From contig JAOSJK010000012.1 of the NCBI GenBank assembly GCA_027494135.1, positions 546,795 to 610,794 of the forward strand: a stretch of 64,000 nucleotides of DNA, given 5' to 3'. The stretch comes from Acidimicrobiia bacterium (GTDB lineage: Bacteria; Actinomycetota; Acidimicrobiia; IMCC26256; PALSA-610). Position numbers and translations under genes: made by a program. The notes under the pieces are model-generated. The model was given only the letters and a program-made list of their open reading frames with translations, did no database searches and was not told where the DNA came from. This document shows positions 1-64,000 of the stretch, in pieces. Each line of letters begins with the position of its first letter. Positions within the stretch are counted from its first letter, which is position 1.

Positions 1-88
1 AACCGTCGTAGCCGAGCTCCTCGAGCTCCCTCGCCGCCTGCCCGACGTCGCCGAGCCCCTGCACCATCAGTCCGCTGTCGACCTTCAT
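1..88 (-). CDS. LLM-class (luciferase-like) oxidoreductase, N-terminal fragment running off the window
   Basis: The reverse strand reads ATG (88..86) MKVDSGLMVQGLGDVGQAARELEELGYDG. A GGAGGA RBS lies just upstream on that strand. Only 29 codons are visible, so the family call rests on N-terminal pattern alone. Confidence 0.4.
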   Translation of the reverse strand, partial: MKVDSGLMVQGLGDVGQAARELEELGYDG

Positions 89-176
89 CTGCACTCCTCC
101 TGTGTGGAGCGGAGGCTACCGCCCTGCCCGGCCCGACCGCCGCGCCACCGTCCCACCCCACGGGTACCCTCCGAGC

Positions 177-1145
177 ATGGCACCGACGACCCGAGAACAC
201 ACCCAGGAACACACCCAGGAGCAGACCCGGGAGCACGCGCCTGGAAGCAAGCCTGAGACGCCGTCGGAGCTGCGGCCACCGCGGTCGCTCTCCCCCAGCT
301 CCATGTCGTCGTTCACGTCGTGCGCGCTCGCCTACCGCTTCGCGTACATCCAGCGCCTGCCCGAGCCTCCCTCCGCACCGGCGAGCAAGGGCACCCTCGT
401 GCACCTGGCGCTGCAGCACCTGCACAACGATCCCCCCGAGCTCCGCACACCCGCCCGTGCGCTCACACACCTCGACCGGGCACGCGACGACCTCGCCGAC
501 GACCCCGACTTCACGGGTCTCCGTCTCACCGACGACGAGTGGAGCGTCTTCCACGCCCAGGCCGCTGCCCTCGTGGAGAGGTACTTCGAGCTGGAGGACC
601 CCAAGGCGGTCCGATCGATCGGCCTCGAGCTGAAGCTCGAGGCCGACGTCGACGGCGTGAAGCTGCGAGGCATCATCGACCGGCTCGACCTCGATGCCGG
701 CGGCGAGCTCGTGGTCACCGACTACAAGACCGGTGCTGCGCCGAAGGAGCGCTGGGAGCAGAAGAGCCTCGCCGGCGTTCACGTCTACTCGCTTCTCTGC
801 GAGACCGCGTTCGGCCAGCGACCCGCACGCGTCCAGCTGCTGTACCTAGCAACCCCACAGGCGATCATCGCCACACCGACCGACGGATCGACCCGGGCCG
901 TCCGTGCCAAGTCGTCCGCCATCATGCGGGCGGTGCAGACGGCGTGCGAGCGCCGCGACTTCCGTCCCAGCAAGAGCGCTCTCTGCGCCTACTGCAGCTT
1001 CCAGGAGTTCTGCCCGGAGTTCGGGGGCGACCCGGAGCAGGCCGCGCCCGTGCTCCACGGCAGAGTCGCCTCCGATGCGGAGACGGGCCCGACGGCGGCA
1101 GAGACGCCACTCGCCGCGCTCCCTCACGCCACCGCGCGCCACTGA
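177..1145 (+). CDS. PD-(D/E)XK nuclease (RecB/AddB/Cas4-like) with a C-terminal Cys cluster
   Basis: ORF 102..1145, with the ATG at 177 chosen as start. It has the N-terminal LSPSSMSSFTSCALAYRF..LPEPPS motif, a DYKTG nuclease core and a C-terminal CAYCSFQEFC. Confidence 0.8.
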   Translation: MAPTTREHTQEHTQEQTREHAPGSKPETPSELRPPRSLSPSSMSSFTSCALAYRFAYIQRLPEPPSAPASKGTLVHLALQHLHNDPPELRTPARALTHLDRARDDLADDPDFTGLRLTDDEWSVFHAQAAALVERYFELEDPKAVRSIGLELKLEADVDGVKLRGIIDRLDLDAGGELVVTDYKTGAAPKERWEQKSLAGVHVYSLLCETAFGQRPARVQLLYLATPQAIIATPTDGSTRAVRAKSSAIMRAVQTACERRDFRPSKSALCAYCSFQEFCPEFGGDPEQAAPVLHGRVASDAETGPTAAETPLAALPHATARH

Positions 1146-1209
1146 CCCGGTCACATCGCTGACCCGGTCACGTCGCTGACCCGGTCACGTCGCCGATCCG
1201 GTCACGTCG
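1142..1209. repeat. 17-bp tandem repeat x4; each unit carries the palindrome TGACC-C-GGTCA
   Basis: Units are CTGACCCGGTCACATCG, CTGACCCGGTCACGTCG (x2) and CCGATCCGGTCACGTCG. The array starts on the nuclease stop codon (1143-1145) and ends 57 bp before the PAP2 start. Confidence 0.9.
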
Positions 1210-1265
1210 CGACGCGGCCCCGCCCAGCGGTCACAAGCAGACATCCCGGTAGGCTGCAGTCCCGC

Positions 1266-1868
1266 ATGCCGTCGCCTACCTCCCCCCTCCTGTCGCGCCG
1301 CGGTTCGATCGCGGAGGCCGACGACAGGATCGACGAGTGGGTCGATCGGTACCGGACGCCGGCACTCGATCACGTCTTCTACCCGCTCTCCTCGGCCGCC
1401 GACCACAGCCTCCTCTGGCTGGTCGCGGGTGCCGTGCGTTCGGCGCGAGGCGGACACCACCGCTCTGCGCAGTCTCACAGCCGCGATGGCGATCGAGTCG
1501 TTCACGACGAACGTCGTGGTCAAGTCGCTCTTCCGCCGCGTCCGGCCCCCCGCCCGATCGAGGGTCCGCTCCCCTACGGGATGCACACGCCGATCACCAG
1601 CTCTTTCCCGTCGGGACACGCCACGGCGGCCTTCTGCGCTGCGGCGCTCCTCGGGGATCGCCGCCGGAGCGCCCCCGCCTGGTATGCGCTGGCCGGTGCC
1701 GTCGCAGCCAGTCGCGTATACGTGAGGATGCACCACGCCTCCGACGTAGTCGCGGGCGCGGCGTTCGGCTGGATCCTCGGCTCAGCGCTTCGGAGGAGAT
1801 TGCCCCTAGACGGCCACCCCGGCCGTCGTCGCTCTCACGGGAATGCCACGGTGCGCCGCCGCGGTTGA
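1266..1868 (+). pseudogene. PAP2-family phosphatase; frame broken twice as sequenced
   Basis: The PSGHATAAF and SRVYVRMHHASDVVAG motifs are in the 1266 frame. The KSLFRRVRPP motif is in the 1429..1725 frame. Breaks lie near 1445 and in the C6 run at 1546-1551. Confidence 0.75.
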
Positions 1869-1903
1869 GCAGGCATGACCCCACGATCCGAGCCGGAGAC
1901 CCC

Positions 1904-2491
1904 GTGACCCGTTCCTTCGCAGTCAGCTTCGACTATCGATGTCCGTTCGCTCGCAACGCGCACGAGGCGGTCGTCGCCGGCCTGCGCGCGGGGCGCGACT
2001 GGGACGTCGACTTCACACCGTTCTCTCTCGACCAGTCGCACGTCGCCTCGGGTGAGCCGCCGATCTGGGAGAGACCGGCCAGCGAACGCGGCACGGGTGT
2101 CCTCGCGCTGGAGTGGGGCGTGGCCGTGCGCGACTCGTTCTCCGACGCGTTCCTCGACTGGCACGTCGCCACATTCGCGGCGCGCCACGACGAGGCAAAG
2201 CAGATCAAGGAGGAGGCGGTCCTGCGAGAGGTCGCCACAGCGGTGGGTATCGACGCCGATGCCGTGGCCGCGGAGGTCGCGACCGGCAGACCCCTGAGCA
2301 CGCTCGCGGCCGAGCACATCGAGGCCGTGGAGCGGTGGGAGATGTTCGGTGTGCCGACCTTCGTCTCCGGTGAGGAAGCCACGTTCGTCCGATTCATGGA
2401 GCGGGGGCGCGTCGACGACCTCGACCGGTTCCTCGACCTCCTCGACTGGTCCCGCCTCAACGAGCTAAAGCGCACCCGCATCGCCCGCTGA
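1904..2491 (+). CDS. DsbA-like thioredoxin-fold protein (DSBA / 2-hydroxychromene-2-carboxylate isomerase family)
   Basis: GTG at 1904 within ORF 1337..2491. The sequence shows FDYRCPFARNAHE and a C-terminal MFGVPTFV typical of the family. The upstream part of the ORF is Arg/Pro-rich junk. Confidence 0.7.
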   Translation: MTRSFAVSFDYRCPFARNAHEAVVAGLRAGRDWDVDFTPFSLDQSHVASGEPPIWERPASERGTGVLALEWGVAVRDSFSDAFLDWHVATFAARHDEAKQIKEEAVLREVATAVGIDADAVAAEVATGRPLSTLAAEHIEAVERWEMFGVPTFVSGEEATFVRFMERGRVDDLDRFLDLLDWSRLNELKRTRIAR

Positions 2492-2585
2492 GACGCCGAA
2501 CGGCCGGCTGCACGAGGGCCGAGGGTCCGAACCGGGACCACGCCTTGCGAATCGGCGGCACAACCGCGACGCTCGCGGGGTGCGT

Positions 2586-3999
2586 ATGTCAGACTCCGAA
2601 GCCATCATGTGGGCCGTCGACAAGGACCCGTCACTCCGCTCCGACTTCTGCAACCTCACGCTCCTCGAGTCCCCACCCGACAGGGCACGCCTGCGGCACA
2701 AGATCACATCGGCCGCCGACGCAGTCGATCGCCTGCACCAGCGCGTCGTCACGCCGCCGCTGCGCATCGCGCCCCCCGAGTGGGTCGACGAACCCGCACT
2801 CGACATCGACTACCACCTGCGCCACGTCGCCGCGCCGTCACCGGGAGGGATGCGCGACCTCCTCGACCTCGTGGCGACTCTCGCCGAGGCCCCGCTCGAC
2901 CGATCGAGGCCGCTCTGGGAGTTCACCCTGATCGAGGGGTTGGCCGACGGACGCGCAGCCCTGCTCCAGAAGGTCCACCATGCCGTCACCGACGGGGTCG
3001 GAGGGCTCCGCCTCTCGATGCACACCGTCGACCTGGAGCCCGACCCGCCCCTCGGCGCCGTCGCCGCGGAGGACCTGCGCGGAGCTCGGCGCGGAGCATC
3101 GCACTTCCGTCGCGTCGAACCCGCTGGCCCGTCGCTCGCCCCTCGACGTGGCCCTCGATGCGATCACAGACACGGCGGCAAGGCGAGCCTCCTTGGCCGG
3201 TCGCGCCCTCGTCGGCGGTGCGCACCTGGCGACACACCCCGCCGAGATCCCCGCAGTCGGTCGCGAGGCCGCCCGCCTGGCCGCCTCGATCCGCCGTCAG
3301 GTACTGGTCGCCGGACGCGGGAGGTCGCGCCTGCTGACCTCCCGGTCCGTCCGGCGACGCTTCGAGGTCCGCTCCTACGCGCTGGCCCCCGCCAAGTCCG
3401 CCGCGCACGCGCTCGGCGGCAGCGTCAACGACCTCTTCGTGGCGGCGGTCGGAGGCGCGCTCGGCCTGTACCACGATCGCATGGGCCACCCCTGCGACGC
3501 GCTCCGCATGGGGATGCCGGTGAACCTCCGTGAGCGCGATGACGACGGAGTCGGCGTCGCCAACCGCTTCGGCCCGGTGCGGGTCGTCGTGCCCGTCTCT
3601 CCCAAGGACCCCTCCGCCCGCTTCCACGCGGTGCGCGACTGCCTCGCGGCCACGCGGAACGAGCCGGCACTCGGGATCGTCGAGGAGCTCGCAGGGCTCG
3701 TCTCGGGGCTGCCCACCTCGGCGCTCGTCGCACTCACCCGCAGCCAGGCCCGGACGATCGACTTCATCACCTCGAACCTCCGCGGCAGCCCGGTCCCCCT
3801 GTACCTGGCCGGTCGCAGGATCCTCGCCAGCTACCCGTTCGGACCGCGTACCGCCAGTGCCGTGAACGTCACGCTCATGAGCCTCGTAGACGAGATGCAC
3901 CTGGGCATCAACCTCGACCCCGCGGCCTTCACCGATGTCACCCTCCTTCTCGACTGCCTCGACGAGTCGTTCGGAGCTCTGCTCGACCTCGGGCTCTGA
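2586..3999 (+). pseudogene. Wax ester synthase/diacylglycerol acyltransferase (WS/DGAT, Tgs-like); one frame break
   Basis: The N-terminal half (ORF 2580..3533) carries the HHAVTDGVGG catalytic motif. The C-terminal half (ORF 2980..3999) carries NDLFVAAVGGAL and FITSNLRGSPVPLYLAG. The frame switches somewhere in 3040-3110. Confidence 0.85.
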
Positions 4000-4084
4000 T
4001 TCCAAGCGGTGGATCGCACGGCCCTACCGAGCGCGGCGTCATGCGCCGTCGGGGCCGGCCTCCGCAGATCGATCGGGGCGGCGG

Positions 4085-4435
4085 TCAGTGAAGCGCCTGC
4101 GTACCCGGATAGCCGACCACCTCGGCCCACTCCGCGAAGAGCGGATCACGCCACGACGCATGCGAGCAGCCGGTCACCGTGTCGACCACGAAGAGGTGGA
4201 GCGTCGGTGCGTCGTCGGCGAGATCGACCAGATCGGCTCCTCGGGAGTGCGGGGCCCTCTCTGCGAGAAGATCGACCAGAGCGACCGTCGCCAGGACGCG
4301 GCTCAGGCACCGCGGGCACGCCGACACCGTCGCAGACTCGAAGCAGCCGGTGAGGTCGATCAGCGTCTCGGTCTCGGCAGAGTCGAGACCGACCTCGTAG
4401 CCGTCCTCGTCGAGGATCCTCAGCGCGACGCCCAC
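4085..4435 (-). CDS. Hypothetical protein with a CxxC pair
   Basis: ORF of 116 aa with ordinary (not Arg/Pro-biased) composition. It converges on WS/DGAT. I recognise no family. Confidence 0.5.
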   Translation of the reverse strand: MGVALRILDEDGYEVGLDSAETETLIDLTGCFESATVSACPRCLSRVLATVALVDLLAERAPHSRGADLVDLADDAPTLHLFVVDTVTGCSHASWRDPLFAEWAEVVGYPGTQALH

Positions 4436-4523
4436 GCTGCGACGCTAGCCGTCCGCGACCCGCCGACATCGACGATCCGGCGCGGGGCTACCATCGCCCG
4501 CACCACACCTCGGGGAGGAACGA

Positions 4524-5708
4524 ATGCCACTCGCCGATACCGACGTCGTGATCGTGGAGGCCGTCAGGTCGCCGCTGGGGCGACGCAACGGCGGCTTGTC
4601 TACCGTGCACCCCGCCGACCTGCTCGGTGCCGTTCAGCTGGCGGCGATCGAGCGCTCCGGCATCGATCCCGCTGCCGTCGGCCAGGTCGTCGGCGGCTGC
4701 GTGAGCCAGGTCGGCGAGCAGACGTTCAACATCGCCCGAACCGCATGGCTCACAGCGGGCCTGCCCGTCGGAGTTGTCGGCACGACGGTCGACTCCCAGT
4801 GCGGCTCGTCCCAGCAGGCGACGAACCTCGCTTCGGCTCTCGTGTGGTCTGGGGTCGTCGACGTCGCCATGGCGTGCGGAGTCGAGTCGATGAGCCGCAT
4901 CCCTCTCGGCTCGGCCGTAAGGGGCGAGTACGGGCGCCCGCTGTCGAAGTCGTACTTCCCGCGATACGAGCCGACCTCGCAGTTCGAGGCCGCGGAGCGG
5001 ATAGCGACGAAGTGGGGGATAACGCGCGAGGACGCAGACGAGTTCGGCCTGGAGTCGCAGCGGCGGGCCTCGCGGGCCTGGGACGAGGGCAGGTACGAGC
5101 GCGAGGTGGTCGCCATCGACGCACCCGACGTCGGCGAGGACGGCAAGCCGACAGGCACGACACATCACGTCGCCGGCGACGAGGGCCTCCGAGAGACGTC
5201 GATGGAGGCCCTGTCCAAGCTCAAGCCGGTAGCGCGCGCAGACGGGATCCATACCGCCGGCACCGCGCCGCAGATCACAGATGGGGCTGCAGCGCTCCTT
5301 CTGACGACTGCGGCCAAGGCGCGCGAGCTCGGCCTCCGCCCGAGGGCGCGCATGGTCGACCAGTGCCTGGTCGGAGTCGACCCGGTGATGATGCTCACTG
5401 GTCCGATCGACGCGACCCGCCACCTGGAGGTCCGGACCGGGCTCAGCGTCGCCGACATGGACGTGATCGAGATCAACGAGGCATTCGCATCGGTCGTGCT
5501 CGCGTGGGAGCGTGAGCTGAAGCCCGACATGACGCGGGTGAACCCCAACGGCGGGGCCATCGCCATCGGCCATCCGGTGGGGGCCACGGGAACCCGGCTG
5601 ATCGTCACCGCCCTGCACGAGCTGGAGCGAACCGACTCCCGGCTCGCGCTCGTGACGATGTGCTGTGGTGGCGGACTCGGATCAGGGACGATCATCGAGC
5701 GGGTCTGA
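4524..5708 (+). CDS. Acetyl-CoA C-acyltransferase (thiolase)
   Basis: Intact 394 aa. It has the active-site Cys context VDSQCGSSQQA, NPNGGAIAIGHPVGATG and a C-terminal CCGGGLG. Confidence 0.9.
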   Translation: MPLADTDVVIVEAVRSPLGRRNGGLSTVHPADLLGAVQLAAIERSGIDPAAVGQVVGGCVSQVGEQTFNIARTAWLTAGLPVGVVGTTVDSQCGSSQQATNLASALVWSGVVDVAMACGVESMSRIPLGSAVRGEYGRPLSKSYFPRYEPTSQFEAAERIATKWGITREDADEFGLESQRRASRAWDEGRYEREVVAIDAPDVGEDGKPTGTTHHVAGDEGLRETSMEALSKLKPVARADGIHTAGTAPQITDGAAALLLTTAAKARELGLRPRARMVDQCLVGVDPVMMLTGPIDATRHLEVRTGLSVADMDVIEINEAFASVVLAWERELKPDMTRVNPNGGAIAIGHPVGATGTRLIVTALHELERTDSRLALVTMCCGGGLGSGTIIERV

Positions 5709-5777
5709 CCGGCTGCTCACGCGTCACTGCGGCGCCGGCACCCAAGCCCCCACATTCTCAGTCGGACGGAGGAGACC

Positions 5778-6761
5778 ATGACCACATTCGGGTTCCAGAT
5801 TCCCGGCTTCACCCATGCCGGCGAGACCGACGCCGAGATGTTCGACCACGTCGCCGCTCTCGCACGCGCTGCGGAGATCTCCGGCTTCGAGTCGATCTGG
5901 GTAATGGACCACTTCTGGCAGCTACCCGCCCTCGGAGGACCGACGCAGCCCATCCTCGAAGGCTGGACGCTCCTCGGAGCTCTCGCCGCGATCACGGAGC
6001 GGGTGCAGCTCGGTACCCTCGTCAGCGGCGTCACGTACCGCAACCCCGCTCTGCTCGCGAAGCAGGCGACCACGCTCGACGTCATCTCGAAGGGCCGCGC
6101 GATCCTCGGCATCGGCGCGGCGTGGTACGAACCCGAGCACGACGGGCTCGGGTTCGGGTTCCCGCCGGTCGGCGAGCGGATGGATCGTCTGGAGGAGGCG
6201 ATCAAGATCTGCCGCCTCATGTTCACCGAGGAGACGCCGAGCTTCGCCGGCCGCCACTACGAGATCGTCGACGCGCACAACGTTCCGCGGCCGGTCCACC
6301 CCGGCGGACCCCCGATCATGGTCGGCGGGTCCGGCGAGCGGCGCACGCTGCGGCTCGTCGCGCAGTACGCCGACCTCTGCAATGTGCACGGCAGCCCGGC
6401 CACTGTGCGCTCCAAGCTCGACGTGCTGCGACGCCACTGCTCCGACGTAGGGCGCGACCCCGACGAGATCACGAACACCCGGCTCGGCACGATCGTCCTC
6501 ACGCCCGACGCCGACGAGACCGCGCGCGTGATCACGTTCCTGCGCGGGATTGTCGGTGACGACTTCGAGGAGAGCTTCACCGTAGGGGAAGAGGAGGAAG
6601 TGCTGGAGCAGGTCGGCGCGCTCGTCGACGCCGGCCTCGACACCCTCATCTTCAACTCACCGCTCTCCGATCCACCTACCGTCGAGCGCACCGGCCGTCT
6701 GCTCGTCTCCCAACTTCGGTTGAGGCCCGGCCGCAGTCCGGCGCCTGCGGCCTCCGAGTAG
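5778..6761 (+). CDS. LLM-class F420-dependent oxidoreductase
   Basis: Intact 327 aa with a luciferase-like pattern: FESIWVMDHF, LGTLVSGVTYRNPALLAK, ILGIGAAW, PPIMVGGSGE. Confidence 0.85.
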   Translation: MTTFGFQIPGFTHAGETDAEMFDHVAALARAAEISGFESIWVMDHFWQLPALGGPTQPILEGWTLLGALAAITERVQLGTLVSGVTYRNPALLAKQATTLDVISKGRAILGIGAAWYEPEHDGLGFGFPPVGERMDRLEEAIKICRLMFTEETPSFAGRHYEIVDAHNVPRPVHPGGPPIMVGGSGERRTLRLVAQYADLCNVHGSPATVRSKLDVLRRHCSDVGRDPDEITNTRLGTIVLTPDADETARVITFLRGIVGDDFEESFTVGEEEEVLEQVGALVDAGLDTLIFNSPLSDPPTVERTGRLLVSQLRLRPGRSPAPAASE

Positions 6762-6768
6762 CCTCCCG

Positions 6769-7605
6769 TTGGTGAGAACCCTCGCGGAGAGGCTCGGGCA
6801 CGCACCCGACGCGAAGCTCCTCATACTCCACTGCGACGATCTCGGCTCGAGCCGATCGGCGAACACCGCGGTCTACGACGCGCTGCGCAACGGCGTCGCG
6901 ACGAGCGCATCGCTCATGGTCCCGTGCCCCTGGGCCCGCGACGCGGCCGCTATGTACCGGGGCGAGGATGTCGGCGTTCACCTGACACTCAACTCCGAGT
7001 GGGAGACCTTGCGCTGGGGACCGATCACCCACTCGCCGAGTCTCCTCGACGGTGACGGCGGCTTCCCACGGACGATCCAGGACGCGTGGGACCACGCAGA
7101 CCTCGACGAGGTCCGCAGGGAGTGCCGGGCACAGCTCGAGAGGGCCATCCTCTGGGGATTCGACGTGAGCCACCTCGATAGCCACATGGGGACGCTCCAG
7201 CTCAGGGCCGACTTCTTCGACGTTTACCTGGAGCTCGCGGTCGACTTCCGTCTTCCGCTGAGGATGGCGGGCGCCAGCGCCGAGCGAGTCATCGGGTTCC
7301 CCTACAGGCGCCTGGCCGCCGAGGCGGGGGTCGTCTTCCCCGACCATCTGATCACGACTCCCATGGGCTCGCGCCCGACCATCGAGAAGGCCCTCGCAGA
7401 CCTGAGGCCCGGAGTGACCGAGGTGTACCTGCACCCGGCCGTCGACACCGACGAGCTCCGCTCCTCGCACCCCGACGCCGCCACGCGGATCGACGACCAC
7501 GCGCTCCTCACGACGGACCCGACGTTCAGAGACCTCCTGGAGCGCTCCGGCGCCGAGCTCGTCGGGTTCCGCGAGCTCCGCGAGCTACAGCGATCCGGCG
7601 GCTGA
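6769..7605 (+). CDS. ChbG/HpnK (YdjC-like) carbohydrate deacetylase family protein
   Basis: Intact 278 aa with LLILHCDDLGSS, VHLTLNSEW and HLDSHM motifs. Confidence 0.8.
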   Translation: MVRTLAERLGHAPDAKLLILHCDDLGSSRSANTAVYDALRNGVATSASLMVPCPWARDAAAMYRGEDVGVHLTLNSEWETLRWGPITHSPSLLDGDGGFPRTIQDAWDHADLDEVRRECRAQLERAILWGFDVSHLDSHMGTLQLRADFFDVYLELAVDFRLPLRMAGASAERVIGFPYRRLAAEAGVVFPDHLITTPMGSRPTIEKALADLRPGVTEVYLHPAVDTDELRSSHPDAATRIDDHALLTTDPTFRDLLERSGAELVGFRELRELQRSGG

Positions 7606-7669
7606 GCCGAGGGCACCGCTCGCCAACCGAGACTGCCCGCGCGATCACCGAGACTGCCCGCGCTCCCGG

Positions 7670-8026
7670 TCAGGCGGAGAGACACCTGCGAACGGCCTCG
7701 AAGTCGGGGCCCCGGGTCAACGGAAGGAACGCGAGCAGCAGCGCGGAGTCACCCTCCATCTTCATCTGCCCACGCATGTACGCGACGCTCGGATCGAGGG
7801 CCCCCGAGGCGACGGCCTCGGCGTGTGCATCTGTCAGAGTCAGGGTCACGTCGGGCCGCGACGTCTCGGGGCCGTCCTCCTCGTCTCCCCCGCCGGCCGG
7901 GCTCGGGCTCGCCGAGATCGCGAGCGATCCGCCTTCGCACCGCACGGTGCAGCGGCGGAGCACCTCCTTGCCCCGCACGACGATCACATCGACACGGCCC
8001 GCTACGCGCGTGGAGTCGGCCCCCAC
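7670..8026 (-). CDS. SCP2 (sterol-carrier-like) domain protein
   Basis: GTG at 8026 lies one nt after the mca stop. The C-terminus (GALDPSVAYMRGQMKMEGDSALLLAF) is SCP2-like. The longer ORF 7670..8350 is out-of-frame overlap with mca. Confidence 0.7.
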   Translation of the reverse strand: MGADSTRVAGRVDVIVVRGKEVLRRCTVRCEGGSLAISASPSPAGGGDEEDGPETSRPDVTLTLTDAHAEAVASGALDPSVAYMRGQMKMEGDSALLLAFLPLTRGPDFEAVRRCLSA

Positions 8027-8027
8027 G

Positions 8028-8921
8028 TCAGCGCGGATCCGCGACAGGAGTACGGAGCCCGGCGAACATGTCGGTCTCCGGCTCGCCCTCGGCCACACCC
8101 GTCTCGACGAGGCTGCGTGCCAGGACGAACTCCTCCCAGGGAAAGACCTCGCGCACGACGTCGTCGGGGAGGCGCATCCAGAACCCGTTGGGGTCGACTT
8201 GGGTGCGATGCGCCAGCAGCGACTCGCGCCGGCGGTGCAGGTAGTCGCCCACGTCGATGACGGTGGTGAAGTGCTGGTCGCGGTCGGGGAAGCCGCGCTC
8301 GAACCAAGCCGCGTATGGGCTCTCCTCGCCTCGCGCCCGGAACGCGGCATCCAGAGCCTTCAACCGTCGAAGCGACCAGGACACGTAGTAGAGCTTCGAC
8401 GGCTGCCACGGCTCACCGGAGTCCGGGTAGCGGTCCGGATCTCCGGCGGCGTCGAACGCCGGGACCGAGATCTCGTGGACCCTGATGTGGTCGGGATGCG
8501 GGTACCACTCACGGTCTTCGTGGTACGTGACGATCACCTGGGGCCGCTCCAACCGGATCAAGCGCACCAGCCGCTCCACCGCCTCGTCGAGGGGAGCGTT
8601 CGCGAAGTTGTCCGGGCGGTGGTTGACCTCGGTGTCGGGCATCCCGGAATCGTGATAGCCGAGAAGGTGGACAGAGGCATAGCCGAGCGCGGCCGCGCTC
8701 GCCTGCAGCTCCTGGAGCCGGACCGCCGCGAGGTTCTCCCTGACCTCCGCCCTGTCCATTGCAGGGTTGAGGATGGAGCCGGCTTCGCCGCCGGTACAGC
8801 AGACCAGCACACAGCGCACGCCTTCGGACGAATAGCGGGCCGCGGCGCCGGAGCCCTTCGACGCCTCGTCGTCTGGGTGCGCGTGCACTTGCAGCAGGCA
8901 GAGATCGGCCTCGTCGCCCAT
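8028..8921 (-). CDS. mca: Mycothiol S-conjugate amidase (LmbE/PIG-L deacetylase family)
   Basis: Intact 297 aa with VHAHPDDEA, CTGGEAGSILNPAMD and HPDH, and Mca-like length. Confidence 0.85.
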   Translation of the reverse strand: MGDEADLCLLQVHAHPDDEASKGSGAAARYSSEGVRCVLVCCTGGEAGSILNPAMDRAEVRENLAAVRLQELQASAAALGYASVHLLGYHDSGMPDTEVNHRPDNFANAPLDEAVERLVRLIRLERPQVIVTYHEDREWYPHPDHIRVHEISVPAFDAAGDPDRYPDSGEPWQPSKLYYVSWSLRRLKALDAAFRARGEESPYAAWFERGFPDRDQHFTTVIDVGDYLHRRRESLLAHRTQVDPNGFWMRLPDDVVREVFPWEEFVLARSLVETGVAEGEPETDMFAGLRTPVADPR

Positions 8922-8930
8922 GGTTCGACG

Positions 8931-10004
8931 CTACCCCAGGCCCGGGCGACCGGAGGGCTCGCCCCCGGCGCGACGCACTCGGAAGAGCTCGACTTCGCCG
9001 ATTCCGCGCAGGCGCCGGCGGCCGGCGCTCCGCCACGAGAAGGCGGCGTCTCCTTCGAGGGATTCCTTGAGGCTCTCGGAGACGAGGACTGTCCCGGGCC
9101 GTGCACGGTCGGTAACCCGGCTCGCGAGGTTCACGGCAGAGCCGTAGAAGTCGCCGTCGCGCGCTATCAGAGGGCCGGAGGCGACGCCGGCGCGCACCGG
9201 TGGGAGCGCTGTATCGTCCGATGCCCGGTCGACGATGTCGAGGGCGATCAACGCCGCCTCCTTCGAGAGCGCAGCGAACATGACCTCGTCGCCGATCGTC
9301 TTCACGACCCTCCCGCTGTGCTCGGCGACTACGTCCGAGGCGAGGGCTTCGAAGCGCGTCAACAGCTCGGCGAGGCTCCTGTCGTCGATCTCCTCACTCA
9401 GCGCCGTGTAGCCGACGAGGTCGACGAAGCCGATCCCGATCTCGACCTTCGCGCCCGCAACGTCGCGGGCCAGGCGTCGCCAGACTGCCGCGCGCAGTTG
9501 CAGCCTGTGCGCGTACTCGACGAGGCGTGAGATCACCGGCCAGTCGAGGCGCTCCAGCAGCACGGCGGTCGTCGCAGCGGCGTCGCCGGTCTCCTCCTCG
9601 ATCGTCTCGAGCACCTCGGCGATCATGTCGGCCTCGACGGCGGCGATCCGCGCCAGCGACGAGCTGATGACCCTCACCTGGCGCTCGAAGAGCTGCGCCG
9701 CATCCTCGGTGTCGATCCGGGCGACGGCGACGCTCAGCATCTCGGCATCCTGGTCGGTGAAGGACGCCACCCCCTCGGGCATGTCGGGGAAGCCGAGCGA
9801 CCGCCAGACACGCCGTGCCGTCTCGGTATCGGTTCCCGCAGCGCGTGCCAGCTCCACGATGTCGTAGACGGGCTTGCCCGGCATCAGGATCCGGTCGATC
9901 GCGAGCAGCGGGAGCCACCCTTCGCGGGCGGCTCGCTCGATGTCGTCCTCGGAGGCCCCCGCATCGGCCAGGAATCGGCGCAGGTCTTGCGTCACGCGCT
10001 GCAT
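8931..10004 (-). CDS. Class III adenylate/guanylate cyclase with an N-terminal helical sensor region
   Basis: ATG at 10004 within ORF 8931..10169. The cyclase core shows FVDLVGYTALSE, VKTIGDEVMF and GSAVNLASR. Confidence 0.85.
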   Translation of the reverse strand: MQRVTQDLRRFLADAGASEDDIERAAREGWLPLLAIDRILMPGKPVYDIVELARAAGTDTETARRVWRSLGFPDMPEGVASFTDQDAEMLSVAVARIDTEDAAQLFERQVRVISSSLARIAAVEADMIAEVLETIEEETGDAAATTAVLLERLDWPVISRLVEYAHRLQLRAAVWRRLARDVAGAKVEIGIGFVDLVGYTALSEEIDDRSLAELLTRFEALASDVVAEHSGRVVKTIGDEVMFAALSKEAALIALDIVDRASDDTALPPVRAGVASGPLIARDGDFYGSAVNLASRVTDRARPGTVLVSESLKESLEGDAAFSWRSAGRRRLRGIGEVELFRVRRAGGEPSGRPGLG

Positions 10005-10078
10005 CGTCTCACGCGCGTCCCGACGGGTCCGTGATCTCGCGTCCTCACTCGGCGGCGCGCTTCGGTAGCCTGACCCCA

Positions 10079-12175
10079 ATGGGGGGCACCGACGCGGCGC
10101 GGCCGCACACCAACCGGTCGCGCAATCGGCGTCGCACATCGACTCCCTCCCGCAGGCGCTCGCCGGCACCGCCCCCCCAAGACCTCCAGAGGATCGCCGG
10201 GCGTGCCCTGAGATGGTTCGGCTACGCGCTGCTGGCGCTCCTATTCCTCTCGGTGCTGGAGCGCCTCTCCTACTCGGGGCGCATACTCCCGGGCATCAGC
10301 GTCGACGGTGTCAGCGTGGCGGCCGAGGGAGAGAGATCCGCCTACGCCGAGATCGCGGACCTCGCCCGCGACCTCGAGAGGAGCCCGATCGAGGCCCGCG
10401 CGGGCGAGACCGACCTCTCGGCGGATCCCACCACCTTCGACCTCCAGGTCGACGAGGTCGCCACGCTCCGGGCGGCGCGACGGGCCGGCCGTAGCCGCAA
10501 CCCACTGGAGCAGATGGCGGGGACCGTGCTGAGGCGCTTCCGCTCGGACCGGGTGCCACTCACCGTCTCGTACGACGAGCGGGGCATCGAGGGTGTCCTC
10601 GACGGCTGGATCAGCGAGACCTCTGCCGGAGTCGGCGAGGGGGGGCTCCGCTTCGAAGGGACCACCGTCGTCGCGGTCGAGCCCAAGTCGGGGGTCGGCA
10701 TCAGGCGCGACCAGGCCCGCGAGATGATCGACGCACTCCTCCGAAGCCCTTCGCGAAGGCGCCTCGACCTGCCCGTCGGCCGGATCGAGCCGCGCCTCGA
10801 CGCCGCGGCCGTGGATCTCGCCGCAGACGAGGCGCGGGAGATCCTGGCGGAGCCCTACGTGGTAGTCGCCGACGGGACCACGATCACGATCACCCCGGAG
10901 CAGGTCGTCACTTCGCTGGAGACGGAGATAGACGACGATCGACTCGTCCTCCGCGTGAACCCACTCACGCTCGCTCAGTCGCTCGGCGACAGCGTCGACT
11001 CGTTCGCACAGGCCGCCGTGGACGCGCGATTCGAGGTGGGCTCCGACGGCACCGTCTCGGTTGTGCCGTCACAGACCGGGCGTTCGCTCGACTTCGCGAA
11101 GATCGCCGAGGAGATCGTCCGAGTCAATCGGCGCATCGATGCACCACTCGTCGACGTGGAACCCGAGCGCGACACCCAGTGGGCGGAATCGCTCGGAATC
11201 GAGCGTCAGGTGTCGTCTTTCACAACAGAGCACCCGGCGGGGCAGTCCCGCGTCACGAACATCCACAGGGCGGCGGACCTACTCAACAACTGGGTCATCG
11301 AGCCCGGCGAGGTCTTCTCCTTGAATGAAGCAGTCGGACCCCGCACCGCCGAACGCGGATTCGTCACGGCACCCGTCATCTACGGCGAGTTCACCGAGGA
11401 CTACGGCGGCGGCGTGAGCCAGCTCGCAACGACGTTCTTCAACGCGGTCTTCTACGGCGGCTACGAGGACGTGACGCACAAGCCGCACTCCGTCTACATA
11501 TCGCGATATCCGATGGTGGTCGAGGCGACGGTCAGCTACCCGAACCTGGACCTGAAGTTCCGCAACGACACCGAAGCCGGGATCCTCGTACGCACCGGGT
11601 ACACGGAGTCGGCGATAACGGTCACCTTCTACGGAGACACGCAGGGGCGCACCGTCACGAAGGAGGGCCCGAACATCCTCGAGGAGCGCGCCATCGAGAC
11701 AGAGTACGTCGACTGGCCGATGCTCCCCGTCGGCGAGGAAGACGAGATCGACAGCGGGCACACCGGCTACACGGCGGAGGTGTTCCGGATCATCAAACGC
11801 CCCGGGCAGGAGCCCGAGCGTCAGCGGTTCGTCTGGAGCTACCGCATGCTCCCCCGCAAGATCCTGCGCGGGACGATGCAACCGACCACTACGACGAGCA
11901 CCACGGACCCGACGAGCAGCACGACCAGGGGGACCCGGCCTCCCACCACCACCGCCTCGGGGCCGGCGACGACCTCCCCGGCCACGACGACCCCCGGTAC
12001 GACGGCTCCGCCCCCTGACCCCCCTCCGCCGTCGCACCGCCCCGGCTCTCGCCCTCGTCGAGACGGCGCTCAAGTGGCCCGGATGAACGGGCCGATACAC
12101 CCCGTAGGCGCCGTCACCGTCACCGACGTCGCCGCCACCGCCCATCACCGACCCGGGGTCGCATGCGTCAGGTAA
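10079..12175 (+). CDS. VanW-family protein with an N-terminal TM anchor and a Thr/Pro-rich C-terminal tail
   Basis: ATG at 10079 within ORF 9815..12175. The VanW core shows GEVFSLNEAVGPRT, GGGVSQLATTFFNA and YPNLDLKFRND. The last ~60 codons are low-complexity, so the 3' end is uncertain. Confidence 0.8.
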   Translation: MGGTDAARPHTNRSRNRRRTSTPSRRRSPAPPPQDLQRIAGRALRWFGYALLALLFLSVLERLSYSGRILPGISVDGVSVAAEGERSAYAEIADLARDLERSPIEARAGETDLSADPTTFDLQVDEVATLRAARRAGRSRNPLEQMAGTVLRRFRSDRVPLTVSYDERGIEGVLDGWISETSAGVGEGGLRFEGTTVVAVEPKSGVGIRRDQAREMIDALLRSPSRRRLDLPVGRIEPRLDAAAVDLAADEAREILAEPYVVVADGTTITITPEQVVTSLETEIDDDRLVLRVNPLTLAQSLGDSVDSFAQAAVDARFEVGSDGTVSVVPSQTGRSLDFAKIAEEIVRVNRRIDAPLVDVEPERDTQWAESLGIERQVSSFTTEHPAGQSRVTNIHRAADLLNNWVIEPGEVFSLNEAVGPRTAERGFVTAPVIYGEFTEDYGGGVSQLATTFFNAVFYGGYEDVTHKPHSVYISRYPMVVEATVSYPNLDLKFRNDTEAGILVRTGYTESAITVTFYGDTQGRTVTKEGPNILEERAIETEYVDWPMLPVGEEDEIDSGHTGYTAEVFRIIKRPGQEPERQRFVWSYRMLPRKILRGTMQPTTTTSTTDPTSSTTRGTRPPTTTASGPATTSPATTTPGTTAPPPDPPPPSHRPGSRPRRDGAQVARMNGPIHPVGAVTVTDVAATAHHRPGVACVR

Positions 12176-13561
12176 GTCCTCGTCCGTGGAGCCGACGATC
12201 TCGTAGCCTCCCACGTAGAGCGACATTCGCCCTGGCCGTCGTCACGCTCAGCGCGACCCTGGCTGCCCTGCCCACCTCCGAGCGACCGGCCTCGGCCGGC
12301 ACGACCGTCGTCGACGCCCGGCTGTACGCGCCCACCAGCAAGACCCCGTCGGTCCGTGTCGCCGGGATCGGCATACACCCGGATGGTCGCGGCTACTGGC
12401 TCGCCGCCGCCGACGGCAGAGTCCTCAGCTTCGGCTCGGCGGTCCACAGTGGTCCCACCTCGAAGATGCGGAGTCGCGGCCGCGTCGTCGATATCACGCA
12501 CACGCCGAAGGGCAACGGCTACTGGCTCGCGACGTCGACCGGCAAGGTCCGAGCCTACGGAACGGCACGCAGCTACGGGAGCGTCGCCACCACCGACCTC
12601 GACGCGCCGATCGTGGCGATCGCCGCGACTCCGACCGGCAGGGGCTACTGGCTCGCAGGCCGCGACGGCGGTGTCTTCGCGCTCGGCGACGCACGGTTCC
12701 ACGGGTCGGCCCGCAGCCTCGGCGTGCAGACACGGATCGTCGGGATCGCTCCGAGTCGGAGAGGTGGTGGCTATTACCTCGCATCCGCCGACGGCGGCGT
12801 CTACGCCTTCGGCGACGCGCGCTTCCACGGCTCCGCGACGCGCTACAAGCCCGACTCCTCGGTGACCTCGATCGCACTCAGTCGTACCGGGCGCGGCTAC
12901 TGGCTGGCGACTCGCAACGGCAGCGTCTTCGCGTTCGGCGACGCCCCGTACCTCGGCGGTCTCGGAGGTCGCTGCCCCGACGTCCCCGTCGCAGCGATAT
13001 CAGGCGGCCCCTTGGTCCGGGGCTACTGGATCTCGCTCACGAACGGCGGGGCCTTCGCCTTCGCTCCGGGCAACGGCGGAAAAGGGAGGTGCGGCGGCAC
13101 CCGCACACAACGCGCAGCGCGCGACATCTTCATGCAGGCAGATGCAGAGCGCGCCGCCCGGGGCCTGCCCGCGCTCACGTGGGACGCTCGACTCGCGCGG
13201 CACGCACGTTCATGGAGCAACGAGATGGCCCGAAGCGGGTTCCGGCACAGCGACCTCACACCTCTCATCGCCGGCTCTCCCCCGGTTCAACTCGGTAGCG
13301 GAGAACATCGCCTCAGGTCGCGGCCCCGGGGTCACCTCGGCCACGATGCACGCCATGTGGCTGCGCTCCGACGGGCACCGCGCGAACATGCTCCACCCCG
13401 GCCTCGAGGCAATGGGCGTCGGAGTCGTATGCGGTCCGGACGGAACCCTCTGGGCCACTCAGAACCTCGGCCGGTACTACACGTCGGGTCCCGGCCCAGG
13501 GTCGACGACGCCACCCGCGGGAAACCAGTCGTCGTACGCAGGCAGACCCGTCTCCTGCTGA
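12163..13561 (+). pseudogene. Secreted six-blade repeat protein fused to a CAP/SCP/PR1-like domain; one frame break
   Basis: It has a signal-like N-terminus and six ~40-aa repeats (GYWLxxxDGxVFAFGDAxFHGS). The CAP domain is split between ORF 12163..13707 and ORF 13142..13561 at the C5 run 13279-13283. Confidence 0.7.
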
Positions 13562-13622
13562 GGGATAGCCCCCGGAGCTCGCTGAAGGTGCCGGTGCTGC
13601 GGCCTCGGGTCAGCCACGCTGC

Positions 13623-14081
13623 TCAGCCGCGCTGCACCTCGATCCGCGACACCTCCCCCCGCGTGGTGTCGAGCGGCATCCGAACCTCGAGAATCCCGTC
13701 CTTGTAGGTGGCCTTCACGTCGCTCTCGTCGGCGTCGGGCGGGAGCTGCACCACGCGGGAGAACCTGCCGTAGCGGAACTCGCTGCGATAGCGACCCTTC
13801 TCCTCGCTCTTCGTCTCTTCGCGCCGCTCGACGTCGAGCTCTAGCGTGTGGTTCCTCACGTGGATCCGGACGTCCTTGTCGGGGTCGATCCCGGGCATCT
13901 CCGCGCGGACGACCAGCTCGTCGCCCTCCACCTGCTCCTCGACCCTCATCCCCGACTCGACCTCGTCCCAGTGCAGCAGCGACGGCCAACCGCGGGGCCT
14001 GTCGAAGAGCCTCCCCAGCAGAGGTTCCAGCCAGTCGGACCTGCTCTTCTCGATCGACGACTCGCTCATGTCAACTCCCAT
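13623..14081 (-). CDS. Hsp20/alpha-crystallin small heat-shock protein
   Basis: Intact 152 aa with an alpha-crystallin domain (VRAEMPGIDPDKDVRIHV..., ATYKDGILEVRMP). An alternative ATG at 14069 has a GGGAG RBS. Confidence 0.9.
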   Translation of the reverse strand: MGVDMSESSIEKSRSDWLEPLLGRLFDRPRGWPSLLHWDEVESGMRVEEQVEGDELVVRAEMPGIDPDKDVRIHVRNHTLELDVERREETKSEEKGRYRSEFRYGRFSRVVQLPPDADESDVKATYKDGILEVRMPLDTTRGEVSRIEVQRG

Positions 14082-14187
14082 CTACCCACTCCCGGCCCGG
14101 CGCTCCGAGCCCGAACACTCACTCTTCTCTGCCCCGACGATCGCGCCACTCGCCGATCGGAGAAAGTGCCCTTCGCGCAGCGGGCCG

Positions 14188-14202
14188 GGGACCAATGTCA
14201 CC
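14188..14202 (+). promoter_or_regulatory. GGG-N6-GTCACC box A (DosR-box-like)
   Basis: Sequence GGGACCAATGTCACC. It sits in the 260-bp divergent region between hsp20 (start 14081) and the Zn-ribbon ORF (start 14342). Confidence 0.5.
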
Positions 14203-14341
14203 CGAGGCCGACTCTCTCCGGTGCGCCGTGTCCTCCGCGGCCCAGCCCCCTCAGGCGGCACCGGACCGCCCATTCGGGGCGTTCGGCCCTGTGCAGGCCC
14301 AAGGCGCCGCAGGTACGTTCTATACGACCAGGGAGGTCTGC

Positions 14342-14620
14342 ATGAGCACCATCCCGAACGCGCGGCCGGTTAGCGCTCCGAGGCTGGGGACGCTGGTGCG
14401 CTGTCCCGAGTGCCACTCCACGGAGCTCGAGGTCGTGCTCGACGGCTGCAACGTCAACTTCTACTGCGCCTCGTGCATCCGGTGCTGGCACATCGAGCTC
14501 AACCGGGTCGTGAGGATCGACCCGGCGACCTGCTACGGGTGCGCGCACGTCAATGAGTGCTCTGCGCGATTCGCGTCGGACCACCGGGCCGAGATCGAGT
14601 CATCGCCGGTCGGCGCGTAG
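14342..14620 (+). CDS. Small Cys-rich (zinc-ribbon-like) hypothetical protein
   Basis: ATG at 14342 is preceded by a GGGAGG RBS. The 92-aa product has CPEC...CASCIRC...CYGC...C motifs. The ORF-track start at 14195 lies in junk sequence. Confidence 0.6.
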   Translation: MSTIPNARPVSAPRLGTLVRCPECHSTELEVVLDGCNVNFYCASCIRCWHIELNRVVRIDPATCYGCAHVNECSARFASDHRAEIESSPVGA

Positions 14621-14685
14621 GGGATCCCCACCGCATACCTCGTTCGCCGTGGTTCCGCTCGGGGTGTTGCGTCACGCCCGGCGCG

Positions 14686-15466
14686 TCATGCAGGGGTCGG
14701 CACCTCCACGACCGGCAACAGCAGCACGGGCACCGGGGACGAGGAGAGAAGCGCACGCACGACGAGTGCGCGTCCGGGCGCCAGATCGCGACCCCATCCG
14801 ACGGCCACGAGATCCGCGTGCACCTCTGGAGACGACATCACGCACAACCTCGGCGGGGTTGCCGACCCTCAGCTCAAGCCTCAGCCCCTCGCTCTCGACG
14901 GGGGAGAACCTGTCGAGGAACTCCTCGGTCCACACCTCGGTGTCGTAGACCGCCGAGTCGCTGAATGCGGGCAGCGAGGACGTCTCGAAGACGTGCAGGC
15001 CGATCAGCTCGGGACCGTCGAGCGCCACAACGGGACCCAGCAGAGCCCGCAGCGCGCGGGTCGTCGAACCGCGGCCGTCGAGAGGTACCAGGACGCGCTC
15101 GACCGGGTCGACCTGTGTCACGGCCGGCGACACCACCAGGACCGGCTTGTCGACCGCCCGGATCAGCTCGAGAGCGACGTGCCCGGCCGGCTGCGGCCCC
15201 GTAGGCAGGCCACGGCAGCCCACCGCCACCGCGACGACGTCGGCATCAGTCGATGCCTCGACGATGCACGCGGTGGGATCGCCCTTCATCGCGCGGAGGG
15301 GTAGGCCCGCTACACCCGCCACCCCACCAGCCGTCTCTCCCGACCCGTTCTCGTGTACGTGGAGCGCGACGACATCGGCATCCAGAAGGAGCGCGAGGTC
15401 CCCGGCCGCATTGGCGACGCAGCGCGCCGCCGCCGAGTCGTCCAGAGCCGCCAACACGATGGCCAT
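14686..15466 (-). pseudogene. Tandem universal stress protein (2x USP domain); one frame break near the 3' end
   Basis: ATG at 15466 (MAIVLAALDDS...). After ...GNPAEVVRDVVS, a shift near 14833 restores EVHADLVAVGWGRDLAPGRALVVRALLSSSPVPVLLLPV with a stop at 14686. Confidence 0.8.
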
Positions 15467-15468
15467 CG

Positions 15469-18400
15469 TTACCCCTCTCTGAGCCGCGCAGCGCCGCGCG
15501 CGGCGTCGGGGAGCGCGAACTCGCTCACTCCCGCCCCCAAGTCTGCAACCTCGCCCGCGACCTCCACCCGCGCGCCTCCATCGGCGGTAAGACGGACCGA
15601 ACCGGGCTCCACGCGCACGCGAATCGCCGTGCCGCGGTAGCGGACGCGAACGTCGAGCGCGCTCCACGCCGTGGGCAGCCGAGGGTCTACAACGAGACGG
15701 TCGTCCCTCGCGCGCAGCCCGGCGAATCCGAACACGAGCGCCTGCCAGACGCTCCCCATCGCCGCGAGGTGCACGCCGCCGGCACCCGTCGCGGTCAGGT
15801 CATCGAGATCTATGCGCGCCGCGAGCCGCAGCGCCGCGACCGCGCCGTCCGTCATGCCGGCTCTAGCGAACAACGACGCGTGGACACCTGGTGACAGCGA
15901 CGAGCCGTGAGCCGTTCGCGGCTCGTAGTACTCGAGGTTCGGTACCAGCGAGTCGGGGGCCACCTCGTCGGGCACGAGGTGATGGAGCATCAAGACGTCG
16001 GCCTGCTTCACGACCTGCGAGCCCCGGACGCGCTCCCGCCCCAGCAGCAGGTCGGCCGTGATCGGTCGGCGGGGCGCAACCTCGGCGATGATCAGTGGCT
16101 CCAGGCCGTAGAAGCCTGCGAACTGCTCGTAGATGCCGGTGCGGCCGTCGTAGCCGTCGACCAGCGACTCGGCAAGATCCAGCCAGTGGCGCCGTTCGTC
16201 GCCGGACACCCCCGCACACGTTTGCGACACCTCCGCAGCGCGCCGGAGGTTCCAGCGCGCCATGACATTCGTGAACGCGCTGTCGTCGACCGGCTCGTGA
16301 TACTCGTCGGGACCGATCACCCCGTAGAGGTGCCCGGCCCCCGTGGTGTCGCGGCGGATGCGCGACGCCCAGAAGCGTGCCGTCTCTGCGAGCAGCTCGC
16401 AACCTGGGCCGGCGGCGAACTCCTCGTCACCGGTCCAGTCGATGTACAAGGCGGCCGCCCACGCCACCTGCGCCGTGATGTGCAGCTCGTCCTCTCCGGT
16501 GCGGATGGGCACCACCTGGCCCGCCCGGTCGCGTCCCGACCTGGGAGTCACGTCGTCGCCGCCGTCGGCCGACTCCCAGGGGAATCGGGCACCCGCAACG
16601 CCCGCCGCTCTCGCGGCATCGCGGGCCGTTGCAAGACGGCGGACCCGGTACTCGAGCATCGCCCGCGCCGCGCCCGGATGGGTGGCAGCGAGGAAGGGCA
16701 GGACGAAGGTGTCGGCGTCCCAGAACACGTGGCCGCGGTATGCGTGACCGGTGAGCCCACGCGCCCCGACCGCAGCCTCTCCGTGGTCGGCGGCGGAGCC
16801 CATCAGATGGAAGAGCGCGAGGCGCGTAGCTAGCTGGAGATCCTCGTCTCCCTCGATCGCGATATCGGCGCTCTCCCACCGAGCGGCCCACGCGCGACGA
16901 TGCTCCGCGAGCAGCACCTCGTAGCCGACCGACTCCGCGCGCTCGACGAGTGCGATCGACTCATCTCGCCGATCACCCCTCGCGCCCCTCGTGTACGCAA
17001 CGAACCGATCGACCGAGCCGGCGCCCCCGTCCGCTCCTCGATCGCCGCCGCGGTGACGGATTGGCGGGAGCCGCTCACCGTCATCCAGTGAACGCTCCCC
17101 TGGCTCCCCTCGGCTGCGCCGCCGCGCCCGGGAGGCACGAGCGGAGTGGAACCTTCGAGGCCCCTCCCTTCGCCGGCGGCACGCAGCACCGCCGTCCCGG
17201 GTCGCGCCAGCGACGAGAAGCGCAGGGCCGTGAATCCGCCCCTCGGGCCTTCGACCTCGTCGCCGAGCAGGCCGGCGCGCAGGTCGAGGACCCTGCGGAG
17301 CCGCTCGTCGGGCGCCAGGGCACCTGGCACCCGGTCCCAGAGTGGCGCGGCGAGGAGGTCGATCTGCGGACCGTCGCCGTCGTAGGCGCCCGCGACCAGG
17401 ACACTCGGGGTCGCCTCGTCGTGCCCGGAGGACGGGGGCGCCCGACGTTCCCATGAAGCCGTCGGCGATCGTCATCAGCGCCTCCCGTGACCTCTCACGG
17501 TTCGCGCCGACCCCGTCGACCACCATCGTCCAGCCGACTGTCTCGCCGGCCCGTGGCACCGCACGGGCTACGCGGCGCCGCACCTGATCGGCGAGGACCG
17601 CGCAGAACACGTCCGGACCTCCCGCGAGGTGGAGCACACCGTCGGGGACTCCTCTGGGCTCGACGCCGACCGAGAAGGCCGTCGCACCGCTCGCCTCCCC
17701 CACGAGCATGAGCGAGTCGCTCCCCGCCACACCCCCCCAGCGGACCGATCTCGTCCCCTGCGACGAGGACCAGTCCGGGAGCGACTCCGCGCCGCCACAG
17801 GTCTCCGAAGACGTACCGCGTGGAGTCGGACTTGTCGGTGAGCCCGATCTCCACGTGCTTCGCGTCGCTCGTCACACGCGGATCAGCGACACCTGATTCG
17901 CGCGCGCTCTGTAGAGCGAGGTCCACCACCTCCGGAAGACCTGCGAGTTCGGCGTCGCGGAGCCGCGCCTCCACCGCGGCGAGGAGCTCGTCGATGTGCG
18001 CCTTCGGTGGGTCCTCCCACTCCGGCAACGGGATGAGATCGATCTTGCGCCGGTTCAGCCGCTGGGAGACGATCGTCGCCTCGAGGCCGTGCTCCGCGAG
18101 CCTGGCCACAGTGAGTTCTGCTGCGCGGTCGAGGGCGGCCTCCTCCTCGGGCGTCGCCTCCCGCCGCTCCACGACTACCGGACCGTCGGGCCCGACCTCG
18201 AAGGTCTCCGACCCGCGGTTGAGGGCCAGTAGGAGCCGGCCCGGCCCGGTCGGTCGAGCGCAGAGCTGACCGTCGATGTTGCCGACGTGCGTGCCGCTGA
18301 CGACGACGACGTCGGCACCCAGCGAGCAGAGCTCCTCGACAAGGCCCCTGACCCGCGACGCGTCGGCGTCACGATCGGGTACCGCGGTACCGTCCCAGTC

Positions 18401-18508
18401 GAATACGACGGCCTCGAACCTCCGCTGCAACGGCGGCGGCAGGTGCAGACCCACGGCGACATCGCCCCCGGAGCCGCTCTGGAGGTACGCGGCGCCTACG
18501 GGTATCAA
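15469..18508 (-). pseudogene. HAD-phosphatase + GH65 glycoside hydrolase/phosphorylase fusion (OtsB1/Rv2006-like architecture); three frame breaks
   Basis: The HAD N-terminus (FDWDGT) is in ORF 17495..18508. GH65 is in ORF 15469..17730, with a middle piece in ORF 16830..17330. Breaks lie in the C7 run 17732-17738, G5 run 17434-17438 and C5 run 17024-17028. Confidence 0.8.
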
Positions 18509-18514
18509 GTCACC
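18500..18514 (+). promoter_or_regulatory. GGG-N6-GTCACC box E
   Basis: Sequence GGGTATCAAGTCACC. It spans the receiver stop codon (18510-18512) and the 5' end of the HAD-GH65 ORF. Confidence 0.4.
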
Positions 18515-19035
18515 CGTTCACGCGAAGGGCCGAGAGCGCCCTCGAGGCCGTCGCCGGCTCCACGGCGAGTGCCGCGCCGAGCGCCGCACGCAGTGCGCCG
18601 GCCGTGACGGGCTTGTGGATCACGTCGTCTACGCACACGTCGGGAGCGAGACGGGAGATGCTGGTCGCATGGGTCAGCGCCACGACACGCGCCGGGCGTG
18701 GGCCGCGCGAGAGGCGCCGCAGCAGGTCGACCCCGCCTGCGCCGGGGAGGAACACCTCCAGGAGGAGCAGGTCGACCCGCTCCCTCTCGAGGTGGTCGAG
18801 AGCCTGGTACACGTCGGGGGAGTCCGACGACTGCGACCCCCACGTCGAGAACGGACCGGACCGCTATCGCGGTTCCGGGATCATCGTCGACGACCAGGAC
18901 GTGGGGCGACCGGAGGGCCGATTCGACTGCGGCGGGGCCTACTCTCCGGCCTCGCAGCAGCACCGCCCCATGGCCTCCCGCCTGAGCGATCGCCAGCGCG
19001 TCTGGCGCCAGTGCATCGTTGACTCCGGTGCGCAA
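18510..19035 (-). pseudogene. Stand-alone response-regulator receiver domain protein (no output domain); one frame break
   Basis: HVLVVDDDPGTAIAVRSVLDVGVAVV is in ORF 18505..19035. It continues as SDSPDVYQALDHLERERVDLLLLEVFLPG...IHKPV in ORF 18510..18812. The break is near 18830. Confidence 0.7.
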
Positions 19036-19152
19036 AGCCCACCCCTCCCCCTGCGTGCGTCTGTCGCTCGAGGGTAGTCACGGCTCCCCTTTCCCACGGC
19101 CGCCGCATTCCGCCGTCGTCACAACCTAAGGGCGTCGGGCCCCGAGATGGCA

Positions 19153-19167
19153 GGGCCATTCGTCACC
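19153..19167 (+). promoter_or_regulatory. GGG-N6-GTCACC box D
   Basis: Sequence GGGCCATTCGTCACC. It lies 118 bp upstream of the receiver gene start (19035) and just downstream of the 21-bp hairpin. Confidence 0.45.
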
Positions 19168-19195
19168 CCTGCGCCGTCGAATGTCGCCACCCGAC

Positions 19196-19242
19196 CACGA
19201 GCGTCGATAGACCACAATATGTGTGGTCTATCGACGCTCGTG
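19196..19242. terminator. Perfect 21-bp inverted repeat with a 5-nt AT-rich loop (intrinsic-terminator-like or operator)
   Basis: Sequence CACGAGCGTCGATAGACCACA-ATATG-TGTGGTCTATCGACGCTCGTG. The repaired DUF1918 stop codon (19228-19230) lies in the right arm. There is no U-tract on either side. Confidence 0.55.
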
Positions 19243-19426
19243 CCGGTCGGGGGTCACGTGGGCGTCGGAGCCGGGGGAAGAAGATCGACTCGTGGCCGTC
19301 GTCCCAGCGGATGCGGTAGTGGACCGCTCCGCCCTCGTCGAGGACCTCGAGCACCTCGCCGCTGCGGCGGGGGTCCCCCAGGTGCGGCCCGTCGACGACG
19401 ATCTCGTCACCCGCGCTGGCATGCAT
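19228..19426 (-). pseudogene. DUF1918-domain protein (Rv0569-like); one frame break
   Basis: ATG at 19426 has a GGGAGG RBS. The product reads MHASAGDEIVVDGPHLGDPRRSGEVLEVLDEGGAVHYRIRWDDGHESIFFP. Removing one base from the G5 run 19273-19277 gives GSDAHVTPDRHERR* as the C-terminus. Confidence 0.7.
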
Positions 19427-19499
19427 GTCGGACCTCCCTAGTGCCACGGCCTCTTCATTGGCCACCCCGAGCCTCCCCGCGCGGGCGCGTCACGGCAAG

Positions 19500-19514
19500 G
19501 GGTCCAAAGTCACC
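19500..19514 (+). promoter_or_regulatory. GGG-N6-GTCACC box B
   Basis: Sequence GGGTCCAAAGTCACC. It sits in the divergent region between DUF1918 (start 19426) and the APH+AAA gene (start ~19670). Confidence 0.5.
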
Positions 19515-19669
19515 TGCGCCTCGGACGGTCGTCGGAGCGGCTCTCCGCTGCTCCACTCGCCGCGAGGACCTACCCTGGCCCGGACCACGGCCGGGGCCGC
19601 GTTCGAACGGCCGGTTGACTGCTGCCGGCGGAGAGTCGTAGGCGCGCCGGTCGGCAGGCCGCCTGAAGC

Positions 19670-21235
19670 GTGCACGCAGCCGGCGCGTGGTGGACGGAGA
19701 GCGAGGGGGAGGCACGGGTGGAAGACGGGGCGATCGTCGAGCCGGACACCCGCGCCGCGCTTGTCGGCTGGCTCCTCCGGCGCGGCGACGCCCCGGAGAT
19801 CGTCGAGACGCACGTCTCCGTGCTCGGCTTCCAGGGCGACCGCGCTTACAAGGCGAAGAAGGCCGTCTGCTTCGACTTCCTCGACCTGTCCACCTCCGAG
19901 CTGCGGGCCGCCGCCTGCGAGCGCGAGGTCTCGCTCAATCAGAGGCTTGCGCCCGACGTCTACCTGGGCACCGTCGACATCACCGACGCCGACGGCCTGG
20001 TCGTCGAACGAGCCGTCGAGATGCGGCGGATGCCCGCCGCCCGCCGTCTCGCGACGCTGGTGCGGAGCGGAGTCGATGCCGGCCCCTGCATCGACTCCGT
20101 CGCCGAGACCGTCGCCCGATTCCATGCGCTCGCCGAACGGTCGGAGACCATCTCCGCCACTGCCCGGCGCGACGCGATCGCCGACCTATGGGAACGGGGC
20201 TTCGCCGAGACGCGCCCCTTCGTCGGGTCCGTGCTCGACGCCGAGGTCGCCGACCGCGTCGAGCTGCTCGCACGCCGCTACCTCGCCGGGCGCGACCCGC
20301 TCTTCGAGTCGCGGATCGTCTCAGGGCGCATCTGCGACGGCCACGGCGACCTACTCGCCGACGACGTCTTCTGCCTCGACGACGGCCCGCGCATCCTCGA
20401 CTGTCTCGAGTTCGACGACCGACTCCCGGAGCGGCGACGTGCTGGCCGACGTCGCGTTCCTCGCCATGGACCTCGAGCTACTGGGGCGGCCCGACCTGGC
20501 GAAGAGGTTCATCGACCGCTACCGCGCTCACACGTCCGACACCTGGCCGGCCTCGCTCGAGCACCACTACATCGCGTATCGAGCCCACGTTCGCGCCAAG
20601 GTCGCGGCCTGCGCCACGGTCAGGGTGATCCGGCGGCCGCGGACCGCGCACGGGTGCGCTTCGCTCTCGCCGCAGCCCACCTCGAGGCGCAGCGCGTGCG
20701 CCTGGTGCTCGTCGGTGGTCTTCCCGGTACCGGAAAGTCGACCCTCGCAGCTGCGCTGGCCGCCCACACCGGTGCGGCGCTCGAGCGAAGCGACGTGACG
20801 CGCAAAGCGATGGCGGGCCTCGCCGCGACCCACCGCACCGGCGATCGCGAGTCCGAGGGGCTCTACGCTCCCAACGTCACCGACGCCGTCTACCGAGGCC
20901 TCCTCGACACGGCACGCGGGCGCCTCGCCGGCGGCGAGAGCGTGATCCTCGACGCGTCGTGGGCCGGCGCCGCCCACCGTCGCGCCGCCGAGCGGATCGC
21001 GCGCGACACGGCGTCCGATCTGTTGCAGATCCGCTGCGAGGCGATGTCGGATGTGGCGGCGGCGAGGATCTCGCTGCGCGCCGCCGAAGGCGCCGACCCG
21101 TCGGACGCGTCTGTTGCTGTTGCGACCGCGATGGCGCAGAGATTCGAACCCTGGCCCGACGCCGCCACCCTCGACACCACCTCGCTCTCCCCCGAGGCGA
21201 CGCTCGAGCGCGCCGTCGGACTCCTGCCCCCCTGA
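19670..21235 (+). pseudogene. Phosphotransferase (APH-like) + AAA/P-loop kinase fusion (Rv2004c-like architecture); two frame breaks
   Basis: The N- and C-terminal parts are in ORF 19670..21235 (GLPGTGKST Walker A). The middle (SGDVLADVAFLAMDL...HHYIAYRAHVRAKVA) is in the frame of ORF 19425..20798. Breaks lie near 20425 and 20615. Confidence 0.7.
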
Positions 21236-21463
21236 CACGCAGGCCGCGGGACGCGGGACGCAGGACGCGACCCCGAGCCGAGCGAGCACCCGCAGCGCCC
21301 TCGGGGACGACGGACCACGCCGCGCGGACCATCGGCCCTGTCATCGTTCCCGGCGGTTCGGGACCCTGAAGGAGAGCCTCGCGCCCGTCGAGCGGTCGAT
21401 GTGCGGTAGACGAGCGGTCGGCATGCGGGCGACGCCCGCCAACGAGGATGCTGGGAGGCACCT

Positions 21464-23770
21464 GTGGGAGATGCAGCGAGTGGCGCCACCGACATCCTGT
21501 GGTTCGGCGACCTGTCCGCAAGCGACGTGCCGGTCGCGGAGGCAAAGGGGCAAACCTGGGCGAGCTGACCGGGGCGGGCATGCCGGTGCCGCCCGGATTC
21601 GTCGTCGCGGCACCCGCGTACCTCGGCTCCATGGATGCCGGAGCGGTCCGGGCGGAGATCGCGCAGGTCGCCGCCGATCTCGACGTCGACGACCCGACCG
21701 AGCTCGCCACCGGCTCGGCACGCCTGGCAGAGATGGTCCGCAGCGCCGGCCTGCCGCCGGAGCTCCGGCGCCGGGTGCTCGACGCGTACCGCACGCTCGG
21801 CGACACGGCATCCGTCGCAGTCCGCTCATCTGCGACCAGTGAAGACACCGCCGACGCGTCGTTCGCCGGCATGAACGAGACGTTCACCAACGTCGCGGGC
21901 GACGACGCTCTCATCGACCGGATCGTCGACTGCTGGGCGTCGCTCCACGGCCAGAGGGCCGTCGCATACCGGCGCGGACGGGGCGTGGTCGAGGAACCCG
22001 CCATCGCAGTGGTCGTGCAGAAGATGATCGACTCCGAGCGGTCAGGGGTCATGTTCACCGCCGACCCGTCGACGGGCGACAGGGAACGGATGGTGATCGA
22101 GGGGGCGTTCGGACTCGGGGAGGTGGTCGTCGGCGGCCAGGTGGAACCCGACACCTACACGGTCGCCAAGGAGGGCCCACGCCTCCTGACCGTTCGCGTC
22201 GGCCTGAAGACGCACTTGATCGAGCGTGGACCCGACGGCACCGATCGGCGCGTCGACCTCTCGCCCGAGGACGGCGGTCGCCGCGCCCTCACAGACGAGG
22301 AGGTCCTGGATCTCGCACGCATCGGTGCGAGGGTCGAGTCGCACTACGGACGCCCGCAGGACATCGAGTGGGCGATTGCCGGCGGGCAGATCTTCATCGT
22401 GCAGAGCAGACCCATCACGACCCTCACCGAGGTGCCGGGCGAGGAGGCCGCCACGACGTCCGGTGCGCAGCTCATTCGCGGCCTCGCTGCCTCCCCCGGG
22501 CTGGCTGCCGGCCGGGTTCGCGTGGTGCGCGCGGTCGCCGACGGAGATGCGCTCCTGCCCGGCGAGATCCTCGTCGCGGAGATGACGAACCCCGACTGGG
22601 TCCCCGTGCTCCGCCGCGCCGCAGCGTTGGTCACCGACGGGGGCGGCATGACCTGTCACGCCGCGATCGTCAGCCGTGAGCTCGGAGTCCCGTGCGTCGT
22701 CGGCACGCGGAATGCGACGCAGTTGCTGCGCGACGGCGAGCTGGTCACCGTCGACGGGCGCCGTGGCGCGGTCTTCGAGGACGACAACGTCGCCGCGCTC
22801 GCGCCGGCGGCGCACGTAGGCGGCTCAGAGGATGATCGACGCGAGCACCCCCACATCGATCGAGCCGCTCGGGACTCGCCTCTATGTGAACCTCGCCATC
22901 GCAGACCACGCCGAACGCGTCGCGGCCCTGCCCGTCGACGGCGTCGGCCTGCTCCGGGCCGAGTTCATGGTCACCGACGCGCTAGGTGGTCGTCACCCCA
23001 GAGACCTCCTCGCCCACGGCGGCCGCGACGAGTTCCTCGCGAAGATGGAGGCGTCGCTCCTGCGGATCACGTCGGCATTCGCCCCGCGCCCGGTGGTCTA
23101 CAGGACCATCGACTTCCGCAGCAACGAGTTCCGCGGGCTCGCGGGGGGCGACCAGTTCGAGCCGGTCGAGGAGAACCCCATGATCGGCTACCGCGGCTGC
23201 TACCGCTACGTGCGCGAGCCCGACCTGTTCGCACTCGAGTGCGAGCTCCTCGCGCGGGTTCGGGATCAGACTCCGAACCTCCACTTGATGATCCCGTTCG
23301 TCAGGACGCTCTGGGAGCTCGAGGCGTGCCTGGAGCTAGTCGATGCGAGTCCGCTCGGCCGCCAGCACGGCCTGCATCGCTGGGTCATGGCGGAGGTACC
23401 GTCGGTTGCATACCGGATCCCCGAGTACGCGGCGCTCGGCATCGACGGCGTCTCCATCGGATCGAACGACCTCACGCAGCTGATGCTGGGCGTCGACCGC
23501 GACTCCGAGATCTGCTCCGACCTCTTCGACGAGTCCGATGCTGCCGTCCTCGACGCGATCGGCCGCATCATTGCGGCATCACGCGCCGCCGGGATCACTT
23601 CGTCGCTCTGCGGCCAGGCGCCCTCCAACAGACCCGAGTTCGCGGAGCACCTGGTGAGATTCGGCATCACCTCGATCTCCGTCAATCCCGATGCCGCCGA
23701 CCGCGCTCGTCAGGTGATCGGATCGGCCGAGAGACGCCTCCTGCTCGACGACGCCCGACACGGGGTCTAG
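21464..23770 (+). pseudogene. PEP-utilising enzyme (PEP synthase / pyruvate,water dikinase-like); two frame breaks
   Basis: A GTG at 21464 gives [17 protein letters not shown] shift near 21535 leads to [11 protein letters not shown]...SSATSEDT...[20 protein letters not shown] shift near 22830 leads into the PEP-binding TIM-barrel domain (ORF 22832..23770). Confidence 0.8.
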
Positions 23771-23778
23771 GGCTGCCG

Positions 23779-25163
23779 ATGCCGTTCAGAGACCGGCGCG
23801 ACGCAGGCAGACGGCTCGCTGCACTGCTCGGGCACCTCGCGTCGGAGCACCCCGTCGTGCTCGGGCTGCCGCGGGGTGGTGTGCCTGTCGCCTTCGAGGT
23901 CGCCCGCGCGCTCGACGCGCCTCTCGACGTCATAGTCGTCCGTAAGCTCGACTCCCGTACCAGCCGGAGCTGGCCATGGGCGCGATCGGCGAAGACGGCG
24001 TGCGGATCGTCAACGACGACCTGCGGCGCCGGGCCGGCGTCAGCGACGCCGACCTGAGTGCTGTCGAGCGTCGCGAGAGGTCCGAGCTCGAGCGTCGCGC
24101 GGAGCGCTTCCGCAGCGGCCGGGGGCCCGTAGCGATCGCCGGCCGGACGGTAATCGTCGTCGACGACGGCCTGGCGACGGGATCGACCGCGCTCGCCGCC
24201 CTGCAGGTCGCCCGCGCGCACGGCGCATCGCGCGTGGTGCTCGCCGTGCCGGTCGCGCCACCCGAGACGCTGCGCGAGATGGCACGTCACGCCGACGACG
24301 TCGTCTGCGTAGAGGCTCCGGCGAGCATGATGGCGATCGGGCCCTGGTACGACGACTTCCGTCAGACCACAGACGAGGAAGTGGTTCAGCTCCTGGCCTC
24401 AGCTCGAGGCTCCTCCGCCGGGATCTACCCGGCAGACGTCGAGAGCGACGAGTCGGAGACGGGCGCACGCCTGGCGGGCGGCGAGGAGGCTGGGCGCAAC
24501 GAGGAGGTCGACCTGGTCGTGGGCCGCGCGAGGCTCGGAGCGCACCTCGCGGTCCCGGCGCGGGCCAGAGGGCTCGTGGTCTTCGCTCACGGCAGCGGCA
24601 GCAGCAGACAGAGCCCACGCAACAAGCACGTCGCGTCGGTCCTAGCCGGAGCCGGTCTCGGCACCCTCCTGTTCGACCTGCTCACCGAGTCCGAGTCGCT
24701 CGATCGCGCCAACGTCTTCGATGTACGGCTCCTTGCGTCGCGGCTCTCCGGTGCGATCGACGCGTTGCGCTCGGACCCCGGGCTCCGCCCGTTGGCGATC
24801 GGAGCCTTCGGAGCGAGCACCGGGGCCGCCGCCGCGCTGTGGGCGGCCGGCGAACCGTCGAGCCCCATCGCCGCCGTGGTCTCCCGCGGCGGCCGACCGG
24901 ACCTCGCCGGCGCCCGCCTGGCGTACGTGCGCGCCCCCACCCTGCTCATCGTCGGCGGCGCCGACCTCGACGTGCTCGACCTGAACCGGGATGCCGCCCG
25001 CCATCTACGCTGCCCGCACAGGGTCGAGGTGGTGCCGGGGGCCACGCACCTCTTCGACGAACCCGGAACCCTCGCTGCCGCAGCATCTCTCGCACGCGAC
25101 TGGTTCGTCGCGCATCTTCCGAACCCGAGCCTCCCGTCCGGCGGAGGCGGCAGAGGCACCTGA
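23779..25163 (+). pseudogene. Phosphoribosyltransferase + dienelactone-hydrolase-like alpha/beta hydrolase fusion (Rv0571c-like architecture); one frame break
   Basis: ATG at 23779 ([14 protein letters not shown]...[10 protein letters not shown]). A one-base gap near 23949 joins it to ORF 23976..25163 (VIVVDDGLATGST, then VVFAHGSGSSR...GATHLF). Confidence 0.75.
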
Positions 25164-25257
25164 GCCCACCGCGCCCCACGCGGCCCGCCCGGCCGCGCTA
25201 CGAATGGGATCGCGGCACCGACGGCACTCTCGGCGCATACCCGGCGACCCGGACAGG

Positions 25258-25272
25258 GGTGACCTAGTGCCC
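25258..25272 (-). promoter_or_regulatory. GGG-N6-GTCACC box C (reverse orientation)
   Basis: The minus strand reads GGGCACTAGGTCACC. It sits in the 217-bp gap between the PRTase fusion and the CBS-M50 protease gene. Confidence 0.45.
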
Positions 25273-25314
25273 TGGGCGGGGAGCGTCCCGCGCGGGCAAG
25301 ATTATGTCCCTGAT

Positions 25315-25353
25315 GACCTACACAACTGCGACCTACACAACTGCGACCTACAC
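25315..25353. repeat. 15-bp tandem direct repeat x2.6 (GACCTACACAACTGC)
   Basis: Two exact copies plus a 9-nt partial third copy. The patch is relatively AT-rich and lies 28-66 bp upstream of the likely protease start. Confidence 0.9.
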
Positions 25354-25380
25354 GCCGGCGACCACACCGGTGGCAGGGAG

Positions 25381-26526
25381 TTGATCCAGGGCGTCCCTGT
25401 CGGGCGGATCCTGGGGATCCCGCTCCGCCTCGACTGGAGCCTCGGCATCATCTTCTGGCTCCTCTCGTGGGGCCTGGCGACCGGGGCGTTCCCCGACCTG
25501 GCGCCGGGCTCGTCGGAGAGCACCTACTGGGTCGCCGGCGCGTTCACGGCGGCTCTCTTCCTCGCCTCTCTCCTGACCCACGAGATGAGCCACTCCCTCG
25601 TGGCGCGCAGCTACGGGATCGAGGTCGACAACATCACCCTCTGGGTCTTCGGAGGGATAGCAACGCTGCGCGGAGAAGCAACCGAGCCGCGCGCCGACTT
25701 CCGGATAGCGATAGCCGGACCGCTGGCGAGCCTGGCCATAGCCGTCTTCTGCCTCGGCATTGCGGGGGCTCTCGACCTGGCCGGCGCGCCCGACCTGCCG
25801 ATCACGATGGCGGTCTGGCTCGGCTCGATCAACGGGATGCTCGCAGTCTTCAACCTGGCGCCTGCCGCGCCGCTCGACGGCGGCCGTATCCTGCGCGCAT
25901 GGCTGTGGAAGCGCAGGGGCGACCGCGCCAGCGCGGCCCTGAGCGCTACTCGCGCCGGTCGCTTCTTCGGGCAGGTGCTCATCGCTGCGGGCCTGGTCCA
26001 GTTCCTGATCGGCGCGGGCGTCGGGGGGCTCTGGCTCGTCTTCCTCGGCTGGTTCGTGATGACTGCGGCGCGCGGTGAGGAGACTTCGGTCCGGATAGCC
26101 CACGATCTCACCGGCGTCCGCGCCGGCGATGTCATGACACCGGAGCCAGTCGTCGCGCCCGCGACCCTCACCGTGGCCGAGCTCCTAGACGACTTCGTGC
26201 TGCAGCAACGCTGCTCGGCATTCCCGCTCGTCGAGCCCGACGGCGAGGTGAGCGGCCTCGTGACGCTCACCAGGCTCAAGTCGCTCTCTGCGGACGCCCG
26301 CCGGACGATGGCCGTGCGCGACGTGGCGTGGCCCCTCGCGCAGGTACCGACCGCTACGCCATCCGATCCACTGGTAGACCTCGTCGCACGGCTCGGCGAA
26401 GCCGGAGACGGCCGCGCACTGGTGTTCGACGGCACGAAGCTAGTCGGAATCATCTCACCGACCGACGTGTCGAGGGCGCTGCAGATCGCCGAGCTACGTC
26501 GCCGCGGCGAGATGCGACCGAGATGA
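25381..26526 (+). CDS. M50 site-2 metalloprotease with tandem C-terminal CBS domains (Rv2625c-like)
   Basis: HEMSHSLVA (HExxH) and NLAPAAPLDGGRIL motifs, then two CBS repeats. The start is uncertain. TTG 25381 gives the family-typical N-terminus MIQGVPVGRILGIPLRLDWS; GTG 25267 is the alternative. Confidence 0.8.
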   Translation: MIQGVPVGRILGIPLRLDWSLGIIFWLLSWGLATGAFPDLAPGSSESTYWVAGAFTAALFLASLLTHEMSHSLVARSYGIEVDNITLWVFGGIATLRGEATEPRADFRIAIAGPLASLAIAVFCLGIAGALDLAGAPDLPITMAVWLGSINGMLAVFNLAPAAPLDGGRILRAWLWKRRGDRASAALSATRAGRFFGQVLIAAGLVQFLIGAGVGGLWLVFLGWFVMTAARGEETSVRIAHDLTGVRAGDVMTPEPVVAPATLTVAELLDDFVLQQRCSAFPLVEPDGEVSGLVTLTRLKSLSADARRTMAVRDVAWPLAQVPTATPSDPLVDLVARLGEAGDGRALVFDGTKLVGIISPTDVSRALQIAELRRRGEMRPR

Positions 26527-26559
26527 CCGAGTATGAGTCCAGCCGACGAAGGAGACTTC

Positions 26560-27653
26560 ATGCTGCCGTCCGAACTGGAGAAGCTCGCTCGCACACACGC
26601 GTTCCCTGCGGTGACGCTTCTGCTTCCGACACAGCGTGAGCGGCCCGGCAACGCGGAGGACCGGCTCCGTCTCCGCCATCTCGTAGACCGTGCCACGGAA
26701 GAGCTGCTCCGAGGGTTCGACCGACGCGAGGTCGCCCCGTTGGTGGAGCGCCTGAACACCGCCGCTGCCGAGGTCGATTTCTCGCATCCGGGCTCCGGCC
26801 TCGCGATCCTTGCCACCACCGACGAGTCACACGTGTTCGCGGTGCCGTTCGCGCTGCCCGAGCGCGTCGTGGTGAACGAGCGCTTCGCGGTGCGCGACCT
26901 CCTCGTCGGCGTGCATCGGATGCCGCGCTATCGCGTGCTCGTGCTGTCGGCGAAGAAGAGCCGGCTGCTGGAAGGCTCGGGAACGGACCTAGCCGAGTCT
27001 CGATCCGGAGCGTTCCCGGTCGAGGTCGAGCCGCCCCGCGAGGAGGACACCCCACACAAGGATCTGCCCATCCACGAGTCCCAGCGAGAAGAGGGCTACC
27101 GCTTCGTGTTCCGCGCCGTTGACCGGGCACTCGACGAGATCGATGCCGCCAGTCCTCTGCCGGTAGTTCTCGTCGGAGTCGAGCGCGACCTCTCGTTCTT
27201 CCGTGAGGTCACACGCCACGGACGCTCCATAGTCGGCCAGGTGGCAGGTAACCACGTCGCCGATTCGCCTGCGGAGCTCGGCAGGCTCGTCGCTCCCGCG
27301 ATCGAGGCGCACACGGCAGCCGAGGCGTCCGCGGCCGTGGCCGAGCTCAGGGAGGCCGTCGGAACGGGACGTGCCTCGAGCGGCATCAACGACGTGTTCG
27401 CGCTCGCTCACGAAGGGCGTGGTAGGAGGCTGGTCGTCGAGGAGGACTACCGCTATCCTGCTCACATTTCCGGGGACGGCCGGTCCCCGTAGGCGACGCC
27501 GACGCGCCTGCCGGCGGCGTCGAGGGAACCGACGTGGTCGACGCGGTCGAGGTCGTCACGGAGGCCGTGCTCTCCACCGGGGGCGAGATCATCTTCGTTC
27601 CGACGGGCGCCCTCGCTCAGCACGGTGCCATCGGCCTACTGCTCCGCTACTGA
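26560..27653 (+). pseudogene. eRF1/Pelota-like (bacterial archaeo-eukaryotic release-factor-like, Rv2629-like) protein; one frame break
   Basis: ATG at 26560 has an AAGGAG RBS. ORF 26533..27492 stops at 27490. A +1 correction in the C4 run 27485-27488 continues as PVGDADAP...GGEIIFVPTGALAQHGAIGLLLRY* (stop 27651-27653). The family call is by pattern only. Confidence 0.55.
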
Positions 27654-27754
27654 GTGCTCCGCAGTCGACCGGTCGGTTGCACGGGGAGCGGCACCGCCTC
27701 GCAACCGAAGGATCTACTCTGCGGGGTCACACGGCTCTCCGAGAGGCTCTGCGC

Positions 27755-28927
27755 GTGAAAGTGGATGGCGCCGCCTCGGGTCCAGTGGTGCTGGACACCG
27801 CCGGCCTCGCGGCCGCAGTCGAGACGCTGATCGGTGACGGCTGGTCGGTGATCGCCCCGACGGTGCGCGACGGGGCAATGGTCCACGACGTGATCGAGTC
27901 GGTAGCGGACCTGCCTACCGGGTGGGGCGACAAGCAGGAGCCGGGCCGCTACCGACTGCGGCGGCGAGACGACTCCGCTCGCTTCGGCTACGCAGCGCCC
28001 GCGCAGTCGTGGAAGCGCCTCCTCTTTCCGCCGCGCACGACGCTGTGGCGGGCGCACCGTCCCCCGCCCGGGTCAGCTGATCGCGACGCCGGCGACTTCG
28101 TCGTGCAGGTCGCCACTGCCACGCCCAGGTACGCCTTCCTCGGCGCCCGCGCCTGCGAGGTGCGCGCGATCGAGATCCAGGACAGGGTCTTCCTGGGCGG
28201 CGCCCACACCGACCCCGGCTATCGGGCAGCGCGGGAGTCCGCCCTGGTGATCGCCGTCAACTGCAGCTCACCGGCGGACACCTGCTTCTGCTCATCGATG
28301 GACGCCGGACCACGTGTTGCATCCGGGGCCGACGTCGTACTGACAGAGGTGGCAGAGCCGCAGCACCGCGAGCCCTGGTACCTGGCAGAGGCCTTCTCAG
28401 ACCGCGGCGCAGCGCTGCTCCGACGCGTGCCGTCGGCCGCCGCGACCCCCGAGGCGATCGACGCGGCCGACGCGGTGGTCGCGAACGCGGCCGCTCACAT
28501 GGGGCGCGAGATGCCCGACGTCGATCTCCACGAGCTCCTGTCGGAGTCGCTCGAGCACCCCCGCTGGGACGACGTGGCCGAGCGCTGCCTGGCGTGCACG
28601 AGCTGCACCCTCGTCTGCCCGACCTGCTTCTGCAGCTCCGTCGAGGACGTGACCGACCTGACCGGGACGGAGGCACGCCGAGACCGCCGCTGGGCATCCT
28701 GTTTCGAGCTCGACCACTCCTACCTGCACGGCGGCAGCATTCGCTCCGGTATCCGCTCCATGTACCGGCAGTGGCTGACACACAAGCTCGGTACGTGGTT
28801 CGACCAGTTCGGGACATCGGGCTGCGTCGGCTGCGGGCGCTGCGTCACATGGTGCCCCGCAGGGATCGACATCACCGAGGAGATCCGCGCGATAGCCGGA
28901 CCCCACCTGCAGGAGGTGACGCCTTGA
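27755..28927 (+). CDS. hyhB: Group 3b [NiFe]-hydrogenase beta subunit-like 4Fe-4S protein (AsrA/HydB-like)
   Basis: GTG at 27755 within ORF 27371..28927. Cys clusters CLACTSCTLVCPTCFC and CVGCGRCVTWCP are present. It is the first gene of a translationally coupled chain. Confidence 0.75.
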   Translation: MKVDGAASGPVVLDTAGLAAAVETLIGDGWSVIAPTVRDGAMVHDVIESVADLPTGWGDKQEPGRYRLRRRDDSARFGYAAPAQSWKRLLFPPRTTLWRAHRPPPGSADRDAGDFVVQVATATPRYAFLGARACEVRAIEIQDRVFLGGAHTDPGYRAARESALVIAVNCSSPADTCFCSSMDAGPRVASGADVVLTEVAEPQHREPWYLAEAFSDRGAALLRRVPSAAATPEAIDAADAVVANAAAHMGREMPDVDLHELLSESLEHPRWDDVAERCLACTSCTLVCPTCFCSSVEDVTDLTGTEARRDRRWASCFELDHSYLHGGSIRSGIRSMYRQWLTHKLGTWFDQFGTSGCVGCGRCVTWCPAGIDITEEIRAIAGPHLQEVTP

Positions 28928-29391
28928 CGAAGCGGACGATCCGTGACCTGCTCGGCGATCATCCGTTCTTCGCCGACCTCGACCCGGAATACCTCGACCT
29001 GATCGCCGGCTGCGGGCAGAACGTGGTGTTCGCAGCCGATACGCCCATCGCCCGGGAGGGTGAGCCGGCTGACTTCTTCTATGTGCTGCGCGAAGGCCGC
29101 GTCGCCCTCGACGTCCACGAGCCGGCCCGGGGGCCGATCGTCGTGGCGACACTCTCTCCGGGCGACGTCCTCGGGTGGTCGTGGCTCTTCGCGCCGTACC
29201 GCTGGCGCTTCGACGTGCGTGCGCTGGAGCCCGTCCGCGCCGTGGCGCTCGACGGCGTCTGCCTGCGCGGCAAGTGCGACGCCGATCCCCGCCTCGGATA
29301 CGACCTGGTCCACCGATTCGCCGGAATCATGGTCGCCCGTCTCGAGTCGACCAGGCTGCAGCTCCTGAACGTGTACGGCTGGCCCGCGTGA
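28924..29391 (+). CDS. Cyclic-nucleotide-binding (cNMP/Crp-type) domain protein embedded in the hydrogenase operon
   Basis: The TTG at 28924 overlaps the upstream stop (TTGA). The 155-aa product shows FFADLDPEYLDLIAG...REGEPADFFYVLREGRVAL...GDVLGWSWL. There is no HTH output domain. Confidence 0.7.
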   Translation: MTKRTIRDLLGDHPFFADLDPEYLDLIAGCGQNVVFAADTPIAREGEPADFFYVLREGRVALDVHEPARGPIVVATLSPGDVLGWSWLFAPYRWRFDVRALEPVRAVALDGVCLRGKCDADPRLGYDLVHRFAGIMVARLESTRLQLLNVYGWPA

Positions 29392-30236
29392 CAGCGACCG
29401 CCACCGCCACGGGTCCCATGGCCCCCATGGTCCCGCACCGTTACCGAGTCGTCTCGCGCCATACCGAGACCTCCGACACCGTGACGATCCACGTCGAGCC
29501 GCTCGGCGACCCGATCGACGCGCCGCGGCCCGGTCAGTTCGCGATGCTCTGGGCCTTCGGCATCGGTGAGGTCCCGATCTCGTTCTCCGGTCTTCCCGGC
29601 GACGGGCGGCTCGGCCACACCATCCGCGCAGTCGGGACCGCCACCTCCGCCCTCGCGGCATCGGAGCCTGGAACGGTCATAGGCGTACGCGGCCCCTTCG
29701 GCAACGGCTGGGACGTCGGCGACGCCGACGGCGGCGACGTCATGATCGTCGCCGGGGGTCTCGGGCTCGCACCGCTACGCCCCGCCGTAGACGCCGTCCT
29801 CGCAGAGCGTGATCGGTACCGCCGCGCCGTGCTGCTGATCGGCACGCGCTCCCCCGACGATCTGATGTTCCACGACGACCTCGCTCGCTGGCGCGGCCGT
29901 CTCGACCTCGACGTGCAGGTAACCGTCGATGCGGCCGACACCGGCTGGCACGGCGACGTCGGCGTCGTCACCACCCTCATCGGTCGCGTGCCGGTCGAAC
30001 CGGGCAACACGTTGGCACTCGTCTGCGGACCCGAGGTGATGATGCGCTTCACCACCCGTTCGCTGATCGACCGCGGCCTCGATGCCGAACGCATCCGCGT
30101 CTCCCTGGAGCGCAACATGCAGTGCGGGGTCGGGCACTGCGGGCACTGCCAGCTCGGACCCGAGCTGGTCTGTCTCGACGGACCCGTCTTCGCCTGGAGT
30201 CGCGTCGCAGCCCAGTCCGCGGTCCGCGAGCGATGA
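29388..30236 (+). CDS. hyhG: Group 3b hydrogenase gamma subunit-like FAD/NAD(P)-binding oxidoreductase with a C-terminal 2Fe-2S motif (AsrB/HydG-like)
   Basis: The GTG at 29388 overlaps the upstream stop (GTGA). It has a ferredoxin-reductase-type fold pattern ([22 protein letters not shown]) and a C-terminal [10 protein letters not shown]. Confidence 0.75.
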
Positions 30237-31024
30237 GCACCGACAAGCCCTCCGTCGCCGTGTGGAAGTTCGCCTCGTGCGACGGCTGTCAGCTCACGCT
30301 CCTCGACTGCGAAGACGAGCTCCTCGAGGTCGCCGGCGAGGTCGCGCTGGCGTACTTCCTCGAGGCGGGTCTCACCTCCGTGCGTGGCTCGTACGCACTC
30401 TCGCTCGTCGAGGGATCGATAACGACTGCCGACGACGCACGCCGCATCCAGGAGGTCCGACAGGCCTCCCGGACGCTCGTGACGATCGGCGCGTGCGCCA
30501 CCGCGGGAGGGATCCAGGCACTCCGCAACTTCTCCGAGGTCGACGAGTTCCGCTCCATCGTCTACGCCCACCCGGAGTTCGTCGAGACGCTCGGTACGTC
30601 GACACCCATCTCGGCTCACGTTCGCGTCGACCTCGAGCTGAGGGGGTGCCCGATCTCGAAGGCACAGCTCGTCGAGACGATCAGCGCCTTCCTGCACGGG
30701 CGGCGGCCCAACATCTCCGGCCGGAGCGTCTGCTCGGAGTGCAAGGAGCGTGGCAACGTCTGCGTCACCGTCGCGGGCGGAACGCCGTGCCTGGGCCCGA
30801 TCACGCACGCAGGGTGCGAGGCCCTCTGTCCCGCCTACCACCGCGGGTGCTACGGCTGCTACGGCCCCGCGGACACGACGAACGCACCGTCGCTGGTAGT
30901 GAGACTCCGCGAGGGAGGCATGGCCGACGACGACATCGTGCGTGTCCTACGCACCTTCAACGCCTACGCCGACGACTTCCGCGACGCGAGCGAGGCCGTC
31001 GCCGCAGGCAAGGGGGCGGAGTGA
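30233..31024 (+). CDS. hyhS: [NiFe]-hydrogenase small (delta) subunit, NuoB/20-kDa-like
   Basis: ATGA overlap at 30233. The sequence shows [24 protein letters not shown] and C-terminal Cys clusters ([22 protein letters not shown]). Confidence 0.8.
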
Positions 31025-32326
31025 CCCACCGAAGCCCCGCGAGCCGCACGCTGGAGGTCAAGGCCCTCGCCCGCGTGGAGGGCGAGGGCGCGATGTTCGT
31101 CGAGATCCGCGACGGAGCGGTTCACGACGTCCAGCTGCGCATCTACGAGCCACCCCGCTTCTTCGAGGCGTTCCTACGAGGTCGCAGCTACACCGAACCA
31201 CCCGACATCACGGCCCGGATCTGCGGGATCTGTCCCGTCGCGTATCAGATGAGTGCAGTGCAGGCCATCGAGGCCGCGTGCGGGATCACAGTGGACGGAG
31301 CGCTGCGCGACCTGCGCCTGCTGCTGTACTTCGGCGAGTGGATCGAGAGCCATGCTCTCCACGTGTACATGCTTCACGCCCCCGACTTCCTCGGCTACGA
31401 GAGCGCTATCGCCCTCGCCGCCGACCACCGTCCGATCGTCGAGCGAGGTCTTGCCCTCAAGAAGACCGGGAACGACCTGGTCGACGTAATCGGAGGGCGC
31501 GCAGTGCACCCCCGTCAATGTGCGCGTCGGTGGCTTCTACCGGGTGCCGACCAAGCGCGAGCTGCAGCCCCTGTCCGAGAGCCTCCGGCGGGCGCGTGAT
31601 GCCGCCCACGCGACCGTCACGTGGGTCGCCGGCTTCGACTTCCCCGACTTCGAGCACGACCACGAGCTGGTCGCGCTTCGCCACCCCGAGGAGTACGCGA
31701 TCCTCGACGGCCGCCTGGTCTCCACCCTCGGCCTCGATGCGGGGCCCGACGAGTACGAAGGTCACTTCGCAGAGGAGCACGTCGAGCGTTCCACCGCGCT
31801 CCATTCCCGGATCCTCGAGCGGGGCCACTACCTGGCCGGGCCCCTGGCGCGCTACTCCCTCAACTCCGACAAGCTCGCTCCCGTCGCCCGTGAGGCCGCC
31901 GCGGAGGCAGGCCTGGGTACCGAGTGCCGCAACCCCTTCCGCAGCATCGTCGTGCGGAGCGTCGAGATCCTGCACGCCTGCGACGAGGCGCTCCGCGTGA
32001 TCGAGCGCTACGAGCCACCCGGCTCCCCTGCGGTCGAGGTAGCCCCGCGTGCTGGTGCGGGCTGTGGCTGGAGCGAGGCTCCGCGCGGCCTTCTCTGGCA
32101 TCGCTACGAGCTCGACGCCGCCGGCGTCATCCAGGATGCTCGGATCGTGCCACCGACCTCGCAGAACCAGCCGACTATCGAGCACGACCTCTGGCACTTC
32201 GTGGAGTCACACCTCCACCTCGATGACGACGAGCTGCGGATCAGGTGTGAGCAGGCAATCCGGAACTACGACCCGTGCATCTCCTGTGCCACGCACTTTC
32301 TCGACCTCGTCGTGGAGCGCTCGTGA
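31021..32326 (+). pseudogene. hyhL: [NiFe]-hydrogenase large (alpha) subunit, group 3b-like; one frame break
   Basis: GTGA overlap at 31021. The N-terminal Ni-binding motif [10 protein letters not shown] and the C-terminal DPCISCATH are both present. The frame breaks in the C5 run 31509-31513, joining ORF 30082..31599 to ORF 31520..32326. Confidence 0.85.
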
Positions 32327-32886
32327 GGGGCGGCGGGCTCCGGGCGGCCATTCGAGGTCACGGCGGCAACTCCCCCGCGAGCGGTGCGCGCGGAGAACCG
32401 TCCCCACGCATCGTCGTGATCGGGATCGGGAATGCCTTCCGCGGCGATGACGGCGCCGGGCTCGCAGTCGTCCGCGCAGCACGGTCTCTACTGCCGGCGA
32501 CAGTCGAGGTGATCGAGCTCGACGGCGAACCGGCGCGGCTCGTGGAGTCATGGGACGGCGCCGCGGCTGCCTTCGTCGTCGATGCGGTGCGCAGCGGCTC
32601 TTCCGCCGGCTCCGTCCATCGCTACGACGCCACCGAGGAGCGACTACCCCGATGGGAACCGTCCGGCGGCAGTCACTCGCTCGGCGCTGCCGCCGCCGTC
32701 GACCTCGCGCGCTCCCTCGACCGCCTACCAGCTCATCTGATCGTCTACGGCGTCGAGGGCGCCGACTTCGACAACGGGGTCGGCCTGACTCCGGCGGTGG
32801 CGTCGGCTGTGCCTCAGGCCGCGACCCGCATCGCGGAAGAGGCCGGAGCCGTCCTGCACCGCCTCGAGACGCGCGGGGGGCGGTGA
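32323..32886 (+). CDS. Hydrogenase maturation endopeptidase (HyaD/HybD/HycI family)
   Basis: GTGA overlap at 32323. The sequence shows [16 protein letters not shown] and GGSHSLG motifs. Confidence 0.8.
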
Positions 32887-32889
32887 ACC

Positions 32890-33135
32890 GTGTGCCTCTC
32901 ACACGCCGGGCGAGTTTTCGAGGTCGACGCGGCGAGGCACGAAGCCGTCGTCGATGTCGACGGCGGCCTCCGCACCGTCTCCCTGGCCGTCCTGACCCTC
33001 GACGGTCACGAAGTTGCCGTCGGCGAGTGGGTGCTCGTCCACACCGGCTTCGCGATGGAGGTGCTCGACCCCGCTGCCGCCGCCGACCTCGTTGCACTTC
33101 ATCGCGAAGTCACTGCGTTCGGGGAGACTGGTTGA
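32890..33135 (+). CDS. hypC: Hydrogenase assembly chaperone HypC/HupF
   Basis: 81 aa. It starts M-C-L (GTG 32890) and has the typical WVLVHTGFA motif. Confidence 0.85.
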   Translation: MCLSHAGRVFEVDAARHEAVVDVDGGLRTVSLAVLTLDGHEVAVGEWVLVHTGFAMEVLDPAAAADLVALHREVTAFGETG

Positions 33136-33139
33136 GACC

Positions 33140-34132
33140 ATGGACAAGGAAGGGCACCGCATGAGTCGTCCGGTCCCGACACGGCGCGCCGCTTCGTACG
33201 GGCTCGCACTCGCGTTCTTCGCAGCGCTCGTGAGCGGAGTGTCCGTCTTCGTGAACTCGTACGGCGTGAAGCGGGTCCCGAACCCCACCGTCTACACGAC
33301 GGCGAAGAACCTGGTCGCCGCCGTCATCCTGCTCGGCCTGCTTGTGGTTGCCTCCCGCGCGAGGCCCGGTGAGGGCTGGTCCCGACCATCGACGAGACGC
33401 GAGTGGACAGGGCTCGCCGCCGTGGCGCTTCTCGGCGGGAGCATCCCGTTCGTGCTCTTCTTCGAGGGGATCGCCCGCGCATCGTCCACCGACGCCCAGT
33501 TCGTCCACAAGACGCTGGTCGTGTGGGTGGCGCTCCTGGCCGTCCCGATCCTCGGCGAGCGCGTCGGCGGCCTCCATGTCGCGGCGGTCGCCCTGCTGGT
33601 AGTGGGGCAGGCAGAGATCGTCGGCGGGATTCCGACCATCGGCGAGAGCGGCCGAGGGGAGGCGATGATCCTCGCCGCGACCCTCCTCTGGTCCGTCGAG
33701 GTGGTGGTCGCGAAGCGCCTGCTCACCTCCGTCTCGCCGGCGACCCTCGCGGCGGCGCGGATGGCAGCGGGGAGCCTCGTGCTCGTGGCATGGCTCGGCG
33801 CAACGGGGCGGATCGACGACCTCGTCGGGCTGTCGGCCTCGGGCTGGGGGTGGGCGGCGCTCACCGGCACCCTGCTCACGCTCTACGTCGCTACCTGGTA
33901 CTCCGCGCTCGCCCGCGCACAGGCCGTCGACGTCACCGCGGTGCTCATGGCCGCCGTGCTGGTCACGTTCGCCCTGGACTCCGTGGTGAACGGCAGGGCA
34001 CTGGCCCCGCAGCGCACCGGTCTGCTCGTGATCCTCGCCGGCAGCGCAGTAGCGGGCACGGCGGCGTGGATCACGGCCCGGCGCGCCGCGCCGGCGGAGG
34101 TCGGGAGCGCGCCAGGTGCGGCCTCCCCATGA
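33140..34132 (+). CDS. EamA/DMT-family transporter
   Basis: ATG at 33140 (alternative 33161) within ORF 33014..34132. About ten hydrophobic segments form two EamA-like halves. Confidence 0.75.
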   Translation: MDKEGHRMSRPVPTRRAASYGLALAFFAALVSGVSVFVNSYGVKRVPNPTVYTTAKNLVAAVILLGLLVVASRARPGEGWSRPSTRREWTGLAAVALLGGSIPFVLFFEGIARASSTDAQFVHKTLVVWVALLAVPILGERVGGLHVAAVALLVVGQAEIVGGIPTIGESGRGEAMILAATLLWSVEVVVAKRLLTSVSPATLAAARMAAGSLVLVAWLGATGRIDDLVGLSASGWGWAALTGTLLTLYVATWYSALARAQAVDVTAVLMAAVLVTFALDSVVNGRALAPQRTGLLVILAGSAVAGTAAWITARRAAPAEVGSAPGAASP

Positions 34133-34923
34133 GACGACCGGAGCCGGGCGCTGCAGCCGGAGACGACGGCGCGATCCGCTTCGCGCGCTACGCCTATCCG
34201 CCCAACGCGCTGGGGCTCTGCGGGCCCGACGACTACGGTGCGCTCCTGGAGTACGGCGCCGGAGGCATCTCCGACGGTGGGCTGCAGCAGCTCGCCCGGT
34301 GCTTCGAAGGTGCATGGCCGTACCTGGAGCTGATCGCCGGGGCGAACGGCATCGACGACCCCCTCGACGCGCGCGTCGTCGAGGCCTACTGGACGGGCAA
34401 CAGCCTCCTGGCCGGCGTGACCCCGCTCGTGCTCGGTTCCTCGCTCGAGGAGCGCTTCCGCGGCCCCGCGGGGAGAGACTGGAGCCGCCTGGCAGCGGCG
34501 ATCCCGCACGCACCGCTCCCACATCACGGCTTCCACGTCTTCGCCGTCTACCCGTGGACGGGACTGCTTCGCAGCGGGGCGGCCGGTGAGGCGCTGCGCG
34601 TCCTCGACCGTTGTCGCATCCGGTGGGGCTCCGTCGTCTCCGTCGAGAGTGCAACTGCCGTCGTGCGATCGCGTCCGCTGCGCTGGGACGGCTGCAAGCT
34701 CTCCCTCGACGCGTCGGTACCGGAGACGGCCATCACGGCCGATCGCGGTTACGGCCTTGCCGGGCCGATCGCACCGGGCGACCACGTCGCTCTGCACTGG
34801 GACTGGGTGTGCGAACGTCTCACTCCGGCTCGACTCCGGTGGCTGCGCCGCCTCACGGCCTCGCAGCTCGACCTCGTGAACGGTCGCCTCGCACACTCCC
34901 CCGCGGCGGCCGTCCTGGGATAG
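34129..34923 (+). CDS. Conserved hypothetical protein, translationally coupled to the EamA gene
   Basis: ATGA overlap at 34129. The 264-aa product has ordinary composition (FARYAYPPNALGLCGPDD...). I cannot name a family with confidence. Confidence 0.6.
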   Translation: MRRPEPGAAAGDDGAIRFARYAYPPNALGLCGPDDYGALLEYGAGGISDGGLQQLARCFEGAWPYLELIAGANGIDDPLDARVVEAYWTGNSLLAGVTPLVLGSSLEERFRGPAGRDWSRLAAAIPHAPLPHHGFHVFAVYPWTGLLRSGAAGEALRVLDRCRIRWGSVVSVESATAVVRSRPLRWDGCKLSLDASVPETAITADRGYGLAGPIAPGDHVALHWDWVCERLTPARLRWLRRLTASQLDLVNGRLAHSPAAAVLG

Positions 34924-34958
34924 CGCGCGGCGCACCGCCGGACGGTTACCGTGCGCCC

Positions 34959-35939
34959 ATGCTCCGCGCCTGGCGGTACACCGAGGGGGCTCCCGGCAGG
35001 ACCGACGTCGCCGCCGACGCGCTCACGGGCCCGCGCCCGGCCGGGTCGTTCCTCTGGGTCGACATCGAGCACCCGGAGACCGGCGAGATCGAGCACGCGG
35101 CGGAGGCGCTCGGCGTCCATCACATCGCGGCCGAGGACCTGGCCCACGCCGGACAGCGCACCAAGCTCGAGCACTACTCCGACCACCGCCACGTCGCCGT
35201 GCACGACATGGCCCTCGACGAAGCAGGCGTGCTCGCCGACGGGGAGATCGACATCGTCTTCGGCGACGGGTGGCTGCTCACCGTCCGCCACTCGCGCGAT
35301 GGGCTCGACGCGGCGCCGATCGACTCTGTCGTGGAGCGCTTCGAGCGCCAGCGGGTGGAGCATGGCTCGAGCGACGAGGGCTTCGCGATCTGGTCGATAC
35401 TCGACGACGTCGTCGACCGGTACTTCGTCCTTCTCGACGCCGTGGACGACTACCTCGACGGAATCGAGGAGGCTGTCTTCGCTCCGGACTCCGCCGATCA
35501 CCCGCCGCAGGCGGCTTTCGCGCTGCGACGGACCCTGGTGGCGTTCCGTCGCACCGCCTCGCCGATGCGCGAAGTCGTCTCGGCTCTGCTGCGACGCGAA
35601 GCACCCGAGATCGGCGACGCTGCGATACCGCACCTGCAGGACGTGTACGACCACGTGCTCCGTGCGCTCGACCTCCTCGAGTCTCAGAGGGAGCTGCTGT
35701 CCGGCCTACTGGAGGCCCAGCTCTCCGTTGCGTCGATGCGGATGAACCGCGTGATGAAGGCGACGTCGTCGTGGGGCGCGATCCTCGTCGTGAACACCCT
35801 CATCACCGGCGTGTACGGCATGAACTTCCGGCACATGCCCGAGCTGCACTGGTACCTCGGCTATCCCCTGGCGCTCGCAGCCATGGCCGTCGCCACGGTC
35901 GTCCTGTACGTGATGTTCCGGCGGCGCGACTGGCTGTGA
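34959..35939 (+). CDS. corA: CorA-family divalent metal (Mg/Co/Ni) transporter
   Basis: ATG at 34959 within ORF 34611..35939. The signature YGMNF is followed by two C-terminal TM helices. Confidence 0.85.
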   Translation: MLRAWRYTEGAPGRTDVAADALTGPRPAGSFLWVDIEHPETGEIEHAAEALGVHHIAAEDLAHAGQRTKLEHYSDHRHVAVHDMALDEAGVLADGEIDIVFGDGWLLTVRHSRDGLDAAPIDSVVERFERQRVEHGSSDEGFAIWSILDDVVDRYFVLLDAVDDYLDGIEEAVFAPDSADHPPQAAFALRRTLVAFRRTASPMREVVSALLRREAPEIGDAAIPHLQDVYDHVLRALDLLESQRELLSGLLEAQLSVASMRMNRVMKATSSWGAILVVNTLITGVYGMNFRHMPELHWYLGYPLALAAMAVATVVLYVMFRRRDWL

Positions 35940-35969
35940 CCCGCTACCGGGCATCGCCCCCCGGGTCGT

Positions 35970-38414
35970 TCACCTCTCGGTGCGTCGAACCGAGCGACGC
36001 GTCGCGATGACCCCGCCGAAGCGTGGCGTGCGTTCGGCCGCCGGGAGCCTGTGCTGCTGCGCAGTCCAGCCGACCTCGAGCAGGACGACCGCCGACGCCG
36101 CCACCACGACGCCCCACACGAGCGCCTCCCACTCCGGGAGGTCCAGGGCATAGAAGGTGCGCAGGTCGGGGACGGCGAGTATGACGACGAATGCCGCGAC
36201 CATCCACGTCACCAGGCTCGCCCTCCAACCCGTGATCGGTCTGGCGAGGAGCACCAGGATCCACAGGCCGACGACCAGCAGCACGAGGGTCGCCGTGGTA
36301 CGTGACTCGTCGAGCCCCACTCCGGCCCCCACCCTCGCGGTCGCGTACGCACCGAAGGTCGCCGTCGACGCCACCATGCCCACGGGCAGTGCGAACTTGA
36401 GGACACGCCTCACGAACCCGGGCACGTAGCGGCGTGGGTTCGGGGCGAGCGCCAGGAAGAACGCGGGGATGCCGATCGAGAGGCTGCTGACGATGGTGAG
36501 GTGCCTCGGCAGGAACGGGTACGGCCAGCGCGCCACTCCGACTGCTATGGCCAGGAGCATCGCGTAGACGGTCTTGGTGACGAAGAGGTTCGCCACCCGC
36601 TCGATGTTCGCGATGACGCGACGCCCCTCTGCGACCACACCGGGCATCGTCGCGAACTTGCCGTCGAGCAGGACGATCTGGGCGACCGCGCGGGTCGCCG
36701 GAGCCCCACTACCCATCGCGATGCCGATGTCGGCGTCCTTCAGCGCCAGCGCATCGTTGACGCCGTCGCCCGTCATCGCCACGACGTGTCCGCGCGACTG
36801 CAGCGCAGCGACCATCGCCCGCTTCTGGTGCGGCGTGACCCGCCCGAAGACGCTGTGGGTCTCCAGCACCTCGGCCAGAGCCTCCATCTCGTCGGGTAGC
36901 TCGCGAGCGTCGTAGCCCCCGTCAGCGTCGGGGAGTCCGACCCGGCGCGCAACCGCCGCCACCGTGAGGGGGCTGTCGCCCGAGATCACCTTCAGGGCCA
37001 CGCCCTGCTCGGTGAAGTAGCGCAACGTGTCCGCTGCGTCCGGCCTGACCTTCTCCTCGAAGAGCACCAGCGCGGTAGGGCTCAGTCCTGACGGCAGTCG
37101 CTCCCCATCGAGCGCCTCGCCCGTTCGAGCGAGCAGCAGCACGCGCCTCCCCTCGGATGCGAGCGCCTCGGCGCGCCTGCGTACCGAATCCCAGTCACCG
37201 TCCGGCCCGGTGACCATCTCCGGCGCGCCGATGACCCAGGTTCCCCTTTCTCCGAAGGAGGCGGCGCTCCACTTCCGCGCCGACGAGAACGGCACCGACC
37301 CGGTCCGCTCCCACCCCTCGGGGGCGGGGAACGCCGTGCAGAGAGCCGACATGGTCGCATTGCGGTGCTCGTCCGACGCGAGGGCGCCGAGCGCAGCGGC
37401 CACCGGGTCGGGGTCGGTGAAGGCCTCGATCTCGTCGAACGCGATGCTCCCCTCGGTCAGGGTCCCGGTCTTGTCGAGGCACACGACGTCGACGCGTGCG
37501 AGGCCCTCGACCGCCGGCAGCTCCTGCACCAGGACCTTGCGGCGCGCGAGCGAGACGGCCGCGACGGCGAAGGCAAGGCTCGTGAGCAGGACGAGCCCCT
37601 CTGGGACCATCGCCACCACGCCTGCCACGACGCCGGATACCGCCTCGCGCCAGCCGGAATGCGCTCGGAACTGGCTGACAGCGAGGAGGGCCGCCGTAGG
37701 AAGGAGCGCGTAGGTCACGAACCGCAGGATCGTGTTGAGCCCCTCCGCGAGCTCGGTTCGGACGAGCGTGAATCGTCGTGCCTCCGCCGCGAGCCTGCAG
37801 GCATATGCGTCGGCGCCCACCCCGGTCGCCTGGAACCGCCCGTGGCCGGCCACGACGAAGCTCCCCGAGAGCACCCTCTCGTCGGGCCCCTTGTGAACGG
37901 GGTCCGACTCGCCGGTGAGCAGGGACTCGTCGACCTCGAGGCCCTCGGCCGTGTGTACCGTGCCGTCGGCCGGAACCTGGTCGCCGGTACGCAGCTCGAG
38001 GAGGTCGTCGAGGACCACCTCCTCGACGGCCATCTCGCGCACGATCCCGCCCCGCACGACACGCGCGCGCGGCGCATTGAGCACCGCGAGACGGTCGAGG
38101 GTCCGCTTCGCCCTCAGCTCCTGCACTATGCCGATCAGGGCGTTGGAGACGAGAACGATTCCGAAGAGAGCGTCCTGGATCGGCCCAACCACGAGGATGA
38201 TGGCGAGCATCGACCCCAGAATCGCGTTGAAGCGCGTGAACACGTTCGCCTTCACGATCTCGGTGAGAGTGCGACTCGAGCGCCTACCGGTGTCGTTGAC
38301 CTCGCCGCGCTCGATCCGCTCCTGCACCTCGGCATCGGAGAGCCCGTCGTGGCCCGTCACCCACTCGGAGGCGTCCCGACCGTCGCTCTCGATCCTCGGC
38401 GTGCCCACTGCCAT
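35970..38414 (-). CDS. Cation-translocating P-type ATPase (P2/HAD-IC type, CtpF-like)
   Basis: ATG at 38414, intact 814 aa. Motifs: TGES, CLDKTGTLT, MTGDGVNDALALK. Confidence 0.85.
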   Translation of the reverse strand: MAVGTPRIESDGRDASEWVTGHDGLSDAEVQERIERGEVNDTGRRSSRTLTEIVKANVFTRFNAILGSMLAIILVVGPIQDALFGIVLVSNALIGIVQELRAKRTLDRLAVLNAPRARVVRGGIVREMAVEEVVLDDLLELRTGDQVPADGTVHTAEGLEVDESLLTGESDPVHKGPDERVLSGSFVVAGHGRFQATGVGADAYACRLAAEARRFTLVRTELAEGLNTILRFVTYALLPTAALLAVSQFRAHSGWREAVSGVVAGVVAMVPEGLVLLTSLAFAVAAVSLARRKVLVQELPAVEGLARVDVVCLDKTGTLTEGSIAFDEIEAFTDPDPVAAALGALASDEHRNATMSALCTAFPAPEGWERTGSVPFSSARKWSAASFGERGTWVIGAPEMVTGPDGDWDSVRRRAEALASEGRRVLLLARTGEALDGERLPSGLSPTALVLFEEKVRPDAADTLRYFTEQGVALKVISGDSPLTVAAVARRVGLPDADGGYDARELPDEMEALAEVLETHSVFGRVTPHQKRAMVAALQSRGHVVAMTGDGVNDALALKDADIGIAMGSGAPATRAVAQIVLLDGKFATMPGVVAEGRRVIANIERVANLFVTKTVYAMLLAIAVGVARWPYPFLPRHLTIVSSLSIGIPAFFLALAPNPRRYVPGFVRRVLKFALPVGMVASTATFGAYATARVGAGVGLDESRTTATLVLLVVGLWILVLLARPITGWRASLVTWMVAAFVVILAVPDLRTFYALDLPEWEALVWGVVVAASAVVLLEVGWTAQQHRLPAAERTPRFGGVIATRRSVRRTER

Positions 38415-38464
38415 CCGACGAACGTAGCCTTCCCTCGGACGCGACCGGAGCCAAGGGAGGACCC

Positions 38465-39502
38465 TTGAAGGCATATCAGCTCGTCGGATGGCAGAGACCT
38501 CCAGAGGTGCGCGACGTACCCGTCCCCGAGCCGGGGCCCGGTGAGGTCCTCCTCTCCGTGGACGCCGCGGGCGCGTGCCACTCCGATCTGCACTTCATGG
38601 AGTGGCCCGAGGGACTGCTGCCATGGAACCTTCCGTTCACGCTCGGGCACGAGACCGCCGGACGCGTTGCCGCGGTCGGTGCGGGCGTCACAGCATGGAA
38701 GCCGGGCGACGCAGTCGCTGTGTACGGACCCTGGGGCTGCGGCTTCTGCGGGCCGTGTCGTGAGAGCGCGGAGAACTACTGCGAGCGAGCTGCCGAGCTC
38801 GGTGCCGGTGGCAGCGGGCTGGGTCACCACGGCGGCATGGCCGAGTTCCTGCTCGTGCCGTCGGCGCGCCACCTCGTCGCGATCGGCGACCTCGACCCGC
38901 TCCAGGCCGCGCCGCTGACCGACGCCGCGCTCACCCCTTACCACGCCGTGCAGCGCTCGATGTCGAAGCTCGGACCCGGCTCCACTGCAGTCGTGATCGG
39001 AGTCGGAGGCCTCGGCCACATGGCCATACAGATTCTGCGCGCCGTCACGCCTGCACGGATCGTCGCGATCGACGTCTCGGAGGAGAAGCTCGCACTCGCA
39101 CGCGAGATGGGCGCCGACGAAGCGCTCCTCGCGGACGACGACGCCGTGGCGCGCATCCGCGCGATGACCCGCGACGTGGGGGCCGAGTGCATTCTCGACT
39201 GCGTCGGATCCGACGCGCCCATAGCTCAGGCGGCGCAGATGGTTCGGGTGCGCGGCGACATCACCGTGATCGGGATCGCGCTCGGAACCTATCCGTTCAG
39301 CTTCGTCACCATGCCATACGAGGCATCTCTCGCGACCTGCTTCTGGGGGACATCACGCGAGCTCGTCGACGTCATCGAGCTGGCGAGGGCCGGCAAGCTG
39401 CGCGCCAAGGTCGAGACCTTCCCCTTGTCGAAGGCCGGCGATGCCTTCGACAGACTCCGCGCCGGTACCGTCGACGGACGTGCAGTGATCGTGCCCGACT
39501 GA
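38465..39502 (+). CDS. Zn-dependent NAD(P) alcohol dehydrogenase (MDR family)
   Basis: TTG start with a GGGAGG RBS. Motifs: GACHSDLH, GHETAG, the GPWGCGFCGPC structural-Zn Cys cluster, and VIGVGGLG. Confidence 0.85.
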   Translation: MKAYQLVGWQRPPEVRDVPVPEPGPGEVLLSVDAAGACHSDLHFMEWPEGLLPWNLPFTLGHETAGRVAAVGAGVTAWKPGDAVAVYGPWGCGFCGPCRESAENYCERAAELGAGGSGLGHHGGMAEFLLVPSARHLVAIGDLDPLQAAPLTDAALTPYHAVQRSMSKLGPGSTAVVIGVGGLGHMAIQILRAVTPARIVAIDVSEEKLALAREMGADEALLADDDAVARIRAMTRDVGAECILDCVGSDAPIAQAAQMVRVRGDITVIGIALGTYPFSFVTMPYEASLATCFWGTSRELVDVIELARAGKLRAKVETFPLSKAGDAFDRLRAGTVDGRAVIVPD

Positions 39503-39532
39503 CGAGCAACAGATCTCCGAAGGGGTGGTTCG

Positions 39533-42244
39533 ATGGCCGTCGAGTACCCGGCTGAGTGGGAGGCCGATGTCGTGCTCTCCGACGGCGGGACGGTCCGCCT
39601 GCGGCCGATCCTCCCCGACGACGACGCTCGCCTGCTCGGGCTCTACGAGCGTCTCTCCGACGAGTCCCTCTACCTCAGGTTCTTCTCTCCCGTCCCCAGG
39701 CCGACAGCGCGCCAGCTCGAGCGCCTCAGCCGCGCCGACTACCGCGATCACATGGCACTCGTCGCGCTCCTCGGCGACGACATGGTCGCGGTCGCCCGCT
39801 ACGACCTGGTCGGCGAGGGGGAGGCCGAGGTGGCGTTCACCGTCGACGACTCACAGCAGGGGCGCGGCCTCGGAACCGTGATGCTCGAGCACCTGGCGGT
39901 GATCGCGAGATCACACGGGATCGGGCGGTTCGTCGCCGACATCCTTCCTTCCAACCGCCGGATGCTCGACGTCTTCCGCAACGCCGGGTTCGAGCTCGAC
40001 CGCTCCTTCGAGTCCGGCAACATAAAGGTCGCATTCTCGATCGAGCCGACCGACGCCTCGATCGCAGCGGTCCGCATCCGCGAGCACCACTCCGAGGCAG
40101 CCTCGATCGCGCGCCTCCTCGCCCCTCGCTCCATCGCCGTCGTGGGAGCGGGACGCAGGAGCGGCTCGATCGGTCACGAGGTTTTCCGCAACCTGCTGCA
40201 GTACGGCTTCGAGGGTCCCGTGTACCCGGTCAACCCGGCCACCAACCATGTCGCCGGCGTTCGCGCGTTCGACTCGGTGCTGTCCGTGCCCGACGATGTC
40301 GATCTGGTAGTCGTCACGGTCCCGTCCGCTGCCGTCCGATCGGTGGTCGAGCAGTGCGCTCAGAAGCACGTCCACGGCCTAGTGATCATCTCGGCCGGCT
40401 TCGCCGAGCTCGGGGCCTCCGGCAAGGTTCAGGAGCGCGAGCTGGTCGCGTTCGCGCGCCGACACGGGATGAGGATCATCGGCCCCAACTGCCTCGGTAT
40501 CGCGAACACTGCTCCGAGCGTGCGCATGCACGCGACGTTCGCACCCTTCGCACCTTCGCCCGGGCGGGTGGCCTTCCTCTCCCAGTCGGGAGGGCTCGGC
40601 ATCGAGCTGATGGCACGCGCCGGCCAGCTCGGGCTCGGCATCTCGTCGTTCGTCTCGGTGGGCAACAAGTCCGACGTGAGCGGAAACGACCTGCTCCAGC
40701 ACTGGGACGAGGATCCCGAGACCGACGTGATCCTGCTGTACCTGGAGTCGTTCGGGAACCCGCGCAAGTTCTCCCGCCTCGCCCGGAGGATCGCGCGCCG
40801 GAAGCCGATCGTCGCCGTCAAGAGCGGTAGGACCGTCGCCGGCACTCTCGCGGCCACCTCTCACACGGCCGCCATGGCAGCCCCCGACGCGGCCGTCGAG
40901 GCGCTCTTCCACCAGGCGGGCGTCATCCGGGTCGACACGCTCGAGCAGCTCTTCGACACGGCGCAGGTGCTAGCACACCAGCCGCTCCCGCCCGGGCGGC
41001 GCGTCGCGATCATCGGAAACGCCGGCGGCCCCGGGATACTCGCTGCCGACGCATGCGAGGCAGCCGGGCTCGAGGTCCCGGAGCTCAGCGCGGCGACGCA
41101 GGAGGCTCTGCGCTCGTTCGTCGCCGAGGGGGCGGCCGTCCGCAATCCGGTAGACCTCGTCGCCGCCGCGAGTCCCGAGCACTTCGGCGGAGCCATGCGG
41201 GCGATCCTCGCCGACGACTCGGTTGACGCCGTACTCGCGATCTTCGTCCCACCGCTCGTGACCCGCGCCGACGACGTGGCTGCAGCGCTCGCCGATGCGG
41301 CGGCTGCGGGAGCCGGCGACAAGCCCGTGGTCGCCTGCTTCCTGGCTCTCGGAACGGCCCCCGAAGCATTCCGCGGCGGCGACGACCGGCGCCCGATCCC
41401 TACGTTCCCGTTCCCCGAGAGCGCCGCTCAGGCCCTGGGCAGGGCAGCCGATCTCGCCGACTGGAGGCGCCGCCCCGAGGGCATTGTCCCCGAGCTCGAA
41501 GGCATCGACGCCGAGAGGGCGCGCCTGCTCGTGGATGGGCTCCTCGCCGGCGCCGGACCCGAGGGCCTCTGGCTCTCGCCCGACGACGCGCTCGCGATAT
41601 GCAATGCGTACGGGATCCCCGTCGCGGAGGCACGCCGGGTCTCGACCGCCGACGACGCCGTTGCCGCGGCGGCCGCTCTCGGATACCCCGTAGCACTGAA
41701 GGCGGCATCCCCCGAGCTCGTACACAAGAGCGACGTGGGCGGCGTGGCGCTCGATCTGCTCGACGCCGACGAGGTCCGGTCGGCGTTCGAGGAGATGGCC
41801 ACTGCGCTCGGCGATTCCATGGGCGGAGCGACGGTCCAGGCGATGGCGCCTCCGGGTGTCGAGACGATCGTAGGCGTAGTTCACAACGCCTCCTTCGGCT
41901 CGCTCGTCCTGTTCGGTCTCGGCGGCACCACCGCTGAGCTGCTCGGCGACACCGCACTGCGGATCCTCCCCCTGACAGACGGCGACGCTCACGACCTGGT
42001 CAGGTCGCTGCGCGGCTCACCTCTGCTCTTCGGCTACCGCGGCTCCCCACTCGTCGACGTAGCTGCGCTGGAAGACCTGCTCCTGCGTGTCGGCCGGCTC
42101 GCAGACGACCTCCCCGAGGTGGCCGAGATGGACGCGAACCCGGTGATCGCGTCGGAGCGCGGGGTCATCGCGGTCGACGTCAAGATGCGCCTGAAAGGTG
42201 TCGTTGCCGCTCTGCCACCCGACCTCCGACGCATGCGCTCGTAG
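39533..42244 (+). CDS. GNAT acetyltransferase fused to an NDP-forming acyl-CoA synthetase-like (CoA-binding + ATP-grasp) region; Pat-type protein acetyltransferase with the GNAT at the N-terminus
   Basis: Intact 903 aa. It has N-terminal GNAT motifs (QQGRGLGTVMLEHL), then a CoA-binding region (SIAVVGAGR...) and a C-terminal ATP-grasp. Confidence 0.75.
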   Translation: MAVEYPAEWEADVVLSDGGTVRLRPILPDDDARLLGLYERLSDESLYLRFFSPVPRPTARQLERLSRADYRDHMALVALLGDDMVAVARYDLVGEGEAEVAFTVDDSQQGRGLGTVMLEHLAVIARSHGIGRFVADILPSNRRMLDVFRNAGFELDRSFESGNIKVAFSIEPTDASIAAVRIREHHSEAASIARLLAPRSIAVVGAGRRSGSIGHEVFRNLLQYGFEGPVYPVNPATNHVAGVRAFDSVLSVPDDVDLVVVTVPSAAVRSVVEQCAQKHVHGLVIISAGFAELGASGKVQERELVAFARRHGMRIIGPNCLGIANTAPSVRMHATFAPFAPSPGRVAFLSQSGGLGIELMARAGQLGLGISSFVSVGNKSDVSGNDLLQHWDEDPETDVILLYLESFGNPRKFSRLARRIARRKPIVAVKSGRTVAGTLAATSHTAAMAAPDAAVEALFHQAGVIRVDTLEQLFDTAQVLAHQPLPPGRRVAIIGNAGGPGILAADACEAAGLEVPELSAATQEALRSFVAEGAAVRNPVDLVAAASPEHFGGAMRAILADDSVDAVLAIFVPPLVTRADDVAAALADAAAAGAGDKPVVACFLALGTAPEAFRGGDDRRPIPTFPFPESAAQALGRAADLADWRRRPEGIVPELEGIDAERARLLVDGLLAGAGPEGLWLSPDDALAICNAYGIPVAEARRVSTADDAVAAAAALGYPVALKAASPELVHKSDVGGVALDLLDADEVRSAFEEMATALGDSMGGATVQAMAPPGVETIVGVVHNASFGSLVLFGLGGTTAELLGDTALRILPLTDGDAHDLVRSLRGSPLLFGYRGSPLVDVAALEDLLLRVGRLADDLPEVAEMDANPVIASERGVIAVDVKMRLKGVVAALPPDLRRMRS

Positions 42245-42269
42245 CACCTGCGTCGAGGCCCGTCCGCGG

Positions 42270-42330
42270 TGCGCACCGATGTGTGCTCCCGCGCACCGAC
42301 CTGCACTCCGCGCGCACGGACTTGCGCTCC
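42270..42330. repeat. Three imperfect ~20-bp direct repeats (GCGCACCGAnnTGnnCTCC)
   Basis: GCGCAC starts at 42271, 42291 and 42312. The repeats lie 40-100 bp upstream of the rhomboid start. Confidence 0.6.
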
Positions 42331-42371
42331 GCACGCTCGGCTCCGCCACCACCTACTACCTTGTGCACGCC

Positions 42372-43190
42372 ATGGCGACCTGCTTCCACCACACCGGCCG
42401 CGAGACGGGTCGCAGCTGCACCAGATGCGGGCGCCCCGCCTGCGCCGACTGCCTGCGACAGGCATCTGTGGGGTCCCACTGCTTCGAGTGCGTCCGGGAG
42501 GCGCAGCCTCCACGGAGCGAGCGGCTGCGCCGGCAGTGGCGCTCTGCCGACATCCTCGGTGCCAAGATCCTCATCGCGACGAACATCGTCGCCTACCTGG
42601 CGCTGAACTTCACCGGTGGCGGCAACCCCATGCGAGGTAGCTCCGCGAGCGTCGACTGGGCCCTCTTCGGACCCGCAGTTCACGACGGCGAGTGGTACCG
42701 GCTGGTCACCTCGGGCTTCGTGCACTACGGGCTGCTCCACATCGCCATGAACATGTACATCCTCTACATCGTCGCTCTCGCTCTCGAGCGGAGCGCAGGC
42801 ACGGCGCGCTTCCTCCTCATCTACGCCGTCTCGCTCCTGGCGGGGTCATTCGGCGCACTCCTCCTCGACCCGCTGGCGCTGACCGGTGGCGCCTCGGGCG
42901 CCGTCTTCGGCGTCGCCGCCGCCACCACCGTCGCCATGCACTCGCGGGGGGTCCGCTTCATGGACACCGGCTTCGGGCCGCTCCTGCTCATCAACGTGGT
43001 GCTGTCCTTCGCGATCCCGCAGGTCTCGATCGGCGGTCACCTGGGAGGCCTCGTGGGCGGAGCCGCGGCGGGCTACGCAGTGCTCCACCCCCGCGCTACG
43101 GCGCGCACCGCGGCGGCCGGTATCGCAGCGATCGCGATGATCTCCCTGTTGGGCTCCGTGTGGGCTGCTGCGAGACCTACCCTCGGCTGA
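42372..43190 (+). CDS. Rhomboid-family intramembrane serine protease with an N-terminal zinc-ribbon
   Basis: ATG at 42372. It has an N-terminal CTRCGRPACADC...CFEC, then WYRLVTSGFVH, the catalytic GASGAVFG and a downstream GGHLGGL. Confidence 0.85.
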   Translation: MATCFHHTGRETGRSCTRCGRPACADCLRQASVGSHCFECVREAQPPRSERLRRQWRSADILGAKILIATNIVAYLALNFTGGGNPMRGSSASVDWALFGPAVHDGEWYRLVTSGFVHYGLLHIAMNMYILYIVALALERSAGTARFLLIYAVSLLAGSFGALLLDPLALTGGASGAVFGVAAATTVAMHSRGVRFMDTGFGPLLLINVVLSFAIPQVSIGGHLGGLVGGAAAGYAVLHPRATARTAAAGIAAIAMISLLGSVWAAARPTLG

Positions 43191-43196
43191 GCCCGC

Positions 43197-44445
43197 CTAG
43201 GGCGCGCTGAGCGGGATGAGCTCGACCTCACCGGTGTCGTCGTCCTCGCTGAACCGGAAGCCGCAGAGCTCCGCGAGGTGCGGCCGCCCCTCGCACGGAC
43301 CCGACCCCACGATCTCGTCACCTGAGCGCAGCTCGACCGCGCCGCGTGGCCGGTACGTGTACCTGCCCCCACGCCGCAGAGCCAGCAGCTGGAACCCGGT
43401 GTCGTCGCCGAGCTGGTCCCCGGTGACTCGGGCGCCGTCGAACGGCGATGCCGGGGCAACGGGGAACCTGACGATCACCTCGTCGGCCTCGCCGAGAGCC
43501 ACCGCGAGGACCGGGTGCATCTCCTCACCCTGCTCGACCAGCCAGACCATCTGCTGAGCGGCGTCGCCGATCTCCTCGGCCGCTCCGCCGAGGCGCAGTA
43601 GCCCTCGGAGCTGCGCCGGATCGATGGTCTCGGCAGCCGCGCGGAGCACCCAGAGCTCCAGGCGCTCGCGCATCTCGTCGAGCCGGTCCTCCAGGTAGGT
43701 CACCTCAGCAGCGAGGCTCTGGTCGTTGAAGAGCAGCGCCGAGTACGCGAGGCCCACCGCTGCGTCCGGAGAAGTTCTTCATCTCTACCAGCACGTCGAC
43801 GGCACGGTCGAGATCGCTGATAGCCGGCTGCTCCTCGACCGTTGCCGCGCTCCACTCGGGGGCCCCGGCGAGAGAGCGCACCTCCGGTATCCCCACCGCC
43901 GCCCCCCTCAGGATCAGCACGTCGTCGGGCAGGAACACGTCGTCGCCGTCGGGATCGATCATCCAGTCCTTCGCTCGACGGATCGCCACGACTCGCAGGC
44001 CCGTGTCGGTCGGCAGCTCCACGTCTGCGAGCGACCGGTGAGCGAGAGCCGACTCCTCGCGGACCCTCACCCGGTGCGAGACCTCCTTGGCCGCTGCGAG
44101 GTCGGCTACGAGCGCACCCGGGATGCCGAGGTCGTGCGTGACGATGTGGGCGATGTCGACGGCGGCGTTGCCCATCCGCTCGATGGCCGAGACCAGGTGC
44201 AGGACTCCTGAGATCCGCTCGGCGTCGCGCGGCGAGCGACCCGCCAGCACGCAGACCTCGCGCATCTCGTGGACCAGCGAAGTGAGGCGCTCCTCGAGCT
44301 CGAGCACCTCCTCGGCCATGACGCCGTCGGAGAAGAACAGGGCGGCGTAGCCGAGGTCCACCATCAGCTCGGAGGCGTCCTTGGCCTCCGAGAGCATGGC
44401 CTTCAGGTTGCGGGGTCGCTCGTCCATGTCCTTCGGGATGCGCAT
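43197..44445 (-). pseudogene. Tandem PhoU-like + TrkA-C (RCK_C) regulatory protein; one frame break
   Basis: ATG at 44445, 5 nt after the MgtE-like stop. The first module is in ORF 43705..45183 and the second (MGLAYSALLFND...) in ORF 43197..43757. The break is near 43760. Confidence 0.7.
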
Positions 44446-44450
44446 CGGGA

Positions 44451-45686
44451 TCAGGTCAAGCCCAGGATCACCAGCGACAGCATAAGCGCGATGGCACCGA
44501 GCAGATCCGAGGCGGAAGAGACGATGGGGATGCCGAAGTTGTCGGGGTCCAGGCCGAGGCGGTACGTGACGACCGCCCCGAAGTAGCCGGCCAGGCCCGC
44601 GAGCGTCGTGGCGAGCAGGCCGGCCAGAACCGTCGCCTCCACGACGTCGACCCACCCGGGTGTCGCCATCGAGAGGACCTCTCCGAGCGACGCGGCGGCG
44701 AGTCCGAGGACGGTGAAGACGGCACCCGCCAAGAGGTAGACGAGGACCACATCCTCGGCGATCGGCCTCAGGCTGAACCGGTGCGGATCGATCAGGCCGA
44801 GGTGGAGCTTGCTCGAGAGCCGGGAGGCGAGGATCCCCGCCAGCGAGCCCGAGAGCGAGAGAAGGGGCGGGACCAGCACCAGGAGCACCGGGTACAGCAG
44901 GAGTGGCTCGAGGCGCCCGTCGAGCGTGAGTCCGGCGAGCATGCTCACGAGCCCCGCCACGAACAGCACAGAGACCGACTCGCGCACGATGCTCCGCAGC
45001 ATCGGCATCCTGCTGCGCATGCCGCGCACGAGGCTCACGACCCCCGCCACCGCGCAGAGGACGGCGAGGATCGGCGTCACCCCGTCGACGGAGACCAGGT
45101 TCGTGGCCAGGAACAGGCTCGGCAGGGTGACGGTGTCGGCCGCCGCGGTCACGACCGGCGCGGTGACGTTGTCGAGGTCCCACTCGCGCCTGACGCTCAG
45201 CGCCGTGATCCCGACGGTGATGCCCATGACCACCGCTATCGGGATCAGCCCACCGATCACCGATACGACCACGAAGTCGGCGATAGAGATCGACTCGTGA
45301 ACGCCGAAGGCGGCGGCAAACCCCTTGGCCGCCACCGCCAGGAGAAGAGCGAGCGCCATGGAGAGCAGCACCGCCGCCTCGAGGTTCTGACCGACGAGCG
45401 TCTCTCGCCTGCGCGACAGCCGGAACGCGCCCGTGTGCGCCGCCGTGCCGAGACGGCTGCCGAGCGCACCGAAGACGTTGCCGCGCATCCCCACAGCCGC
45501 GGGCACCAGGAGAAGCAGGCCGGGAAGCCGGTCGAGCGTGCCCGTGATCGAGCCGAGCGTGACCCCGGCTATGAGCCCCGTTGCCGTGGAGACGAGGAGC
45601 GCGCCGAAGCCGGCGCGGAACCCCGCAGGGTCCGCGCGCAGGAGCGCGACGAGGCGCGCGACGATGCGTCGAGAAAGGCGCAGCAT
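44451..45686 (-). CDS. Divalent-cation (MgtE/SLC41-like) transporter with a duplicated membrane domain
   Basis: Intact 411 aa with two internally similar halves, each ending in a DLDN/DPDN-type motif (REWDLDNVTAPVV / LGLDPDNFGIPIV). Confidence 0.7.
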   Translation of the reverse strand: MLRLSRRIVARLVALLRADPAGFRAGFGALLVSTATGLIAGVTLGSITGTLDRLPGLLLLVPAAVGMRGNVFGALGSRLGTAAHTGAFRLSRRRETLVGQNLEAAVLLSMALALLLAVAAKGFAAAFGVHESISIADFVVVSVIGGLIPIAVVMGITVGITALSVRREWDLDNVTAPVVTAAADTVTLPSLFLATNLVSVDGVTPILAVLCAVAGVVSLVRGMRSRMPMLRSIVRESVSVLFVAGLVSMLAGLTLDGRLEPLLLYPVLLVLVPPLLSLSGSLAGILASRLSSKLHLGLIDPHRFSLRPIAEDVVLVYLLAGAVFTVLGLAAASLGEVLSMATPGWVDVVEATVLAGLLATTLAGLAGYFGAVVTYRLGLDPDNFGIPIVSSASDLLGAIALMLSLVILGLT

Positions 45687-45767
45687 GTCGGACTCGGAGG
45701 CTCAGCCATCCCCTCTCCTTCGATCGGCAAGGCTACCGCCTCACCTCTCACCGGTACGCTGACCCTC

Positions 45768-46658
45768 ATGGACACGGCGCCACCTCTCGAGTGCCGCGGC
45801 GTCGTCAAGCACTTCGGACCGGTCGTCGCTCTCGGCGGCGTCGATCTCTCGCTGCGGGCAGGATCGGTCACGGGCTTCCTCGGTCCGAACGGGGCGGGCA
45901 AGACCACGCTCCTGCGGATCGCAGCGGGCCTGCTGCACGCGACCAGCGGCGAGGTGCTCGTCTTCGGATCCAGATCCGACCGCCCCGAGTCGCGTCGCGG
46001 GGTCGGCTACCTCCCGGCCGACCCCGTCTTCTATCCGTCGCTGACCGGAAGGCAGAACCTCGATCTCCTGGCACGCCTGCAGGGCGAGGGCTCGCGAGAC
46101 CGCATCGAGGCGTGCGAGCGTCTCGGGCTCGCCGGCGACGTTCTCGACCGCGCCGCTGGTACGTACTCGTCGGGGATGCGGCAGAAGCTCGGAATCGTCC
46201 AGGCGGTGCAGCACCGGCCGGGCTTGGTGATCCTCGACGAGCCTGCCAACCGGCTCGACCCGATGTCGCACCGCGCATTCGAGTCCCTGGTGCGCGACGT
46301 CGTCGCGTCGGGCCGCTCCGTCCTCCTGTCGTCCCATACCCTGTCCGAGGTCGAGGAGGTCTGCGACACCGTCACGATGATCGACTCGGGACGGATCCTC
46401 CTCGACGCCGACGCCCGCGACCTGACGGCGCACGCGCTGCGGCAGGTCACCGTCCGGTACCGGACGACGCCTCCTCCGCCCCCCGAAGGCCTCACAGACG
46501 TGCACGTCGCCGCGAACCGGATCGAGGCACGGCTCCCGGCCGGTCGCCCCGACGTCCTGCGAGCCCTCCTGGAGGACCCCGACGTCGAGGACCTGACCGT
46601 GGAGCCCGCACGCCTCGAAGACGTCTTCTTCGACCTCTACAGGCGCGACGGCCGATGA
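45768..46658 (+). CDS. ABC transporter ATP-binding protein
   Basis: ATG at 45768 within ORF 44781..46658. Walker A GPNGAGKTT, signature YSSGMRQK, Walker B LVILDEP. Confidence 0.9.
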   Translation: MDTAPPLECRGVVKHFGPVVALGGVDLSLRAGSVTGFLGPNGAGKTTLLRIAAGLLHATSGEVLVFGSRSDRPESRRGVGYLPADPVFYPSLTGRQNLDLLARLQGEGSRDRIEACERLGLAGDVLDRAAGTYSSGMRQKLGIVQAVQHRPGLVILDEPANRLDPMSHRAFESLVRDVVASGRSVLLSSHTLSEVEEVCDTVTMIDSGRILLDADARDLTAHALRQVTVRYRTTPPPPPEGLTDVHVAANRIEARLPAGRPDVLRALLEDPDVEDLTVEPARLEDVFFDLYRRDGR

Positions 46659-47491
46659 CGATTCTGCGCATGCGACCCGATCGTCCGACCGTCCGCCTGC
46701 TCGTCTCGGCGGAGGTGCGGCAGCGGCGCCGGACGATAGCGTCGCTCGCGGTCGGGACGTTCGTATTCCTGCTCGCGATCGCCGGCACATACGAGGCATT
46801 CGGCGGCGCAGCCGGCCTCGGACGCGCGTTCGGCGCCCAGACGCCATCGTTCTTCTCCGCGTTCGCCGGTGCCCGCGATGCCGACATCTTCGCGCCCGCC
46901 AGCTTCGTGGCCTTCGGGTTCGCACACCCCTTGTTCCTCGTGCTCACCCTCACCGTGGGCATCGGATCCGGTACGGCGTCGGTGGCCGGAGACGTCGAGT
47001 CGGGTCGCTCCGAGATGCTCTACACGCGACCGCTGCGAAGAACGGCGATCCTCGATGCCAGGGTCCTGTTCTGGCTCGCGGCGCAGACCGCCGTCGTGAC
47101 AGCCGGCGTGGCGGGCTCCTATCTGGGGACCCGCCTCTCGCCGGATCTCCACGACGTCGGCATCGCGGCCATCGCGCGCGTCGGTACGCAGTACATGCCC
47201 CTCGCACTCTTCCTGGGCGCCACATCGTTCGCTGCCTCCGCATTCGCTCGGACTCGCGGGCAGGCACTCGGCATCGCGATTGGCGTCTCCTCGCTCACCT
47301 ATCTGGTCAACTTCATAGCGCTGCTCTGGAAACCGCTGGCATGGACACAGCGCCTCTCGCCGTTCGGCTACTACGTCCCGCTCCGGTCGGTCGAGAGATT
47401 CGACGCGGCGGCGGCGCTGGTGCTGATCGCCGGGACGGCACTCCTCCTGATCGCAGCGCGGAGACGGCTGGAGCGACGCGACCTCGTCTGA
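46655..47491 (+). CDS. ABC-2-type transporter permease
   Basis: ATGA overlap with the ATPase stop at 46655. The 278-aa product has six hydrophobic segments. Confidence 0.75.
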   Translation: MTILRMRPDRPTVRLLVSAEVRQRRRTIASLAVGTFVFLLAIAGTYEAFGGAAGLGRAFGAQTPSFFSAFAGARDADIFAPASFVAFGFAHPLFLVLTLTVGIGSGTASVAGDVESGRSEMLYTRPLRRTAILDARVLFWLAAQTAVVTAGVAGSYLGTRLSPDLHDVGIAAIARVGTQYMPLALFLGATSFAASAFARTRGQALGIAIGVSSLTYLVNFIALLWKPLAWTQRLSPFGYYVPLRSVERFDAAAALVLIAGTALLLIAARRRLERRDLV

Positions 47492-47563
47492 CGCACTCGC
47501 CGTGCAGCGGCGGAGCTCTCTGGGGGCGGGGCCGGCGCGTTTCGACTCTCGGACCACGCCCCC

Positions 47564-47613
47564 GGGACCTTGGACCCTGCCCGTCGGAGCCGCAACGCCC
47601 GAACCTTGGAGTC
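47564..47613. promoter_or_regulatory. Two related 14-bp boxes (GGGACCTTGGACCC and CGAACCTTGGAGTC) upstream of carbamate kinase
   Basis: Boxes at 47564-47577 and 47600-47613, 36 bp apart, in a 233-bp gap. The reverse complement of the first, GGGTCCAAGGTCCC, shares GGGTCCAA and the following GTC with box B and resembles the DosR core GGGAC-N4-GTCCC. Confidence 0.4.
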
Positions 47614-47724
47614 TCGCGAATTCTGGATTCCGTCCGAGGAGCTCCGAGTGGCCCATCCATCCCGCGCGGGTCATGCACAGGAGTCGCGGCGATGGACCGG
47701 TGAGCGTCGGCGCCCGGGGCCCCG

Positions 47725-48645
47725 ATGCTCGTAGTCGTGGCACTCGGCGGCAACGCCCTGCCGCGGCGAGGCGAGGCACCCGAGGCCGGCACCCCGCTCA
47801 CGAACGTACGGCACGCCGTCGCGGCGATCGCCGAGGTGGCGTCCGGACACCGTGTGGTCGTCACCCACGGCAACGGTCCCCAGATCGGCCTCCTGGCGCT
47901 GCAGAGCGAGGCGAACCGTGATCTCCGCGCGTACCCACTCGACATCCTCGGAGCCGAGACCGAGGGGATGATCGGCTACATGATCGAGCAGGAGCTCGGC
48001 AACACCGTGCCCGGTCGAAGGGTGGCGTCGATCCTGACCCAGGTCGTGGTCGACGTGATGGACCCGGCCTTCCGTGCTCCGACGAAGCCGATCGGCCCGG
48101 TCTATCGCGAGGCCGAGGCGAGGAGGCTCGCCGCCGAACGCGGATGGCACGTGGCGGCCGCGGGAGACGGCTGGCGGCGGGTTGTCGCCTCACCGACACC
48201 GCGGGCAATCGTGGAGCTCGCGGCCATCCGGATCCTCCTCGACGCCGGTGCGCTGGTCGTCTGCGCCGGCGGTGGTGGCATCCCGGTCGTCGTCGACTCG
48301 CACGGAGCCCGCCACGGGGTCGAGGCGGTCATCGACAAGGACCGGTCGTCGGCCCTTCTCGCCCGCGGGCTCGGCGCCGACGCACTGCTGCTCCTGACCG
48401 ACGTTCCCGCGGTAATGCGGCACTGGGGCACACCCGACGCCCATCCGATCCCGTCGGCCACCGCCGACGATCTCAGGTCGCTGCAGCTCGATCCCGGCTC
48501 CATGGGGCCGAAGGCCTCGGCCGCCGCCTGGTTCGCAGCCACCACCGGGGGGTTCGCGGGCATCGGCGCGATCGACGACGCCTCCGAGATCATCCACGGT
48601 CGCGCGGGAACCGTGGTCGAGGCGGTCGTTCCCGAGCACGTATGA
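47725..48645 (+). CDS. arcC: Carbamate kinase
   Basis: Intact 306 aa. Motifs: VVALGGNAL, THGNGPQIG, GGGGIPVV, IDKDRSSALLA. Confidence 0.9.
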   Translation: MLVVVALGGNALPRRGEAPEAGTPLTNVRHAVAAIAEVASGHRVVVTHGNGPQIGLLALQSEANRDLRAYPLDILGAETEGMIGYMIEQELGNTVPGRRVASILTQVVVDVMDPAFRAPTKPIGPVYREAEARRLAAERGWHVAAAGDGWRRVVASPTPRAIVELAAIRILLDAGALVVCAGGGGIPVVVDSHGARHGVEAVIDKDRSSALLARGLGADALLLLTDVPAVMRHWGTPDAHPIPSATADDLRSLQLDPGSMGPKASAAAWFAATTGGFAGIGAIDDASEIIHGRAGTVVEAVVPEHV

Positions 48646-48661
48646 CCGCCGCCCCTGAACC

Positions 48662-48708
48662 CTGTTTGGACCTCAGCGGAGCCATAGCGACCAGATCCGT
48701 CCAAACAG
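48662..48708. terminator. 10-bp inverted repeat (CTGTTTGGAC / GTCCAAACAG) with a 27-nt spacer between convergent arcC and dnaE2
   Basis: Arms at 48662-48671 and 48699-48708. The long loop makes it a weak terminator candidate. Both arms contain GTCCAAA, as does box B. Confidence 0.3.
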
Positions 48709-48720
48709 TGTTGAGGGGGG

Positions 48721-51700
48721 TCAGCGGAAGTCGCGGGAGGAGAGCGCGCCGGAGAGGCTGATGGGGAGGCGGGTGATCCGGCCGGCGACGAGGTTCGTGA
48801 CGCCCTGGTGGCGCTCCAGCACCCCGCGCACCCGCAGCGCGGGGGCGCCGCGGGCCACTGTCCGGAACCGCTTCCAGGTGCCCTTCGCACAGATGACGTT
48901 CATGAGGCCGGTCTCGTCCTCCAGGTTCAGGAAGACCGTGCCCTTGGCGGTCGAAGGCTGCTGGCGGTGGGTGACGATCCCGGCCACCTCCACGACGCTG
49001 CGGTCGGGCAGCCCTCGCAGATCGGCGGCTGTGACCACCCCCTGGCGCGCGAGCTCGTCGCGCACGAACTCGGTCGGGTGACGGGACGGCGAGAGCCCCA
49101 TCGCCCACAGGTCGGCGGCGAGCGTCTCGGGCTCGCTCATCCCCGGCAGCGTCGGAGCGTCGACGCCGGTCACCACTCCCGGCAGCGTCTCGGTGACCGT
49201 GCCGTCGCGATGCACCTCCGGACGAGCGGTGCCGAGAGCCCCCGCCGCCCACAGCGCAGTGCGGCGCGACTGGCCGAAGCACTGCTCGAACACCCCTGCC
49301 GTCGCGAGCGCCTCCACCTGGTCGACGGTCGCACCGGTCCGGCGCACGAAGTCCTCGAGATCGCCGAACCGCCGCAGCGCGCGCTCGTCGTCGACACGGT
49401 CGAGGAGCGCATCGTGCAGGCCGCGCACCGAACGCAACCCGAGCCGTACCGCCAGGTGAGACGGCTCCGCGCACCAGCCGCGCAGAGGACGCCCGACCGG
49501 CTCGACGTGGTCGGGACGCGGCTCGAGCGTCGCGTCGCGTCGCGAGGCGTCGAGGTCGGGGCCGAGTATCTCGACGCCGTGACGTCGGGCGTCGCGCACG
49601 ATCGTGTGCGGCGAGTAGAACCCCATCGGCTGAGCGTTGAGGAGTGCCGCCGTGAACTCCGCCGGGTAGTGGTACTTGATCCATGCGCTCGCATACACGA
49701 GGTACGCGAAGCTCACCGGAGTGGCTCTCGGGAAAGCCGAAGTCGGCGAACGCCTCGAGCTTTCGGGAGATCTCATCGGCGGTCTCGCCGGTTATGCCGT
49801 TGGCGGCCATGCCGTCCATGAGTCGCTGCCGCATCTTCGCCATGCGCGAGTGCGATCGCTTCGAGCTCATCGCCTGGCGGAGCTGATCGGCCTCGGCGGC
49901 ACTGAACCCTGCGACATCGATGGCCATCTGCATGAGCTGCTCCTGGAAGAGCGGCACACCCAGCGTCTTGGCCAGGCAGCGTTCGAGCAGCGGGTGCGGA
50001 TACGTGACGGGCTCCTCGCCGTTACGTCGTCGGAGGTACGGGTGCACGGAGCCGCCCTGTATCGGGCCCGGCCGGATCAGGGCGACTTCGACCACCAGGT
50101 CGTAGAACGTGCGCGGACGCAGGCGGGGCAGCGTCGCCATCTGCGCCCGGCTCTCCACCTGGAAGACGCCGACGGTGTCGGCAGCGCAGAGCAGGTCGTA
50201 GACCTCGGGCTCCTGCGGGATCGTCGCGAGGTCCACCTCTACACCCTCGTGCTCACGTACCAGATCGATGGCGAGGTGCAGCATCGTGAGCATGCCGAGC
50301 CCGAGGAGGTCGAACTTCACGAGACCGGCGGCGGCGCAGTCGTCCTTGTCCCACTGCAGCACCGACCGCCCCTCCATGCGCGCCCACTCGATCGGGCAGA
50401 ACTCGACGAGGGGCCGGTCGGCCATCACCATCCCACCAGAGTGGATGCCCAGGTGCCGCGGGAAGTCGAGCACCTGGCCCGCGAGGTCGAGGGCGAGACG
50501 TGGGATCGCGGGCGGGCGGGTGGCCGGCACCGACGGCCCCGTCAGGGCGGCGCCGTCGCGCATGCGGTCGCGCTCGCCCCGCTCGAAGCGGCGGTGCGTG
50601 GCGCCGTCATGCGCACGTGCGGCGGAGACGCCGCAGGCAGCACCATCGTGTGCGCGGCCCCCGCGCGTCCGTCGCCCTCGTCGGATGCCAGGGCGGTCTC
50701 GGCCAGCTCGGAGAACGCCTCGGGACCGGCGGCCCAGCGATCCACCCAGCGCCCCAGCGCGTCGGCCTGGCCGGGGGCGACGCCGACCACCTTCGCCATC
50801 TCGCGCAGCGCCGAGCGCGGCCTGTAGGTGATCACGTTCGCCACCTGAGCGGCGCGCTCGCGCCCGTAGCGCTCGTACACGTACTGGATCACCTCTTCGC
50901 GCCGCTGGTGCTCGATGTCGAGGTCGATGTCGGGGGGCCGTCGCGCTCGGGCGAGAGGAACCTCTCGAACAGCAGGCCGAGGGCGACGGCGTCGGCCTTC
51001 GTGACGCCGATCGCGTAGCAGACAGCGCTGTTCGCAGCGCTCCCCCGCCCCTGGCAGTAGATGTCGGACAGGTGGCAGAACTCGACGATGTCGAAGAGCA
51101 CCAGGAAGTAGCCGGCGAACCCGAGATCCTCGATCACCGATAGCTCGTACGCGAGCTGCCGCTGCGCCTGCTCGTGCTGCGGGTGGCTCGGCGGGTAGTA
51201 GACGGCGCCGCCCCGCCTAACGAGCTCGCGCAGCCAAGACATCTCGCTGTGGCCCTCGGGCACCGGGTAGTCGGGCAGCATCGGGGCGGCGAGGCGCAGG
51301 TCGAAGGCGCACGCCTCCGCGACCTCGGCGGTTCGCTCGACAGCCCCGGGCCAGCGTGCGAAACGTCGCGCCTGCTCGGCCGGCGAGCGGAGGTGCGCCA
51401 GGGGCGACGCCGGGAGCCAGCCGTCGAGCTCGTCGAGTGGCCGGCGCGCGCACCGCCGCGAGGGCGGTGGCCAGGGGCCGCTGCGCGCCGGTCGCGTAGT
51501 GGACGTTGTTCGTGGCGACCACACCGGCCCCCGCGGCGAGAGCGACCTCGGCCATGGCGTCGTTGCGGTGTCGGTCGAGCGGGTCGCCGTGATCACTCAG
51601 CTCGACGAGCACCCGATCGGCACCGAAGGCGTCGAGGAGCCGGAGCAGCTCATGGCGGGCCGCCGACGGGCCGTCGGCGGCGAGCGCCCGTGCCACGACC

Positions 51701-52179
51701 CCCTTGCGGCAGCCGGCGAGGACGAACCAGTGGTCGTTGCCCCGGGCGGAGGCCCCACCGGTGACGTGCACCGGGGCACGTGACGCCGCGGCGAGATCGG
51801 CCATGGTGGCGCGGGGGGCGCCCTTCTCACCGGCGAGCTGCGCCTCGCTGATGGCCCGGGAGAGCCGGGCGTACCCGACGGGCCCCTCGGCGAGGACCAC
51901 CAGGTGGTCGCCGGGCGGGTCGGCCACCCCGCCCGGGGTCCTGACCGCCCCGAGGGTGATCTCCGCCCCGAAGACCGTGGGCAGGCCGAGCGGCCGGGCG
52001 GCCTCGGCGAAGCGGACGACCCCGTAGAGACCGTCGTGGTCGGTGATCGCCAGCCCGGCCAGGCCCAGGCGCGCCGCCTCCTCGACCAGCTCCTCGGGGT
52101 GGCTGGCACCGTCGAGGAAGGAGAAGTTCGAGTGGCAGTGCAGCTCGGCGTAGGCCGTCATCTCGTCTACCGCCGCCAT
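48721..52179 (-). pseudogene. dnaE2: Error-prone DNA polymerase III alpha subunit DnaE2; at least four frame breaks
   Basis: PHP N-terminus (YAELHCHSNFSFLDGAS) from ATG 52179. Successive pieces lie in ORFs 51217..52179, 50889..51596, 50542..50892, 48590..50563 and 48721..49776. Breaks are near 51450, in the G6 run 50932-50937, in 50560-50640, and near 49720. Confidence 0.9.
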
Positions 52180-52185
52180 CCCGTC

Positions 52186-52221
52186 GCCGTGATTTCCGCC
52201 GTGATCCCCGCCGTGATCCCC
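52186..52221. repeat. 12-bp tandem repeat x3 (GCCGTGATTTCC / GCCGTGATCCCC x2) immediately 5' of dnaE2
   Basis: It sits 7-42 nt upstream of the dnaE2 ATG (52179) on the gene's strand, between the start codon and the LexA box. Confidence 0.85.
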
Positions 52222-52276
52222 CTACGGGCCCTCCGGGACTTGCACGAGCGGTACCGCAGCGGGGGTTCGATGTTAC

Positions 52277-52290
52277 CGAACACCTGTTCG
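52277..52290. promoter_or_regulatory. LexA (SOS) box upstream of dnaE2
   Basis: CGAAC-ACCT-GTTCG matches the actinobacterial consensus TCGAAC-N4-GTTCGA. It lies ~100 bp upstream of the dnaE2 start. Confidence 0.8.
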
Positions 52291-52413
52291 CTCGACAACC
52301 CCCGGGTCGCCCGAGACCCGTCGGGCTCGAGCCGGGGGCAGACGACGTGACCACTTCCACCAAGGCGTCAAGACGCCCTCAAGGGGGCCTCGGATGGCGA
52401 CGATACCGACCCC

Positions 52414-53315
52414 GTGCGTGCCAATCTCTCCCCGCGCCCGATCCGCCGGCCACCCGGGACGGATCCGGCCTCGACCCCGGAGCCGCTCACCTCGCGCCCC
52501 GAGCGGGCGCGAGGCCTCAGGCTCGCGGCCCGCGTCGCCGTGGTGGTGCTGGCATCCACGATGCTGCTCTGGACCGAGCTGACGCCCTCCGGGTGCCGCC
52601 GGGCCGCCGAGGCCCTCCGCCTACCTGTACGGCGACTCCCTCGCCCGGGAGTCGGCCGACTACTGGGAGATGCTCGCCACCGATCTCGGCTACGAGGCCA
52701 AGCAGAGCACCTACGGCGGGACGGCACCCTGCGACTTCCTGAGGACGTTCCGCAAGGACATGCGCCGCACGACGCCGAGGTACGTGGTCGTGGCCTTCAC
52801 GGGGAACAACATGACCTCCTGCATGGCCGACGAGGCCGGCGAGGCGCTGGTCGGCGACGCCCTCTACTCCACCTATCGCCGGGACCTGAACCGCTACGCG
52901 CGCATCGCCACCCGCGCAGGATCGACGATCGTCCTCGTGGGCCCACCGGAGTCGCGTGGTCGCGACGCCGGCCCCATGAACGAGGTGTACAAGACGATCG
53001 CCGACAGGTACAGGGGCGCTCTGTACGTCTACGGCGGCACCTACCTGACCCCGCGACGGCAGTTCCGGGCCACTGCGCCGTGCCTCTCGGGCGAGACCCC
53101 GGACCGGGGCTGCGGGCCCGACCACCGGATCAAGATCCGCAACCCCGACGGCACCCATCTCTGCCCTGAGCAGCCCGACGGGTACTCGCGGTCGTTCAGC
53201 GGCTGCCCCCGTCTACGCAGGCGGTGCGATGAGGTACGCCGAGACGCTCGTGTACGAGCTACCGCCGGCAACCTGTCGCCTCGTCTGCCTCGACGGCCGC
53301 GGCAACGGCCGGTGA
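52414..53315 (+). pseudogene. Secreted SGNH/GDSL-family hydrolase; two frame breaks
   Basis: The signal-like N-terminus is in ORF 52414..53169. The core (YLYGDSLA...VVVAFTGNN...IVLVGPP) is in ORF 52670..53359. The C-terminus (GCPVYAGGAMRYAETLV...*) is restored by a shift in the C5 run near 53205. The first break lies in 52583-52620. Confidence 0.65.
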
Positions 53316-53349
53316 CGGACCCCGCCGTTCCGCGGGGGCACCCGGCCCC

Positions 53350-55055
53350 TCAGTCGTAGAGGGCTTCGACACCGGCGCGACCGGCCTCGACCGAGATCAG
53401 GCAGGCGATCTCGCCACGCGATCCGGCATCGACGACCACCTGCCACAGCACGCGGCGACGGCGACCGGCCGGGTCCCACCAGCGCACGTCGTGCGGCCAC
53501 GGCCCCGCCCAGCCGCGCACCTCCCCCCACCGCCGGGGAGCACGCCGGCTCGTAGGAACGCCGGTGGCGCCGACGCCTCGCCGCGGCCCGTCACGACCAC
53601 GGGCCCACCGGCCGAGTCGAGGAGATCGGCGGGCAGCGGCGGCTCGAAGACGCGCGCCGGCGACGGCCGCGGCACCGCACCGGGCCAGCCGGGCCTCTCC
53701 CCACCGACGGAGAGCGGGAGCACCGGCTCCCGCGGCTCGCCCCATGGCACCCACCGCACGCTCTCCCCGGCGTGCGGCCCCCTGGGGGACCGCCGTGACG
53801 ACCGCGTCGTGACCGAGCATCCCCTGCACCCTGGCGAGAACCCGATCCGCCCGGTCGTGGACCACCTGGTCGCCGCCCCAGAACCCGAGCTGCCGCCCGT
53901 CGGCCGGCAGCACCTCATCGGGCACTATGCGCAGCAGCCCGATCGCAGAGGTGAGCGCCGCGTCTGCAATGACGGCTGCGTCCTGCCGGGCGCGCGGGTC
54001 ACCGAGGGCCGCCACGTCGCCGTCTCCCGAGCGCGCGGCGAACCAGCCGTCGAGCTGCCAGCGCACACGCTCGGCGAGTGCCGCCGCCGTGAACGCGCCC
54101 TCGTGACGCCAGCACCGGGCCAGGCGCTCCCCGTGCTCGGTCTCGGCCTCGACCATCACCCGCGTGCACACCAGGCCGCGCTCCCCCAGCCGCGCGAGGA
54201 GCCGGTCGGCGAGGGCCTTCGCCGCGAACGCCGCCGTGTCTACACGCGTCGCGGGCGGGTCGAGCTCGATCTGCTCCACCAGGTCGGGGGGAGGTTCGGT
54301 GAGCGCCAGCGACGCGTCGTCGAGCCCCCGGGCCAGGCAGTGGAGCCGGTGCCCCTCCGGGCCGAAGCGCTCCGCCACCGCTCCCGGAGGGAGCGCGGCG
54401 AAGTCGCCGACGGTGGGCAGGCCCAGGCGCTCCAGGAGGTCGGCCGTGGCCGGGGCGCCCAGGACTACCACCGGGAACGGGGCGACGAACGACGCCGACC
54501 CGCCGGGGGCGACGACGAGCGCCGCAGGGAGCCCCGAGGCCTCCGGCCGGGCGTTGCGAGCCGCGAGCTGCGCGGCGAAGCGGCCGTCGGCGACCCCGAC
54601 CCGCACAGGCGCAGCCGCGACCGCCGAGACCGCCGCGTGGACCGCAGCGTGGACCATCTCGGCCAGGGCCCGGTCGCCGCCGAAGTAGCGCGACGGGCCG
54701 CGCGTGGCGAAGGTGAGGAGGCCCGGCCGGACGATCTCGACCCGGGGGTGAACCCTCGACGGCACGGACGACCGCCTCGAACTCGGCGGCCTCACCATGC
54801 GGGTCGGCGTCTACCACCACCAGCCCCGGGCAGCGGGCCTCGGCCTCCCTGCGTCGCATCCCGCCCACCACCCCCTCGGCGCGCCTCGGCCGAGGCGGCC
54901 CGCACGGCGTCGCGACCACCGGCGCGCTCCCGCACCACCACCGCCACGCCGCGAAGGCCCGGGTCGCGACGGCGGGCTGCGGTCACGGGCCATCCGGGGC
55001 TCCACACGCAGCAGGAGCGCGTCACGACCTCCGGGCCCGCGCCGTCACCCTGCAC
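53350..55055 (-). pseudogene. imuB: ImuB (Y-family polymerase-like mutasome subunit); at least four frame breaks
   Basis: Pieces lie in ORFs 54792..55055, 53999..54919, 53350..54798 and 53397..53918 (VWSPGWPV..., GMRRREAEARCPGLVVV, RPGLLTFATRGPSRYFGG, C-terminal ACLISVEAGRAGVEALYD). Breaks are near 54890, 54750, 53790 and 53530. The exact start (55025-55055) is uncertain. Confidence 0.8.
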
Positions 55056-55755
55056 GGGCCAAGGGGGCTACCTCGCCGCTGCGGGCGCCGTCACGGCGCT
55101 CCACGCCGACCCGCAGCGCCCGCGGAGCGAGCAGTCCGGAGCCGGCGGTGAGCCCGGGCCAGGGGGATCCCTCGGCGACCATGCGCAGCGCCGCCTCGAC
55201 CGGCCACGCTCCGGCGCGACCCGGGGCCCCGGCGGTGGGAGGCGCCTCGAGCGCGACGAGCACCGCTGCGCGCTCACGGGCCCGGGCGGCGAGACGGCGG
55301 GCGTCTCCCGGCCGCAGGCCGGTCGGGACCGTCGCTACCACGAGCGCGACACCGTCGAGGAGGGCGGCGACCACCGTCGCCCACCGCCCCTGTGGGACCC
55401 GGCGCACGAAGGCGCAGCGGTCGAGCGAGACCCCGGCCTCCGCGGCCGCCGCCCCGCCCAGCGTGGAGCGGGGGTCGACGAGCGCGGCCCACTCACCCGC
55501 AGCGGTAGCGGCCGCAGCGAGGTGGAGCACCAGCGAGGTACCACCGTCGCCGACCGCCCCGCCGACGGTGACGACCGACCCGCGCCGTAGCCCTCCCCCC
55601 GGCAGCAGCGCACCGAGATCGCCGGCGACGGGCAGGGTTCGATCGGCGGCGGCGACGGCGGGCCGCACCTCGCGGGCCAGCACCTCGAGGCGGGAGCGAG
55701 AAGCAGGGTCCCTCCCGGGCAGGGAGGCCCGTTCGGCGGCGGCGAGGCTCACCAC
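55045..55755 (-). CDS. imuA': ImuA' (RecA/SulA-like mutasome accessory protein)
   Basis: Intact 236 aa with a GTG start at 55755. It has a degenerate P-loop region (GAVGDGGTSLVL) and takes the canonical position upstream of imuB, overlapping it. Confidence 0.7.
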   Translation of the reverse strand: MVSLAAAERASLPGRDPASRSRLEVLAREVRPAVAAADRTLPVAGDLGALLPGGGLRRGSVVTVGGAVGDGGTSLVLHLAAAATAAGEWAALVDPRSTLGGAAAAEAGVSLDRCAFVRRVPQGRWATVVAALLDGVALVVATVPTGLRPGDARRLAARARERAAVLVALEAPPTAGAPGRAGAWPVEAALRMVAEGSPWPGLTAGSGLLAPRALRVGVERRDGARSGEVAPLARAG

Positions 55756-55765
55756 TCGACTGTAG

Positions 55766-55779
55766 CGAACAGGTGTTCG
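55766..55779. promoter_or_regulatory. LexA (SOS) box upstream of imuA'
   Basis: CGAAC-AGGT-GTTCG lies 11 nt upstream of the imuA' GTG. It is near-identical to the dnaE2 box. Confidence 0.8.
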
Positions 55780-55937
55780 CTCTGCAAGGGGTGTGGCCTC
55801 ACGGGCACCGCCACCCGGCGCGCCCCTCCCGACGGCTACCAGACCCAGCGGGTGGCCCCCACACCGGCAGAGCGCCGCTGGTGTCGGGCACCCGGCCCGC
55901 TGTCACCCGATTGACTGTCACACCCCTGTGCGATCAT

Positions 55938-57227
55938 ATGTTCGTGACACAGAGACCCATGACCCATCGACCGGATCTCCAGACGTTCCGATCTATCGGC
56001 GACGCGCTCGCGGGCCTGGTCGGCGTCCTCGACCCCGACCTGGTGCCGCTACCCGAGGCCGCCCGCTGGTGGGAGGCCCTGGACCGCATCGAGCGCCTCG
56101 CCGCAGGAGCCAAGACCCTCCTGGCCCGCCGGGTGGAGGAGTCGGGTGCCTGGGAGCGCTCGGGGGTGCCGGTCCGCTGCCGAGCACCTGGCGCGGGTAT
56201 CGGGGACCGGCGTCGGTCGCGCCCGTGACCAGCTCGCGGCGTCGAACGCGCTCCCCGGCCTCCCCGCCACCGACTCCGCGCTGCGCACGGGGGCGCTCTC
56301 CGCCGCGCAGGTCGGCGAAGTCGCCTCCGCAGCCGCTGTGAACCCCGCCGCGGAGGGCCGGCTCCTCGATGTGGCCGCGCAGGCGAGCATCTCGGTGCTG
56401 CACACCGAGGCACTTCGCGCCAGGGCTGCAGCCGACCCCGACGACACCTACCGGCGCATCAACCGGGACCGACGCCTCAGGATGTTCACCGACGCCGAAG
56501 GCGCATGGAACCTCCACGCCCGCGGCACCCCCGACGCGGGAGCGCGCATCCGAGCCGCTCTCGAACCGCTCATCGACCAGATCCTCGCGACGCCCGCCGA
56601 CGCCGGCAGCCAGATCCCCACGACGCCTACGCGTTCGACGGCCTCCTCGCGCTCGCAGAACACGCGCACCACGAGCCCCGCCAGCCCGGCACCGACCGCC
56701 GGTACCTCGCGCTGCTGCGCATCGACCTCGACGCACTCACCCGCGGGGCGACCGAGGGCGACGAGACGTGCGAGATCACCGGTATCGGCCCCATCCCCGC
56801 ACGCGTCGCCCGCGAGCTCCTCGGCGAGAGCATCATGAAGCTCGTCATCACCCGCGGCGTCGATGTCGCCAACATCACCCATCCCGGCCGCGGCCCCACC
56901 GCAGCGCAGCGCATCGCCCTGCTCTGGCAGTCGCCCGGATGCAGCGTCGAAGGGTGCGCCCGAACCCGAGTCGAGATCGACCACCGGGAACCGTGGGCCG
57001 CCACCCACCACACACGCCTCGACCGGCTCGACCCTCTCTGCGCCCACCACCACGACCAGAAGCACCGCCGAGGATGGGCTCTCACGCCGGGCACCGGGCC
57101 CCGCCCCTTCGTCGCACCCCACGACCCACGCCACCCCCGCAACACAGACAGGGCCGGCAGGGCCGACACACCCCCACGCCCCACCCTGACCCGGCCCCGG
57201 GGACAGCTGCGCCCGCTAGGCGGGTGA
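55938..57227 (+). pseudogene. DUF222 + HNH endonuclease (REP13E12-type family); two frame breaks
   Basis: Pieces lie in ORFs 55773..56228, 56146..56838 and 56505..57227. The C-terminal HNH region reads CSVEGCARTRVEIDHREPW...LCAHHHDQKH. Breaks are near 56170 and 56610. Confidence 0.75.
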
Positions 57228-57584
57228 GCGCGAGGCCTCGAGGGCGAGCTCCTCCGGGGTCATCGCGCGGGCCTCGGGCGACCAGCCGGCGTCGTCCCCG
57301 TAGTAGTGGAAGAGGTGCTCGATCACCTCGAGCGCCCTCGCCTCCAGCGCGGACCAGGCCCCCGGCGCGGCCTCTGCGATGACCACGTTCGAGTACGCGG
57401 TCACCCCCGTCGCGCCCGCCTCGATGAGACGGCGTGCGAGCACGTCGACGACGCGCTTGCCTGCAGCAGCCTCGGCCGACGCGTAGCGCTCGATCCCCAT
57501 GCCGGTGATCGAGCGGTCAAGGTCGAAGATCATGACCTCCGGCCGGGAGCCGGGGCGGGACTTGGCGGTGATCGTCTGGCCCAT
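57216..57584 (-). CDS. Hypothetical protein
   Basis: Only the C-terminal ~120 aa of ORF 57216..58220 look protein-like (ATG 57584, or 57533). No family is recognised. Confidence 0.4.
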   Translation of the reverse strand: MGQTITAKSRPGSRPEVMIFDLDRSITGMGIERYASAEAAAGKRVVDVLARRLIEAGATGVTAYSNVVIAEAAPGAWSALEARALEVIEHLFHYYGDDAGWSPEARAMTPEELALEASRSPA

Positions 57585-57680
57585 GCGGCCCAGCGTAGAG
57601 CGCCCACCACCCGCCGAGGAGAACCGCGGTCCGCGCCGGCACCGGCCGTACTCTGTGCCGGAGCCCAAGGGACGGGAGCG

Positions 57681-58833
57681 ATGGACGACGCGCAGACGGC
57701 CGAGGCACCGGCCGGCCGAGACCGGGACCGGATGCCGGGGTGGATCCTGCGGGCGGTCCTGCTGTTCTGGATCGCCTACGCGTCGCTGCGAGTCGTCGAG
57801 AGCGTCCTCCACGCGCTGCGCGGGCTCATCATCACGGTGCTGGTCTCGCTCTTCCTCTCGTTCGCCATCGAGCCCGCAGTCAACTGGCTCGCTCGGCGCA
57901 ACTGGCGGCGCGGGCCCGCGACCGGTCTCGTCTTCCTCGCCCTTCTCTCCGTGACCGGCCTCTTCGTCACGGTCATGGGCTCGCTCGTCGTGAACCAGGC
58001 GCGACTTCATCGACGAGGCACCTGCATACGTGCAGGACATCGAAGACTGGGCCAACGACCGCTTCGACGCCAACATCGAGTTCGACGACGTGATCTCAGA
58101 CCTCAAGGATCCGCAGGGAACCGCCAGGCAGTTCGCGAACGACCTCGCCGGCAACGTCGTCAGCTTCAGCGTCCGCGCTCTCGGGGTGGTCTTCCAGATC
58201 TTCACGGTGATCCTCTTCACCTTCTATCTGGTCGCCGACGGCCCGCGGCTGAGGCGCGCCATCTGCTCGGTGCTCCCACCCGACAGGCAGCGCAACGTGC
58301 TGCGCGCCTGGGAGCTAGCCATCGAGAAGACCGGCGGCTACCTCTACTCCCGCGTCCTGCTCGCCGGTCTCTCGGCCCTCGCGCACTGGATCGCCCTCAG
58401 CATCATCGGCGTCCCCTACGCCCTCGCCCTCGCGCTCTGGGTCGGCGTGATCTCGCAGTTCATCCCCGTCGTCGGCACCTACCTCGCGGGCGCTCTCGCC
58501 GTGCTGATCGCGGTCCTCAACGATCCCGTCGACGGGGTGTGGACGCTCGGTACCGTCGTCGTCTACCAGCAGATCGAGAACTACCTCTTCGCGCCGCGCG
58601 TCACCGCGCACACGCTCTCGATCCATCCCGCGGTCGCGTTCGCGTGCGTGATCGCCGGCGCCGGGCTCATCGGCCCTGTCGGCGCTCTCCTCGCACTACC
58701 TGCCGCGGCGGTCATCCAGGCATTCATCTCCACCATCGGCGAGCGTCACGAGGTCGTCGAGTCCGAGCTCACCGCGGATAGGACGCGCCGGGCGCGCGGA
58801 CGACCTCCGCCCGAGCTCAGCCCGGAAGGCTGA
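57681..58833 (+). pseudogene. AI-2E family (PerM/YhhT-like) transporter; one frame break
   Basis: ATG at 57681 in the frame of ORF 57306..58781 (TM-rich N-terminus). It continues in ORF 58030..58833 (VGVISQFIPVVG, YQQIENYLFAPRV). The break is near 58000. Confidence 0.75.
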
Positions 58834-58858
58834 CGCCGCCACACCGAACGACAGCTGG

Positions 58859-59581
58859 TCAGACCGGGAAGAGGCGGGCGTCTGCCTCGCGGTGCAGGCT
58901 CGGCCACGGCAGAGCGTCCATGAAGACCCACGACCGCCTGTGGATCGTGCAGGGTCCATAGGCGTCGAGTGCGACGCGGTGCACCGGCGCCGGATAGCCC
59001 CGGTTCGACTCGAACGAGTAGGCGGGAAAGTGCTCCGCCTCCTGCGCCATCAGGTTGTCGCGGGTGACCTTGGCGACGACCGACGCAGCAGCGACCGAGA
59101 GAACGGTCGCGTCACCCTTCACGACGGTCACGACGCGCTCCCCCATGCGCAGGTAGTCGTGCCTGCCATCGAGGATGATCCGGTCCGGTTCTAGGCCCTG
59201 CGCGGCGAGCGCGTCGAGCGCACGACCGGCAGCGACGCGCAGCGCCGCGGTCATGCCGAGGCGATCGCACTCGTCGTGACCGGCGTGTCCCACGCCGACC
59301 CCACGTGCCCAGTCGAGTACCGCGCCCGCACTGACCTCACGCGCAGCCGGCGCGAGCTGCTTCGAGTCGCGGACCCCGGCGAGGTGCTCGTCGGGCGGTA
59401 CGACAGCGGCGACGGTGACCGGCCCGGCCCACGAGCCGCGGCCGACCTCGTCTATCCCGCACACGACCCGGTCGCCCGAGCGCCAGCACTCCCGTTCCTT
59501 GCGCAGCGTCGGGCTCGGGTCCTGGCGCGGCTTCTCGCGCAGCTTCTCGCGCAGTATCGGAGACGTGCCGTGCGGGGCCAC
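58859..59581 (-). CDS. rnhB: Ribonuclease HII
   Basis: Intact 240 aa. Motifs: CGIDEVGRGSWAGPV, DSKQL, ILDG..., AASVVAKVTRD. Confidence 0.9.
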   Translation of the reverse strand: MAPHGTSPILREKLREKPRQDPSPTLRKERECWRSGDRVVCGIDEVGRGSWAGPVTVAAVVPPDEHLAGVRDSKQLAPAAREVSAGAVLDWARGVGVGHAGHDECDRLGMTAALRVAAGRALDALAAQGLEPDRIILDGRHDYLRMGERVVTVVKGDATVLSVAAASVVAKVTRDNLMAQEAEHFPAYSFESNRGYPAPVHRVALDAYGPCTIHRRSWVFMDALPWPSLHREADARLFPV

Positions 59582-59781
59582 CCGCCGACGCTACCCTCCG
59601 CAACCCTCTCAGGGTCGTCTTCCACGGGGGCTACGCGGGATCCGAAGATGCAGGTCGCCCTCGTATCCGCCGGACCCGGTGCCGCGCTACGGTCCGGTGC
59701 CGCTACCGTCCCGCGTCACCGGCGGTGGCACGCGGGACCCGAGCCACTCACCTCGAATGGTCACGACCAGGGGAACACGAC

Positions 59782-60798
59782 ATGCAGCACCGGCCGACAA
59801 CGATCCTCGATCGGCTCCGGGCTCTCCGTGGCCTGTTGAAGATCAGCGACGACGAGTTCAACTCCTTCATGGGCACCTACGCAGCGCTCTTCACCGACTC
59901 ACCGGAGAGCACCAGAGCCGACTACGACAACGGTCTGCCCGCACAGGGCTACAAGCAGGGCAGCAGCACGGAGCTCGAGCAGTACTACAAGATCATCCAT
60001 CTGCTCTGCACGCTCGGATCCGTAGAGAAGATGTACATGCCTCCGGTCATGGACGAGCGACAGTCCGTACTGAAGAACCAGATCCTGTTCGAGCGACTCG
60101 TGGCCACCGACCTCGATGCCGGCAAGGGCGACAAGGTCCTGGACCTCGGATGCGGATGTGGCGCGATCGCCGAGCACATCGCCGAGCTGACAGGTTCGAC
60201 CCTCTACGGCATCAACATCGACAAGTCGCAGATCGACAAGGCATGGGAGAACCCGAACCTCGTGAAGCCGAACTTCACCGTCGGCGACTTCAACGAACCG
60301 CTCGAGTTCGACGACGACACGTTCGACGCGGTCTACGCGATCCAACCGCTGACCTACGTGACCGACCTCGACTTCACATGTCGCGAGGTGTCTCGCGTCA
60401 TGAAGCCCGGCGGGAGGTTCGTCATCGACGACGTCGCCGCCCTCGACTGCTACGACCGCGAGAACGAACATCACCGAACGTTGATCCAGCACACCCGCGA
60501 GCTGACCGCGTTCGGAGGGTTCTGGCACTACAAGTACTGGGAGGACGCCATCACGAACGCAGGCTTCGAGATCCTCTCCTCCGAGGGGAGGAGCGCGGTC
60601 GCGATGATCAAGAAGGAGATCGCGCTGTACGACAAGTACGAGGCAGTGTTCTCCTTCCTCACGAGAGCCCGCGTGATGCCCAGGAAGATCAGCGCCATGA
60701 TCTCCCGCATGCACGACAACAGTCGCTCGTACATCCAGGCCGAGGAGGAGGAGCTCCTCACCCTCAACTGGAACTACGTGGCTCAGATGCCGGCCTGA
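59782..60798 (+). CDS. SAM-dependent methyltransferase resembling sterol 24-C-methyltransferases (ERG6/SMT family)
   Basis: ATG at 59782 with an AGGGGA RBS. SAM motif I is VLDLGCGCGAIAEHIAELTG..YGINID. DDTFDAVYAIQPLTY, VMKPGGRF and the C-terminal extension align in order with my recollection of ERG6. GC looks lower and the composition is Lys/Asn/Tyr-rich. Confidence 0.6.
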   Translation: MQHRPTTILDRLRALRGLLKISDDEFNSFMGTYAALFTDSPESTRADYDNGLPAQGYKQGSSTELEQYYKIIHLLCTLGSVEKMYMPPVMDERQSVLKNQILFERLVATDLDAGKGDKVLDLGCGCGAIAEHIAELTGSTLYGINIDKSQIDKAWENPNLVKPNFTVGDFNEPLEFDDDTFDAVYAIQPLTYVTDLDFTCREVSRVMKPGGRFVIDDVAALDCYDRENEHHRTLIQHTRELTAFGGFWHYKYWEDAITNAGFEILSSEGRSAVAMIKKEIALYDKYEAVFSFLTRARVMPRKISAMISRMHDNSRSYIQAEEEELLTLNWNYVAQMPA

Positions 60799-60950
60799 TC
60801 GGCACCGAAGGCCGCTGAGCTGCCGGGTCGGGTCGACCGGCGGGGCGGGTCGGGGCGCAGAGATCGGATCGGGGGCGTTGGGGAACCCGTAACCGGGAGT
60901 TCACGCGAGTCGGGGTCACAGCCGCCTGGGCGGTTGTTAGCATCGGCCCC

Positions 60951-61151
60951 GTGAAGCAGGGGACTCGGGTCGAGGTGCGATCCCGGTTCGACGACCACTG
61001 GGCGCGGGGGTTCGAGGTCTGCGACACGGTCGATGAGCAGGACGGCGTGCGCTACAGGCTCCGCCGCAGGTCCGACGGGTCCGTGCTCCCCGTGCTCTTC
61101 TCCGACGACGACGTGCGCGAGGAGAAGCGCCGGAGCATGTGGTGGATGTGA
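60951..61151 (+). CDS. Small hypothetical protein (66 aa)
   Basis: GTG start with ordinary composition (VEVRSRFDDHWARGFEV...RYRLRRRSDGSVLPVLF). No family is recognised. Confidence 0.45.
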   Translation: MKQGTRVEVRSRFDDHWARGFEVCDTVDEQDGVRYRLRRRSDGSVLPVLFSDDDVREEKRRSMWWM

Positions 61152-61160
61152 TCCGCCGGC

Positions 61161-61448
61161 TCAGGCCTTGAGGCTGGCTACCAGGTCCTCGACCGCGATC
61201 GCCTGCATGGTGGTGGTGCGCATGGTGCCCCGCGCCGCGAGCTCGATCGCCGCCCTCGCCATCGACTTCTCGTCGGGGGCCTCGATGACGTTCAGGAAGT
61301 CGTACTGACCCATCAGCGCGTACTGCGCGATGACCTTCAACCCGAACGACTCGACCTCGGCGCGGACCTCGAGGATCCGATCGGGGTTCTTGCTCAGTGT
61401 CTCCCAACCGCCTGGGCCGAGAGTCGTCAGCATCACGTAGGTGGCCAC
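61161..61448 (-). CDS. GYD-domain protein
   Basis: Intact 95 aa. It contains the MGQYDF motif and the typical beta-alpha-beta pattern of GYD family proteins. Confidence 0.75.
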   Translation of the reverse strand: MATYVMLTTLGPGGWETLSKNPDRILEVRAEVESFGLKVIAQYALMGQYDFLNVIEAPDEKSMARAAIELAARGTMRTTTMQAIAVEDLVASLKA

Positions 61449-61457
61449 AGAACCAGC

Positions 61458-61886
61458 CTACCGGCCCGCCTCGAGACCGGCGATGCTCTCCGCCTCGGCC
61501 GGGTCGGGGTCGGTGGCGAACCAGGCATCGAGCATCTCGCGGGCGAGCGCGATGCTCGTCGTCCGCAGGCTCATCGCGAGAACGTTCGCATCGTTCCAGC
61601 GGCGGGCACCCGCCGCCGTCGCAGCGTCGCCGCAGAGCGCCGCGCGGACTCCCTTGACCTTGTTCGCGGCAATCGAGACCCCCGTGCCCGTCCAGCAGAA
61701 CAGCACCCCGCAATCGGCCTCCCCTGCCGAGACGATCTCGCCGGCACGCCGCCCGACCTCGGCCCACGCGATCTCCTCGCCGGCCGGCGGCCCGATCAGG
61801 ATCACCTCGACGCCGCGTGCACGCATGTCGGCCTCCACCGCGTCGGTCAGCGGCGTCCTCTCGTCTGATCCGACGACGGCGCGCAT
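61458..61886 (-). CDS. rpiB: Ribose-5-phosphate isomerase B (RpiB/LacA/LacB family)
   Basis: Intact 142 aa. Motifs: GVLFCWTGTGVSIAANKVKGVRAA and RWNDANVLAMS. Confidence 0.8.
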   Translation of the reverse strand: MRAVVGSDERTPLTDAVEADMRARGVEVILIGPPAGEEIAWAEVGRRAGEIVSAGEADCGVLFCWTGTGVSIAANKVKGVRAALCGDAATAAGARRWNDANVLAMSLRTTSIALAREMLDAWFATDPDPAEAESIAGLEAGR

Positions 61887-61963
61887 GCGGCCAGGTTACC
61901 TGCGCCCCGTGCGAAGTCGCCCCACCCACTCCGCGCAGATCCGGTAGCCGTAACCTGGCGCCC

Positions 61964-64000
61964 ATGCCTCAGAACGTCGCCATCGTCCCCCACACGCACT
62001 GGGACCGCGAGTGGTACTCGCCCTTCCAGACTTTCCGGCTGCGCCTGGTCCGTCTCCTCGACGACCTGCTGCCGATGCTCGAGGCCGACGAGTCGTACGC
62101 GCACTTCCACCTCGACGGGCAGACCGCCGTCGTAGACGACTACCTCGAGGTCCGGCCCGACGCCGAGGCGGCGATCCGGAGCCTGGCGGAGGCCGGGCGC
62201 ATCGCCGTCGGGCCGTGGATGATCCTCATGGACGAGTTCATGGTCTCGGGCGAGACGATGCTGCGGAACCTCCAGCTCGGTCTCGCCGCAGCCGGCCGGC
62301 TGGGCGGCACCTCGGAGGTCGGGTACCTGCCCGACATGTTCGGGCACATCGCGCAGATGCCGCAGATGCTCCAGCTCGCGGGGATCGATCATGCGGTCGT
62401 CTGGCGGGGCGTCCCGGCGGCCGTGGAGCAGACCGCGTTCCGCTGGATCGCGCCCGACGGCTCATCGGTGCGGGCCGAGTTCCTCGCCGGCTCCTACTCG
62501 AACGGCCGCGACATGCCGCGCGACGCGCCGAGCCTGATCGCCCGCGCCCGCGACTACAACGCCTCGCTGGGGCGGGCGCGCCTGGGCGACCTCCTGTTCA
62601 TGAACGGGACCGACCACCAGCTCCCTCAGCCGTGGCTCGGCAGCGTCGTAGCCGACGCCAACGCGATCCAGGACGAGTACCGCTTCACGGTCACGTCCCT
62701 CGCCGAATACCTGACCACGCAGCCGAGCGACGGGCTCTTCGAGTGGACCGGCGAGCTGCGCTCCGGCGCCCGCTCGAACCTGCTGATGGGCGTCGCCTCG
62801 AACAGGGTCGACGTCCACCGGCTCTGCGCGTCGGCCGAGCGGTCGATCGAGCGCCGCGCCGAGCCGCTCCAGGCCCTCCTCATCCCAGCCAATCGCTATC
62901 CGGGGGCCCTCCTCGACATCGCCTGGCGCAAGCTCGTATTGAACAGCGCGCACGACTCCTCGTGTGCGTGCAGCGCCGACGAGGTGGTAGAGCAGGTCCG
63001 CGTCCGCTACGCGGAGGCGCGTCAGATCGGCGACGGTCTCGCACGCGAGCGCTGCACACCCTGGCATCGGCAGTCGACGCGCCCCCGCGTCGACGATCGT
63101 CGTCAACCCGACGGCGCGCGACCGTGGCGGGCTGGTCGAAGTGACCGTACCCGGGTCGGGTCCGGTCCACTTCGTGGCGTCCGACGGCACGCAGAGGCCG
63201 GCCCAGGTCGTTTCGGAGAGCGGCGGCGAGGCATGGTCCATCGATGTGAGCGGCGACGACTTCTCCTGGGTTCTCGACCTGGCGAACGGGACCGAGTTCG
63301 CAGGTAGCCAGGTGGCGTCGTTCGAGATCACTCCCCCTACGAGTGACGGCATGCACGAGGTCTGCGTGCACGCGACCTCGCCGGGCGCCACGGCCATCGA
63401 CGTCGGCCCGCTGCGAGAGCACCTGGTCGCTCTCGCATCCACCGGTGAGTCGGTGCTGATCCGGCTCTTCCTCGCGCCGGTGTCCACGGTGGTCTTCGAC
63501 CCTGGCGAGGTCCCCGGGTACGGATGGGCGACGTTCCGCCCCGCAGAAGGGGCGTCGCCACCCGGCACGGTCGCGGCGACCACGGCGGGTCTCGGCAACG
63601 AGCACCTCCGGGTGACCGTCGACGCATCCGACGGCACATTCGCCGTCGCGATCAACGACGGTCTCACCGCCTCGGGCCTCGGCCGCCTGGTCGAGGGCGG
63701 CGACGGCGGCGACACCTACAACTACTCACCGCCGGTCGAGGACCGCGTCGTGGACCGACCCGACTCGGTGGCGGTGACGACACTCGAGTCCGGGCCGATA
63801 CGCGCCCGCCTGCAGATCGACTCCACCTACACGTGGCCACTCTGCGCGATCGGCGACCAGCACCACTGCACGCACCGCAGCGCGGAGGCCGAGTCGGTCG
63901 ACGTCCGCACCACGCTGGAGCTCCGCTCGGGCGAGCGGTTCCTGCGAGTGCGCACCGAGTTCGACAACAGGTTCCGCGACCACCGTCTCAGGGTGCACTT
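61964..64000 (+). pseudogene. GH38 alpha-mannosidase-like glycoside hydrolase (3' end outside the window); two frame breaks
   Basis: ATG at 61964 (VAIVPHTHWDREWY, PDMFGH, NGTDH). Two closely spaced breaks, near 63045 and in the C5 run near 63085, move translation into the third frame. That frame stays open to the window end (...EFDNRFRDHRLRVH). Confidence 0.8.

Follow-up and report, generated by a model that had tools for sequence, protein, structure and literature searches.

The window analysed here, a stretch of 64,000 nt, lies on a 1,191,426-bp contig of a GenBank MAG of an Acidimicrobiia bacterium (locus tags M5T61_), the contig that also carries protein MCZ7536812.1 (M5T61_13535). It holds 57 genes, among them a [NiFe]-hydrogenase large-subunit gene, a dormancy cluster and an imuA'-imuB-dnaE2 block. 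Codon-usage Viterbi segmentation of the raw window called 38 direct same-strand frame switches. As references, we used Logan contigs of the same strain, assembled independently from the SRA runs SRR25580095, SRR25580096, SRR25580097 and SRR5381729. These contigs covered 63,385 of the 64,000 nt (615 nt had no same-strain reference) and agreed with one another at 100.000% identity wherever they overlapped. Relative to these contigs, the window showed 40 indel events and 14 substitutions, and all four runs lacked every one of the 40 indel events. With one additional event deduced indirectly (31509-31513), this gave 41 events in the window, and 22 of the 57 genes were affected. The events are listed below with position, strand, gene and change; "true" is the sequence of the reference contigs, and the number of agreeing runs is given where noted.

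1439-1446, plus, PAP2 gene: "GC" lost from a (GC)n tract, true GGCGCGCGAG, window GGCGCGAG (indel at 1443; 3 runs agree)
1546-1551, plus, PAP2 gene: window C6, true C7 (-1; 3 runs agree)
3073-3080, plus, WS/DGAT gene: "GC" lost from TGCGCGCGG (indel at 3077; 3 runs agree)
6709-6711, plus, luciferase-like gene, last codons: window CCC, true CC (+1); ORF lengthened from 314 to 327 aa
12011-12015, plus, VanW gene, last codons: window C5, true C6 (-1); an A>C substitution adjoins at 12023
13279-13283, plus, CAP-domain gene: window C5, true C7 (-2)
14828-14829, minus, USP gene: additional G, true CTCTGAGAC, window CTCTGGAGAC
17024-17028, minus, HAD-GH65 gene: window C5, true C6 (-1; indel at 17029)
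17427-17428, minus, HAD-GH65 gene: additional G at CCGAG, true CCCGAGGAC, window CCCGGAGGAC
17732-17738, minus, HAD-GH65 gene: window C7, true C6 (+1)
18816-18820, minus, response-regulator receiver gene: window G5, true G4 (+1)
19190-19192, intergenic: window C3, true C4 (-1; indel at 19193)
19273-19277, minus, DUF1918 gene: window G5, true G4 (+1)
20425-20427, plus, AAA_33/APH gene: window CCC, true CC (+1), within CTCCGGAG (2 runs agree)
20606-20607, plus, AAA_33/APH gene: T lost, true CGCGTGCC, window CGCGGCC (2 runs agree)
21538-21539, plus, PEP synthase gene: window GG, true GGG (-1; 2 runs agree)
22848-22852, plus, PEP synthase gene: window C5, true C4 (+1; 2 runs agree)
23950, plus, PRTase-fusion gene: G lost, true CTCGGACTC, window CTCGACTC
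27472-27475, plus, baeRF (eRF1-like) gene: window G4, true G5 (-1)
31509-31513, plus, [NiFe]-hydrogenase large-subunit gene: window C5, probable true C4 (+1), from frames and end-to-end PDB alignment
42289-42290, intergenic: G lost from CTCCGCGCGCAC (3 runs agree, SRR5381729 among them)
43768-43769, minus, PhoU/TrkA-C gene: additional G at CCGAG, true GTCCGAGAAG, window GTCCGGAGAAG (2 runs agree, SRR5381729 among them)
49718-49719, minus, dnaE2: additional G at CCGAG, true CACCGAGTGG, window CACCGGAGTGG
50600-50601, minus, dnaE2: C lost from GTGCGCGCC
50932-50937, minus, dnaE2: window G6, true G7 (-1; indel at 50938)
51444-51455, minus, dnaE2: "GC" lost from a (GC)5 tract (indel at 51452)
52589-52590, plus, SGNH/DUF459 gene: additional C, true CCCTCGGGTG, window CCCTCCGGGTG; the opposite strand reads CCGAG
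53206-53210, plus, SGNH/DUF459 gene: window C5, true C4 (+1)
53523-53528, minus, imuB: window C6, true C7 (-1; indel at 53529)
53756-53764, minus, imuB: complex, "AC" lost and T inserted, net -1 (listed as 53760/64)
53778-53782, minus, imuB: window C5, true C6 (-1; indel at 53783)
54744-54748, minus, imuB: window G5, true G6 (-1; indel at 54749; 2 runs agree)
54753-54755, minus, imuB: window C3, true C4 (-1; 2 runs agree)
54879-54888, minus, imuB: "GC" lost from GGCGCGCGCC (indel at 54885; 2 runs agree)
55856-55860, minus, imuA', N-terminal part: window C5, true C6 (-1; indel at 55861; 2 runs agree)
56162-56166, plus, DUF222/HNH gene: window G5, true G4 (+1; 2 runs agree)
56585, plus, DUF222/HNH gene: T lost, true CCTTCGCGAC, window CCTCGCGAC (indel at 56586; 2 runs agree)
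57176-57183, plus, DUF222/HNH gene, last codons: "GC" lost from CACGCGCCCC (indel at 57180; 2 runs agree)
58000-58007, plus, AI-2E transporter gene: "CG" lost from GGCGCGCGAC (indel at 58004; 3 runs agree)
63048-63049, plus, GH38 gene: C lost, true GCGACGCGCTG, window GCGAGCGCTG
63082-63086, plus, GH38 gene: window C5, true C6 (-1; indel at 63087)

A preliminary description, made from the window alone, had counted 33 frame breaks in 19 genes. All of these exist, and each corresponds to an indel relative to the independent contigs (the hydrogenase break by indirect evidence), but the count was incomplete. The additional events touch only the last codons (6709, 12011), the end of the DUF222 gene (57180) or the N terminus of imuA' (55861; the intact gene encodes 297 aa, the window ORF 236 aa), are intergenic (19193, 42290) or belong to imuB, where two more were found and where six events together produce four visible frame changes. 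The stretches from 4 to 12 kb and from 35.9 to 43.2 kb, which had been taken as clean, hold hidden indels (6709 and 42290), and 12011 lies just outside. Of eight homopolymers given as examples, seven were correctly identified, but 17434-17438 is a correctly called G5, and the true error is the extra G at 17427-17428. The hydrogenase break sits in a 223-nt stretch (31405-31627) outside all reference contigs. Removal of one C at 31509-31513 gave a 434-aa protein, residues 13-427 of which aligned end to end with PDB 9nez_D (E=1e-64), the alpha subunit of a group 3b [NiFe]-hydrogenase. This alignment indirectly confirms that the break is real and that the window probably carries an extra C.

When the 40 indels and 14 substitutions were applied and one C was cut at 31509-31513, every gene was restored. 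The corrected ORFs were 1012 aa (HAD-GH65), 768 aa (PEP synthase), 461 aa (PRTase fusion), 570 aa (ImuB; 548 aa in relatives), 1153 aa (DnaE2), 909 aa (GH38), 415 aa (PhoU/TrkA; 415 aa in relatives) and 384 aa (AI-2E; 384 aa in relatives). All were uninterrupted; neither premature stops nor truncations were found, nor was there an excess of ordinary substitutions (at most 5 outside one motif in the 63,385 nt compared). The same-strand frame switches decreased from 38 to 14, all of them ordinary gene boundaries located at most 39 nt from a stop codon. Restoration of every frame by polishing had been put forward as the outcome that would speak against decay, and substitution of the independent assemblies' sequence had precisely this effect. 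The corrected dnaE2 runs in a single frame, as in the relatives L001, L002, L003 and L005. Relatives on long contigs (L082, L022) have dnaE2 frame breaks of their own at positions different from those in the window, and no dnaE2 frame breaks were found in three short-read MAG loci of relatives. If the k-mer-based Logan assemblies had collapsed or altered repeats, the reference contigs would be wrong and the window right; indeed, in two runs the contigs end at shared points (31404/31628 and 49946/50339). However, the reference versions yield uninterrupted ORFs of the lengths seen in relatives and the window versions do not, and at a given site as many as three independent runs gave the same sequence. 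The chance that the references are at fault is therefore negligible.

The errors occurred in defined sequence contexts. The fraction of G/C runs that were miscalled was 1.6% (7/449) for runs of 4, 0.8% (1/118) for runs of 5, 28% (7/25) for runs of 6 and 67% (4/6) for runs of 7. Ten of the 11 miscalled runs of 6 to 7 were shortened, and 5 of the 7 miscalled 4-runs had grown to 5. That the breaks often lie in G/C runs, as had been described, holds for about half of the events: 20 of 41 were in G/C runs with a true length of at least 4 (17 of 41 in runs that are 5 to 7 long as read in the window), with (GC)n tracts and short contexts accounting for the rest. Among (GC)n tracts, 6 of 50 with at least 7 nt were affected vs 1 of 99 with 6 nt. 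CCGAG sites gave rise to five indels, and a sixth such site adjoins the (GC)n deletion at 54885. The substitutions, 13 of 14 of which were transitions, were dominated by T>C in CGCGTC (9 of 14), in a single orientation throughout:

5268, 15845, 17507, 17792, 18577, 22286, 26123, 39218 and 39735: T>C at CGCGTC; at 5268 (plus) it changes a thiolase (S249P), and at 39735 (plus; 3 runs agree) a GNAT/CoA-ligase protein (V68A)
12023 A>C, 16863 C>T (minus), 18738 C>T, 19125 T>C and 19846 C>T: no common motif; for each of the five, either an error or a true SNP is possible

Slipped-strand phase variation occurs at simple-sequence contingency loci. If the repeats in the window were such switches, or sites of programmed or regulatory frameshifting, the MAG would have caught "off" states. 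Some breaks do lie in G/C runs of 6 to 7 or in (GC)n tracts able to slip, and the changes resemble phase variation in being frame-shifting length changes in mono- and dinucleotide tracts. However, the tracts are short (1 to 7 nt, or (GC)3-5) and known contingency repeats are longer; the 41 sites are spread over 22 unrelated genes, anywhere along the ORFs rather than near 5' ends, and many are in nonrepetitive contexts. Moreover, tract lengths were uniform among the four independent runs at the contig level. A defined slippery or repeat signal in a few genes was not found, the 41 sites having heterogeneous contexts that include runs of 1 to 3 nt. We consider switching of this kind extremely improbable as an explanation.

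The uneven distribution of breaks noted before is statistically real (index-of-dispersion chi-square test: p=0.018 for bins of 2 kb, p=0.0003 for bins of 4 kb): indel density was 0.12/kb at 31.6-48.7 kb vs 1.32/kb at 50.3-64 kb. Indels per 2-kb bin correlated with local G+C (Spearman rho=0.61, p=2e-4), and the imuA'-imuB-dnaE2 block has 73-77% G+C. The correlation with the number of error-prone contexts was weak and not significant (rho=0.28), and of the runs of at least 6, 0 of 6 were miscalled at 31.6-48.7 kb vs 6 of 9 at 50.3-64 kb. Therefore, an additional, unobserved factor is needed; we infer that the regional differences in quality may stem from coverage, polishing success or a GC-dependent loss of accuracy. 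Coding DNA, 92.7% of the window, contained 38 of the 40 indels; thus, there was no coding depletion and hence no signal of selection among the 40 indels and 57 genes of the window. Indel density tracks local G+C, not gene function.

The preferential, true inactivation of dormancy and mutasome genes that had been considered finds no support in these data: the genes are intact in four runs, the density follows G+C, and context errors dominate. Genuine recent pseudogenisation would require that a sublineage represented by the MAG, for example a repair-deficient mutator, had gained slippage indels and transitions and that the populations of the four runs were ancestral and intact. The mono- and dinucleotide-repeat indels and the high share of transitions do resemble a mismatch-repair-deficient spectrum, the indels genuinely cluster in certain gene blocks, and in-frame stops are absent, so that the lesions, if genuine, would be very recent. 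However, 39% of the genes are affected and coding DNA is not spared, which upon genome-wide extrapolation is incompatible with a viable cell; most substitutions fall in one hexamer and one orientation, unlike replication errors; the "pull to five" (4 to 5, 6/7 to 5/6) looks like a bias in length estimation; the few ordinary substitutions in 63 kb stand against 40 indels; and the four runs, one of them unrelated, are mutually identical. Reductive genome decay with abundant pseudogenes is of the type known from Mycobacterium leprae, which the window resembles in having many frameshifted genes, stress and repair genes included, in an actinobacterial genome. Unlike in such decay, there are no stop codons, no deletions and no raised substitution load in the window, the lesions are missing from 100%-identical populations of four runs, and the indels are neither depleted in nor specific to dispensable genes. 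Pseudogenisation is thus very improbable, and there was no evidence for genuine inactivation of dormancy or SOS-mutasome genes.

The window instead shares several features with nanopore-only or poorly polished long-read assemblies, whose frameshifted or truncated gene calls are the subject of the IDEEL test and of Watson and Warr (2019). Indels far outnumber substitutions, the homopolymer error rate depends on length, the very long MAG contig carries fragmented gene calls, comparison with independent data makes the errors vanish, and relatives on long contigs show similar breaks elsewhere. Homopolymer indels in nanopore consensus sequences lead to frameshifted gene calls chiefly below approximately 40-fold coverage (PMC9262707). 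Unlike typical nanopore homopolymer errors, about half of the events in the window are in other contexts, such as (GC)n contractions and the added G at CCGAG, besides the one-orientation T>C at CGCGTC. Judging from the error profile and the 1.19-Mb contig, the underlying data were most probably noisy nanopore-type long reads, with incomplete polishing. The errors come from four kinds of context-dependent miscall. The length of G/C homopolymers is mis-estimated and drawn towards about 5, so that true runs of 6 to 7 lose 1 to 2 bases and true runs of 4 mostly gain 1. One "GC" unit or one base is dropped in alternating (GC)n tracts and in other CGCG-rich contexts, a G is inserted before AG, above all at CCGAG, and T is read as C in CGCGTC. 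The per-site error probability climbs with local G+C; the imuA'-imuB-dnaE2 block and parts of the dormancy cluster therefore gather many errors, and the region at 31.6-48.7 kb only few. The earlier preference for sequencing or assembly indels over decay is supported, since the independent same-strain assemblies from four runs carry every checkable gene intact. We are thus almost certain that the frame breaks in the window are consensus errors of one MAG assembly and that the genes of the organism are intact.

Within the window, whose G+C content is 70%, GC3 analysis and codon-usage Viterbi segmentation of the raw sequence revealed 38 direct same-strand frame switches. The nearest relatives, as determined by a degenerate-pattern scan of species-representative genomes for the dnaE2 C-terminus, are uncultured Acidimicrobiia with 85% protein identity. 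In a protein search, the longest GH65 piece in one frame matched MCZ7536812.1 at 100% (M5T61_13535, 'MAG: hypothetical protein', Acidimicrobiia bacterium; 482 aa, on a contig of 1,191,426 bp). The window thus belongs to a public MAG with a very long contig. The 482-aa fragment falls into the same 90% cluster as P0121, a 1012-aa protein from the Logan assembly of run SRR25580097. The same-strain protein P0242 was picked from the PEP synthase homologues returned by a 1,080-aa query, and reference contigs were reached outward via P0242 and the other near-identical proteins P0188, P0362, P0384 and P0386. The contigs come from runs SRR25580095, SRR25580096 and SRR25580097 and from SRR5381729, which belongs to an unrelated accession series, and they cover positions 1-31404, 31628-49946 and 50339-64000 (63,385 of 64,000 nt).

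The reference contigs were 99.83 to 99.98% identical to the window along all of the retrieved sequence or as far as the window reaches. The differences amounted to 40 indel events (27 net losses and 13 gains, leaving the window a net 21 nt short) and 14 substitutions. Every difference was private to the MAG, and the four runs were identical; where two or three of them overlapped, they agreed with one another at every position and disagreed with the window. Editing the window at the differing sites brought it to 100.000% identity with all thirteen loci. That the contigs rather than the window are in error is excluded, since the runs agree with one another and only their versions yield ORFs as long as those in relatives. 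The reference contigs and the restored frames support the preference of the preliminary description for assembly or sequencing indels, and its reserve explanation, genuine gene decay, is rejected because the reference assemblies carry the genes intact and the differences are confined to the MAG. The frame breaks are thus supported as errors and not as a biological feature.

The four runs share one strain, with 100.000% identity over all overlaps (loci L089, L090, L091 and the other Logan loci), an indication that the population recurs and is remarkably clonal. The reference contigs end at 31404/31628, in the hydrogenase large-subunit gene, and at 49946/50339, in dnaE2. Because the contigs of two runs start exactly at 31628, a shared k-mer repeat or a population variant is suggested at this position.

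The genes restored by correction are listed below. All were called intact on the independent contigs except DnaE2, which is split over two contigs and is full length only in the corrected window.

Intact products of the restored genes
PAP2, 201 aa
WS/DGAT, 471 aa
CAP, 466 aa
USP, 259 aa
HAD-GH65, 1012 aa
Receiver, 174 aa
DUF1918, 78 aa
AAA_33, 505 aa
PEP synthase, 768 aa
PRTase fusion, 461 aa
baeRF, 364 aa
PhoU/TrkA, 415 aa
SGNH, 299 aa
ImuB, 570 aa
ImuA', 297 aa
DUF222, 410 aa
AI-2E, 384 aa
GH38, 909 aa
DnaE2, 1153 aa, a single ORF in the corrected window sequence

The same Viterbi segmentation of the corrected sequence left 14 same-strand switches; each lies at most 39 nt from the stop codon of the upstream gene, and they are therefore ordinary gene junctions. 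A gene boundary at 43766 was ruled out by the Logan contigs and by L082, the locus of a relative; the switch there is a real break within one PhoU/TrkA gene.

All of the breaks listed in the preliminary description (at least 33, in 19 genes) match indel events in the comparison with the reference, except for the one in the hydrogenase large-subunit gene, which lies in the 223 nt that the contigs do not cover. On either side of this gap, the reference contigs read in window frames +0 and +1, and a large-subunit protein of 434 aa results when the C5 run at 31509-31513 is shortened by one C. This protein aligns end to end with 9nez_D, the alpha subunit of the Pyrococcus-type sulfhydrogenase (residues 13-427 versus 10-426, E=1e-64). 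A pattern scan of JGI metagenomes, with 4 to 6 bases permitted at the C run, gave no match to the 31509 region, so that we infer this break from the frames and the restored protein rather than from direct comparison. One of the homopolymers given there as examples, 17434-17438, is called correctly, and the actual error is an extra G at 17427-17428. Eight events had been missed.

Indel events absent from the preliminary description
6709, luciferase-like gene, rewrites the last codons only
12011, VanW gene, rewrites the last codons only
19193, intergenic
42290, intergenic
55861, imuA' N-terminus, 297 aa when intact versus a 236-aa ORF in the window
57180, DUF222/HNH gene, last codons
two more events, imuB

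True G/C runs were miscalled at 7 of 449 sites for length 4, 1 of 118 for length 5, 7 of 25 for length 6 and 4 of 6 for length 7. Of the 11 miscalled runs of 6 or 7, ten had become shorter, and of the seven miscalled 4-runs, five had grown to 5, a pull towards five that resembles a bias in length estimation. A GC unit or one base was missing from 6 of 50 alternating GC tracts of at least 7 nt (6-nt tracts, 1 of 99), and the 483 CCGAG sites gave rise to five events (four G insertions and one deletion). Nine of the 14 substitutions were a single error type, T>C in CGCGTC, leaving at most five for ordinary divergence in 63,385 nt, compared with 40 indels. These nine (5268, 15845, 17507, 17792, 18577, 22286, 26123, 39218 and 39735) all have one orientation, and seven of them carry the extended motif GACGCGG; GACGCG occurs at 160 sites on both strands, and no T>C change was found among the approximately 80 sites of opposite orientation. 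This asymmetry could reflect a strand bias of the polisher or basecaller, or it could hint at a modification motif. If DNA methylation were behind the motif errors, GACGCG and CCGAG could be DNA-modification motifs of this uncultured Acidimicrobiia lineage. However, few of the motif sites are affected (9 of 160 for GACGCG, five indels at 483 for CCGAG) and the T>C changes occur in one strand orientation, which suits a context bias of the basecaller or polisher at least as well as methylation.

Indels in coding DNA made up 38 of the 40, the coding share of the window being 92.7%, so there is no sign of selection. Of the 57 genes, 22 were hit; a cell with the same proportion of broken genes across its genome would not survive. 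A mutator lineage would also yield indels in repeats and transitions, and the MAG might then stem from a real hypermutator sub-lineage that had just accumulated slippage indels and transitions in a burst, and in which the mutasome and the dormancy cluster were truly inactivated while sister populations kept them intact. We consider this highly improbable, since it leaves unexplained the substitutions in a single motif and a single orientation, the pull towards five, the absence of selection, and the 39% of genes hit. The 41 sites are heterogeneous and spread over 22 genes, and their tract lengths are invariant among runs, which is at odds with phase variation or programmed frameshifting. It is well described that indels in nanopore consensus sequences lead to frameshifted gene calls, particularly in MAGs with less than about 40-fold coverage and without short-read polishing (PMC9262707). 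No mention of the run or protein accessions was found in a search of the literature.

The clustering of breaks seen earlier is real: indel counts were over-dispersed in bins of 2 kb (p=0.018) and 4 kb (p=0.0003).

Indel events by stretch (events; rate; expected at a uniform rate; Poisson P)
31,628-48,689: 2; 0.12/kb; 10.7; 0.0015
50,339-64,000: 18; 1.32/kb; 8.6; 0.003
Other three stretches (1-31,404): 19 in total; 0.55-0.65/kb; 19.6 in total; not significant

The indel count correlated with local G+C (Spearman rho 0.61, p=2e-4, at 2 kb; 0.74 at 4 kb), and G+C is 73-77% in the noisiest block (50-58 kb). The density of error-prone motifs was insufficient to explain the clustering: it correlated only weakly with indels (rho=0.28, not significant), and none of the 6 long runs in the quiet region was miscalled, compared with 6 of 9 in the noisy region. 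Therefore, the error probability per site varies by region, likely because very GC-rich DNA is basecalled less accurately or covered less well by short-read polishing, or because of local depth. The earlier idea that mutasome and dormancy genes were preferentially inactivated finds no support, because indels track G+C and nothing links them to gene function; these genes are hit owing to the position and composition of their DNA.

Two related MAGs on very long contigs share the symptom of a frame-broken dnaE2. Two breaks were found in the gene of L082 (8965-12395; ERZ25039603 contig_4523, a 1.64-Mb contig) and one in that of L022 (8351-11732; MFD02416.bin.2.90, a 1.16-Mb contig), at positions other than those in the window. 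No dnaE2 frame breaks were found in the short-read MAG loci L001, L002 and L003, nor in L005, which is on a long contig.

After correction, 12,000-35,000 forms a compact cluster like the mycobacterial DosR dormancy regulon, with genes for USP, HSP20, an OtsB1-like HAD-GH65 protein, DUF1918, an Rv2004c-like AAA_33/APH protein, PEP synthase, an Rv0571c-like PRTase fusion, an M50/CBS protease, baeRF and a group 3b [NiFe] hydrogenase with HycI. In the relative L005, homologues of the genes at 10.8-13.5 kb adjoin homologues of those at 35-42 kb, so the cluster may represent an island or insertion. Within 55,045-57,190, the DUF222/HNH-type gene (410 aa) is immediately upstream of the imuA'-imuB-dnaE2 cassette and is divergently oriented to it; its product is about 140 aa longer than the homologue in the related species L082 (268 aa).

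In the window, this public MAG carries about 0.85 errors/kb (roughly Q31), and about 39% of the genes are frameshifted. As a consequence, GenBank holds fragments and altered proteins.

Database entries affected by the errors, with the window interval concerned
MCZ7536812.1, 15469-18508, 482-aa piece of a 1012-aa enzyme
MCZ7536801.1, 4524-5708, one wrong residue (P249 for S)
MCZ7536833.1, 39533-42244, one wrong residue (A68 for V)
MCZ7536847.1, 57216-57584, called as 264 aa; called as 122 aa in the independent assemblies

Pseudogene counts, pangenome and metabolic inferences, and protein-family statistics derived from such assemblies would be misled, with GC-rich genes preferentially affected. 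In the organism itself, the dormancy-type cluster and the SOS mutasome are intact, and the breaks have no biological significance.

Follow-up and report, generated by a model that had tools for sequence, protein, structure and literature searches.

Genes resembling members of the Mycobacterium tuberculosis DosR regulon lie together in an uncultured Acidimicrobiia bacterium, raising the question of whether they form a hypoxia and dormancy island under common control. The initial annotation had proposed such an island, with individual M. tuberculosis counterparts, from a 64-kb stretch of a long-read, metagenome-derived assembly (the window). Three short-read contigs of the same strain (L021, L023 and L024) are 99.84-99.98% identical to the window, with two substitutions altogether and all other differences small gaps, and code for intact versions of its genes. 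The frameshift junctions inspected lie at or beside C/G runs of 3-5 bases. Because these contigs and three relatives carry all genes intact, the many frameshifts in the window are 1-bp homopolymer assembly errors, and the frame repairs of the initial annotation were justified; every gene family it listed was recovered at or near its coordinates.

The island consists of two modules. Module A occupies the minus strand, with a Zn-ribbon gene divergent from Hsp20:

13623 to 14081, minus strand: Hsp20/alpha-crystallin chaperone, HspX-like (Pfam HSP20, 1e-18)
14339 to 14620, plus strand: conserved Cys-rich Zn-ribbon protein, ~88-93 aa, divergent from Hsp20 (third-codon-position GC 0.89)
14690 to 15469, minus strand: tandem universal stress protein, USP (Pfam Usp, two stretches)
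15472 to 18508, minus strand: fusion of a HAD-like N-terminal domain and a GH65 hydrolase/phosphorylase, ~1010 aa (Glyco_hydro_65m, 7.6e-98; GH65C)
18513 to 19035, minus strand: stand-alone receiver, ~165 aa (Pfam Response_reg)
19229 to 19426, minus strand: DUF1918 protein, Rv0569/Rv2302 family (Pfam DUF1918, 3.9e-19)

Hsp20 aligns with our working version of the M. tuberculosis HspX sequence at 48% identity over 93 aa (E 3e-25), and its orthologues in the relatives L015 and L017 are 80% and 73% identical. The Zn-ribbon gene (88 aa), missing from the initial list, keeps its Cys pattern in both relatives, and its Pfam Zn_ribbon matches are weak. The USP gene, frameshifted near 14850 by an assembly error, has an intact 259-aa counterpart in L015 at 78% identity; since its start sits at the GH65 stop codon, the USP and HAD-GH65 genes are probably co-transcribed. 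HAD-GH65 contains three assembly frameshifts and is intact in L015 and L017 (1012 and 1008 aa). The GH65 part of this proposed fusion is secured by Pfam, its central and C-terminal domains spanning 15472-17871 on the minus strand, while the HAD part is indicated by motif I (FDWDGT) in the N-terminal extension, where Pfam yielded no HAD match. The receiver motif VDLLLLE[VL]FLPG is kept in the window, L015 and L017, and its Glu occupies what we take to be the position of the phospho-acceptor Asp, making the protein a probable pseudo-receiver; its closest PDB relatives are Spo0F-type receivers. The L001 orthologue of the DUF1918 protein matches PDB 2a7y (Rv2302) at 3e-7. The earlier Hsp20, tandem USP, receiver and DUF1918 calls are all borne out by their Pfam matches.

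Module B comprises ~17 plus-strand genes in tight, operon-like packing, from APH-AAA through CorA, followed by a convergent P-type ATPase gene, in this order:

19670 to 21235, plus strand: fusion of an APH-like kinase and a P-loop (AAA_33) kinase, Rv2004c-type architecture (Pfam AAA_33, C-terminal)
21464 to 23770, plus strand: PEP synthase (pyruvate, water dikinase; PpsA), 768 aa (Pfam PPDK_N, PEP-utilizers, PEP-utilizers_C)
23779 to 25163, plus strand: fusion of a phosphoribosyltransferase and an alpha/beta (dienelactone-type) hydrolase, Rv0571c-type architecture (Pribosyltran, 2e-15)
25321 to 26526, plus strand: M50 site-2-type metalloprotease with two CBS domains, Rv2625c-type architecture (Pfam Peptidase_M50 and CBS)
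26560 to 27653, plus strand: Balon-family ribosome hibernation factor (eRF1-like, baeRF3), 364 aa (Pfam baeRF_family3)
27757 to 33135, plus strand: group 3b [NiFe]-hydrogenase operon with maturation genes: HyhB, cNMP-binding protein, HyhG, HyhS, HyhL, HycI protease, HypC (Pfam)
33150 to 35939, plus strand: EamA transporter, DUF6390 and CorA Mg/Co channel, close behind the hydrogenase (Pfam)
35970 to 38474, minus strand: P-type cation ATPase, type II/III (Pfam)

The APH-AAA gene contains two compensating assembly frameshifts; its true product is 505 aa, it is intact in L023, and its source names include 'bifunctional aminoglycoside phosphotransferase/ATP-binding protein'. An AlphaFold model (pLDDT 90.6) gives the N-terminal domain an APH/choline-kinase fold, with Foldseek matches to capreomycin phosphotransferase and choline/ethanolamine kinase, and model and search support both the APH and AAA_33 domains. 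The APH+AAA fusion called earlier therefore holds, the AAA_33 part by Pfam and the APH part by predicted fold. The PRTase-hydrolase gene is intact in L023 (461 aa), and its fusion is likewise upheld, with a borderline DLH match (20.8 bits against a Pfam cut-off of 21) beside Pribosyltran. The CBS-M50 protease is confirmed by both Pfam families; its start codon lies at either 25268 or 25321, and the protein is 86% identical to its L001 counterpart. The PEP synthase gene has an assembly frameshift near 22850 and is intact in L023. It had been called only a PEP-utilising dikinase, which Pfam confirms; since the L001 orthologue passes the NCBIfam equivalog cut-offs (NF005057, 816 bits against 598; TIGR01418, 793 bits against 740), its precise identity is best given as PEP synthase.

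The eRF1-like protein, whose gene carries an assembly frameshift near 27472, had been matched to Rv2629. It scores 278.6 bits on NF052287, the AOC03_06830 (Balon) model, below the cut-off of 330, and its only PDB match is 8rd8_B, the Balon of P. urativorans (2e-35), so that it is assigned by similarity to the Balon ribosome-hibernation family. A place in the MSMEG_1130 subfamily, the probable home of Rv2629, was rejected at 33.5 bits on that family's model; the earlier match holds only at superfamily level. Hypoxia induces Balon homologues, Rv2629 among them, and these proteins inhibit translation.

The hydrogenase comprises four subunits plus HycI and HypC, with the cNMP-binding gene inside the operon at 28924-29391, and L023 and L024 carry the operon without frameshifts. 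The group 3b call agrees with the four Pfam-identified subunits and with the two L001 subunits tested, beta and alpha, whose best NCBIfam models are sulfhydrogenase (group 3b) models, below their cut-offs. CorA scores 215.6 bits on TIGR00383 (cut-off 200.75), and the EamA-DUF6390-CorA order is unchanged in L001. The cNMP-binding gene, HycI, HypC, EamA, DUF6390 and CorA had been absent from the initial list. The P-type ATPase has as its top PDB match a Listeria Ca2+-ATPase (2e-59), which we take to be of the CtpF-like class, and as its best NCBIfam match the type IIIA (Pma1-like) H+-ATPase model, below cut-off. It appears equally close to both types; the proposed CtpF identity is retained for the ATPase family and holds only at superfamily level.

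Gene order recurs in L001 at 68-94% amino-acid identity, and L015 and L017 both contain module A, more than chance would lead one to expect. In these two relatives module B does not adjoin module A, so the 25-kb contiguity is lineage-specific.

The claim that the island promoters share a candidate operator is sustained at the level of prediction. A conserved 16-bp box, GGTGAC-N4-GnCCCy, resembling DevR/OsdR operators, precedes Hsp20, the receiver gene, DUF1918/APH-AAA, M50-CBS and carbamate kinase, with a weaker copy before PEP synthase:

14187 to 14202, minus strand: DevR-like box GGTGACATTGGTCCCC in the divergent Hsp20/Zn-ribbon promoter (18.3 bits, relatives-only PWM)
14275 to 14290: second, weaker box in the same promoter (second-best match of an independent OsdR PWM)
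19152 to 19167, minus strand: DevR-like box GGTGACGAATGGCCCT upstream of the receiver gene (17.9 bits; in the OsdR PWM top 7)
19499 to 19514, minus strand: DevR-like box GGTGACTTTGGACCCC between the divergent DUF1918 and APH-AAA genes (19.4 bits)
21324 to 21339, plus strand: weaker box GCGGACCATCGGCCCT upstream of PEP synthase (OsdR PWM fourth-best)
25258 to 25273, plus strand: DevR-like box GGTGACCTAGTGCCCT at the M50-CBS start (18.6 bits)
47563 to 47578, plus strand: near-palindromic DevR/OsdR-type box CGGGACCTTGGACCCT, ~147 bp upstream of carbamate kinase (17.8 bits, relatives-only PWM)

These boxes are invariant across three to four lineages in intergenic DNA that has otherwise diverged. 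The block at 14187-14202 is invariant in the window, L015 and L017; GGTGACGAATGGCCCT is kept in four lineages amid DNA only 51% identical; GGTGACTTTGGACCCC of the window is also kept in L001, L015 and L017; GCGGACCATCGGCCCT is an identical 16-mer in L001, within the longest conserved intergenic block; and GGTGACCTAGTGCCCT is conserved in L001 at 8729. CGGGACCTTGGACCCT, orthologous to none of the training sites of the relatives-only PWM, is the top match in one box scan of the window. At 15 bits or more that PWM finds five matches in the window against 0.42 expected (at most three in 100 shuffles), all within the intergenic 6% of the sequence. Three of the seven top matches of the independent OsdR matrix are island promoters.

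Two flanking genes had also been noted:

2586 to 3999, plus strand: WS/DGAT acyltransferase (Pfam)
47725 to 48645, plus strand: carbamate kinase (432 bits on NF009008, cut-off 361)

Both are present as described. The carbamate kinase, 9 kb beyond the island, is a putative detached member of the regulon; it is 63-64% identical to homologues in L008 and L009 that adjoin DosR. Whether WS/DGAT belongs with the island is doubtful: unrelated genes fill the ~10 kb between them, the sole box candidate of WS/DGAT is weak (5 mismatches), and L015 and L017, whose loci stop before WS/DGAT, show synteny along the flank on its side.

As the initial annotation had stated, the window shows no regulator or kinase: Pfam searches of GC3-selected ORFs and tblastn with DosR turned up neither a NarL/LuxR regulator nor a GAF/HisKA_3 kinase in the 64 kb. 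In L008 and L009, DosR orthologues, 57% identical over their full length to our working version of the Rv3133c sequence, adjoin carbamate kinase 3-7 kb from Balon homologues; a scan of the flanking gene, made in L008, gives the order arginine deiminase, carbamate kinase, DosR (arcA-arcC-dosR) there. Box copies occur ahead of arcA (a region scanned in L008 only) and ahead of Balon, as well as on the downstream side of dosR. They also precede Balon in L005, L006 and L019, Hsp20 in L007 and DUF1918 in L004.

Consolidation as a new feature was rejected, since such arrangements are already documented in Mycobacterium smegmatis and Streptomyces. The contiguous, hypoxia-induced DevR cluster MSMEG_3926-3955 of M. 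smegmatis encodes a Pma1-type ATPase, HycI, Hyd3 alpha/delta/gamma/beta, HspX (14-kDa antigen), PEP synthase, five USPs, DevS, DevR, PfkB, WS/DGAT and a GH65 enzyme, so the earlier statement on Hyd3 was correct. For the island ATPase the top-scoring model is type IIIA (Pma1-like), in line with the annotation of MSMEG_3926, and the island PpsA corresponds to MSMEG_3934, which the M. smegmatis paper describes as an exception without a counterpart in the M. tuberculosis DosR regulon. Another contiguous region similar to the island is SCO0167-0219 of S. coelicolor; the OsdR island there holds USPs, an alcohol dehydrogenase and a pyruvate phosphate dikinase, SCO0208, which is an OsdR target, in agreement with the initial annotation. 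The locus would be the counterpart of both regions.

Since the same families and the same box stand beside DosR orthologues in other Actinomycetota genomes, a DosR-type hypoxia/dormancy reading is well supported by comparison, and we consider it likely that the island is a DosR/DevR-OsdR-type hypoxia and energy-limitation ("dormancy") regulon. Families matching those of the DosR regulon, the shared box and DosR-linked relatives uphold the original proposal in part; consolidation is no new feature, and several of the one-to-one Rv assignments hold only at superfamily level. Also in favour of the reading, the Rv2004c orthologue counts among just six core DosR targets predicted in M. abscessus. 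Against it, DosR, DosS and DosT are absent from the window and from the 8.6 kb to the right of it; there is no enrichment of the canonical core GGGACnnnnGTCCC, and the OsdR matrix shows no significant enrichment over the whole window. The Balon subfamily differs from MSMEG_1130 (and probably Rv2629), and modules A and B lie apart in L015 and L017. DosR regulons also vary widely from one species to another, with no more than six orthologues common to those of M. abscessus and M. tuberculosis.

A different NarL-type protein could read the boxes, since their left half-site reads GTGAC throughout, not GGGAC. Compared position by position, 13 of the 16 box positions agree with what we take to be the published DevR consensus.

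Under the DosR-type reading we infer the following regulator, inducing signal and roles in the physiology of the cell. A DosR-type NarL-family regulator encoded outside the 64 kb would bind the 16-bp boxes in at least six promoter regions and switch the genes on when oxygen or respiration fails. Hsp20 would then act as a chaperone, and Balon would place ribosomes in A-site hibernation; GH65 may mobilise alpha-glucoside or trehalose reserves, and PpsA may regenerate PEP. The group 3b hydrogenase would dispose of excess NAD(P)H as H2, carbamate kinase would supply substrate-level ATP from carbamoyl phosphate, and CorA and the P-type ATPase may maintain cation homeostasis.

The genes between 13623 and 38414 of the window are likely to constitute a DosR/OsdR-type regulon, switched on through shared operator boxes by a NarL-family regulator encoded elsewhere when respiration fails. 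Module A, on the minus strand, comprises the Hsp20, USP, HAD-GH65, pseudo-receiver and DUF1918 genes, and module B, on the plus strand, runs from APH-AAA through PEP synthase, PRTase-hydrolase, M50-CBS, Balon and a predicted group 3b hydrogenase to EamA, DUF6390 and CorA, with a convergent P-type ATPase gene after it. The initial annotation had described this stretch as a consolidated dormancy/hypoxia island of the DosR type; its interpretation is supported in part, its central idea having proved right in kind, while its claim of novelty did not hold.

All of the gene families listed there were recovered by Pfam, NCBIfam, PDB and structure-based checks. The dikinase is of the PEP-utilising type, as proposed, and more exactly a PEP synthase (PpsA): its orthologue in L001, a database locus from a relative, is 84-94% identical to the window protein and lies above both equivalog cut-offs (816 bits on NF005057, cut-off 598; 793 bits on TIGR01418, cut-off 740). 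The eRF1-like protein is likewise present, but its equation with Rv2629 holds at superfamily level only, the nearest family being Balon and not MSMEG_1130. It scores 278.6 bits, with full-length coverage, on the AOC03_06830 model NF052287 (cut-off 330) and 33.5 bits, below membership, on the MSMEG_1130 model NF052288 (cut-off 480); its sole PDB match is Balon of P. urativorans (8rd8_B, E 2.3e-35, residues 5-364), and at E < 0.01 the PDB search gave no mycobacterial chain. The product is accordingly placed, with a score below the equivalog cut-off, as a predicted member of the Balon ribosome-hibernation family in the AOC03_06830 subfamily, whereas Rv2629 probably belongs to the MSMEG_1130 subfamily.

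The fusion of APH and AAA domains was supported by two routes, AAA_33 by Pfam and the APH fold by an AlphaFold model (pLDDT 90.6). Pfam APH went undetected in the window orthologue even at E = 10 and was detected in homologues 55-58% identical to it, and the source names agree. The N-terminal, non-AAA_33 part of the model matches capreomycin phosphotransferase and choline kinase over ~325-345 alignment columns, while P-loop kinases such as 2rhm match over ~190 columns, consistent with the C-terminal domain; the model thus predicts a bifunctional APH/ATP-binding architecture of the Rv2004c type in one polypeptide of ~500 aa. In the proposed HAD-GH65 fusion, the GH65 part stood, while the HAD part is visible only as motif I (FDWDGT), with no Pfam HAD domain even at E = 10. 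The USP had no match in the PDB. The P-type ATPase is present and of type II/III, and it is no closer to CtpF than to the Pma1 type: the best NCBIfam model is a type IIIA H+-ATPase, and the best PDB match is a Listeria Ca2+-ATPase. The CtpF class is a Ca2+-type pump, and an additional P2-type (Ca2+/SERCA-like) ATPase, which stands between the receiver gene and DUF1918 in three relatives and is missing from the window, fits that class better than the window's ATPase does:

L001 357-2972, plus strand: P2-type ATPase
L015 2289-4895, minus strand: P2-type ATPase
L017 2231-4825, minus strand: P2-type ATPase

Beyond the families first listed, the region holds genes for a Zn-ribbon protein, a cyclic-nucleotide-binding protein in the hydrogenase operon, HycI, HypC, EamA, DUF6390 and CorA. 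Those with distinctive placement, together with the genes to the right of the island, are as follows:

14339-14620, plus strand: small Cys-rich Zn-ribbon-like protein of ~88 aa, divergent from Hsp20, with a common promoter that carries two boxes
28924-29391, plus strand: cyclic-nucleotide-binding protein of 155 aa, between the beta and gamma hydrogenase genes and overlapping both
33150-34920, plus strand: EamA and DUF6390
38465-45686, right of the island: Zn-dependent alcohol dehydrogenase, GNAT/acyl-CoA synthetase-like fusion, rhomboid protease, PhoU/TrkA-C protein, MgtE
48590-55900, minus strand: mutagenesis cassette of ImuA' (Rv3395c-like), a Y-family polymerase-like gene and DnaE2, directly after carbamate kinase, with heavy frameshift errors

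The Cys-rich gene is kept in the relatives' loci L015, L017 and L018 and falls outside any confident Pfam family. The fusion to the right of the island carries an N-terminal GNAT domain and an ADP-forming acyl-CoA synthetase-like domain, an order that typifies the PatA-type protein acetyltransferases of actinobacteria. The stretch 38465-45686 yielded no strong box. MgtE and CorA together make a notable concentration of Mg2+ transport genes, and the Y-family polymerase-like gene of the cassette is probably ImuB.

Many genes of the window switch frame part-way, as judged from codon-position GC analysis. Indels of 1 bp are frequent at or next to short C/G runs (for example at 14850, 22850, 23950, 27472 and 31500), and 2990-3110 and 48.6-64 kb are affected as well; the junctions inspected lie at or adjoin C/G runs of 3-5 bases. 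Logan short-read contigs of the same strain (runs SRR25580095-97) encode RpiB and HyhS proteins identical to the window's, and three of them (L021, L023 and L024) are 99.84-99.98% identical to the window, with 2 substitutions in total and the rest small gaps. Intact in these contigs are APH-AAA (505 aa), PpsA (768 aa), PRTase-hydrolase (461 aa), M50-CBS (419 aa), Balon (364 aa), HyhB, the cyclic-nucleotide-binding protein, HyhG, HyhS, HyhL and HycI. Because the short-read contigs are nearly identical to the window and their genes are intact, the frame changes are assembly errors, and pseudogenisation is ruled out as their cause by the intact genes and by the position of the junctions at C/G runs. 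Three products of the window (eRF1-like, Hsp20 and APH-AAA) have identical counterparts among the deposited proteins of an Acidimicrobiia metagenome-assembled genome, one of them under locus tag M5T61_13590. The deposited long-read genome needs polishing, and its annotated proteins are truncated, with Balon appearing as a 310-aa fragment.

The candidate operator that the initial annotation had proposed to be shared among the island's genes was borne out as a recurring, conserved 16-mer, present in six or more promoter regions. The main boxes, which follow the pattern GGTGAC-N4-GnCCCy, are those at 14187, 19152, 19499, 25258 and 47563; two weaker ones are found at 14275 and 21324. In alignments of orthologous intergenic regions, the box is an invariant block within diverged DNA across three to four lineages: GTGAC[A/G]TTGGTC upstream of Hsp20, GGTGACnAAnnGCCCT upstream of the receiver gene (four lineages, with the surrounding DNA 51% identical) and GTGAC[T/C]TTnnACCCCTTG upstream of DUF1918 (four lineages). 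Upstream of PpsA, the 16-mer is identical in the window and L001. A matrix built from the relatives only gave five window matches of at least 15 bits, at the five positions of the main boxes, against 0.42 expected and a shuffle maximum of 3 (n=100). All five lie in intergenic DNA, which makes up 6% of the sequence, and the box of carbamate kinase (47563) is not orthologous to any site in the training set of the matrix.

With respect to the DevR consensus, which is presumed here to be TTSGGGACTWWAGTCCCSAA, the box matches at 13/16 positions in a position-by-position count, and its left half-site is consistently GTGAC, not GGGAC. The strict DevR core GGGACnnnnGTCCC, with one mismatch allowed, was not enriched in the window (6 matches against 8.5 expected). 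The local box reads, as sequence, as a variant of the canonical DevR core. A fully independent matrix for OsdR, built from a published table (PMC5069765), places three of its seven top window matches at island promoters, with a binomial estimate made here of ~0.006. At 11 bits over the whole window, it yields 5 matches against 2.4 +/- 1.5, an excess that is not significant; only the positions of the top matches are informative.

Hypoxia is known to induce a contiguous 31-gene cluster of M. smegmatis, MSMEG_3926-3955, all of which is induced at 2.5% and 0.6% O2 (Berney and Cook 2010, PMC2799521). This cluster encodes a Pma1-type ATPase, HycI, the alpha, delta, gamma and beta subunits of Hyd3, a 14-kDa antigen, PEP synthase, five USPs, a GAF protein, DevR, PfkB, WS/DGAT, a 'trehalose 6-phosphate phosphorylase' (GH65) and many conserved hypothetical proteins (PMC2799521). 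The Hyd3 parallel drawn in the initial annotation is thereby confirmed, as is its mention of a dikinase in the Streptomyces OsdR locus, where the enzyme is a pyruvate phosphate dikinase, not PpsA. Like the window, the M. smegmatis cluster sets a P-type ATPase next to Hyd3 (group 3b) and contains HycI, HspX/Hsp20, PEP synthase, USPs and GH65. The two differ in that DevR and DevS, which belong to or adjoin the M. smegmatis cluster, are both missing from the window; WS/DGAT lies within the cluster but 10 kb outside the island; and no cyclic-nucleotide-binding gene is listed between MSMEG_3930 and 3931. The window additionally holds Balon, M50-CBS, PRTase-hydrolase, DUF1918, APH-AAA, the pseudo-receiver, EamA, DUF6390 and CorA, and its host belongs to a different class, Acidimicrobiia.

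The S. coelicolor OsdR/OsdK island, SCO0167-SCO0219 (Urem et al. 2016, PMC5069765), resembles the window in its consolidation and in its USPs, alcohol dehydrogenase and PEP-family dikinase. Its operator is the palindrome AGGGCCGATCGGCCCT, and sites such as AGGGACCTTCGGCCCC (PMC5069765) are nearly identical to the window's carbamate kinase box. Unlike the window, that island is centred on nitrate reductase and holds OsdR and OsdK, with no hydrogenase or Balon reported. Since both islands have been described, DosR-type consolidation is already established, as is the pairing of Hyd3, ATPase, HspX and PEP synthase; consolidation is not a new feature, and the island is not a new type of system. Balon genes are known from stress operons, often as neighbours of Hsp20, and in one mycobacterial case the genes alongside belong to the hypoxia response (Helena-Bueno et al. 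2024, PMC10901736). In the window, Balon is embedded between the M50-CBS protease and the hydrogenase, unlike Balon of Psychrobacter urativorans, and no RaiA was found near it.

DosR regulons are poorly conserved between species. The comparison with the M. tuberculosis regulon yields family-level counterparts of HspX, the Rv0569 family (DUF1918), the Rv0571c, Rv2625c and Rv2629 superfamilies and a P-type ATPase, and the three-gene neighbourhood of Rv2005c-type tandem USP, Rv2006-type HAD-GH65 and Rv2004c-type APH-AAA is kept. The M. tuberculosis genes are scattered whereas those of the window are together, the half-site there is GGGAC instead of GTGAC, and M. tuberculosis lacks both Hyd3 and a DosR-regulated PEP synthase, while the window has a Hyd3-type hydrogenase and PpsA. 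Overall, the content overlaps with experimentally defined regulons at the level of predicted families and architectures.

Among relatives, L001 and L002, from a Microflora Danica genome, match the window in gene order, starting at the receiver gene and ending at the second ATPase; every gene is intact there, amino acid identity is 68-94%, and there is the one extra P2-type ATPase. In locus orientation, module A of L015 and L017 reads DUF1918, P2-ATPase, receiver, HAD-GH65, USP, Zn-ribbon and Hsp20, and these loci also keep the window's left flank (CAP, VanW, cyclase, PIG-L, YdjC, luciferase-like and thiolase genes). Because an AMP-binding enzyme gene follows DUF1918 in L015 and L017 in place of APH-AAA, the joining of the two modules is lineage-specific. 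More distant loci of Actinomycetota, found through the Balon gene, carry varying subsets of the island families:

L003: ATPase, PpsA, Balon
L004: DUF1918, Balon, PRTase-hydrolase, ATPase
L009: APH-AAA, carbamate kinase, DosR, Balon, M50-CBS
L014: Balon, APH-AAA
L019: PpsA, DUF1918, Balon, PRTase

It is very unlikely that these arrangements reflect ordinary conserved synteny, in which independent operons would be neighbours without common regulation and the likeness to the DosR regulon would come from picking out widespread stress families. It is true that USP, Hsp20, P-type ATPase and GH65 are very common families, that modules A and B lie apart in L015 and L017, and that a Kitasatospora Balon homologue sits in an unrelated gene context. 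However, six or more promoter regions share phylogenetically conserved boxes, and coding DNA offers none that scores comparably; uncommon architectures (APH-AAA, PRTase-hydrolase, M50-CBS, DUF1918 and Balon) recur together in L003, L004, L009, L014 and L019; and the experimentally co-induced M. smegmatis cluster is a close match. A recently acquired mobile genomic island is exceedingly improbable: the sole hint is that the adjacency of modules A and B varies among lineages, whereas GC is uniform at 69-73% within the island (for the window as a whole it is 66-77%), the window contains no tRNA gene, its Pfam scans returned no integrase or transposase family, and synteny of the left flank extends to L015 and L017. 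A plasmid origin was also considered and rejected, the plasmid search having returned only trivial short matches.

As the initial annotation had stated, the window holds no DosR-type regulator or kinase: Pfam scans of the ORFs selected by third-position GC in the 64 kb, and tblastn with a DosR sequence, revealed no LuxR-type regulator or sensor kinase, and no regulator was found within 8.6 kb past the window's right end. The same tblastn query identified full-length DosR orthologues, at 57% identity, in L008 and L009, loci from other Actinomycetota, where the DosR gene directly follows carbamate kinase on the same strand:

L008 2525-5472, minus strand: carbamate kinase and DosR genes
L009 6567-8191, minus strand: carbamate kinase and DosR genes

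The gene before carbamate kinase was scanned in L008 and encodes arginine deiminase. A box lies upstream of arcA in L008, with an identical box at the equivalent place in L009, and Balon is found 3-7 kb from the DosR gene in both loci. Further boxes precede Balon by ~95 bp and stand immediately downstream of dosR. This suggests that in these genomes arginine fermentation, an anaerobic process, is linked to DosR autoregulation. Identity between the window's carbamate kinase and its L008 and L009 homologues is 63-64%; the window gene keeps the best box, and after it comes DnaE2, not dosR. A NarL-type regulator in L003, 36% identical to DosR, was discarded as an orthologue because its partner is a DUF7134-HisKA_3 membrane kinase adjacent to the gene of a large FtsX/MacB-type permease.

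The island's stand-alone receiver has Glu at the position expected for the phospho-acceptor Asp:

Window 18513-19035, minus strand: stand-alone receiver
L015 5092-5583: stand-alone receiver
L017 5114-5620: stand-alone receiver

By inspection, Glu takes the place of the canonical Asp at the end of beta-strand 3 in all three, within the motif VDLLLLE[VL]FLPG, and the gene has its own conserved box upstream. The product may be a phosphorylation-independent pseudo-receiver that acts with a partner.

It is conceivable, though unlikely, that the region is a co-regulated stress and energy-conservation island whose asymmetric GTGAC-N4-GnCCC box is read by a regulator other than DosR, either another NarL/LuxR-family protein or a system involving the pseudo-receiver or the cyclic-nucleotide-binding protein, in which case the trigger might be starvation, redox state or cAMP instead of hypoxia. 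Such a regulator would accord with a window without DosR or DosS, with a left half-site that differs consistently from GGGAC, with a conserved pseudo-receiver that has its own box in the island, and with a cyclic-nucleotide-binding gene in the hydrogenase operon and an adenylate cyclase nearby. However, the GTGAC variant also occurs directly beside the DosR orthologues in L008 and L009, palindromic GGGAC...GnCCC versions are found at the window's carbamate kinase and in L019, L004 and a further locus, L007, and the pseudo-receiver lacks a DNA-binding domain. CRP and Rex operators were rejected by eye as sources of the GTGAC half-site, since neither accommodates the conserved GnCCC on the right side. 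Quite improbable is a lineage without any DosRS, in which the boxes would be read by a different regulator, possibly with the Asp-to-Glu pseudo-receiver, uniting Balon-mediated hibernation, an H2-evolving hydrogenase and PEP synthase within a single transcriptional unit. Were this true, it would amount to a DosR-independent rewiring of the actinobacterial dormancy programme and would point to a common pathway for the uncharacterised Rv2004c, Rv0571c, Rv2625c and Rv0569 families.

The hydrogenase operon yields the Pfam domains Fer4_22, NAD_binding_1 with DHODB_Fe-S_bind, Oxidored_q6, NiFeSe_Hases, HycI and HypC, and its best NCBIfam models are sulfhydrogenase HydB/ShyB and ShyA/HydA, below the equivalog cut-offs. 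Four subunits, an endopeptidase and the sulfhydrogenase similarity identify a putative group 3b [NiFe]-hydrogenase (HyhBGSL). The 155-aa cyclic-nucleotide-binding gene is kept in L001 and in the short-read contigs, and its product may bring the hydrogenase under the control of cAMP or cGMP. Adenylate/guanylate cyclase genes flank the region, at 8931-10169 (minus strand) in the window and at 4677-5822 in L021, just past the window's right end, and may be relevant to this subunit. EamA and DUF6390, the latter of no known function, follow HypC almost without a gap in the window and L001, as if part of the hydrogenase transcription unit.

Under the DosR/OsdR-type reading, a NarL-family regulator acting through the boxes upon respiratory failure would induce a chaperone, ribosome hibernation, the mobilisation of stored sugars and the regeneration of PEP, together with H2 evolution as a means of reductant disposal, ATP formation from carbamoyl phosphate and cation homeostasis. 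The physiological logic of this set is plausible.

With this island, the range of DosR/OsdR-type hypoxia islands would widen beyond Mycobacteriales and Streptomyces to include Acidimicrobiia, a new class-level lineage, which suggests that the programme is old within Actinomycetota; a literature search found no paper mentioning Acidimicrobiia together with DosR. Its most practical value is guilt by association for four DosR-regulon families of unknown function. APH-AAA (Rv2004c type), PRTase-hydrolase (Rv0571c type), M50-CBS (Rv2625c type) and DUF1918 (Rv0569 type) form one operon-like run, kept in the close relative L001, in the company of PEP synthase, the Balon hibernation factor and a fermentative hydrogenase, and this packing narrows the hypotheses on the roles of these families in mycobacteria.

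Follow-up and report, generated by a model that had tools for sequence, protein, structure and literature searches.

The closest described systems to the boxes reported here are the sites of DevR/DosR in Mycobacterium tuberculosis and of OsdR (SCO0204) in Streptomyces coelicolor. The M. tuberculosis Dev boxes are 18-20 bp long (PMC3177182), and a preliminary description of the present DNA quoted their consensus as TTSGGGACTWWAGTCCCSAA. The box edge lies 33-34 nt from the start site (PMC3177182, Table 1), there are at least two boxes at every promoter, and substitution of G5 or C7 causes 90% and 93% loss of DevR binding, with a milder defect for G4 (PMC3177182). DevR regulon promoters include those of hspX, Rv2005c-Rv2004c, Rv2006/otsB, Rv0571c, Rv2626c-Rv2625c, Rv2628-Rv2629 and ctpF (PMC3177182). 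OsdR has the consensus AGGGCCGATCGGCCCT, and predicted OsdR sites are located at PPDK, USPs and an ADH (PMC5069765). No description of a DosR regulon in Acidimicrobiia was found in the literature searched.

The window, by which we mean the whole 64-kb stretch of DNA analysed, contains repeated boxes that are mostly predicted sites of this known actinobacterial DosR/DevR/OsdR hypoxia/dormancy regulator type. They were noticed initially as recurrences of GGG-N6-GTCACC, and a rescan of both strands for GGGN6GTCACC returned the same six exact matches, with identical coordinates and strands and none further. The "dozens" of GTCACC hexamers mentioned in the preliminary description number 69, and because ~3 of these are expected to have GGG six bases upstream, the raw count of six is only weakly significant; dinucleotide shuffles of the window gave a mean of 1.28 matches, with six or more in 1 of 100 shuffles. 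The recurrence could be ascribed to chance, GTCACC (Val-Thr codons) being common in a 71% G+C genome, and two of the six matches, site E and one inside imuA', do behave in this way.

An independent motif was built by EM from 80 other actinobacterial loci only, excluding the window, and was seeded solely with GGACCTT/AAGGTCC, the most strongly enriched intergenic 7-mers near the homologues in those 80 genomes. The resulting motif, cAGGGcCGAAsGTCCC, is the OsdR/DevR box and agrees with the OsdR consensus (PMC5069765). In the window the matrix recovers boxes D and B plus three further boxes at 14276, 21325 and 47564, all five of them within the top ten matches, and six of these ten are non-genic compared to 13% of the window as a whole. 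The matrix was trained on crude intergenic calls and includes some coding-sequence noise, to which we attribute high-scoring genic matches such as those at 40472 and 58663. The three additional boxes lack GTCACC, to which the initial search was restricted, and were therefore overlooked. The sites and their associated hexamers are listed below.

14188-14202, plus strand: box A, GGGACCAATGTCACC, an exact match 107 nt upstream of hsp20; matrix score 7.9
14276-14289, minus strand: Zn-ribbon box, cAGGGCCGAACGCCCC, ~55 nt upstream of the Zn-ribbon gene; matrix score 14.7
14314-14319, plus strand: -10-like hexamer TACGTT of the Zn-ribbon promoter, at offset 25 from box 14276
18500-18514, plus strand: site E, GGGTATCAAGTCACC, at the receiver stop / HAD-GH65 start junction; rejected as chance
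19123-19128, minus strand: -10-like hexamer TAGGTT of the receiver-operon promoter, at offset 25 from box D
19153-19167, plus strand: box D (primary), cAGGGCCATTCGTCACC; matrix score 14.2
19174-19187, plus strand: degenerate secondary box, CCGTCGAATGTCGC, 21 bp (two helical turns) distal to D
19470-19475, minus strand: -10-like hexamer GAGGCT of the DUF1918 promoter, its A, G, C and T invariant
19500-19514, plus strand: box B, aGGGGTCCAAAGTCACC; matrix score 12.5, hexamer at offset 25
21304-21317, plus strand: secondary PPDK box, GGGACGACGGACCA, 21 bp from the primary one on its distal side
21325-21338, minus strand: PPDK box, cAGGGCCGATGGTCCG, upstream of the PPDK gene; matrix score 14.9, GACCCT at offset 24
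25258-25272, minus strand: box C, cAGGGCACTAGGTCACC, ahead of the M50-CBS protease gene; matrix score 9.7
47564-47577, minus strand: amino-acid-kinase box, cAGGGTCCAAGGTCCC, ~150 nt ahead of an amino-acid-kinase-family gene; top-scoring match of the window (17.4), with GAACCT at offset 24
55567-55581, minus strand: sixth exact match, located within imuA' and attributed to chance

The strong predicted boxes are D, B, 14276, 21325 and 47564, and A and C are weaker. Box A, which reads GGTGAC-ATTG-GTCCC in the hsp20 direction and has its -10-like hexamer at offset 20 rather than 24-25, is the weakest of the predicted boxes that we accept. Box C has NANNNT at offsets 25 and 28, and its weakness in this genome reflects a proximal half, GGGCA, that is missing the essential C7. 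Box D is ~76 nt upstream of the GTG start (~19077) of the minus-strand receiver / HAD-GH65 / USP operon. Box B is separated by 74 nt from the ATG of minus-strand DUF1918 (19426) and by ~200 nt from the Rv2004c-like APH-AAA gene, and is upstream of both.

The preliminary description placed its five island sites only at non-coding junctions; this holds for A, B, C and D but not for E, which overlaps both the receiver stop codon TCA (18510-18512) and the HAD-GH65 TTG start (18506-18508). Site E scores 1.7 bits on the independent matrix, its proximal half is without C7, a -10-like hexamer is missing at the canonical spacing, and the match is not conserved at the same junction in any of the three related genomes checked (L001, L091 and L092); on these grounds it was rejected as a real box. 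The imuA' match was rejected because it is in coding sequence, has the GC-rich spacer already reported for it and likewise lacks a -10-like hexamer at that spacing. Together these two look like chance and fit the roughly 1-3 matches so expected. The other four of the five island sites, A, B, C and D, are, to judge from their sequences, real cis-elements.

All of the good boxes share one orientation, with the better-conserved cAGGG half towards the regulated gene; the GTCAC(C) half that first drew attention is the promoter-distal one. A NANNNT hexamer, which has a per-position frequency of 0.019, starts exactly 25 nt past the GGG end in five of the seven window boxes and at 24-25 nt in six, and a corresponding spacing peak on the opposite side of these boxes was looked for and is absent. 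At the other loci, 89 of 128 strong boxes have a -10-like hexamer at 24-25 nt on the same side; for Acidimicrobiia loci the count is 59 of 92. This spacing puts the predicted box centre near -43, as in the M. tuberculosis Dev boxes, and the edge of an 18-bp box ~33-35 nt from the inferred transcription start, similar to the published 33-34 nt. Secondary boxes 21 bp away are a further likeness to M. tuberculosis, although here they are not detectable at every promoter and are clear at only two, D and PPDK. The one near D is the best-scoring position at +21 with a score of 2.0, and that at PPDK (offset -21) reaches 6.7, which exceeds the 95th percentile of the background.

Across four genomes, box B, box D and the Zn-ribbon box form invariant blocks amid diverged flanks (a further genome, L002, is the same organism as the window). 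At D the pattern GGTGAC-NAAN-NGCCCT is invariant, a TAG triplet is present at the equivalent of offset 24-25 in L091 and L092, and the secondary box retains an invariant block, G-CGAC-T--GA, in all four genomes, its L092 equivalent CGGGGTCGAAGGTCGC scoring 14.1. At B, GTGAC-YTT-NACCCCTTG is invariant and GAGGCT, CAGGCT or GATGCT is found at offset 25 in all four. The Zn-ribbon box is kept in L001, L091 and L092 with TACNNT 24-25 nt downstream, the T-A-C being invariant in four genomes. The core of box A, GTGAC-N4-GTC, is kept in three genomes, with GTGAC-NTTG-GTC invariant in L091 and L092, where the GGG end is replaced by CCG. Box C is kept in two genomes, the L001 orthologue GGGCCCTAGGTCACC scoring 13.3; the PPDK box is identical in L001, which also keeps its secondary box. 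Conservation in relatives, fixed orientation and distance to a -10-like hexamer, and agreement with a motif learned elsewhere render chance a very improbable source of A, B, C and D, and for B and D it is already refuted.

In the preliminary description the right half was taken to be invariantly GTCACC and thus to indicate a distinct specificity. The three additional window boxes have GCCCC, GTCCG or GTCCC instead, and the invariance is mainly search bias, as the search was made for GTCACC. There is a grain of truth in the claim, in that all 13 of the 13 orthologous instances of these four boxes, A, B, C and D, in up to four genomes retain the GTGAC half. One could propose that the GTCACC boxes constitute a sub-regulon of their own, bound by another protein or in another mode than the canonical GNCCC boxes. 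Candidates would be a paralogue of DosR, a heterodimer or a distal-monomer preference for GTGAC specific to the lineage. GTGAC is the best-conserved half of box A, the Zn-ribbon box is by comparison GGG-type (GGGGC or GGGAA) in four of four genomes and the PPDK box CGGAC in the two covering it, and a GTCAC distal half occurs in 29% of promoter-supported boxes at other Acidimicrobiia loci and in 10% in other Actinomycetota, about a threefold difference. We regard a sub-regulon as unlikely, however, because GTCAC and canonical boxes are alike in proximal half, orientation and 24-25 nt hexamer spacing, the presence of GTCAC in four of seven boxes is not significant against the class background of 0.29 (estimated P ~0.1), and common ancestry of the four related genomes explains much of the conservation. 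Moreover, GTCAC (reverse complement GTGAC) retains G5 and C7 and alters only G4, the position of the milder DevR defect, and an Acidimicrobiales DosR orthologue has the recognition-helix stretch EKTVKNYVS in common with DevR.

The genes flanking the boxes are as follows.

13623-14081, minus strand: hsp20 (alpha-crystallin family; Pfam HSP20, E = 1e-18), box A target
14672-19077, minus strand: operon of orphan receiver, HAD-GH65 (otsB1-like) and USP genes (Pfam), box D target
19228-21235, divergent: DUF1918 on the minus strand and, at 19718-21235 on the plus strand, APH-AAA, one on either side of box B; Pfam DUF1918 and AAA_33, P0001 100% identical
21463-27650, plus strand: PPDK, PRTase-hydrolase, M50-CBS protease and baeRF-family genes (Pfam; L002 gene calls), downstream of the PPDK box and box C
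47725-48645, plus strand: amino-acid-kinase-family gene (Pfam AA_kinase, E = 1.5e-27), downstream of box 47564

Relative to L002, the receiver / HAD-GH65 / USP operon contains assembly indels that interrupt its reading frames; the orthologues are intact in L001, L091 and L092. The island's Pfam content (HSP20, USP, GH65, DUF1918, AAA_33, PPDK, PRTase+DLH, M50+CBS and baeRF, together with Fer4_22 with a NiFe hydrogenase, a P-type ATPase and an ADH) is, on annotation, that of a DosR-type dormancy island. Its targets match the DosR regulon in kind (hsp20/hspX, USP, HAD-GH65/otsB1 and genes resembling Rv2004c, Rv0571c, Rv2625c and Rv2629), the DevR regulon promoters named at the outset are those of counterparts of island genes, and PPDK (SCO0208 in S. 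coelicolor), USP and ADH genes are shared with the predicted OsdR targets. The boxes have the GGGNC-N4-GNCCC core of Dev boxes, G5 and C7 in each half and an AT-rich centre, whereas their flanks are cA...(C/T) rather than TTS...SAA, GGGCC is more frequent than GGGAC and the distal half is often GTCAC. The OsdR consensus is nearly that of the strong boxes, the PPDK box cAGGGCCGATGGTCCG being an example, but is written with a symmetric GGCCC half. The distal half here is GTC(C/A)C and has the T seen in Mycobacterium. The resemblance to DosR/DevR boxes proposed in the preliminary description is thus borne out by the gene set, the independent matrix (D and B), conservation in relatives and the hexamer spacing.

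Neither a DosR/NarL-type regulator nor a GAF kinase is encoded in the window or in the retrieved 20-kb stretches of three related genomes, and, unlike in M. tuberculosis, the regulator gene does not adjoin the island. The class does have such a regulator: in five MAGs of Acidimicrobiales or Acidimicrobiaceae, proteins with 57-61% identity to DosR are encoded beside the Rv2004c-like gene. One of these, from Acidimicrobiales, has Response_reg and GerE domains and best matches the structure of DevR (3C3W, E = 1e-70), ahead of VraR (2e-37) and NarL (2e-30). NarL and VraR share the fold and domain order and bind as dimers to inverted repeats, but their operators differ in half-site sequence.

An alternative reading assigns the boxes to the CRP/FNR or Rex type (TGTGA-N6-TCACA-like), bound by a cyclic-nucleotide or redox regulator, perhaps the island's own cNMP-binding protein. 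GTCACC looks like TCACA, the xGGGx-N6-TCAC spacing is compatible with a 16-bp CRP-type layout, and Streptomyces Crp-like regulators are predicted OsdR targets (PMC5069765). We give this almost no credence, as the left half is GGG(C/T)C and not GTGA, and the conserved promoter-proximal half, cAGGGcC, is the one that is not CRP-like. In L001 and L002 the cNMP-binding protein has a length of 155 aa and cNMP_binding as its sole recorded Pfam match, its gene is within the hydrogenase operon, and a CRP-type helix-turn-helix was looked for in the window and not found.

Very probably, then, the boxes are predicted operators (Dev boxes) of a DosR/DevR/OsdR-type NarL-family response regulator controlling a hypoxia/dormancy regulon, each an imperfect 14-16 bp palindrome with the class consensus cAGGGcC-N4-GTC(C/A)C. 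A heme/GAF sensor kinase would phosphorylate the regulator under low oxygen or redox stress, and a dimer on the box centred ~43 bp upstream of the transcription start would substitute for a missing -35 element, with a second dimer recruited at some promoters to the degenerate box 21 bp further upstream. The genes activated would be hsp20, Zn-ribbon, the receiver / HAD-GH65 / USP operon, DUF1918 (probably along with the divergent Rv2004c-like gene), PPDK, the M50-CBS protease and the amino-acid kinase. In this uncultured member of the Acidimicrobiia, the boxes would represent one more instance of a known system, rather than a new kind of regulator.

The window contains six matches to GGGN6GTCACC and no more, in agreement, position by position and strand by strand, with the preliminary description, which had reported five across the island (sites A to E) and a sixth within the imuA'-like gene. 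Dinucleotide-preserving shuffles give a mean of 1.28 matches, and six were reached in only one of 100. The G+C content of the window is 70.7%, and the GTCACC hexamer, a common Val-Thr codon pair, is present 69 times. The bare count of matches is only mildly unusual, and the case for the boxes must therefore rest on other evidence.

A model of the box was built from 80 loci of other genomes (L003-L082) around homologues of the Rv2004c-like gene (the APH-AAA gene of the island, divergent from DUF1918 with box B between them), with the window left out. The top enriched 7-mers in the crude intergenic regions of these loci are GGACCTT/AAGGTCC, and EM with a capped site fraction, seeded solely by this 7-mer, yields the motif cAGGGcCGAAsGTCCC. 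Its sequence is that of the OsdR consensus already in the literature, AGGGCCGATCGGCCCT, described by its authors as conforming well to the DevR consensus of M. tuberculosis (PMC5069765). Uncapped EM drifted to coding periodicity and was replaced by this procedure, and when EM and dyad counting were applied to the 370 nt preceding the Rv2004c-like gene, the coding periodicity of the upstream gene drowned out any signal. The closer Rv2004c-like homologues (P0004-P0007) belong to a different operon (2-oxoacid dehydrogenase) and offer no orthologous intergenic region. Matrix scores in the window are listed below; in random segments of 320 nt the best score has a 95th percentile of 12.2.

Boxes and pattern matches in the window: position, location, matrix score, offset of NANNNT beyond the GGG end, and block conserved among genomes.
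47564, amino-acid kinase (AAK): score 17.4; offsets 24 and 25
21325, PPDK: score 14.9; offset 24; whole box conserved, 2 genomes
14276, upstream of the Zn-ribbon gene: score 14.7; offset 25; GGG...TT...CCCT and its TAC..T hexamer, 4 genomes
D, 19153: score 14.2; offset 25; GGTGAC-NAAN-NGCCCT, 4 genomes
Degenerate box 21 bp distal to D: G-CGAC-T--GA, 4 genomes
B, 19500, DUF1918 / APH-AAA: score 12.5; offset 25; GTGAC-YTT-NACCCCTTG, 4 genomes
55567, imuA' match: score 10.1
C, 25258, M50-CBS protease: score 9.7; offset 25; whole box conserved, 2 genomes
A, 14188: score 7.9; offset 20 (deviating); GTGAC-NTTG-GTC only, 3 genomes
E, 18500: score 1.7; no conserved block

Boxes 47564, 21325, 14276, D and B score above the background percentile, and six of the ten best matrix matches in the window are non-genic, as compared with 13% of the sequence (binomial estimate about 1e-3). 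The sites noticed at first are part of a larger set of boxes, and the list was not complete: the three at 14276, 21325 and 47564 were missed because their right halves are GCCCC, GTCCG or GTCCC rather than GTCACC. The Dev box is an imperfect palindrome, GGGNC-N4-GNCCC, in which G5 and C7 of each half are the essential bases (numbered as in the 18-bp box of PMC3177182). All four can be read in the sequences of A, B and D and of the boxes at 14276, 21325 and 47564; the proximal-half C7 is absent from site E and from box C of this genome, and present in the orthologue of C in the related locus L001.

The island is also present in three independent relatives, L001 (with about 80% DNA identity), L091 and L092. 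Locus L002 was rejected as a fourth, being from the same organism (99.9% identical). The blocks conserved in these relatives are those listed above, and at box A the GGG end is replaced by CCG. B and D can no longer be put down to chance, and for A and C chance is improbable. Chance does account for the remaining two matches, in agreement with the one to three expected: the imuA' match is a chance occurrence, and site E, which is missing from all three relatives, is regarded as one because it overlaps one stop codon and one start codon. The corrected tally is thus four of the five island sites (A, B, C and D), plus the three added boxes. In L091 and L092 the divergent partner of DUF1918 is not the Rv2004c-like gene but an AMP-binding acyl-CoA synthetase, which has a very strong box of its own ~62 bp from box B (L091 1921-1936, CAGGGTCGAACGTCCC, score 20.0; L092 1841-1856, CAGGGTCGAACGTCAC, score 19.0).

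Orientation is uniform in all accepted boxes, with the cAGGG half toward the downstream gene and the GTCAC half distal. The hexamer NANNNT, with a per-position frequency of 0.019, lies 24-25 nt beyond the GGG end in six of the seven window boxes, and the estimated probability of one common offset in five of seven is about 6e-8, before correction for the ~120 offsets examined; no such peak was seen on the opposite side of the window boxes. Among boxes scoring at least 15 in other genomes the hexamer is at 24 or 25 in 89/128, solely beyond the cAGGG end, and at Acidimicrobiia-labelled loci in 59/92. If the -10 element occupies its usual position, the centre of the 14-mer would lie near -43, and the edge of the 18-bp box ~33-35 nt from the predicted start; distances determined by experiment for Dev boxes are 33-34 nt (Table 1, PMC3177182). 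No consistent -35 hexamer was found after the boxes, and this, together with a centre near -43, would fit an activator that replaces the -35 element. GGTGAC was also considered as the -35 of an alternative sigma-factor promoter and rejected, as nothing -10-like lies 17 nt downstream. A looser composite of box, spacing and NANNNT is too permissive as a stand-alone search (7 matches against 3.3 expected).

Every DevR promoter in M. tuberculosis has at least two helically phased boxes (PMC3177182), and extreme degeneracy is a known trait of the secondary ones. A second box is found 21 bp from the PPDK box (score 6.7 at -21) and from box D (at +21, degenerate but conserved, and strong in L092); the tandem signal is weak at B and AAK, and none is detectable ~21 bp from A, 14276 or C. 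Upstream of both the APH-AAA gene and the Fer4_22 operon is a conserved TCTAC(C/T)CTG (window 19568-19579, L001 about 17885, L002 about 8500), which might represent either a -10 element, TACCCT, or a degenerate half-box of the cAGGGTA type; for TACCCT (19571-19576) to serve as the -10 of the APH-AAA gene, its distance from the box is wrong.

The genes associated with the boxes are of the kind expected for a hypoxia or dormancy regulon. By Pfam content the island encodes HSP20, a small Zn-ribbon protein, USP, GH65 with an N-terminal extension, an orphan receiver, DUF1918, an AAA_33 protein, PEP/pyruvate dikinase, a phosphoribosyltransferase-hydrolase, an M50-CBS protease, a baeRF-family protein, a Fer4_22 / cNMP / NiFe-hydrogenase operon, a P-type ATPase, ADH and an ADP-forming acyl-CoA synthetase. 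DevR-regulated promoters of M. tuberculosis include those of hspX, Rv2005c-Rv2004c, Rv2006/otsB, Rv0571c, Rv2626c-Rv2625c, Rv2628-Rv2629 and ctpF (PMC3177182). High-scoring boxes are also found 30-100 nt upstream of DUF1918, Zn-ribbon, M50, PRTase, Fer4_22, PPDK and ADH orthologues in other genomes. Many island genes have counterparts heading the DevR promoter list, the matches to individual Rv genes being ones that we presume from domain architecture. No strong box precedes the hydrogenase operon in this genome (27756-32326; genes for Fer4_22, cNMP-binding, NAD-binding, small-subunit and NiFe large-subunit proteins); Fer4_22 orthologues at other loci are preceded by very strong ones, located at -30 to -35 (L011 20.3, L045 16.3, L067 14.1). 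The orphan receiver is the first gene of the box-D operon (window 18510-19077, minus strand; L001 6322-6882), and its L001 version, of 187 aa, lacks an output domain and has its receiver domain at residues 57-163; it could act as a phosphate sink or connector in the dormancy pathway.

Neither a DosR/NarL/GerE-type regulator nor a cognate sensor kinase is encoded in the 64-kb window or in the L001, L091 and L092 stretches. Proteins 57-61% identical to DosR lie beside the Rv2004c-like gene in five Acidimicrobiales/Acidimicrobiaceae MAGs. One such Acidimicrobiales protein has Response_reg and GerE domains, finds the DevR structure 3C3W as its best match (E = 1e-70), and has the stretch EKTVKNYVS in common with it. 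CRP/FNR- or Rex-type sites were considered as an alternative, the right half alone resembling the TCAC of TGTGA-N6-TCACA; this fails on the conserved left half, cAGGGcC, which is not TGTGA-like, and the cNMP-binding protein of the island is 155 aa with no Pfam match recorded beyond cNMP_binding, and so no recorded DNA-binding domain. A search of 13000-26500 against Rfam (E <= 1) for structured RNA gave one sub-threshold irrelevant match only. The resemblance to DosR/DevR boxes noted at the outset holds, with the OsdR-type motif learned elsewhere, island gene content, conservation and spacing to a -10-like hexamer all in agreement.

The suggestion that the GTCACC half is invariant and marks a distinct specificity fares less well. 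Invariance is mostly an artefact of the search, as three window boxes end otherwise, with the addition of a class-level flavour: the fraction of promoter-supported boxes with A at the GTCAC position is 0.29 at Acidimicrobiia loci versus 0.10 in other Actinomycetota. DevR binding is reduced by 90% when G5 is substituted and by 93% for C7, with less severe loss for G3 or G4 (PMC3177182). GTCAC (reverse complement GTGAC) alters G4 alone and keeps G5 and C7, and there is no good evidence for a distinct specificity. None of the relatives has lost the GTCAC variant from A, B, C or D (13/13 orthologous instances keep it), which leaves a modest chance of functional selection. It is conceivable, though we think it improbable, that the Acidimicrobiia DosR orthologue reads asymmetric boxes, its distal monomer preferring GTGAC over GGGAC, with site-specific selection on this base. 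If so, part of the regulon could owe its affinity, its order of binding or the timing of its induction to this base, or alternatively a second NarL-type paralogue could use it to discriminate a sub-regulon.

Several other repeats lie near the boxes. A perfect GC palindrome, CCCGCGCGGG, occurs four times (19476-19485, 25287-25296, 47661-47670 and, in coding sequence, 10395-10404); three of the four copies are in intergenic regions bearing a Dev-type box, and at B and C the palindrome is exactly 14 nt past the box on the gene side, with CCCGTGCGGG and CCCGCGCGTG in the same places in L001. The degenerate pattern shows no overall enrichment (9 observed versus 6.4 expected), and the palindrome was rejected as a secondary Dev box on grounds of box pattern and helical phase. 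The interval from DUF1918 to box D contains, directly downstream of the gene, a perfect inverted repeat of 21 nt with a 5-nt loop (19196-19242), terminator-like and without a T-run; a P-type ATPase gene occupies this position in L001, L091 and L092. The stretch from box C to the conserved LIQGVP start of the M50-CBS protease contains a tandem 15-mer, GACCTACACAACTGC, with two full copies and a partial third (25315-25356); this array is in frame, would encode DLHNC repeats, and is absent from L001. Two tandem 22-nt repeats, CGAGCGGTCGATGTGCGGTAGA and CGAGCGGTCGGCATGCGGGCGA, precede the PPDK start codon on the downstream side of the PPDK boxes (21389-21432).

The window derives from a long-read MAG and carries assembly frameshifts. 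Its Rv2004c-like protein matches, at 100% identity, a protein of an Acidimicrobiia MAG encoded on a 1.19-Mb contig. Over the 12 kb of window 19217-31233 it is 99.9% identical to the short-read assembly of the same organism, L002, with 3 mismatches and 7 indels, and these indels explain the broken frames of APH-AAA and PPDK/PRTase; the receiver and HAD-GH65 breaks, outside the compared 12 kb, probably have the same cause. Frameshift errors also weaken the GC3 signal at 14.6-22.8 kb. The imuA'-like gene (a weak RecA match) adjoins dnaE2-like fragments (HHH_6, OB fold, DNA_pol3_alpha), several of them with broken frames, and this cassette (48721-55755) lies in a stretch where G+C is raised to 75-78%.

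We predict that the sites represent a regulon of the DosR type in a bacterial class new to it, and the initial recognition of them appears both correct and useful. No mention of DosR together with Acidimicrobiia was found in the literature searched. No new regulatory principle is revealed; the DosR/DevR/OsdR dormancy regulon would be extended to the Acidimicrobiia, a class made up of uncultured actinobacteria from soil and water. DUF1918, the small Zn-ribbon, the orphan receiver, the M50-CBS protease and the baeRF-family protein, all uncharacterised, are placed in the predicted regulon. Across the Actinomycetota the boxes keep their sequence, their orientation and their distance to a -10-like hexamer, so that hypoxia-responsive promoters could be predicted in metagenome-assembled genomes by a simple rule, cAGGGcC-N4-GTCMC followed after 23-24 nt by NANNNT.

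Follow-up and report, generated by a model that had tools for sequence, protein, structure and literature searches.

A protein with a degenerate cyclic-nucleotide-binding cassette, encoded between the diaphorase genes of a group 3b [NiFe]-hydrogenase operon, as a probable accessory subunit

The group 3b [NiFe]-hydrogenases are exemplified by P. furiosus SHI and SHII and by M. smegmatis Hyh. The M. smegmatis operon, MSMEG_3931 to 3927, encodes the beta, gamma, delta and alpha subunits and a protease, with no extra gene (PMC2799521). A different soluble hydrogenase, that of Cupriavidus necator (HoxHYFUI2), contains the subunit HoxI, which readily dissociates from the HoxFU diaphorase (PMC3189943) and to which NADP(H) binding has been tentatively attributed (PMC12319191, citing Burgdorf 2005). 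The label 'HoxI' has already been given, in one paper, to a group 3b gene encoding a cyclic-nucleotide-binding (CNB) fold protein, and papers on Frankia, Rhodococcus equi and a methanotroph remark on such a gene in passing. We found no report in the literature of the CNB gene being characterised.

Here we analysed a CNB gene of this kind in a window of 64,000 nucleotides (the whole stretch of DNA examined) from an Acidimicrobiia genome. Open reading frames read from the window gave seven co-directional genes at 27755-33135 on the plus strand (Table 1), with five 4-nt start/stop overlaps (TTGA at 28924, GTGA at 29388, ATGA at 30233, GTGA at 31021 and GTGA at 32323). This chain, its gene order and the five overlaps had been proposed from the sequence alone in the original prediction, and all were borne out by the ORFs, Pfam and NCBIfam; the same hyhB gene was called in an independent assembly. 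Judged by its sequence, the locus is an ordinary, intact group 3b operon for a cytosolic enzyme linked to NAD(P) (HyhB, HyhG, HyhS, HyhL), with a protease and HypC, and adds one more example to an already known operon type. P. furiosus SHI/SHII and M. smegmatis Hyh have the same alpha-beta-gamma-delta set, the same Ni motifs, an RVEG[EK]G-type N-terminal motif and a dedicated protease. These prototypes have no fifth, CNB gene, whereas the window has one between beta and gamma.

Table 1. Features of the hydrogenase operon in the window
Feature	Position	Strand	Evidence
hyhB, beta subunit (AsrA/HydB-like Fe-S, 390 aa, diaphorase module)	27755..28927	+	PF17179 Fer4_22 100 bits; NCBIfam sulfhyd_HydB 2.4e-37
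Stand-alone cNMP-fold (CNB) protein, 155 aa, accessory gene	28924..29391	+	PF00027 52 bits, residues 35-116
Degenerate phosphate-binding cassette of CNB protein, residues 84-97 (GWSWLFAPYRWRFD), family hallmark	29173..29214	+	Conservation, 72 homologues
Long C-terminal helix of CNB protein, residues 122-151, equivalent of the CRP dimerisation helix	29287..29376	+	DSSP on AF2 model; Foldseek CRP/GlxR matches
hyhG, gamma subunit (AsrB/HydG-like, FAD/NAD(P)-binding, [2Fe-2S], 282 aa)	29388..30236	+	PF00175, PF10418; NCBIfam sulfite_red_B 4.6e-55, sulfhyd_HydG 3.8e-42
hyhS, small (delta) subunit, 263 aa	30233..31024	+	PF01058; NCBIfam sulfhyd_HydD 8.3e-47
hyhL, large (alpha) subunit, 434 aa after removal of surplus C	31021..32326	+	NCBIfam sulfhyd_ShyA 4.2e-79; PDB 9nez_D
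CCCCC homopolymer, one surplus C, apparent frameshift in hyhL	31509..31513	+	Independent assembly L002 has CCCC
HycI/HyaD-type endopeptidase, large-subunit C-terminal maturation, 187 aa	32323..32886	+	PF01750; TIGR00072 4e-31
hypC, maturation chaperone, 81 aa, N-terminal Met-Cys	32890..33135	+	PF01455 65.7 bits; TIGR00074

In the window hyhL is split over two frames (ORFs 30082-31599 and 31520-32326), and deletion of one C from the homopolymer run restored an intact large subunit. The same DNA as assembled independently in Logan (L002) matches the window letter for letter across 4840 nt except at the run, and there encodes the intact 434-aa protein. Since its frame is uninterrupted, the break in the window is due to one surplus C; the frameshift is an assembly artefact and not biological. 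Both Ni-Fe ligand motifs that had been read from the sequence are present, RICGIC (RxCGxC type, N-terminal) and DPCISCATH (DPCxxCxxH type, C-terminal). The RVEGEG motif had been singled out as a departure from most [NiFe] large subunits. It was found in 116 of 120 close homologues, P. furiosus SHI alpha reading RVEGKG at the same place, and by this comparison it is the usual, normal state in group 3b.

Assignment to group 3b was based on NCBIfam, PDB matches and operon content. Pfam and NCBIfam recovered the complete four-subunit set, the best NCBIfam matches being to the sulfhydrogenase families sulfhyd_HydB/ShyB, HydG/ShyC, HydD/ShyD and ShyA/HydA. The best phmmer matches of the large subunit in the PDB were P. 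furiosus SHI alpha (9nez_D, 1.4e-64) and the T. kodakarensis cytosolic hydrogenase (2.7e-64), followed more weakly by Mvh (6.7e-49), Frh (1.8e-42) and soluble hydrogenase (1.1e-40). The expected group 3b beta-gamma-delta-alpha composition with protease and HypC, and the placing of the large subunit inside that group, were thereby upheld.

The CNB gene itself had been regarded as a non-standard insertion. A survey of group 3b operons for an equivalent ORF showed instead that it is common. The order beta>CNB>gamma, on one strand, was present in all 80 of the best genome loci, spread over Actinomycetota, Chloroflexota, Acidobacteriota, Verrucomicrobiia, Trueperaceae, Ignavibacteria/Bacteroidota and Gammaproteobacteria, and in 3 plasmid or chromid loci; such recurrence argues that the arrangement is not due to chance. 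Plasmids of Rhodococcus DK17 and of Burkholderia thailandensis have this order. In the best 80 loci the genes for the two hydrogenase subunits, small then large, and for the protease came next as far as the contig extends. The CNB start overlapped or lay within 10 nt of the beta stop in 81/83 loci, and the gamma start lay no more than 10 nt from the CNB stop in 73/81. Mean identity to the window protein was 56.8% for CNB, compared with 52.4% for beta and 53.2% for gamma. The gene is nonetheless dispensable, being absent from some group 3b operons: that of M. smegmatis and that of Streptomyces NBC_01340, where the beta-gamma gap is only 61 nt.

The AF2 model of the CNB protein (pLDDT 91.8) is a beta-roll followed by a C-terminal helix of 30 residues. 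Pfam found PF00027 alone and the model ends with this helix, so that no DNA-binding domain or HTH was detected in the 155 residues, in agreement with the view of it as a stand-alone cNMP-domain protein lacking a DNA-binding output. Foldseek gave a probability of 1.00 to many CNB domains, headed by 3mdp and then by the sensor domains of CRP and GlxR. PF00027, AF2 and Foldseek together identify the eight-stranded beta-roll with flanking helices that defines the fold. The cassette is altered. Among 72 homologues, residues G84, S86, W87 and P91 are invariant, and conservation is 90% or higher at W85, W94, F96 and D97. A near-invariant Trp-rich motif, GWSW..PYRW.FD, or GWSW..P[YH][RK]W.FD with its alternatives, stands in place of the canonical cassette. 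The canonical Glu aligns with W85 (W in 70, A in 7 and V in 3 of 82 loci), and the canonical Arg with W94 in the PKG alignment or with position 95 in the CRP alignment, the latter being freely variable (R/H/Q/S/N/M/V). No Arg is invariant, and the Gly-Glu plus Arg-[Thr/Ser]-Ala signature of cyclic-nucleotide receptors is lacking.

In one diverged clade the CNB domain is fused to the beta subunit. ENA, JGI and Logan data yielded beta::CNB proteins of 539-546 aa in 12 distinct 90%-identity clusters, 50-80% identical to the fusion that served as alignment reference (P0393). One fusion was found within a group 3b operon in two independent assemblies, on contigs of 148-153 kb, and is followed there by a free CNB paralogue, so that the operon carries two CNB domains. 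Superposition of the N-terminal portion of a fusion homologue onto P. furiosus SHI beta (9nf0_B) gave a TM of 0.85; the AF2 model of one fusion (pTM 0.67) has a low-confidence linker and no readable beta/CNB interface. Covalent fusions to HyhB that diverged long ago imply that in those lineages mature beta retains its CNB domain.

Taken together, synteny, coupling, conservation, the fusions, the fold, the HoxI precedent and dispensability were counted in support of our preferred explanation: the CNB protein is probably a dispensable accessory subunit, likely dimeric, that docks on the beta/gamma diaphorase module in a manner analogous, though not orthologous, to HoxI, and its action on the enzyme is probably direct. 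It would be made in step with the hydrogenase subunits and would dimerise via its long C-helix; the dimer would dock on the HyhB/HyhG electron-input module, also in lineages where CNB and HyhB are separate proteins. The Trp-rich loop may serve as a pocket for a nucleotide-type but non-cyclic ligand, NAD(P)H being a guess based on precedent, or may form a protein interface, and would in this way modulate how the enzyme is activated, which cofactor it uses or how stable it is. Several observations speak against an accessory subunit: more distant members of the CNB family were found outside hydrogenase operons, comparison of a Streptomyces operon with the CNB gene and one without revealed no obvious docking insert in beta or gamma, the fusion model showed no readable interface, and HoxI differs in sequence, operon position and partner (below). 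The 50 best structural matches to the CNB model included no chain of a hydrogenase complex; P. furiosus SHI (9nez, 9nf0), the group 3b holoenzyme of known structure, was matched through its alpha and beta chains only.

A bolder version, possible but doubtful, makes the CNB homodimer a true fifth subunit of most bacterial group 3b hydrogenases, whose re-targeted pocket binds a non-cyclic metabolite reporting on redox or energy state (for instance NAD(P)H, a nucleoside or ADP-ribose) and thereby gates electron transfer between the NAD(P)H/FAD site of HyhG and the Fe-S chain of HyhB. Were this true, fermentative H2 evolution under hypoxia would be controlled allosterically at the enzyme itself, and the four-subunit prototypes of P. 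furiosus and M. smegmatis would be the exception among bacteria.

Alternatively, the CNB protein could be a maturation or assembly factor for beta/gamma, inserting Fe-S or FAD or retaining beta until gamma joins it, and be absent from the mature enzyme. Its place in an operon beside the protease and HypC, both maturation factors, is consistent with this, as are its dispensability in some lineages and a loose, HoxI-like association, which would equally fit a transient partner. However, the stable HyhB fusions keep the domain on mature beta in the lineages that have them, and the gene shows conservation equal to that of the structural subunits, among which it is placed with overlapping stop and start codons, a position that suggests synthesis in subunit-like amounts. 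We consider a pure maturation role unlikely.

The cysteines of this clade raise the question of a thiol- or metal-based redox or O2 sensor. C30, C113 and C118 can be likened to the cluster cysteines of FNR. C30 and C113 do not vary among 72 close homologues, in which C118 is at least 90% conserved, and the three occur in 80-81 of 82 syntenic loci. Yet operon members of Rhodococcus DK17 and Streptomyces BHT-5-2 lack the three altogether, and the full set occurs in only 49 of 130 wider representatives, many others having partial patterns, which argues against an obligatory metal site. Three ligands are also too few for a standard cluster. We consider such a sensor improbable. Quite improbable, too, is a truncated CRP/FNR-type regulator controlling hyh transcription via a partner protein, despite the sensor domains of CRP, GlxR and DNR being the nearest characterised folds and despite the name of CRP/FNR regulator given by both JGI and the Frankia paper and the Frankia annotation 'small transcriptional regulator'. 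The C-helix ends at residue 151 of 155 with no helix-turn-helix to follow, as a CRP/FNR transcription factor would need, and the gene lies always inside the structural gene block, not beside it, and in one clade is fused to the Fe-S subunit.

Least probable, and very much so, is the idea, following from the nucleotide-dependent control suggested in the original prediction, of a genuine cAMP/cGMP receptor that switches the hydrogenase on or off upon a cyclase signal: a significant PF00027 match, an intact fold and a class III cyclase encoded in the window favour it, but Trp, Ala or Val replaces the Glu that binds the ribose 2'-OH, the Trp motif is conserved instead of the phosphate-binding Arg, and the cyclase lies about 18 kb off on the opposite strand with no linkage seen. 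Of the adenylate cyclase placed at 8931-10004, the domain stood (PF00211, 49 bits, in the minus-strand ORF 8931-10169) and the connection with the operon did not. Nucleotide-dependent control had been made to hinge on nucleotide-binding residues in the alignment; with the cassette contacts missing, the cAMP/cGMP sensor reading fails on its own terms. The CNB protein thus appears from its residues to sense neither cAMP nor cGMP, and direct control by them is unlikely.

The accessory subunit that we favour can be set against several known CNB systems. Sensor domains of the CRP/FNR family (M. tuberculosis CRP, GlxR, DNR) share with it the beta-roll and the long C-helix, the dimerisation helix of that family; unlike them, it lacks both a DNA-binding domain and the canonical cNMP contacts. 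The best match both in sequence (E 8e-12) and in structure (33% identity, rmsd 1.3 A over 128 columns) is Gmet_1532 of Geobacter metallireducens (PDB 3mdp, structural genomics), which is likewise a stand-alone CNB protein. The two have G-x-S-x-L..PY in common in the cassette region, and neither the three tryptophans nor the cysteines of the window protein are present in 3mdp. A precedent for a re-targeted CNB pocket is offered by the trypanosomal cAMP-independent PKA regulatory subunits (PDB 6hyi, 6hyq), which were among the fold matches and whose altered cassettes bind other purine nucleosides and not cAMP, although their lineage and context are unrelated and their cassette substitutions differ from those of the window protein.

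HoxI of C. necator (Ralstonia eutropha, group 3d; L005:14836-15339, in the order hoxFUYHW-I) is, like the window protein, a small CNB-only protein encoded in the operon of a cytosolic bidirectional [NiFe]-hydrogenase. The two share 24% identity over 97 residues (pairwise E 1e-5), and HoxI was not among the matches listed (30 of 87 records) in a plasmid tblastn with the CNB protein at E<=1e-3. HoxI retains the cassette Gly-Glu and has neither the Trp motif nor the cysteines; hoxI follows the protease gene, whereas the window gene lies between the diaphorase genes; and HoxI partners the Complex-I-type HoxFU, whereas the window protein is encoded beside an AsrAB-type HyhBG. By identity, cassette residues and operon position it does not qualify as an ortholog, and given these differences, the other diaphorase included, the analogy is not one of homologous function. 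As a loosely bound, dimeric (I2) subunit on the diaphorase side, HoxI is nevertheless the model for the role proposed here for the window CNB protein.

Seven successive open reading frames on the forward strand, spanning 27755-33135 of a window of ~70% G+C, make up the hydrogenase locus. The sequence confirmed that these genes are chained, as originally predicted, through five 4-nt start/stop overlaps (TTGA at 28924, GTGA at 29388, ATGA at 30233, GTGA at 31021 and GTGA at 32323). Domain assignments of the products and of their neighbors are collected in the table. The second product, a 155-aa cNMP-fold protein (hereafter the CNB protein), is identical to a protein on record as 'MAG: Acidimicrobiia bacterium'. 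The window operon is an ordinary, intact member of a widespread operon type.

Features of the hydrogenase locus and its surroundings (window positions)
Feature	Position	Strand	Assignment and context	Source
Cyclase ORF	8931-10169	-	Class III adenylate/guanylate cyclase domain at residues 243-397 when read from the first start codon	PF00211
VanW + PG_binding_4 protein, 786 aa	9815-12175		Divergent from the cyclase ORF; overlaps its upstream end (first start codon) on the opposite strand
PEP-utilising/PPDK-type enzyme, phosphoribosyltransferase, M50 protease with CBS domains	21448-26527		Upstream of the operon
baeRF family 3 protein (bacterial eRF1-like)	26561-27655 (L001 3636-4730)	+	Immediately upstream of the operon	PF18845, 126 bits
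beta (hyhB)		+	Fer4_22, HydB/AsrA-like Fe-S protein	Pfam + NCBIfam
CNB protein, 155 aa	28924-29391	+	cNMP_binding	Pfam PF00027, 52 bits
gamma (hyhG)		+	AsrB/HydG-like FAD/NAD-binding protein	Pfam + NCBIfam
Small subunit (hyhS)		+	HydD-like	Pfam + NCBIfam
Large subunit (hyhL)		+	ShyA/HydA-like	Pfam + NCBIfam
Endopeptidase		+	HycI-type	Pfam + NCBIfam
HypC		+		Pfam + NCBIfam
EamA transporter	33140-34132		Downstream of hypC
DUF6390 protein	34129-34923		Between the EamA transporter and CorA	PF19927, 307 bits
CorA	34959-35939		Downstream of the operon
P-type ATPase	35970-38474	-

Hydrogenases of group 3b rank with the most widespread of soil and sediment bacteria, and aerobes are thought to survive hypoxia with their help, shedding reductant as H2; what is known of the enzyme comes from prototypes with four subunits. 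Sulfhydrogenase (group 3b) NCBIfam models were the best match for all four structural subunits. Searched against the PDB, the large subunit matched the alpha subunit of SHI, the group 3b enzyme of Pyrococcus furiosus (9nez; E 1.4e-64), with the T. kodakarensis cytosolic hydrogenase 5yxy alongside, and Mvh (6.7e-49), Frh and the NAD-reducing soluble hydrogenase (1.1e-40) well behind. Both results agree with the group 3b assignment made from sequence. The same reading had singled out RVEGEG in the large subunit as a departure from the usual R-x-EGH. RVEGEG is however present in 116 of the 120 closest large-subunit homologues, and alignment with SHI alpha places ARVEGKG of Pyrococcus where the window has ARVEGEG. 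The missing His is therefore a trait of the group, which rules out an anomaly.

As assembled in the window, hyhL lies in two frames; with the CCCCC run at 31509-31513 shortened by one C, the gene encodes a 434-aa protein. L002, a Logan assembly made independently from the same DNA, reads CCCC at this position and is otherwise identical over 4840 nt; its hyhL is called as an intact 434-aa NiFeSe_Hases protein. Comparison with a second independent contig (L001) revealed two further single-base deletions in the window, at 23949 and 27471, which truncate or merge the phosphoribosyltransferase and baeRF family 3 frames (461 aa for the former in L001; 364 aa in L001 versus 319 aa in the window for the latter). 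This makes the hyhL frameshift an assembly error, of a sort that homopolymers typically provoke, and rules out a real or programmed frameshift. Three indels within ~10.7 kb (23949, 27471 and 31509) suggest an unpolished long-read assembly.

A search of 26400-33600 returned neither a sigma-70-like promoter nor an intrinsic terminator. The mix of neighbors (PPDK-like enzyme, phosphoribosyltransferase, M50/CBS protease, P-type ATPase) recalls the content of the mycobacterial hypoxia (DosR) regulon. This likeness is an impression only, since a search for DosR-like palindromes returned 6 matches against 8.5 expected. The original prediction also placed an adenylate cyclase at 8931-10004. Its class III cyclase domain is real, but the frame is longer and is unlinked to the operon; the N-terminal half gave no Pfam match.

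CNB homologues of ~155 aa form about 1000 clusters at the 90% level, and 209 proteins in a library of 50%-identity representatives matched the CNB protein with E<=1e-30. A scan of one genome per species yielded 286 relatives, and the loci of the best 80 were examined. These came from Actinomycetota (Acidimicrobiia, Thermoleophilia, Gaiellales, Streptosporangiaceae, Jiangellales) and from Chloroflexota, Vicinamibacteria, Verrucomicrobiia, Trueperaceae, Ignavibacteria/Bacteroidota and Gammaproteobacteria. By tblastn with the window proteins, beta, CNB and gamma were found in this order on one strand in 80/80 of these best loci, followed by small subunit, large subunit and protease where the contig extends. 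Annotation shows this arrangement also on plasmids of Burkholderia thailandensis and Rhodococcus DK17 (pDK1). Beta and CNB are tightly joined: in 81 of 83 loci the start of the second adjoins the stop of the first or overlaps it. Mean identity to the window protein is 56.8% for CNB versus 52.4% for beta and 53.2% for gamma. A frame that the earlier reading did not know as a standard subunit is thus a fifth, strongly conserved gene in most bacterial group 3b operons of the sample surveyed.

The gene is dispensable, being absent from some group 3b operons. In M. smegmatis, nothing lies between MSMEG_3931 (beta) and 3930 (gamma), which are followed by 3929, 3928 and 3927 (PMC2799521). In Streptomyces NBC_01340, only 61 nt separate beta and gamma (L086 5084-7124); the gene is present in the related Streptomyces BHT-5-2 (L087), and the two strains form a natural absence/presence pair. 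Of 15 plasmid or chromid records with a close HyhL, 12 have the CNB gene adjoining it by operon inspection or hit coordinates, and NBC_01340, when checked, proved to lack it; in the other two, both from Streptomyces, hit coordinates place the sole CNB hit 9-18 kb off. Separately, three proteins of the representative library (P0241, P0242, P0347) consist of a related CNB domain repeated in tandem, in 2 to 5 copies. One such protein adjoins an RND metal-efflux system (L092), and another protein (P0321) fuses a HAD-hydrolase to CNB. The wider family thus also serves outside hydrogenases.

Gene fusions speak for an association of the CNB protein with beta. P0305 (542 aa), from the representative search, combines Fer4_22 and cNMP_binding and aligns end to end with window beta followed by the CNB protein. 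Searching with P0305 identified 12 distinct clusters of such fusions (539-546 aa) in ENA, JGI and Logan data, 50-80% identical to the alignment reference P0393, which itself lies on contigs of 148 and 153 kb from two independent assemblies. A fusion kept through such divergence is not an assembly artefact. In the P0393 locus the fusion is followed by a second, free CNB paralogue and then by gamma, small, large, HycI and HypF; the fused domain of this lineage keeps GWSW..PPYKW.FD and the free copy has diverged. In a lineage represented by L088/L089 (6001-8184), a 542-aa HyhB::CNB fusion precedes a diverged free paralogue with GYCW..PPFQCRFD, whose called start seems too far downstream; starting from an in-frame TTG upstream of it, the domain would be complete. 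A CNB::gamma fusion was seen in a single unconfirmed instance (P0277), and P0402 (720 aa), on a noisy contig, is a suspect fusion. The group 3b operon is intact, and its fifth, CNB-fold gene is tightly coupled, strongly conserved and, in one clade, fused to hyhB.

The beta::CNB fusions argue that the CNB domain would work attached to HyhB, and two CNB domains per operon in the P0393 lineage would fit a dimer through the C helix, as in CRP and HoxI2. AF2 modeled the natural fusion P0393 with pLDDT 84.8 and pTM 0.67, and no interface could be read from the model; comparison of one Streptomyces operon carrying the CNB gene with one lacking it revealed no evident docking insert in beta or gamma. 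We consider it probable that the CNB protein is an accessory subunit of the electron-input module HyhB/HyhG, likely as a dimer. With its Trp-rich loop, as the site of a ligand of non-cyclic nucleotide type or else as a docking surface, it would modulate activation, cofactor use or stability of the hydrogenase. Action as a maturation factor instead appears unlikely.

The AF2 model of the CNB protein (pLDDT 91.8) shows a beta-roll of the CNB type, with short helices at the N terminus and one of 30 residues at the C terminus. Three cysteines, C30 (AGCG, end of helix A), C113 and C118 (CLRGKC, helix B), with codons at 29011-29013, 29260-29262 and 29275-29277, are kept in 80-81 of 82 syntenic loci and may form a thiol or metal feature particular to the clade. 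Rhodococcus and Streptomyces members lack the triad, and the wider family has it patchily or often only in part; this weakens the case for an Fe-S or metal site and makes it quite doubtful that the protein serves as a clade-specific thiol sensor. The best Foldseek match was 3mdp, a stand-alone CNB protein (33% identity, rmsd 1.3 A); CRP/GlxR sensor domains came next, and the top 50 matches included no chain of a hydrogenase complex. The gene is otherwise annotated as a CRP-like regulator. Nothing follows the C-terminal helix in the model, which therefore has no DNA-binding domain, and a transcription regulator acting without an HTH is very improbable.

The original prediction took the protein for a cNMP sensor that directly controls the enzyme in a nucleotide-dependent way or acts in its assembly. 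Aligned with PKG (HMMER), the Gly-Glu of the phosphate-binding cassette corresponds to G84-W85 and Arg-Thr-Ala to W94-R95-F96; aligned with CRP (MAFFT), the Arg moves onto position 95, which the family leaves unconstrained (R, H, Q, S, N, M or V). Across the 82 syntenic loci residue 85 is W, A or V, never E, and no Arg is invariant; G-W-S-W-L-x-x-P-[YH]-[RK]-W-x-F-D is conserved instead. On these alignments the cassette is non-canonical and devoid of the cNMP contacts, an outcome that the original prediction had itself named as refuting, here as regards cAMP/cGMP. A true cAMP/cGMP sensor is not supported and is the least probable reading. Altered cassettes can still bind other purines, as do trypanosomal cAMP-independent PKA subunits, which are among the fold matches.

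Most of the result for the window itself is tidying-up, with the frameshift and RVEGEG both explained. Interest remains in the CNB-like protein, which is common, uncharacterised and probably bound to the enzyme; the fusion clade and the Trp motif offer experimental handles on it. If it is a subunit or allosteric gate, models of NADH/NADPH choice, activation and in vivo control would need revising, and heterologous expression for biotechnology should include the CNB gene. The gene has been noticed before: it is annotated for Frankia as a 'small transcriptional regulator', listed for R. equi 103S within the group 3b cluster (PMC13332983), and named HoxI in a methanotroph by analogy with the soluble hydrogenase (PMC12319191). 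These are passing mentions; the literature searched yielded no functional study, whether biochemical or structural, of the group 3b CNB protein.

HoxI of Cupriavidus necator (hox locus, L005:14836-15339) is likewise a CNB-only protein, but its gene follows that for the protease in the soluble-hydrogenase operon. One paper describes it as part of the enzyme, HoxHYFUI2 (PMC3189943), from which high salt and alkaline pH detach it; another gives the provision of an NADP(H) site as its presumed role (PMC12319191). HoxI and the window protein share 24% identity over 97 residues; HoxI keeps the cassette Gly-Glu and lacks the Trp motif. Sequence, motif and operon position thus rule out orthology, and the likeness of the two proteins is one of functional analogy within a single superfamily.
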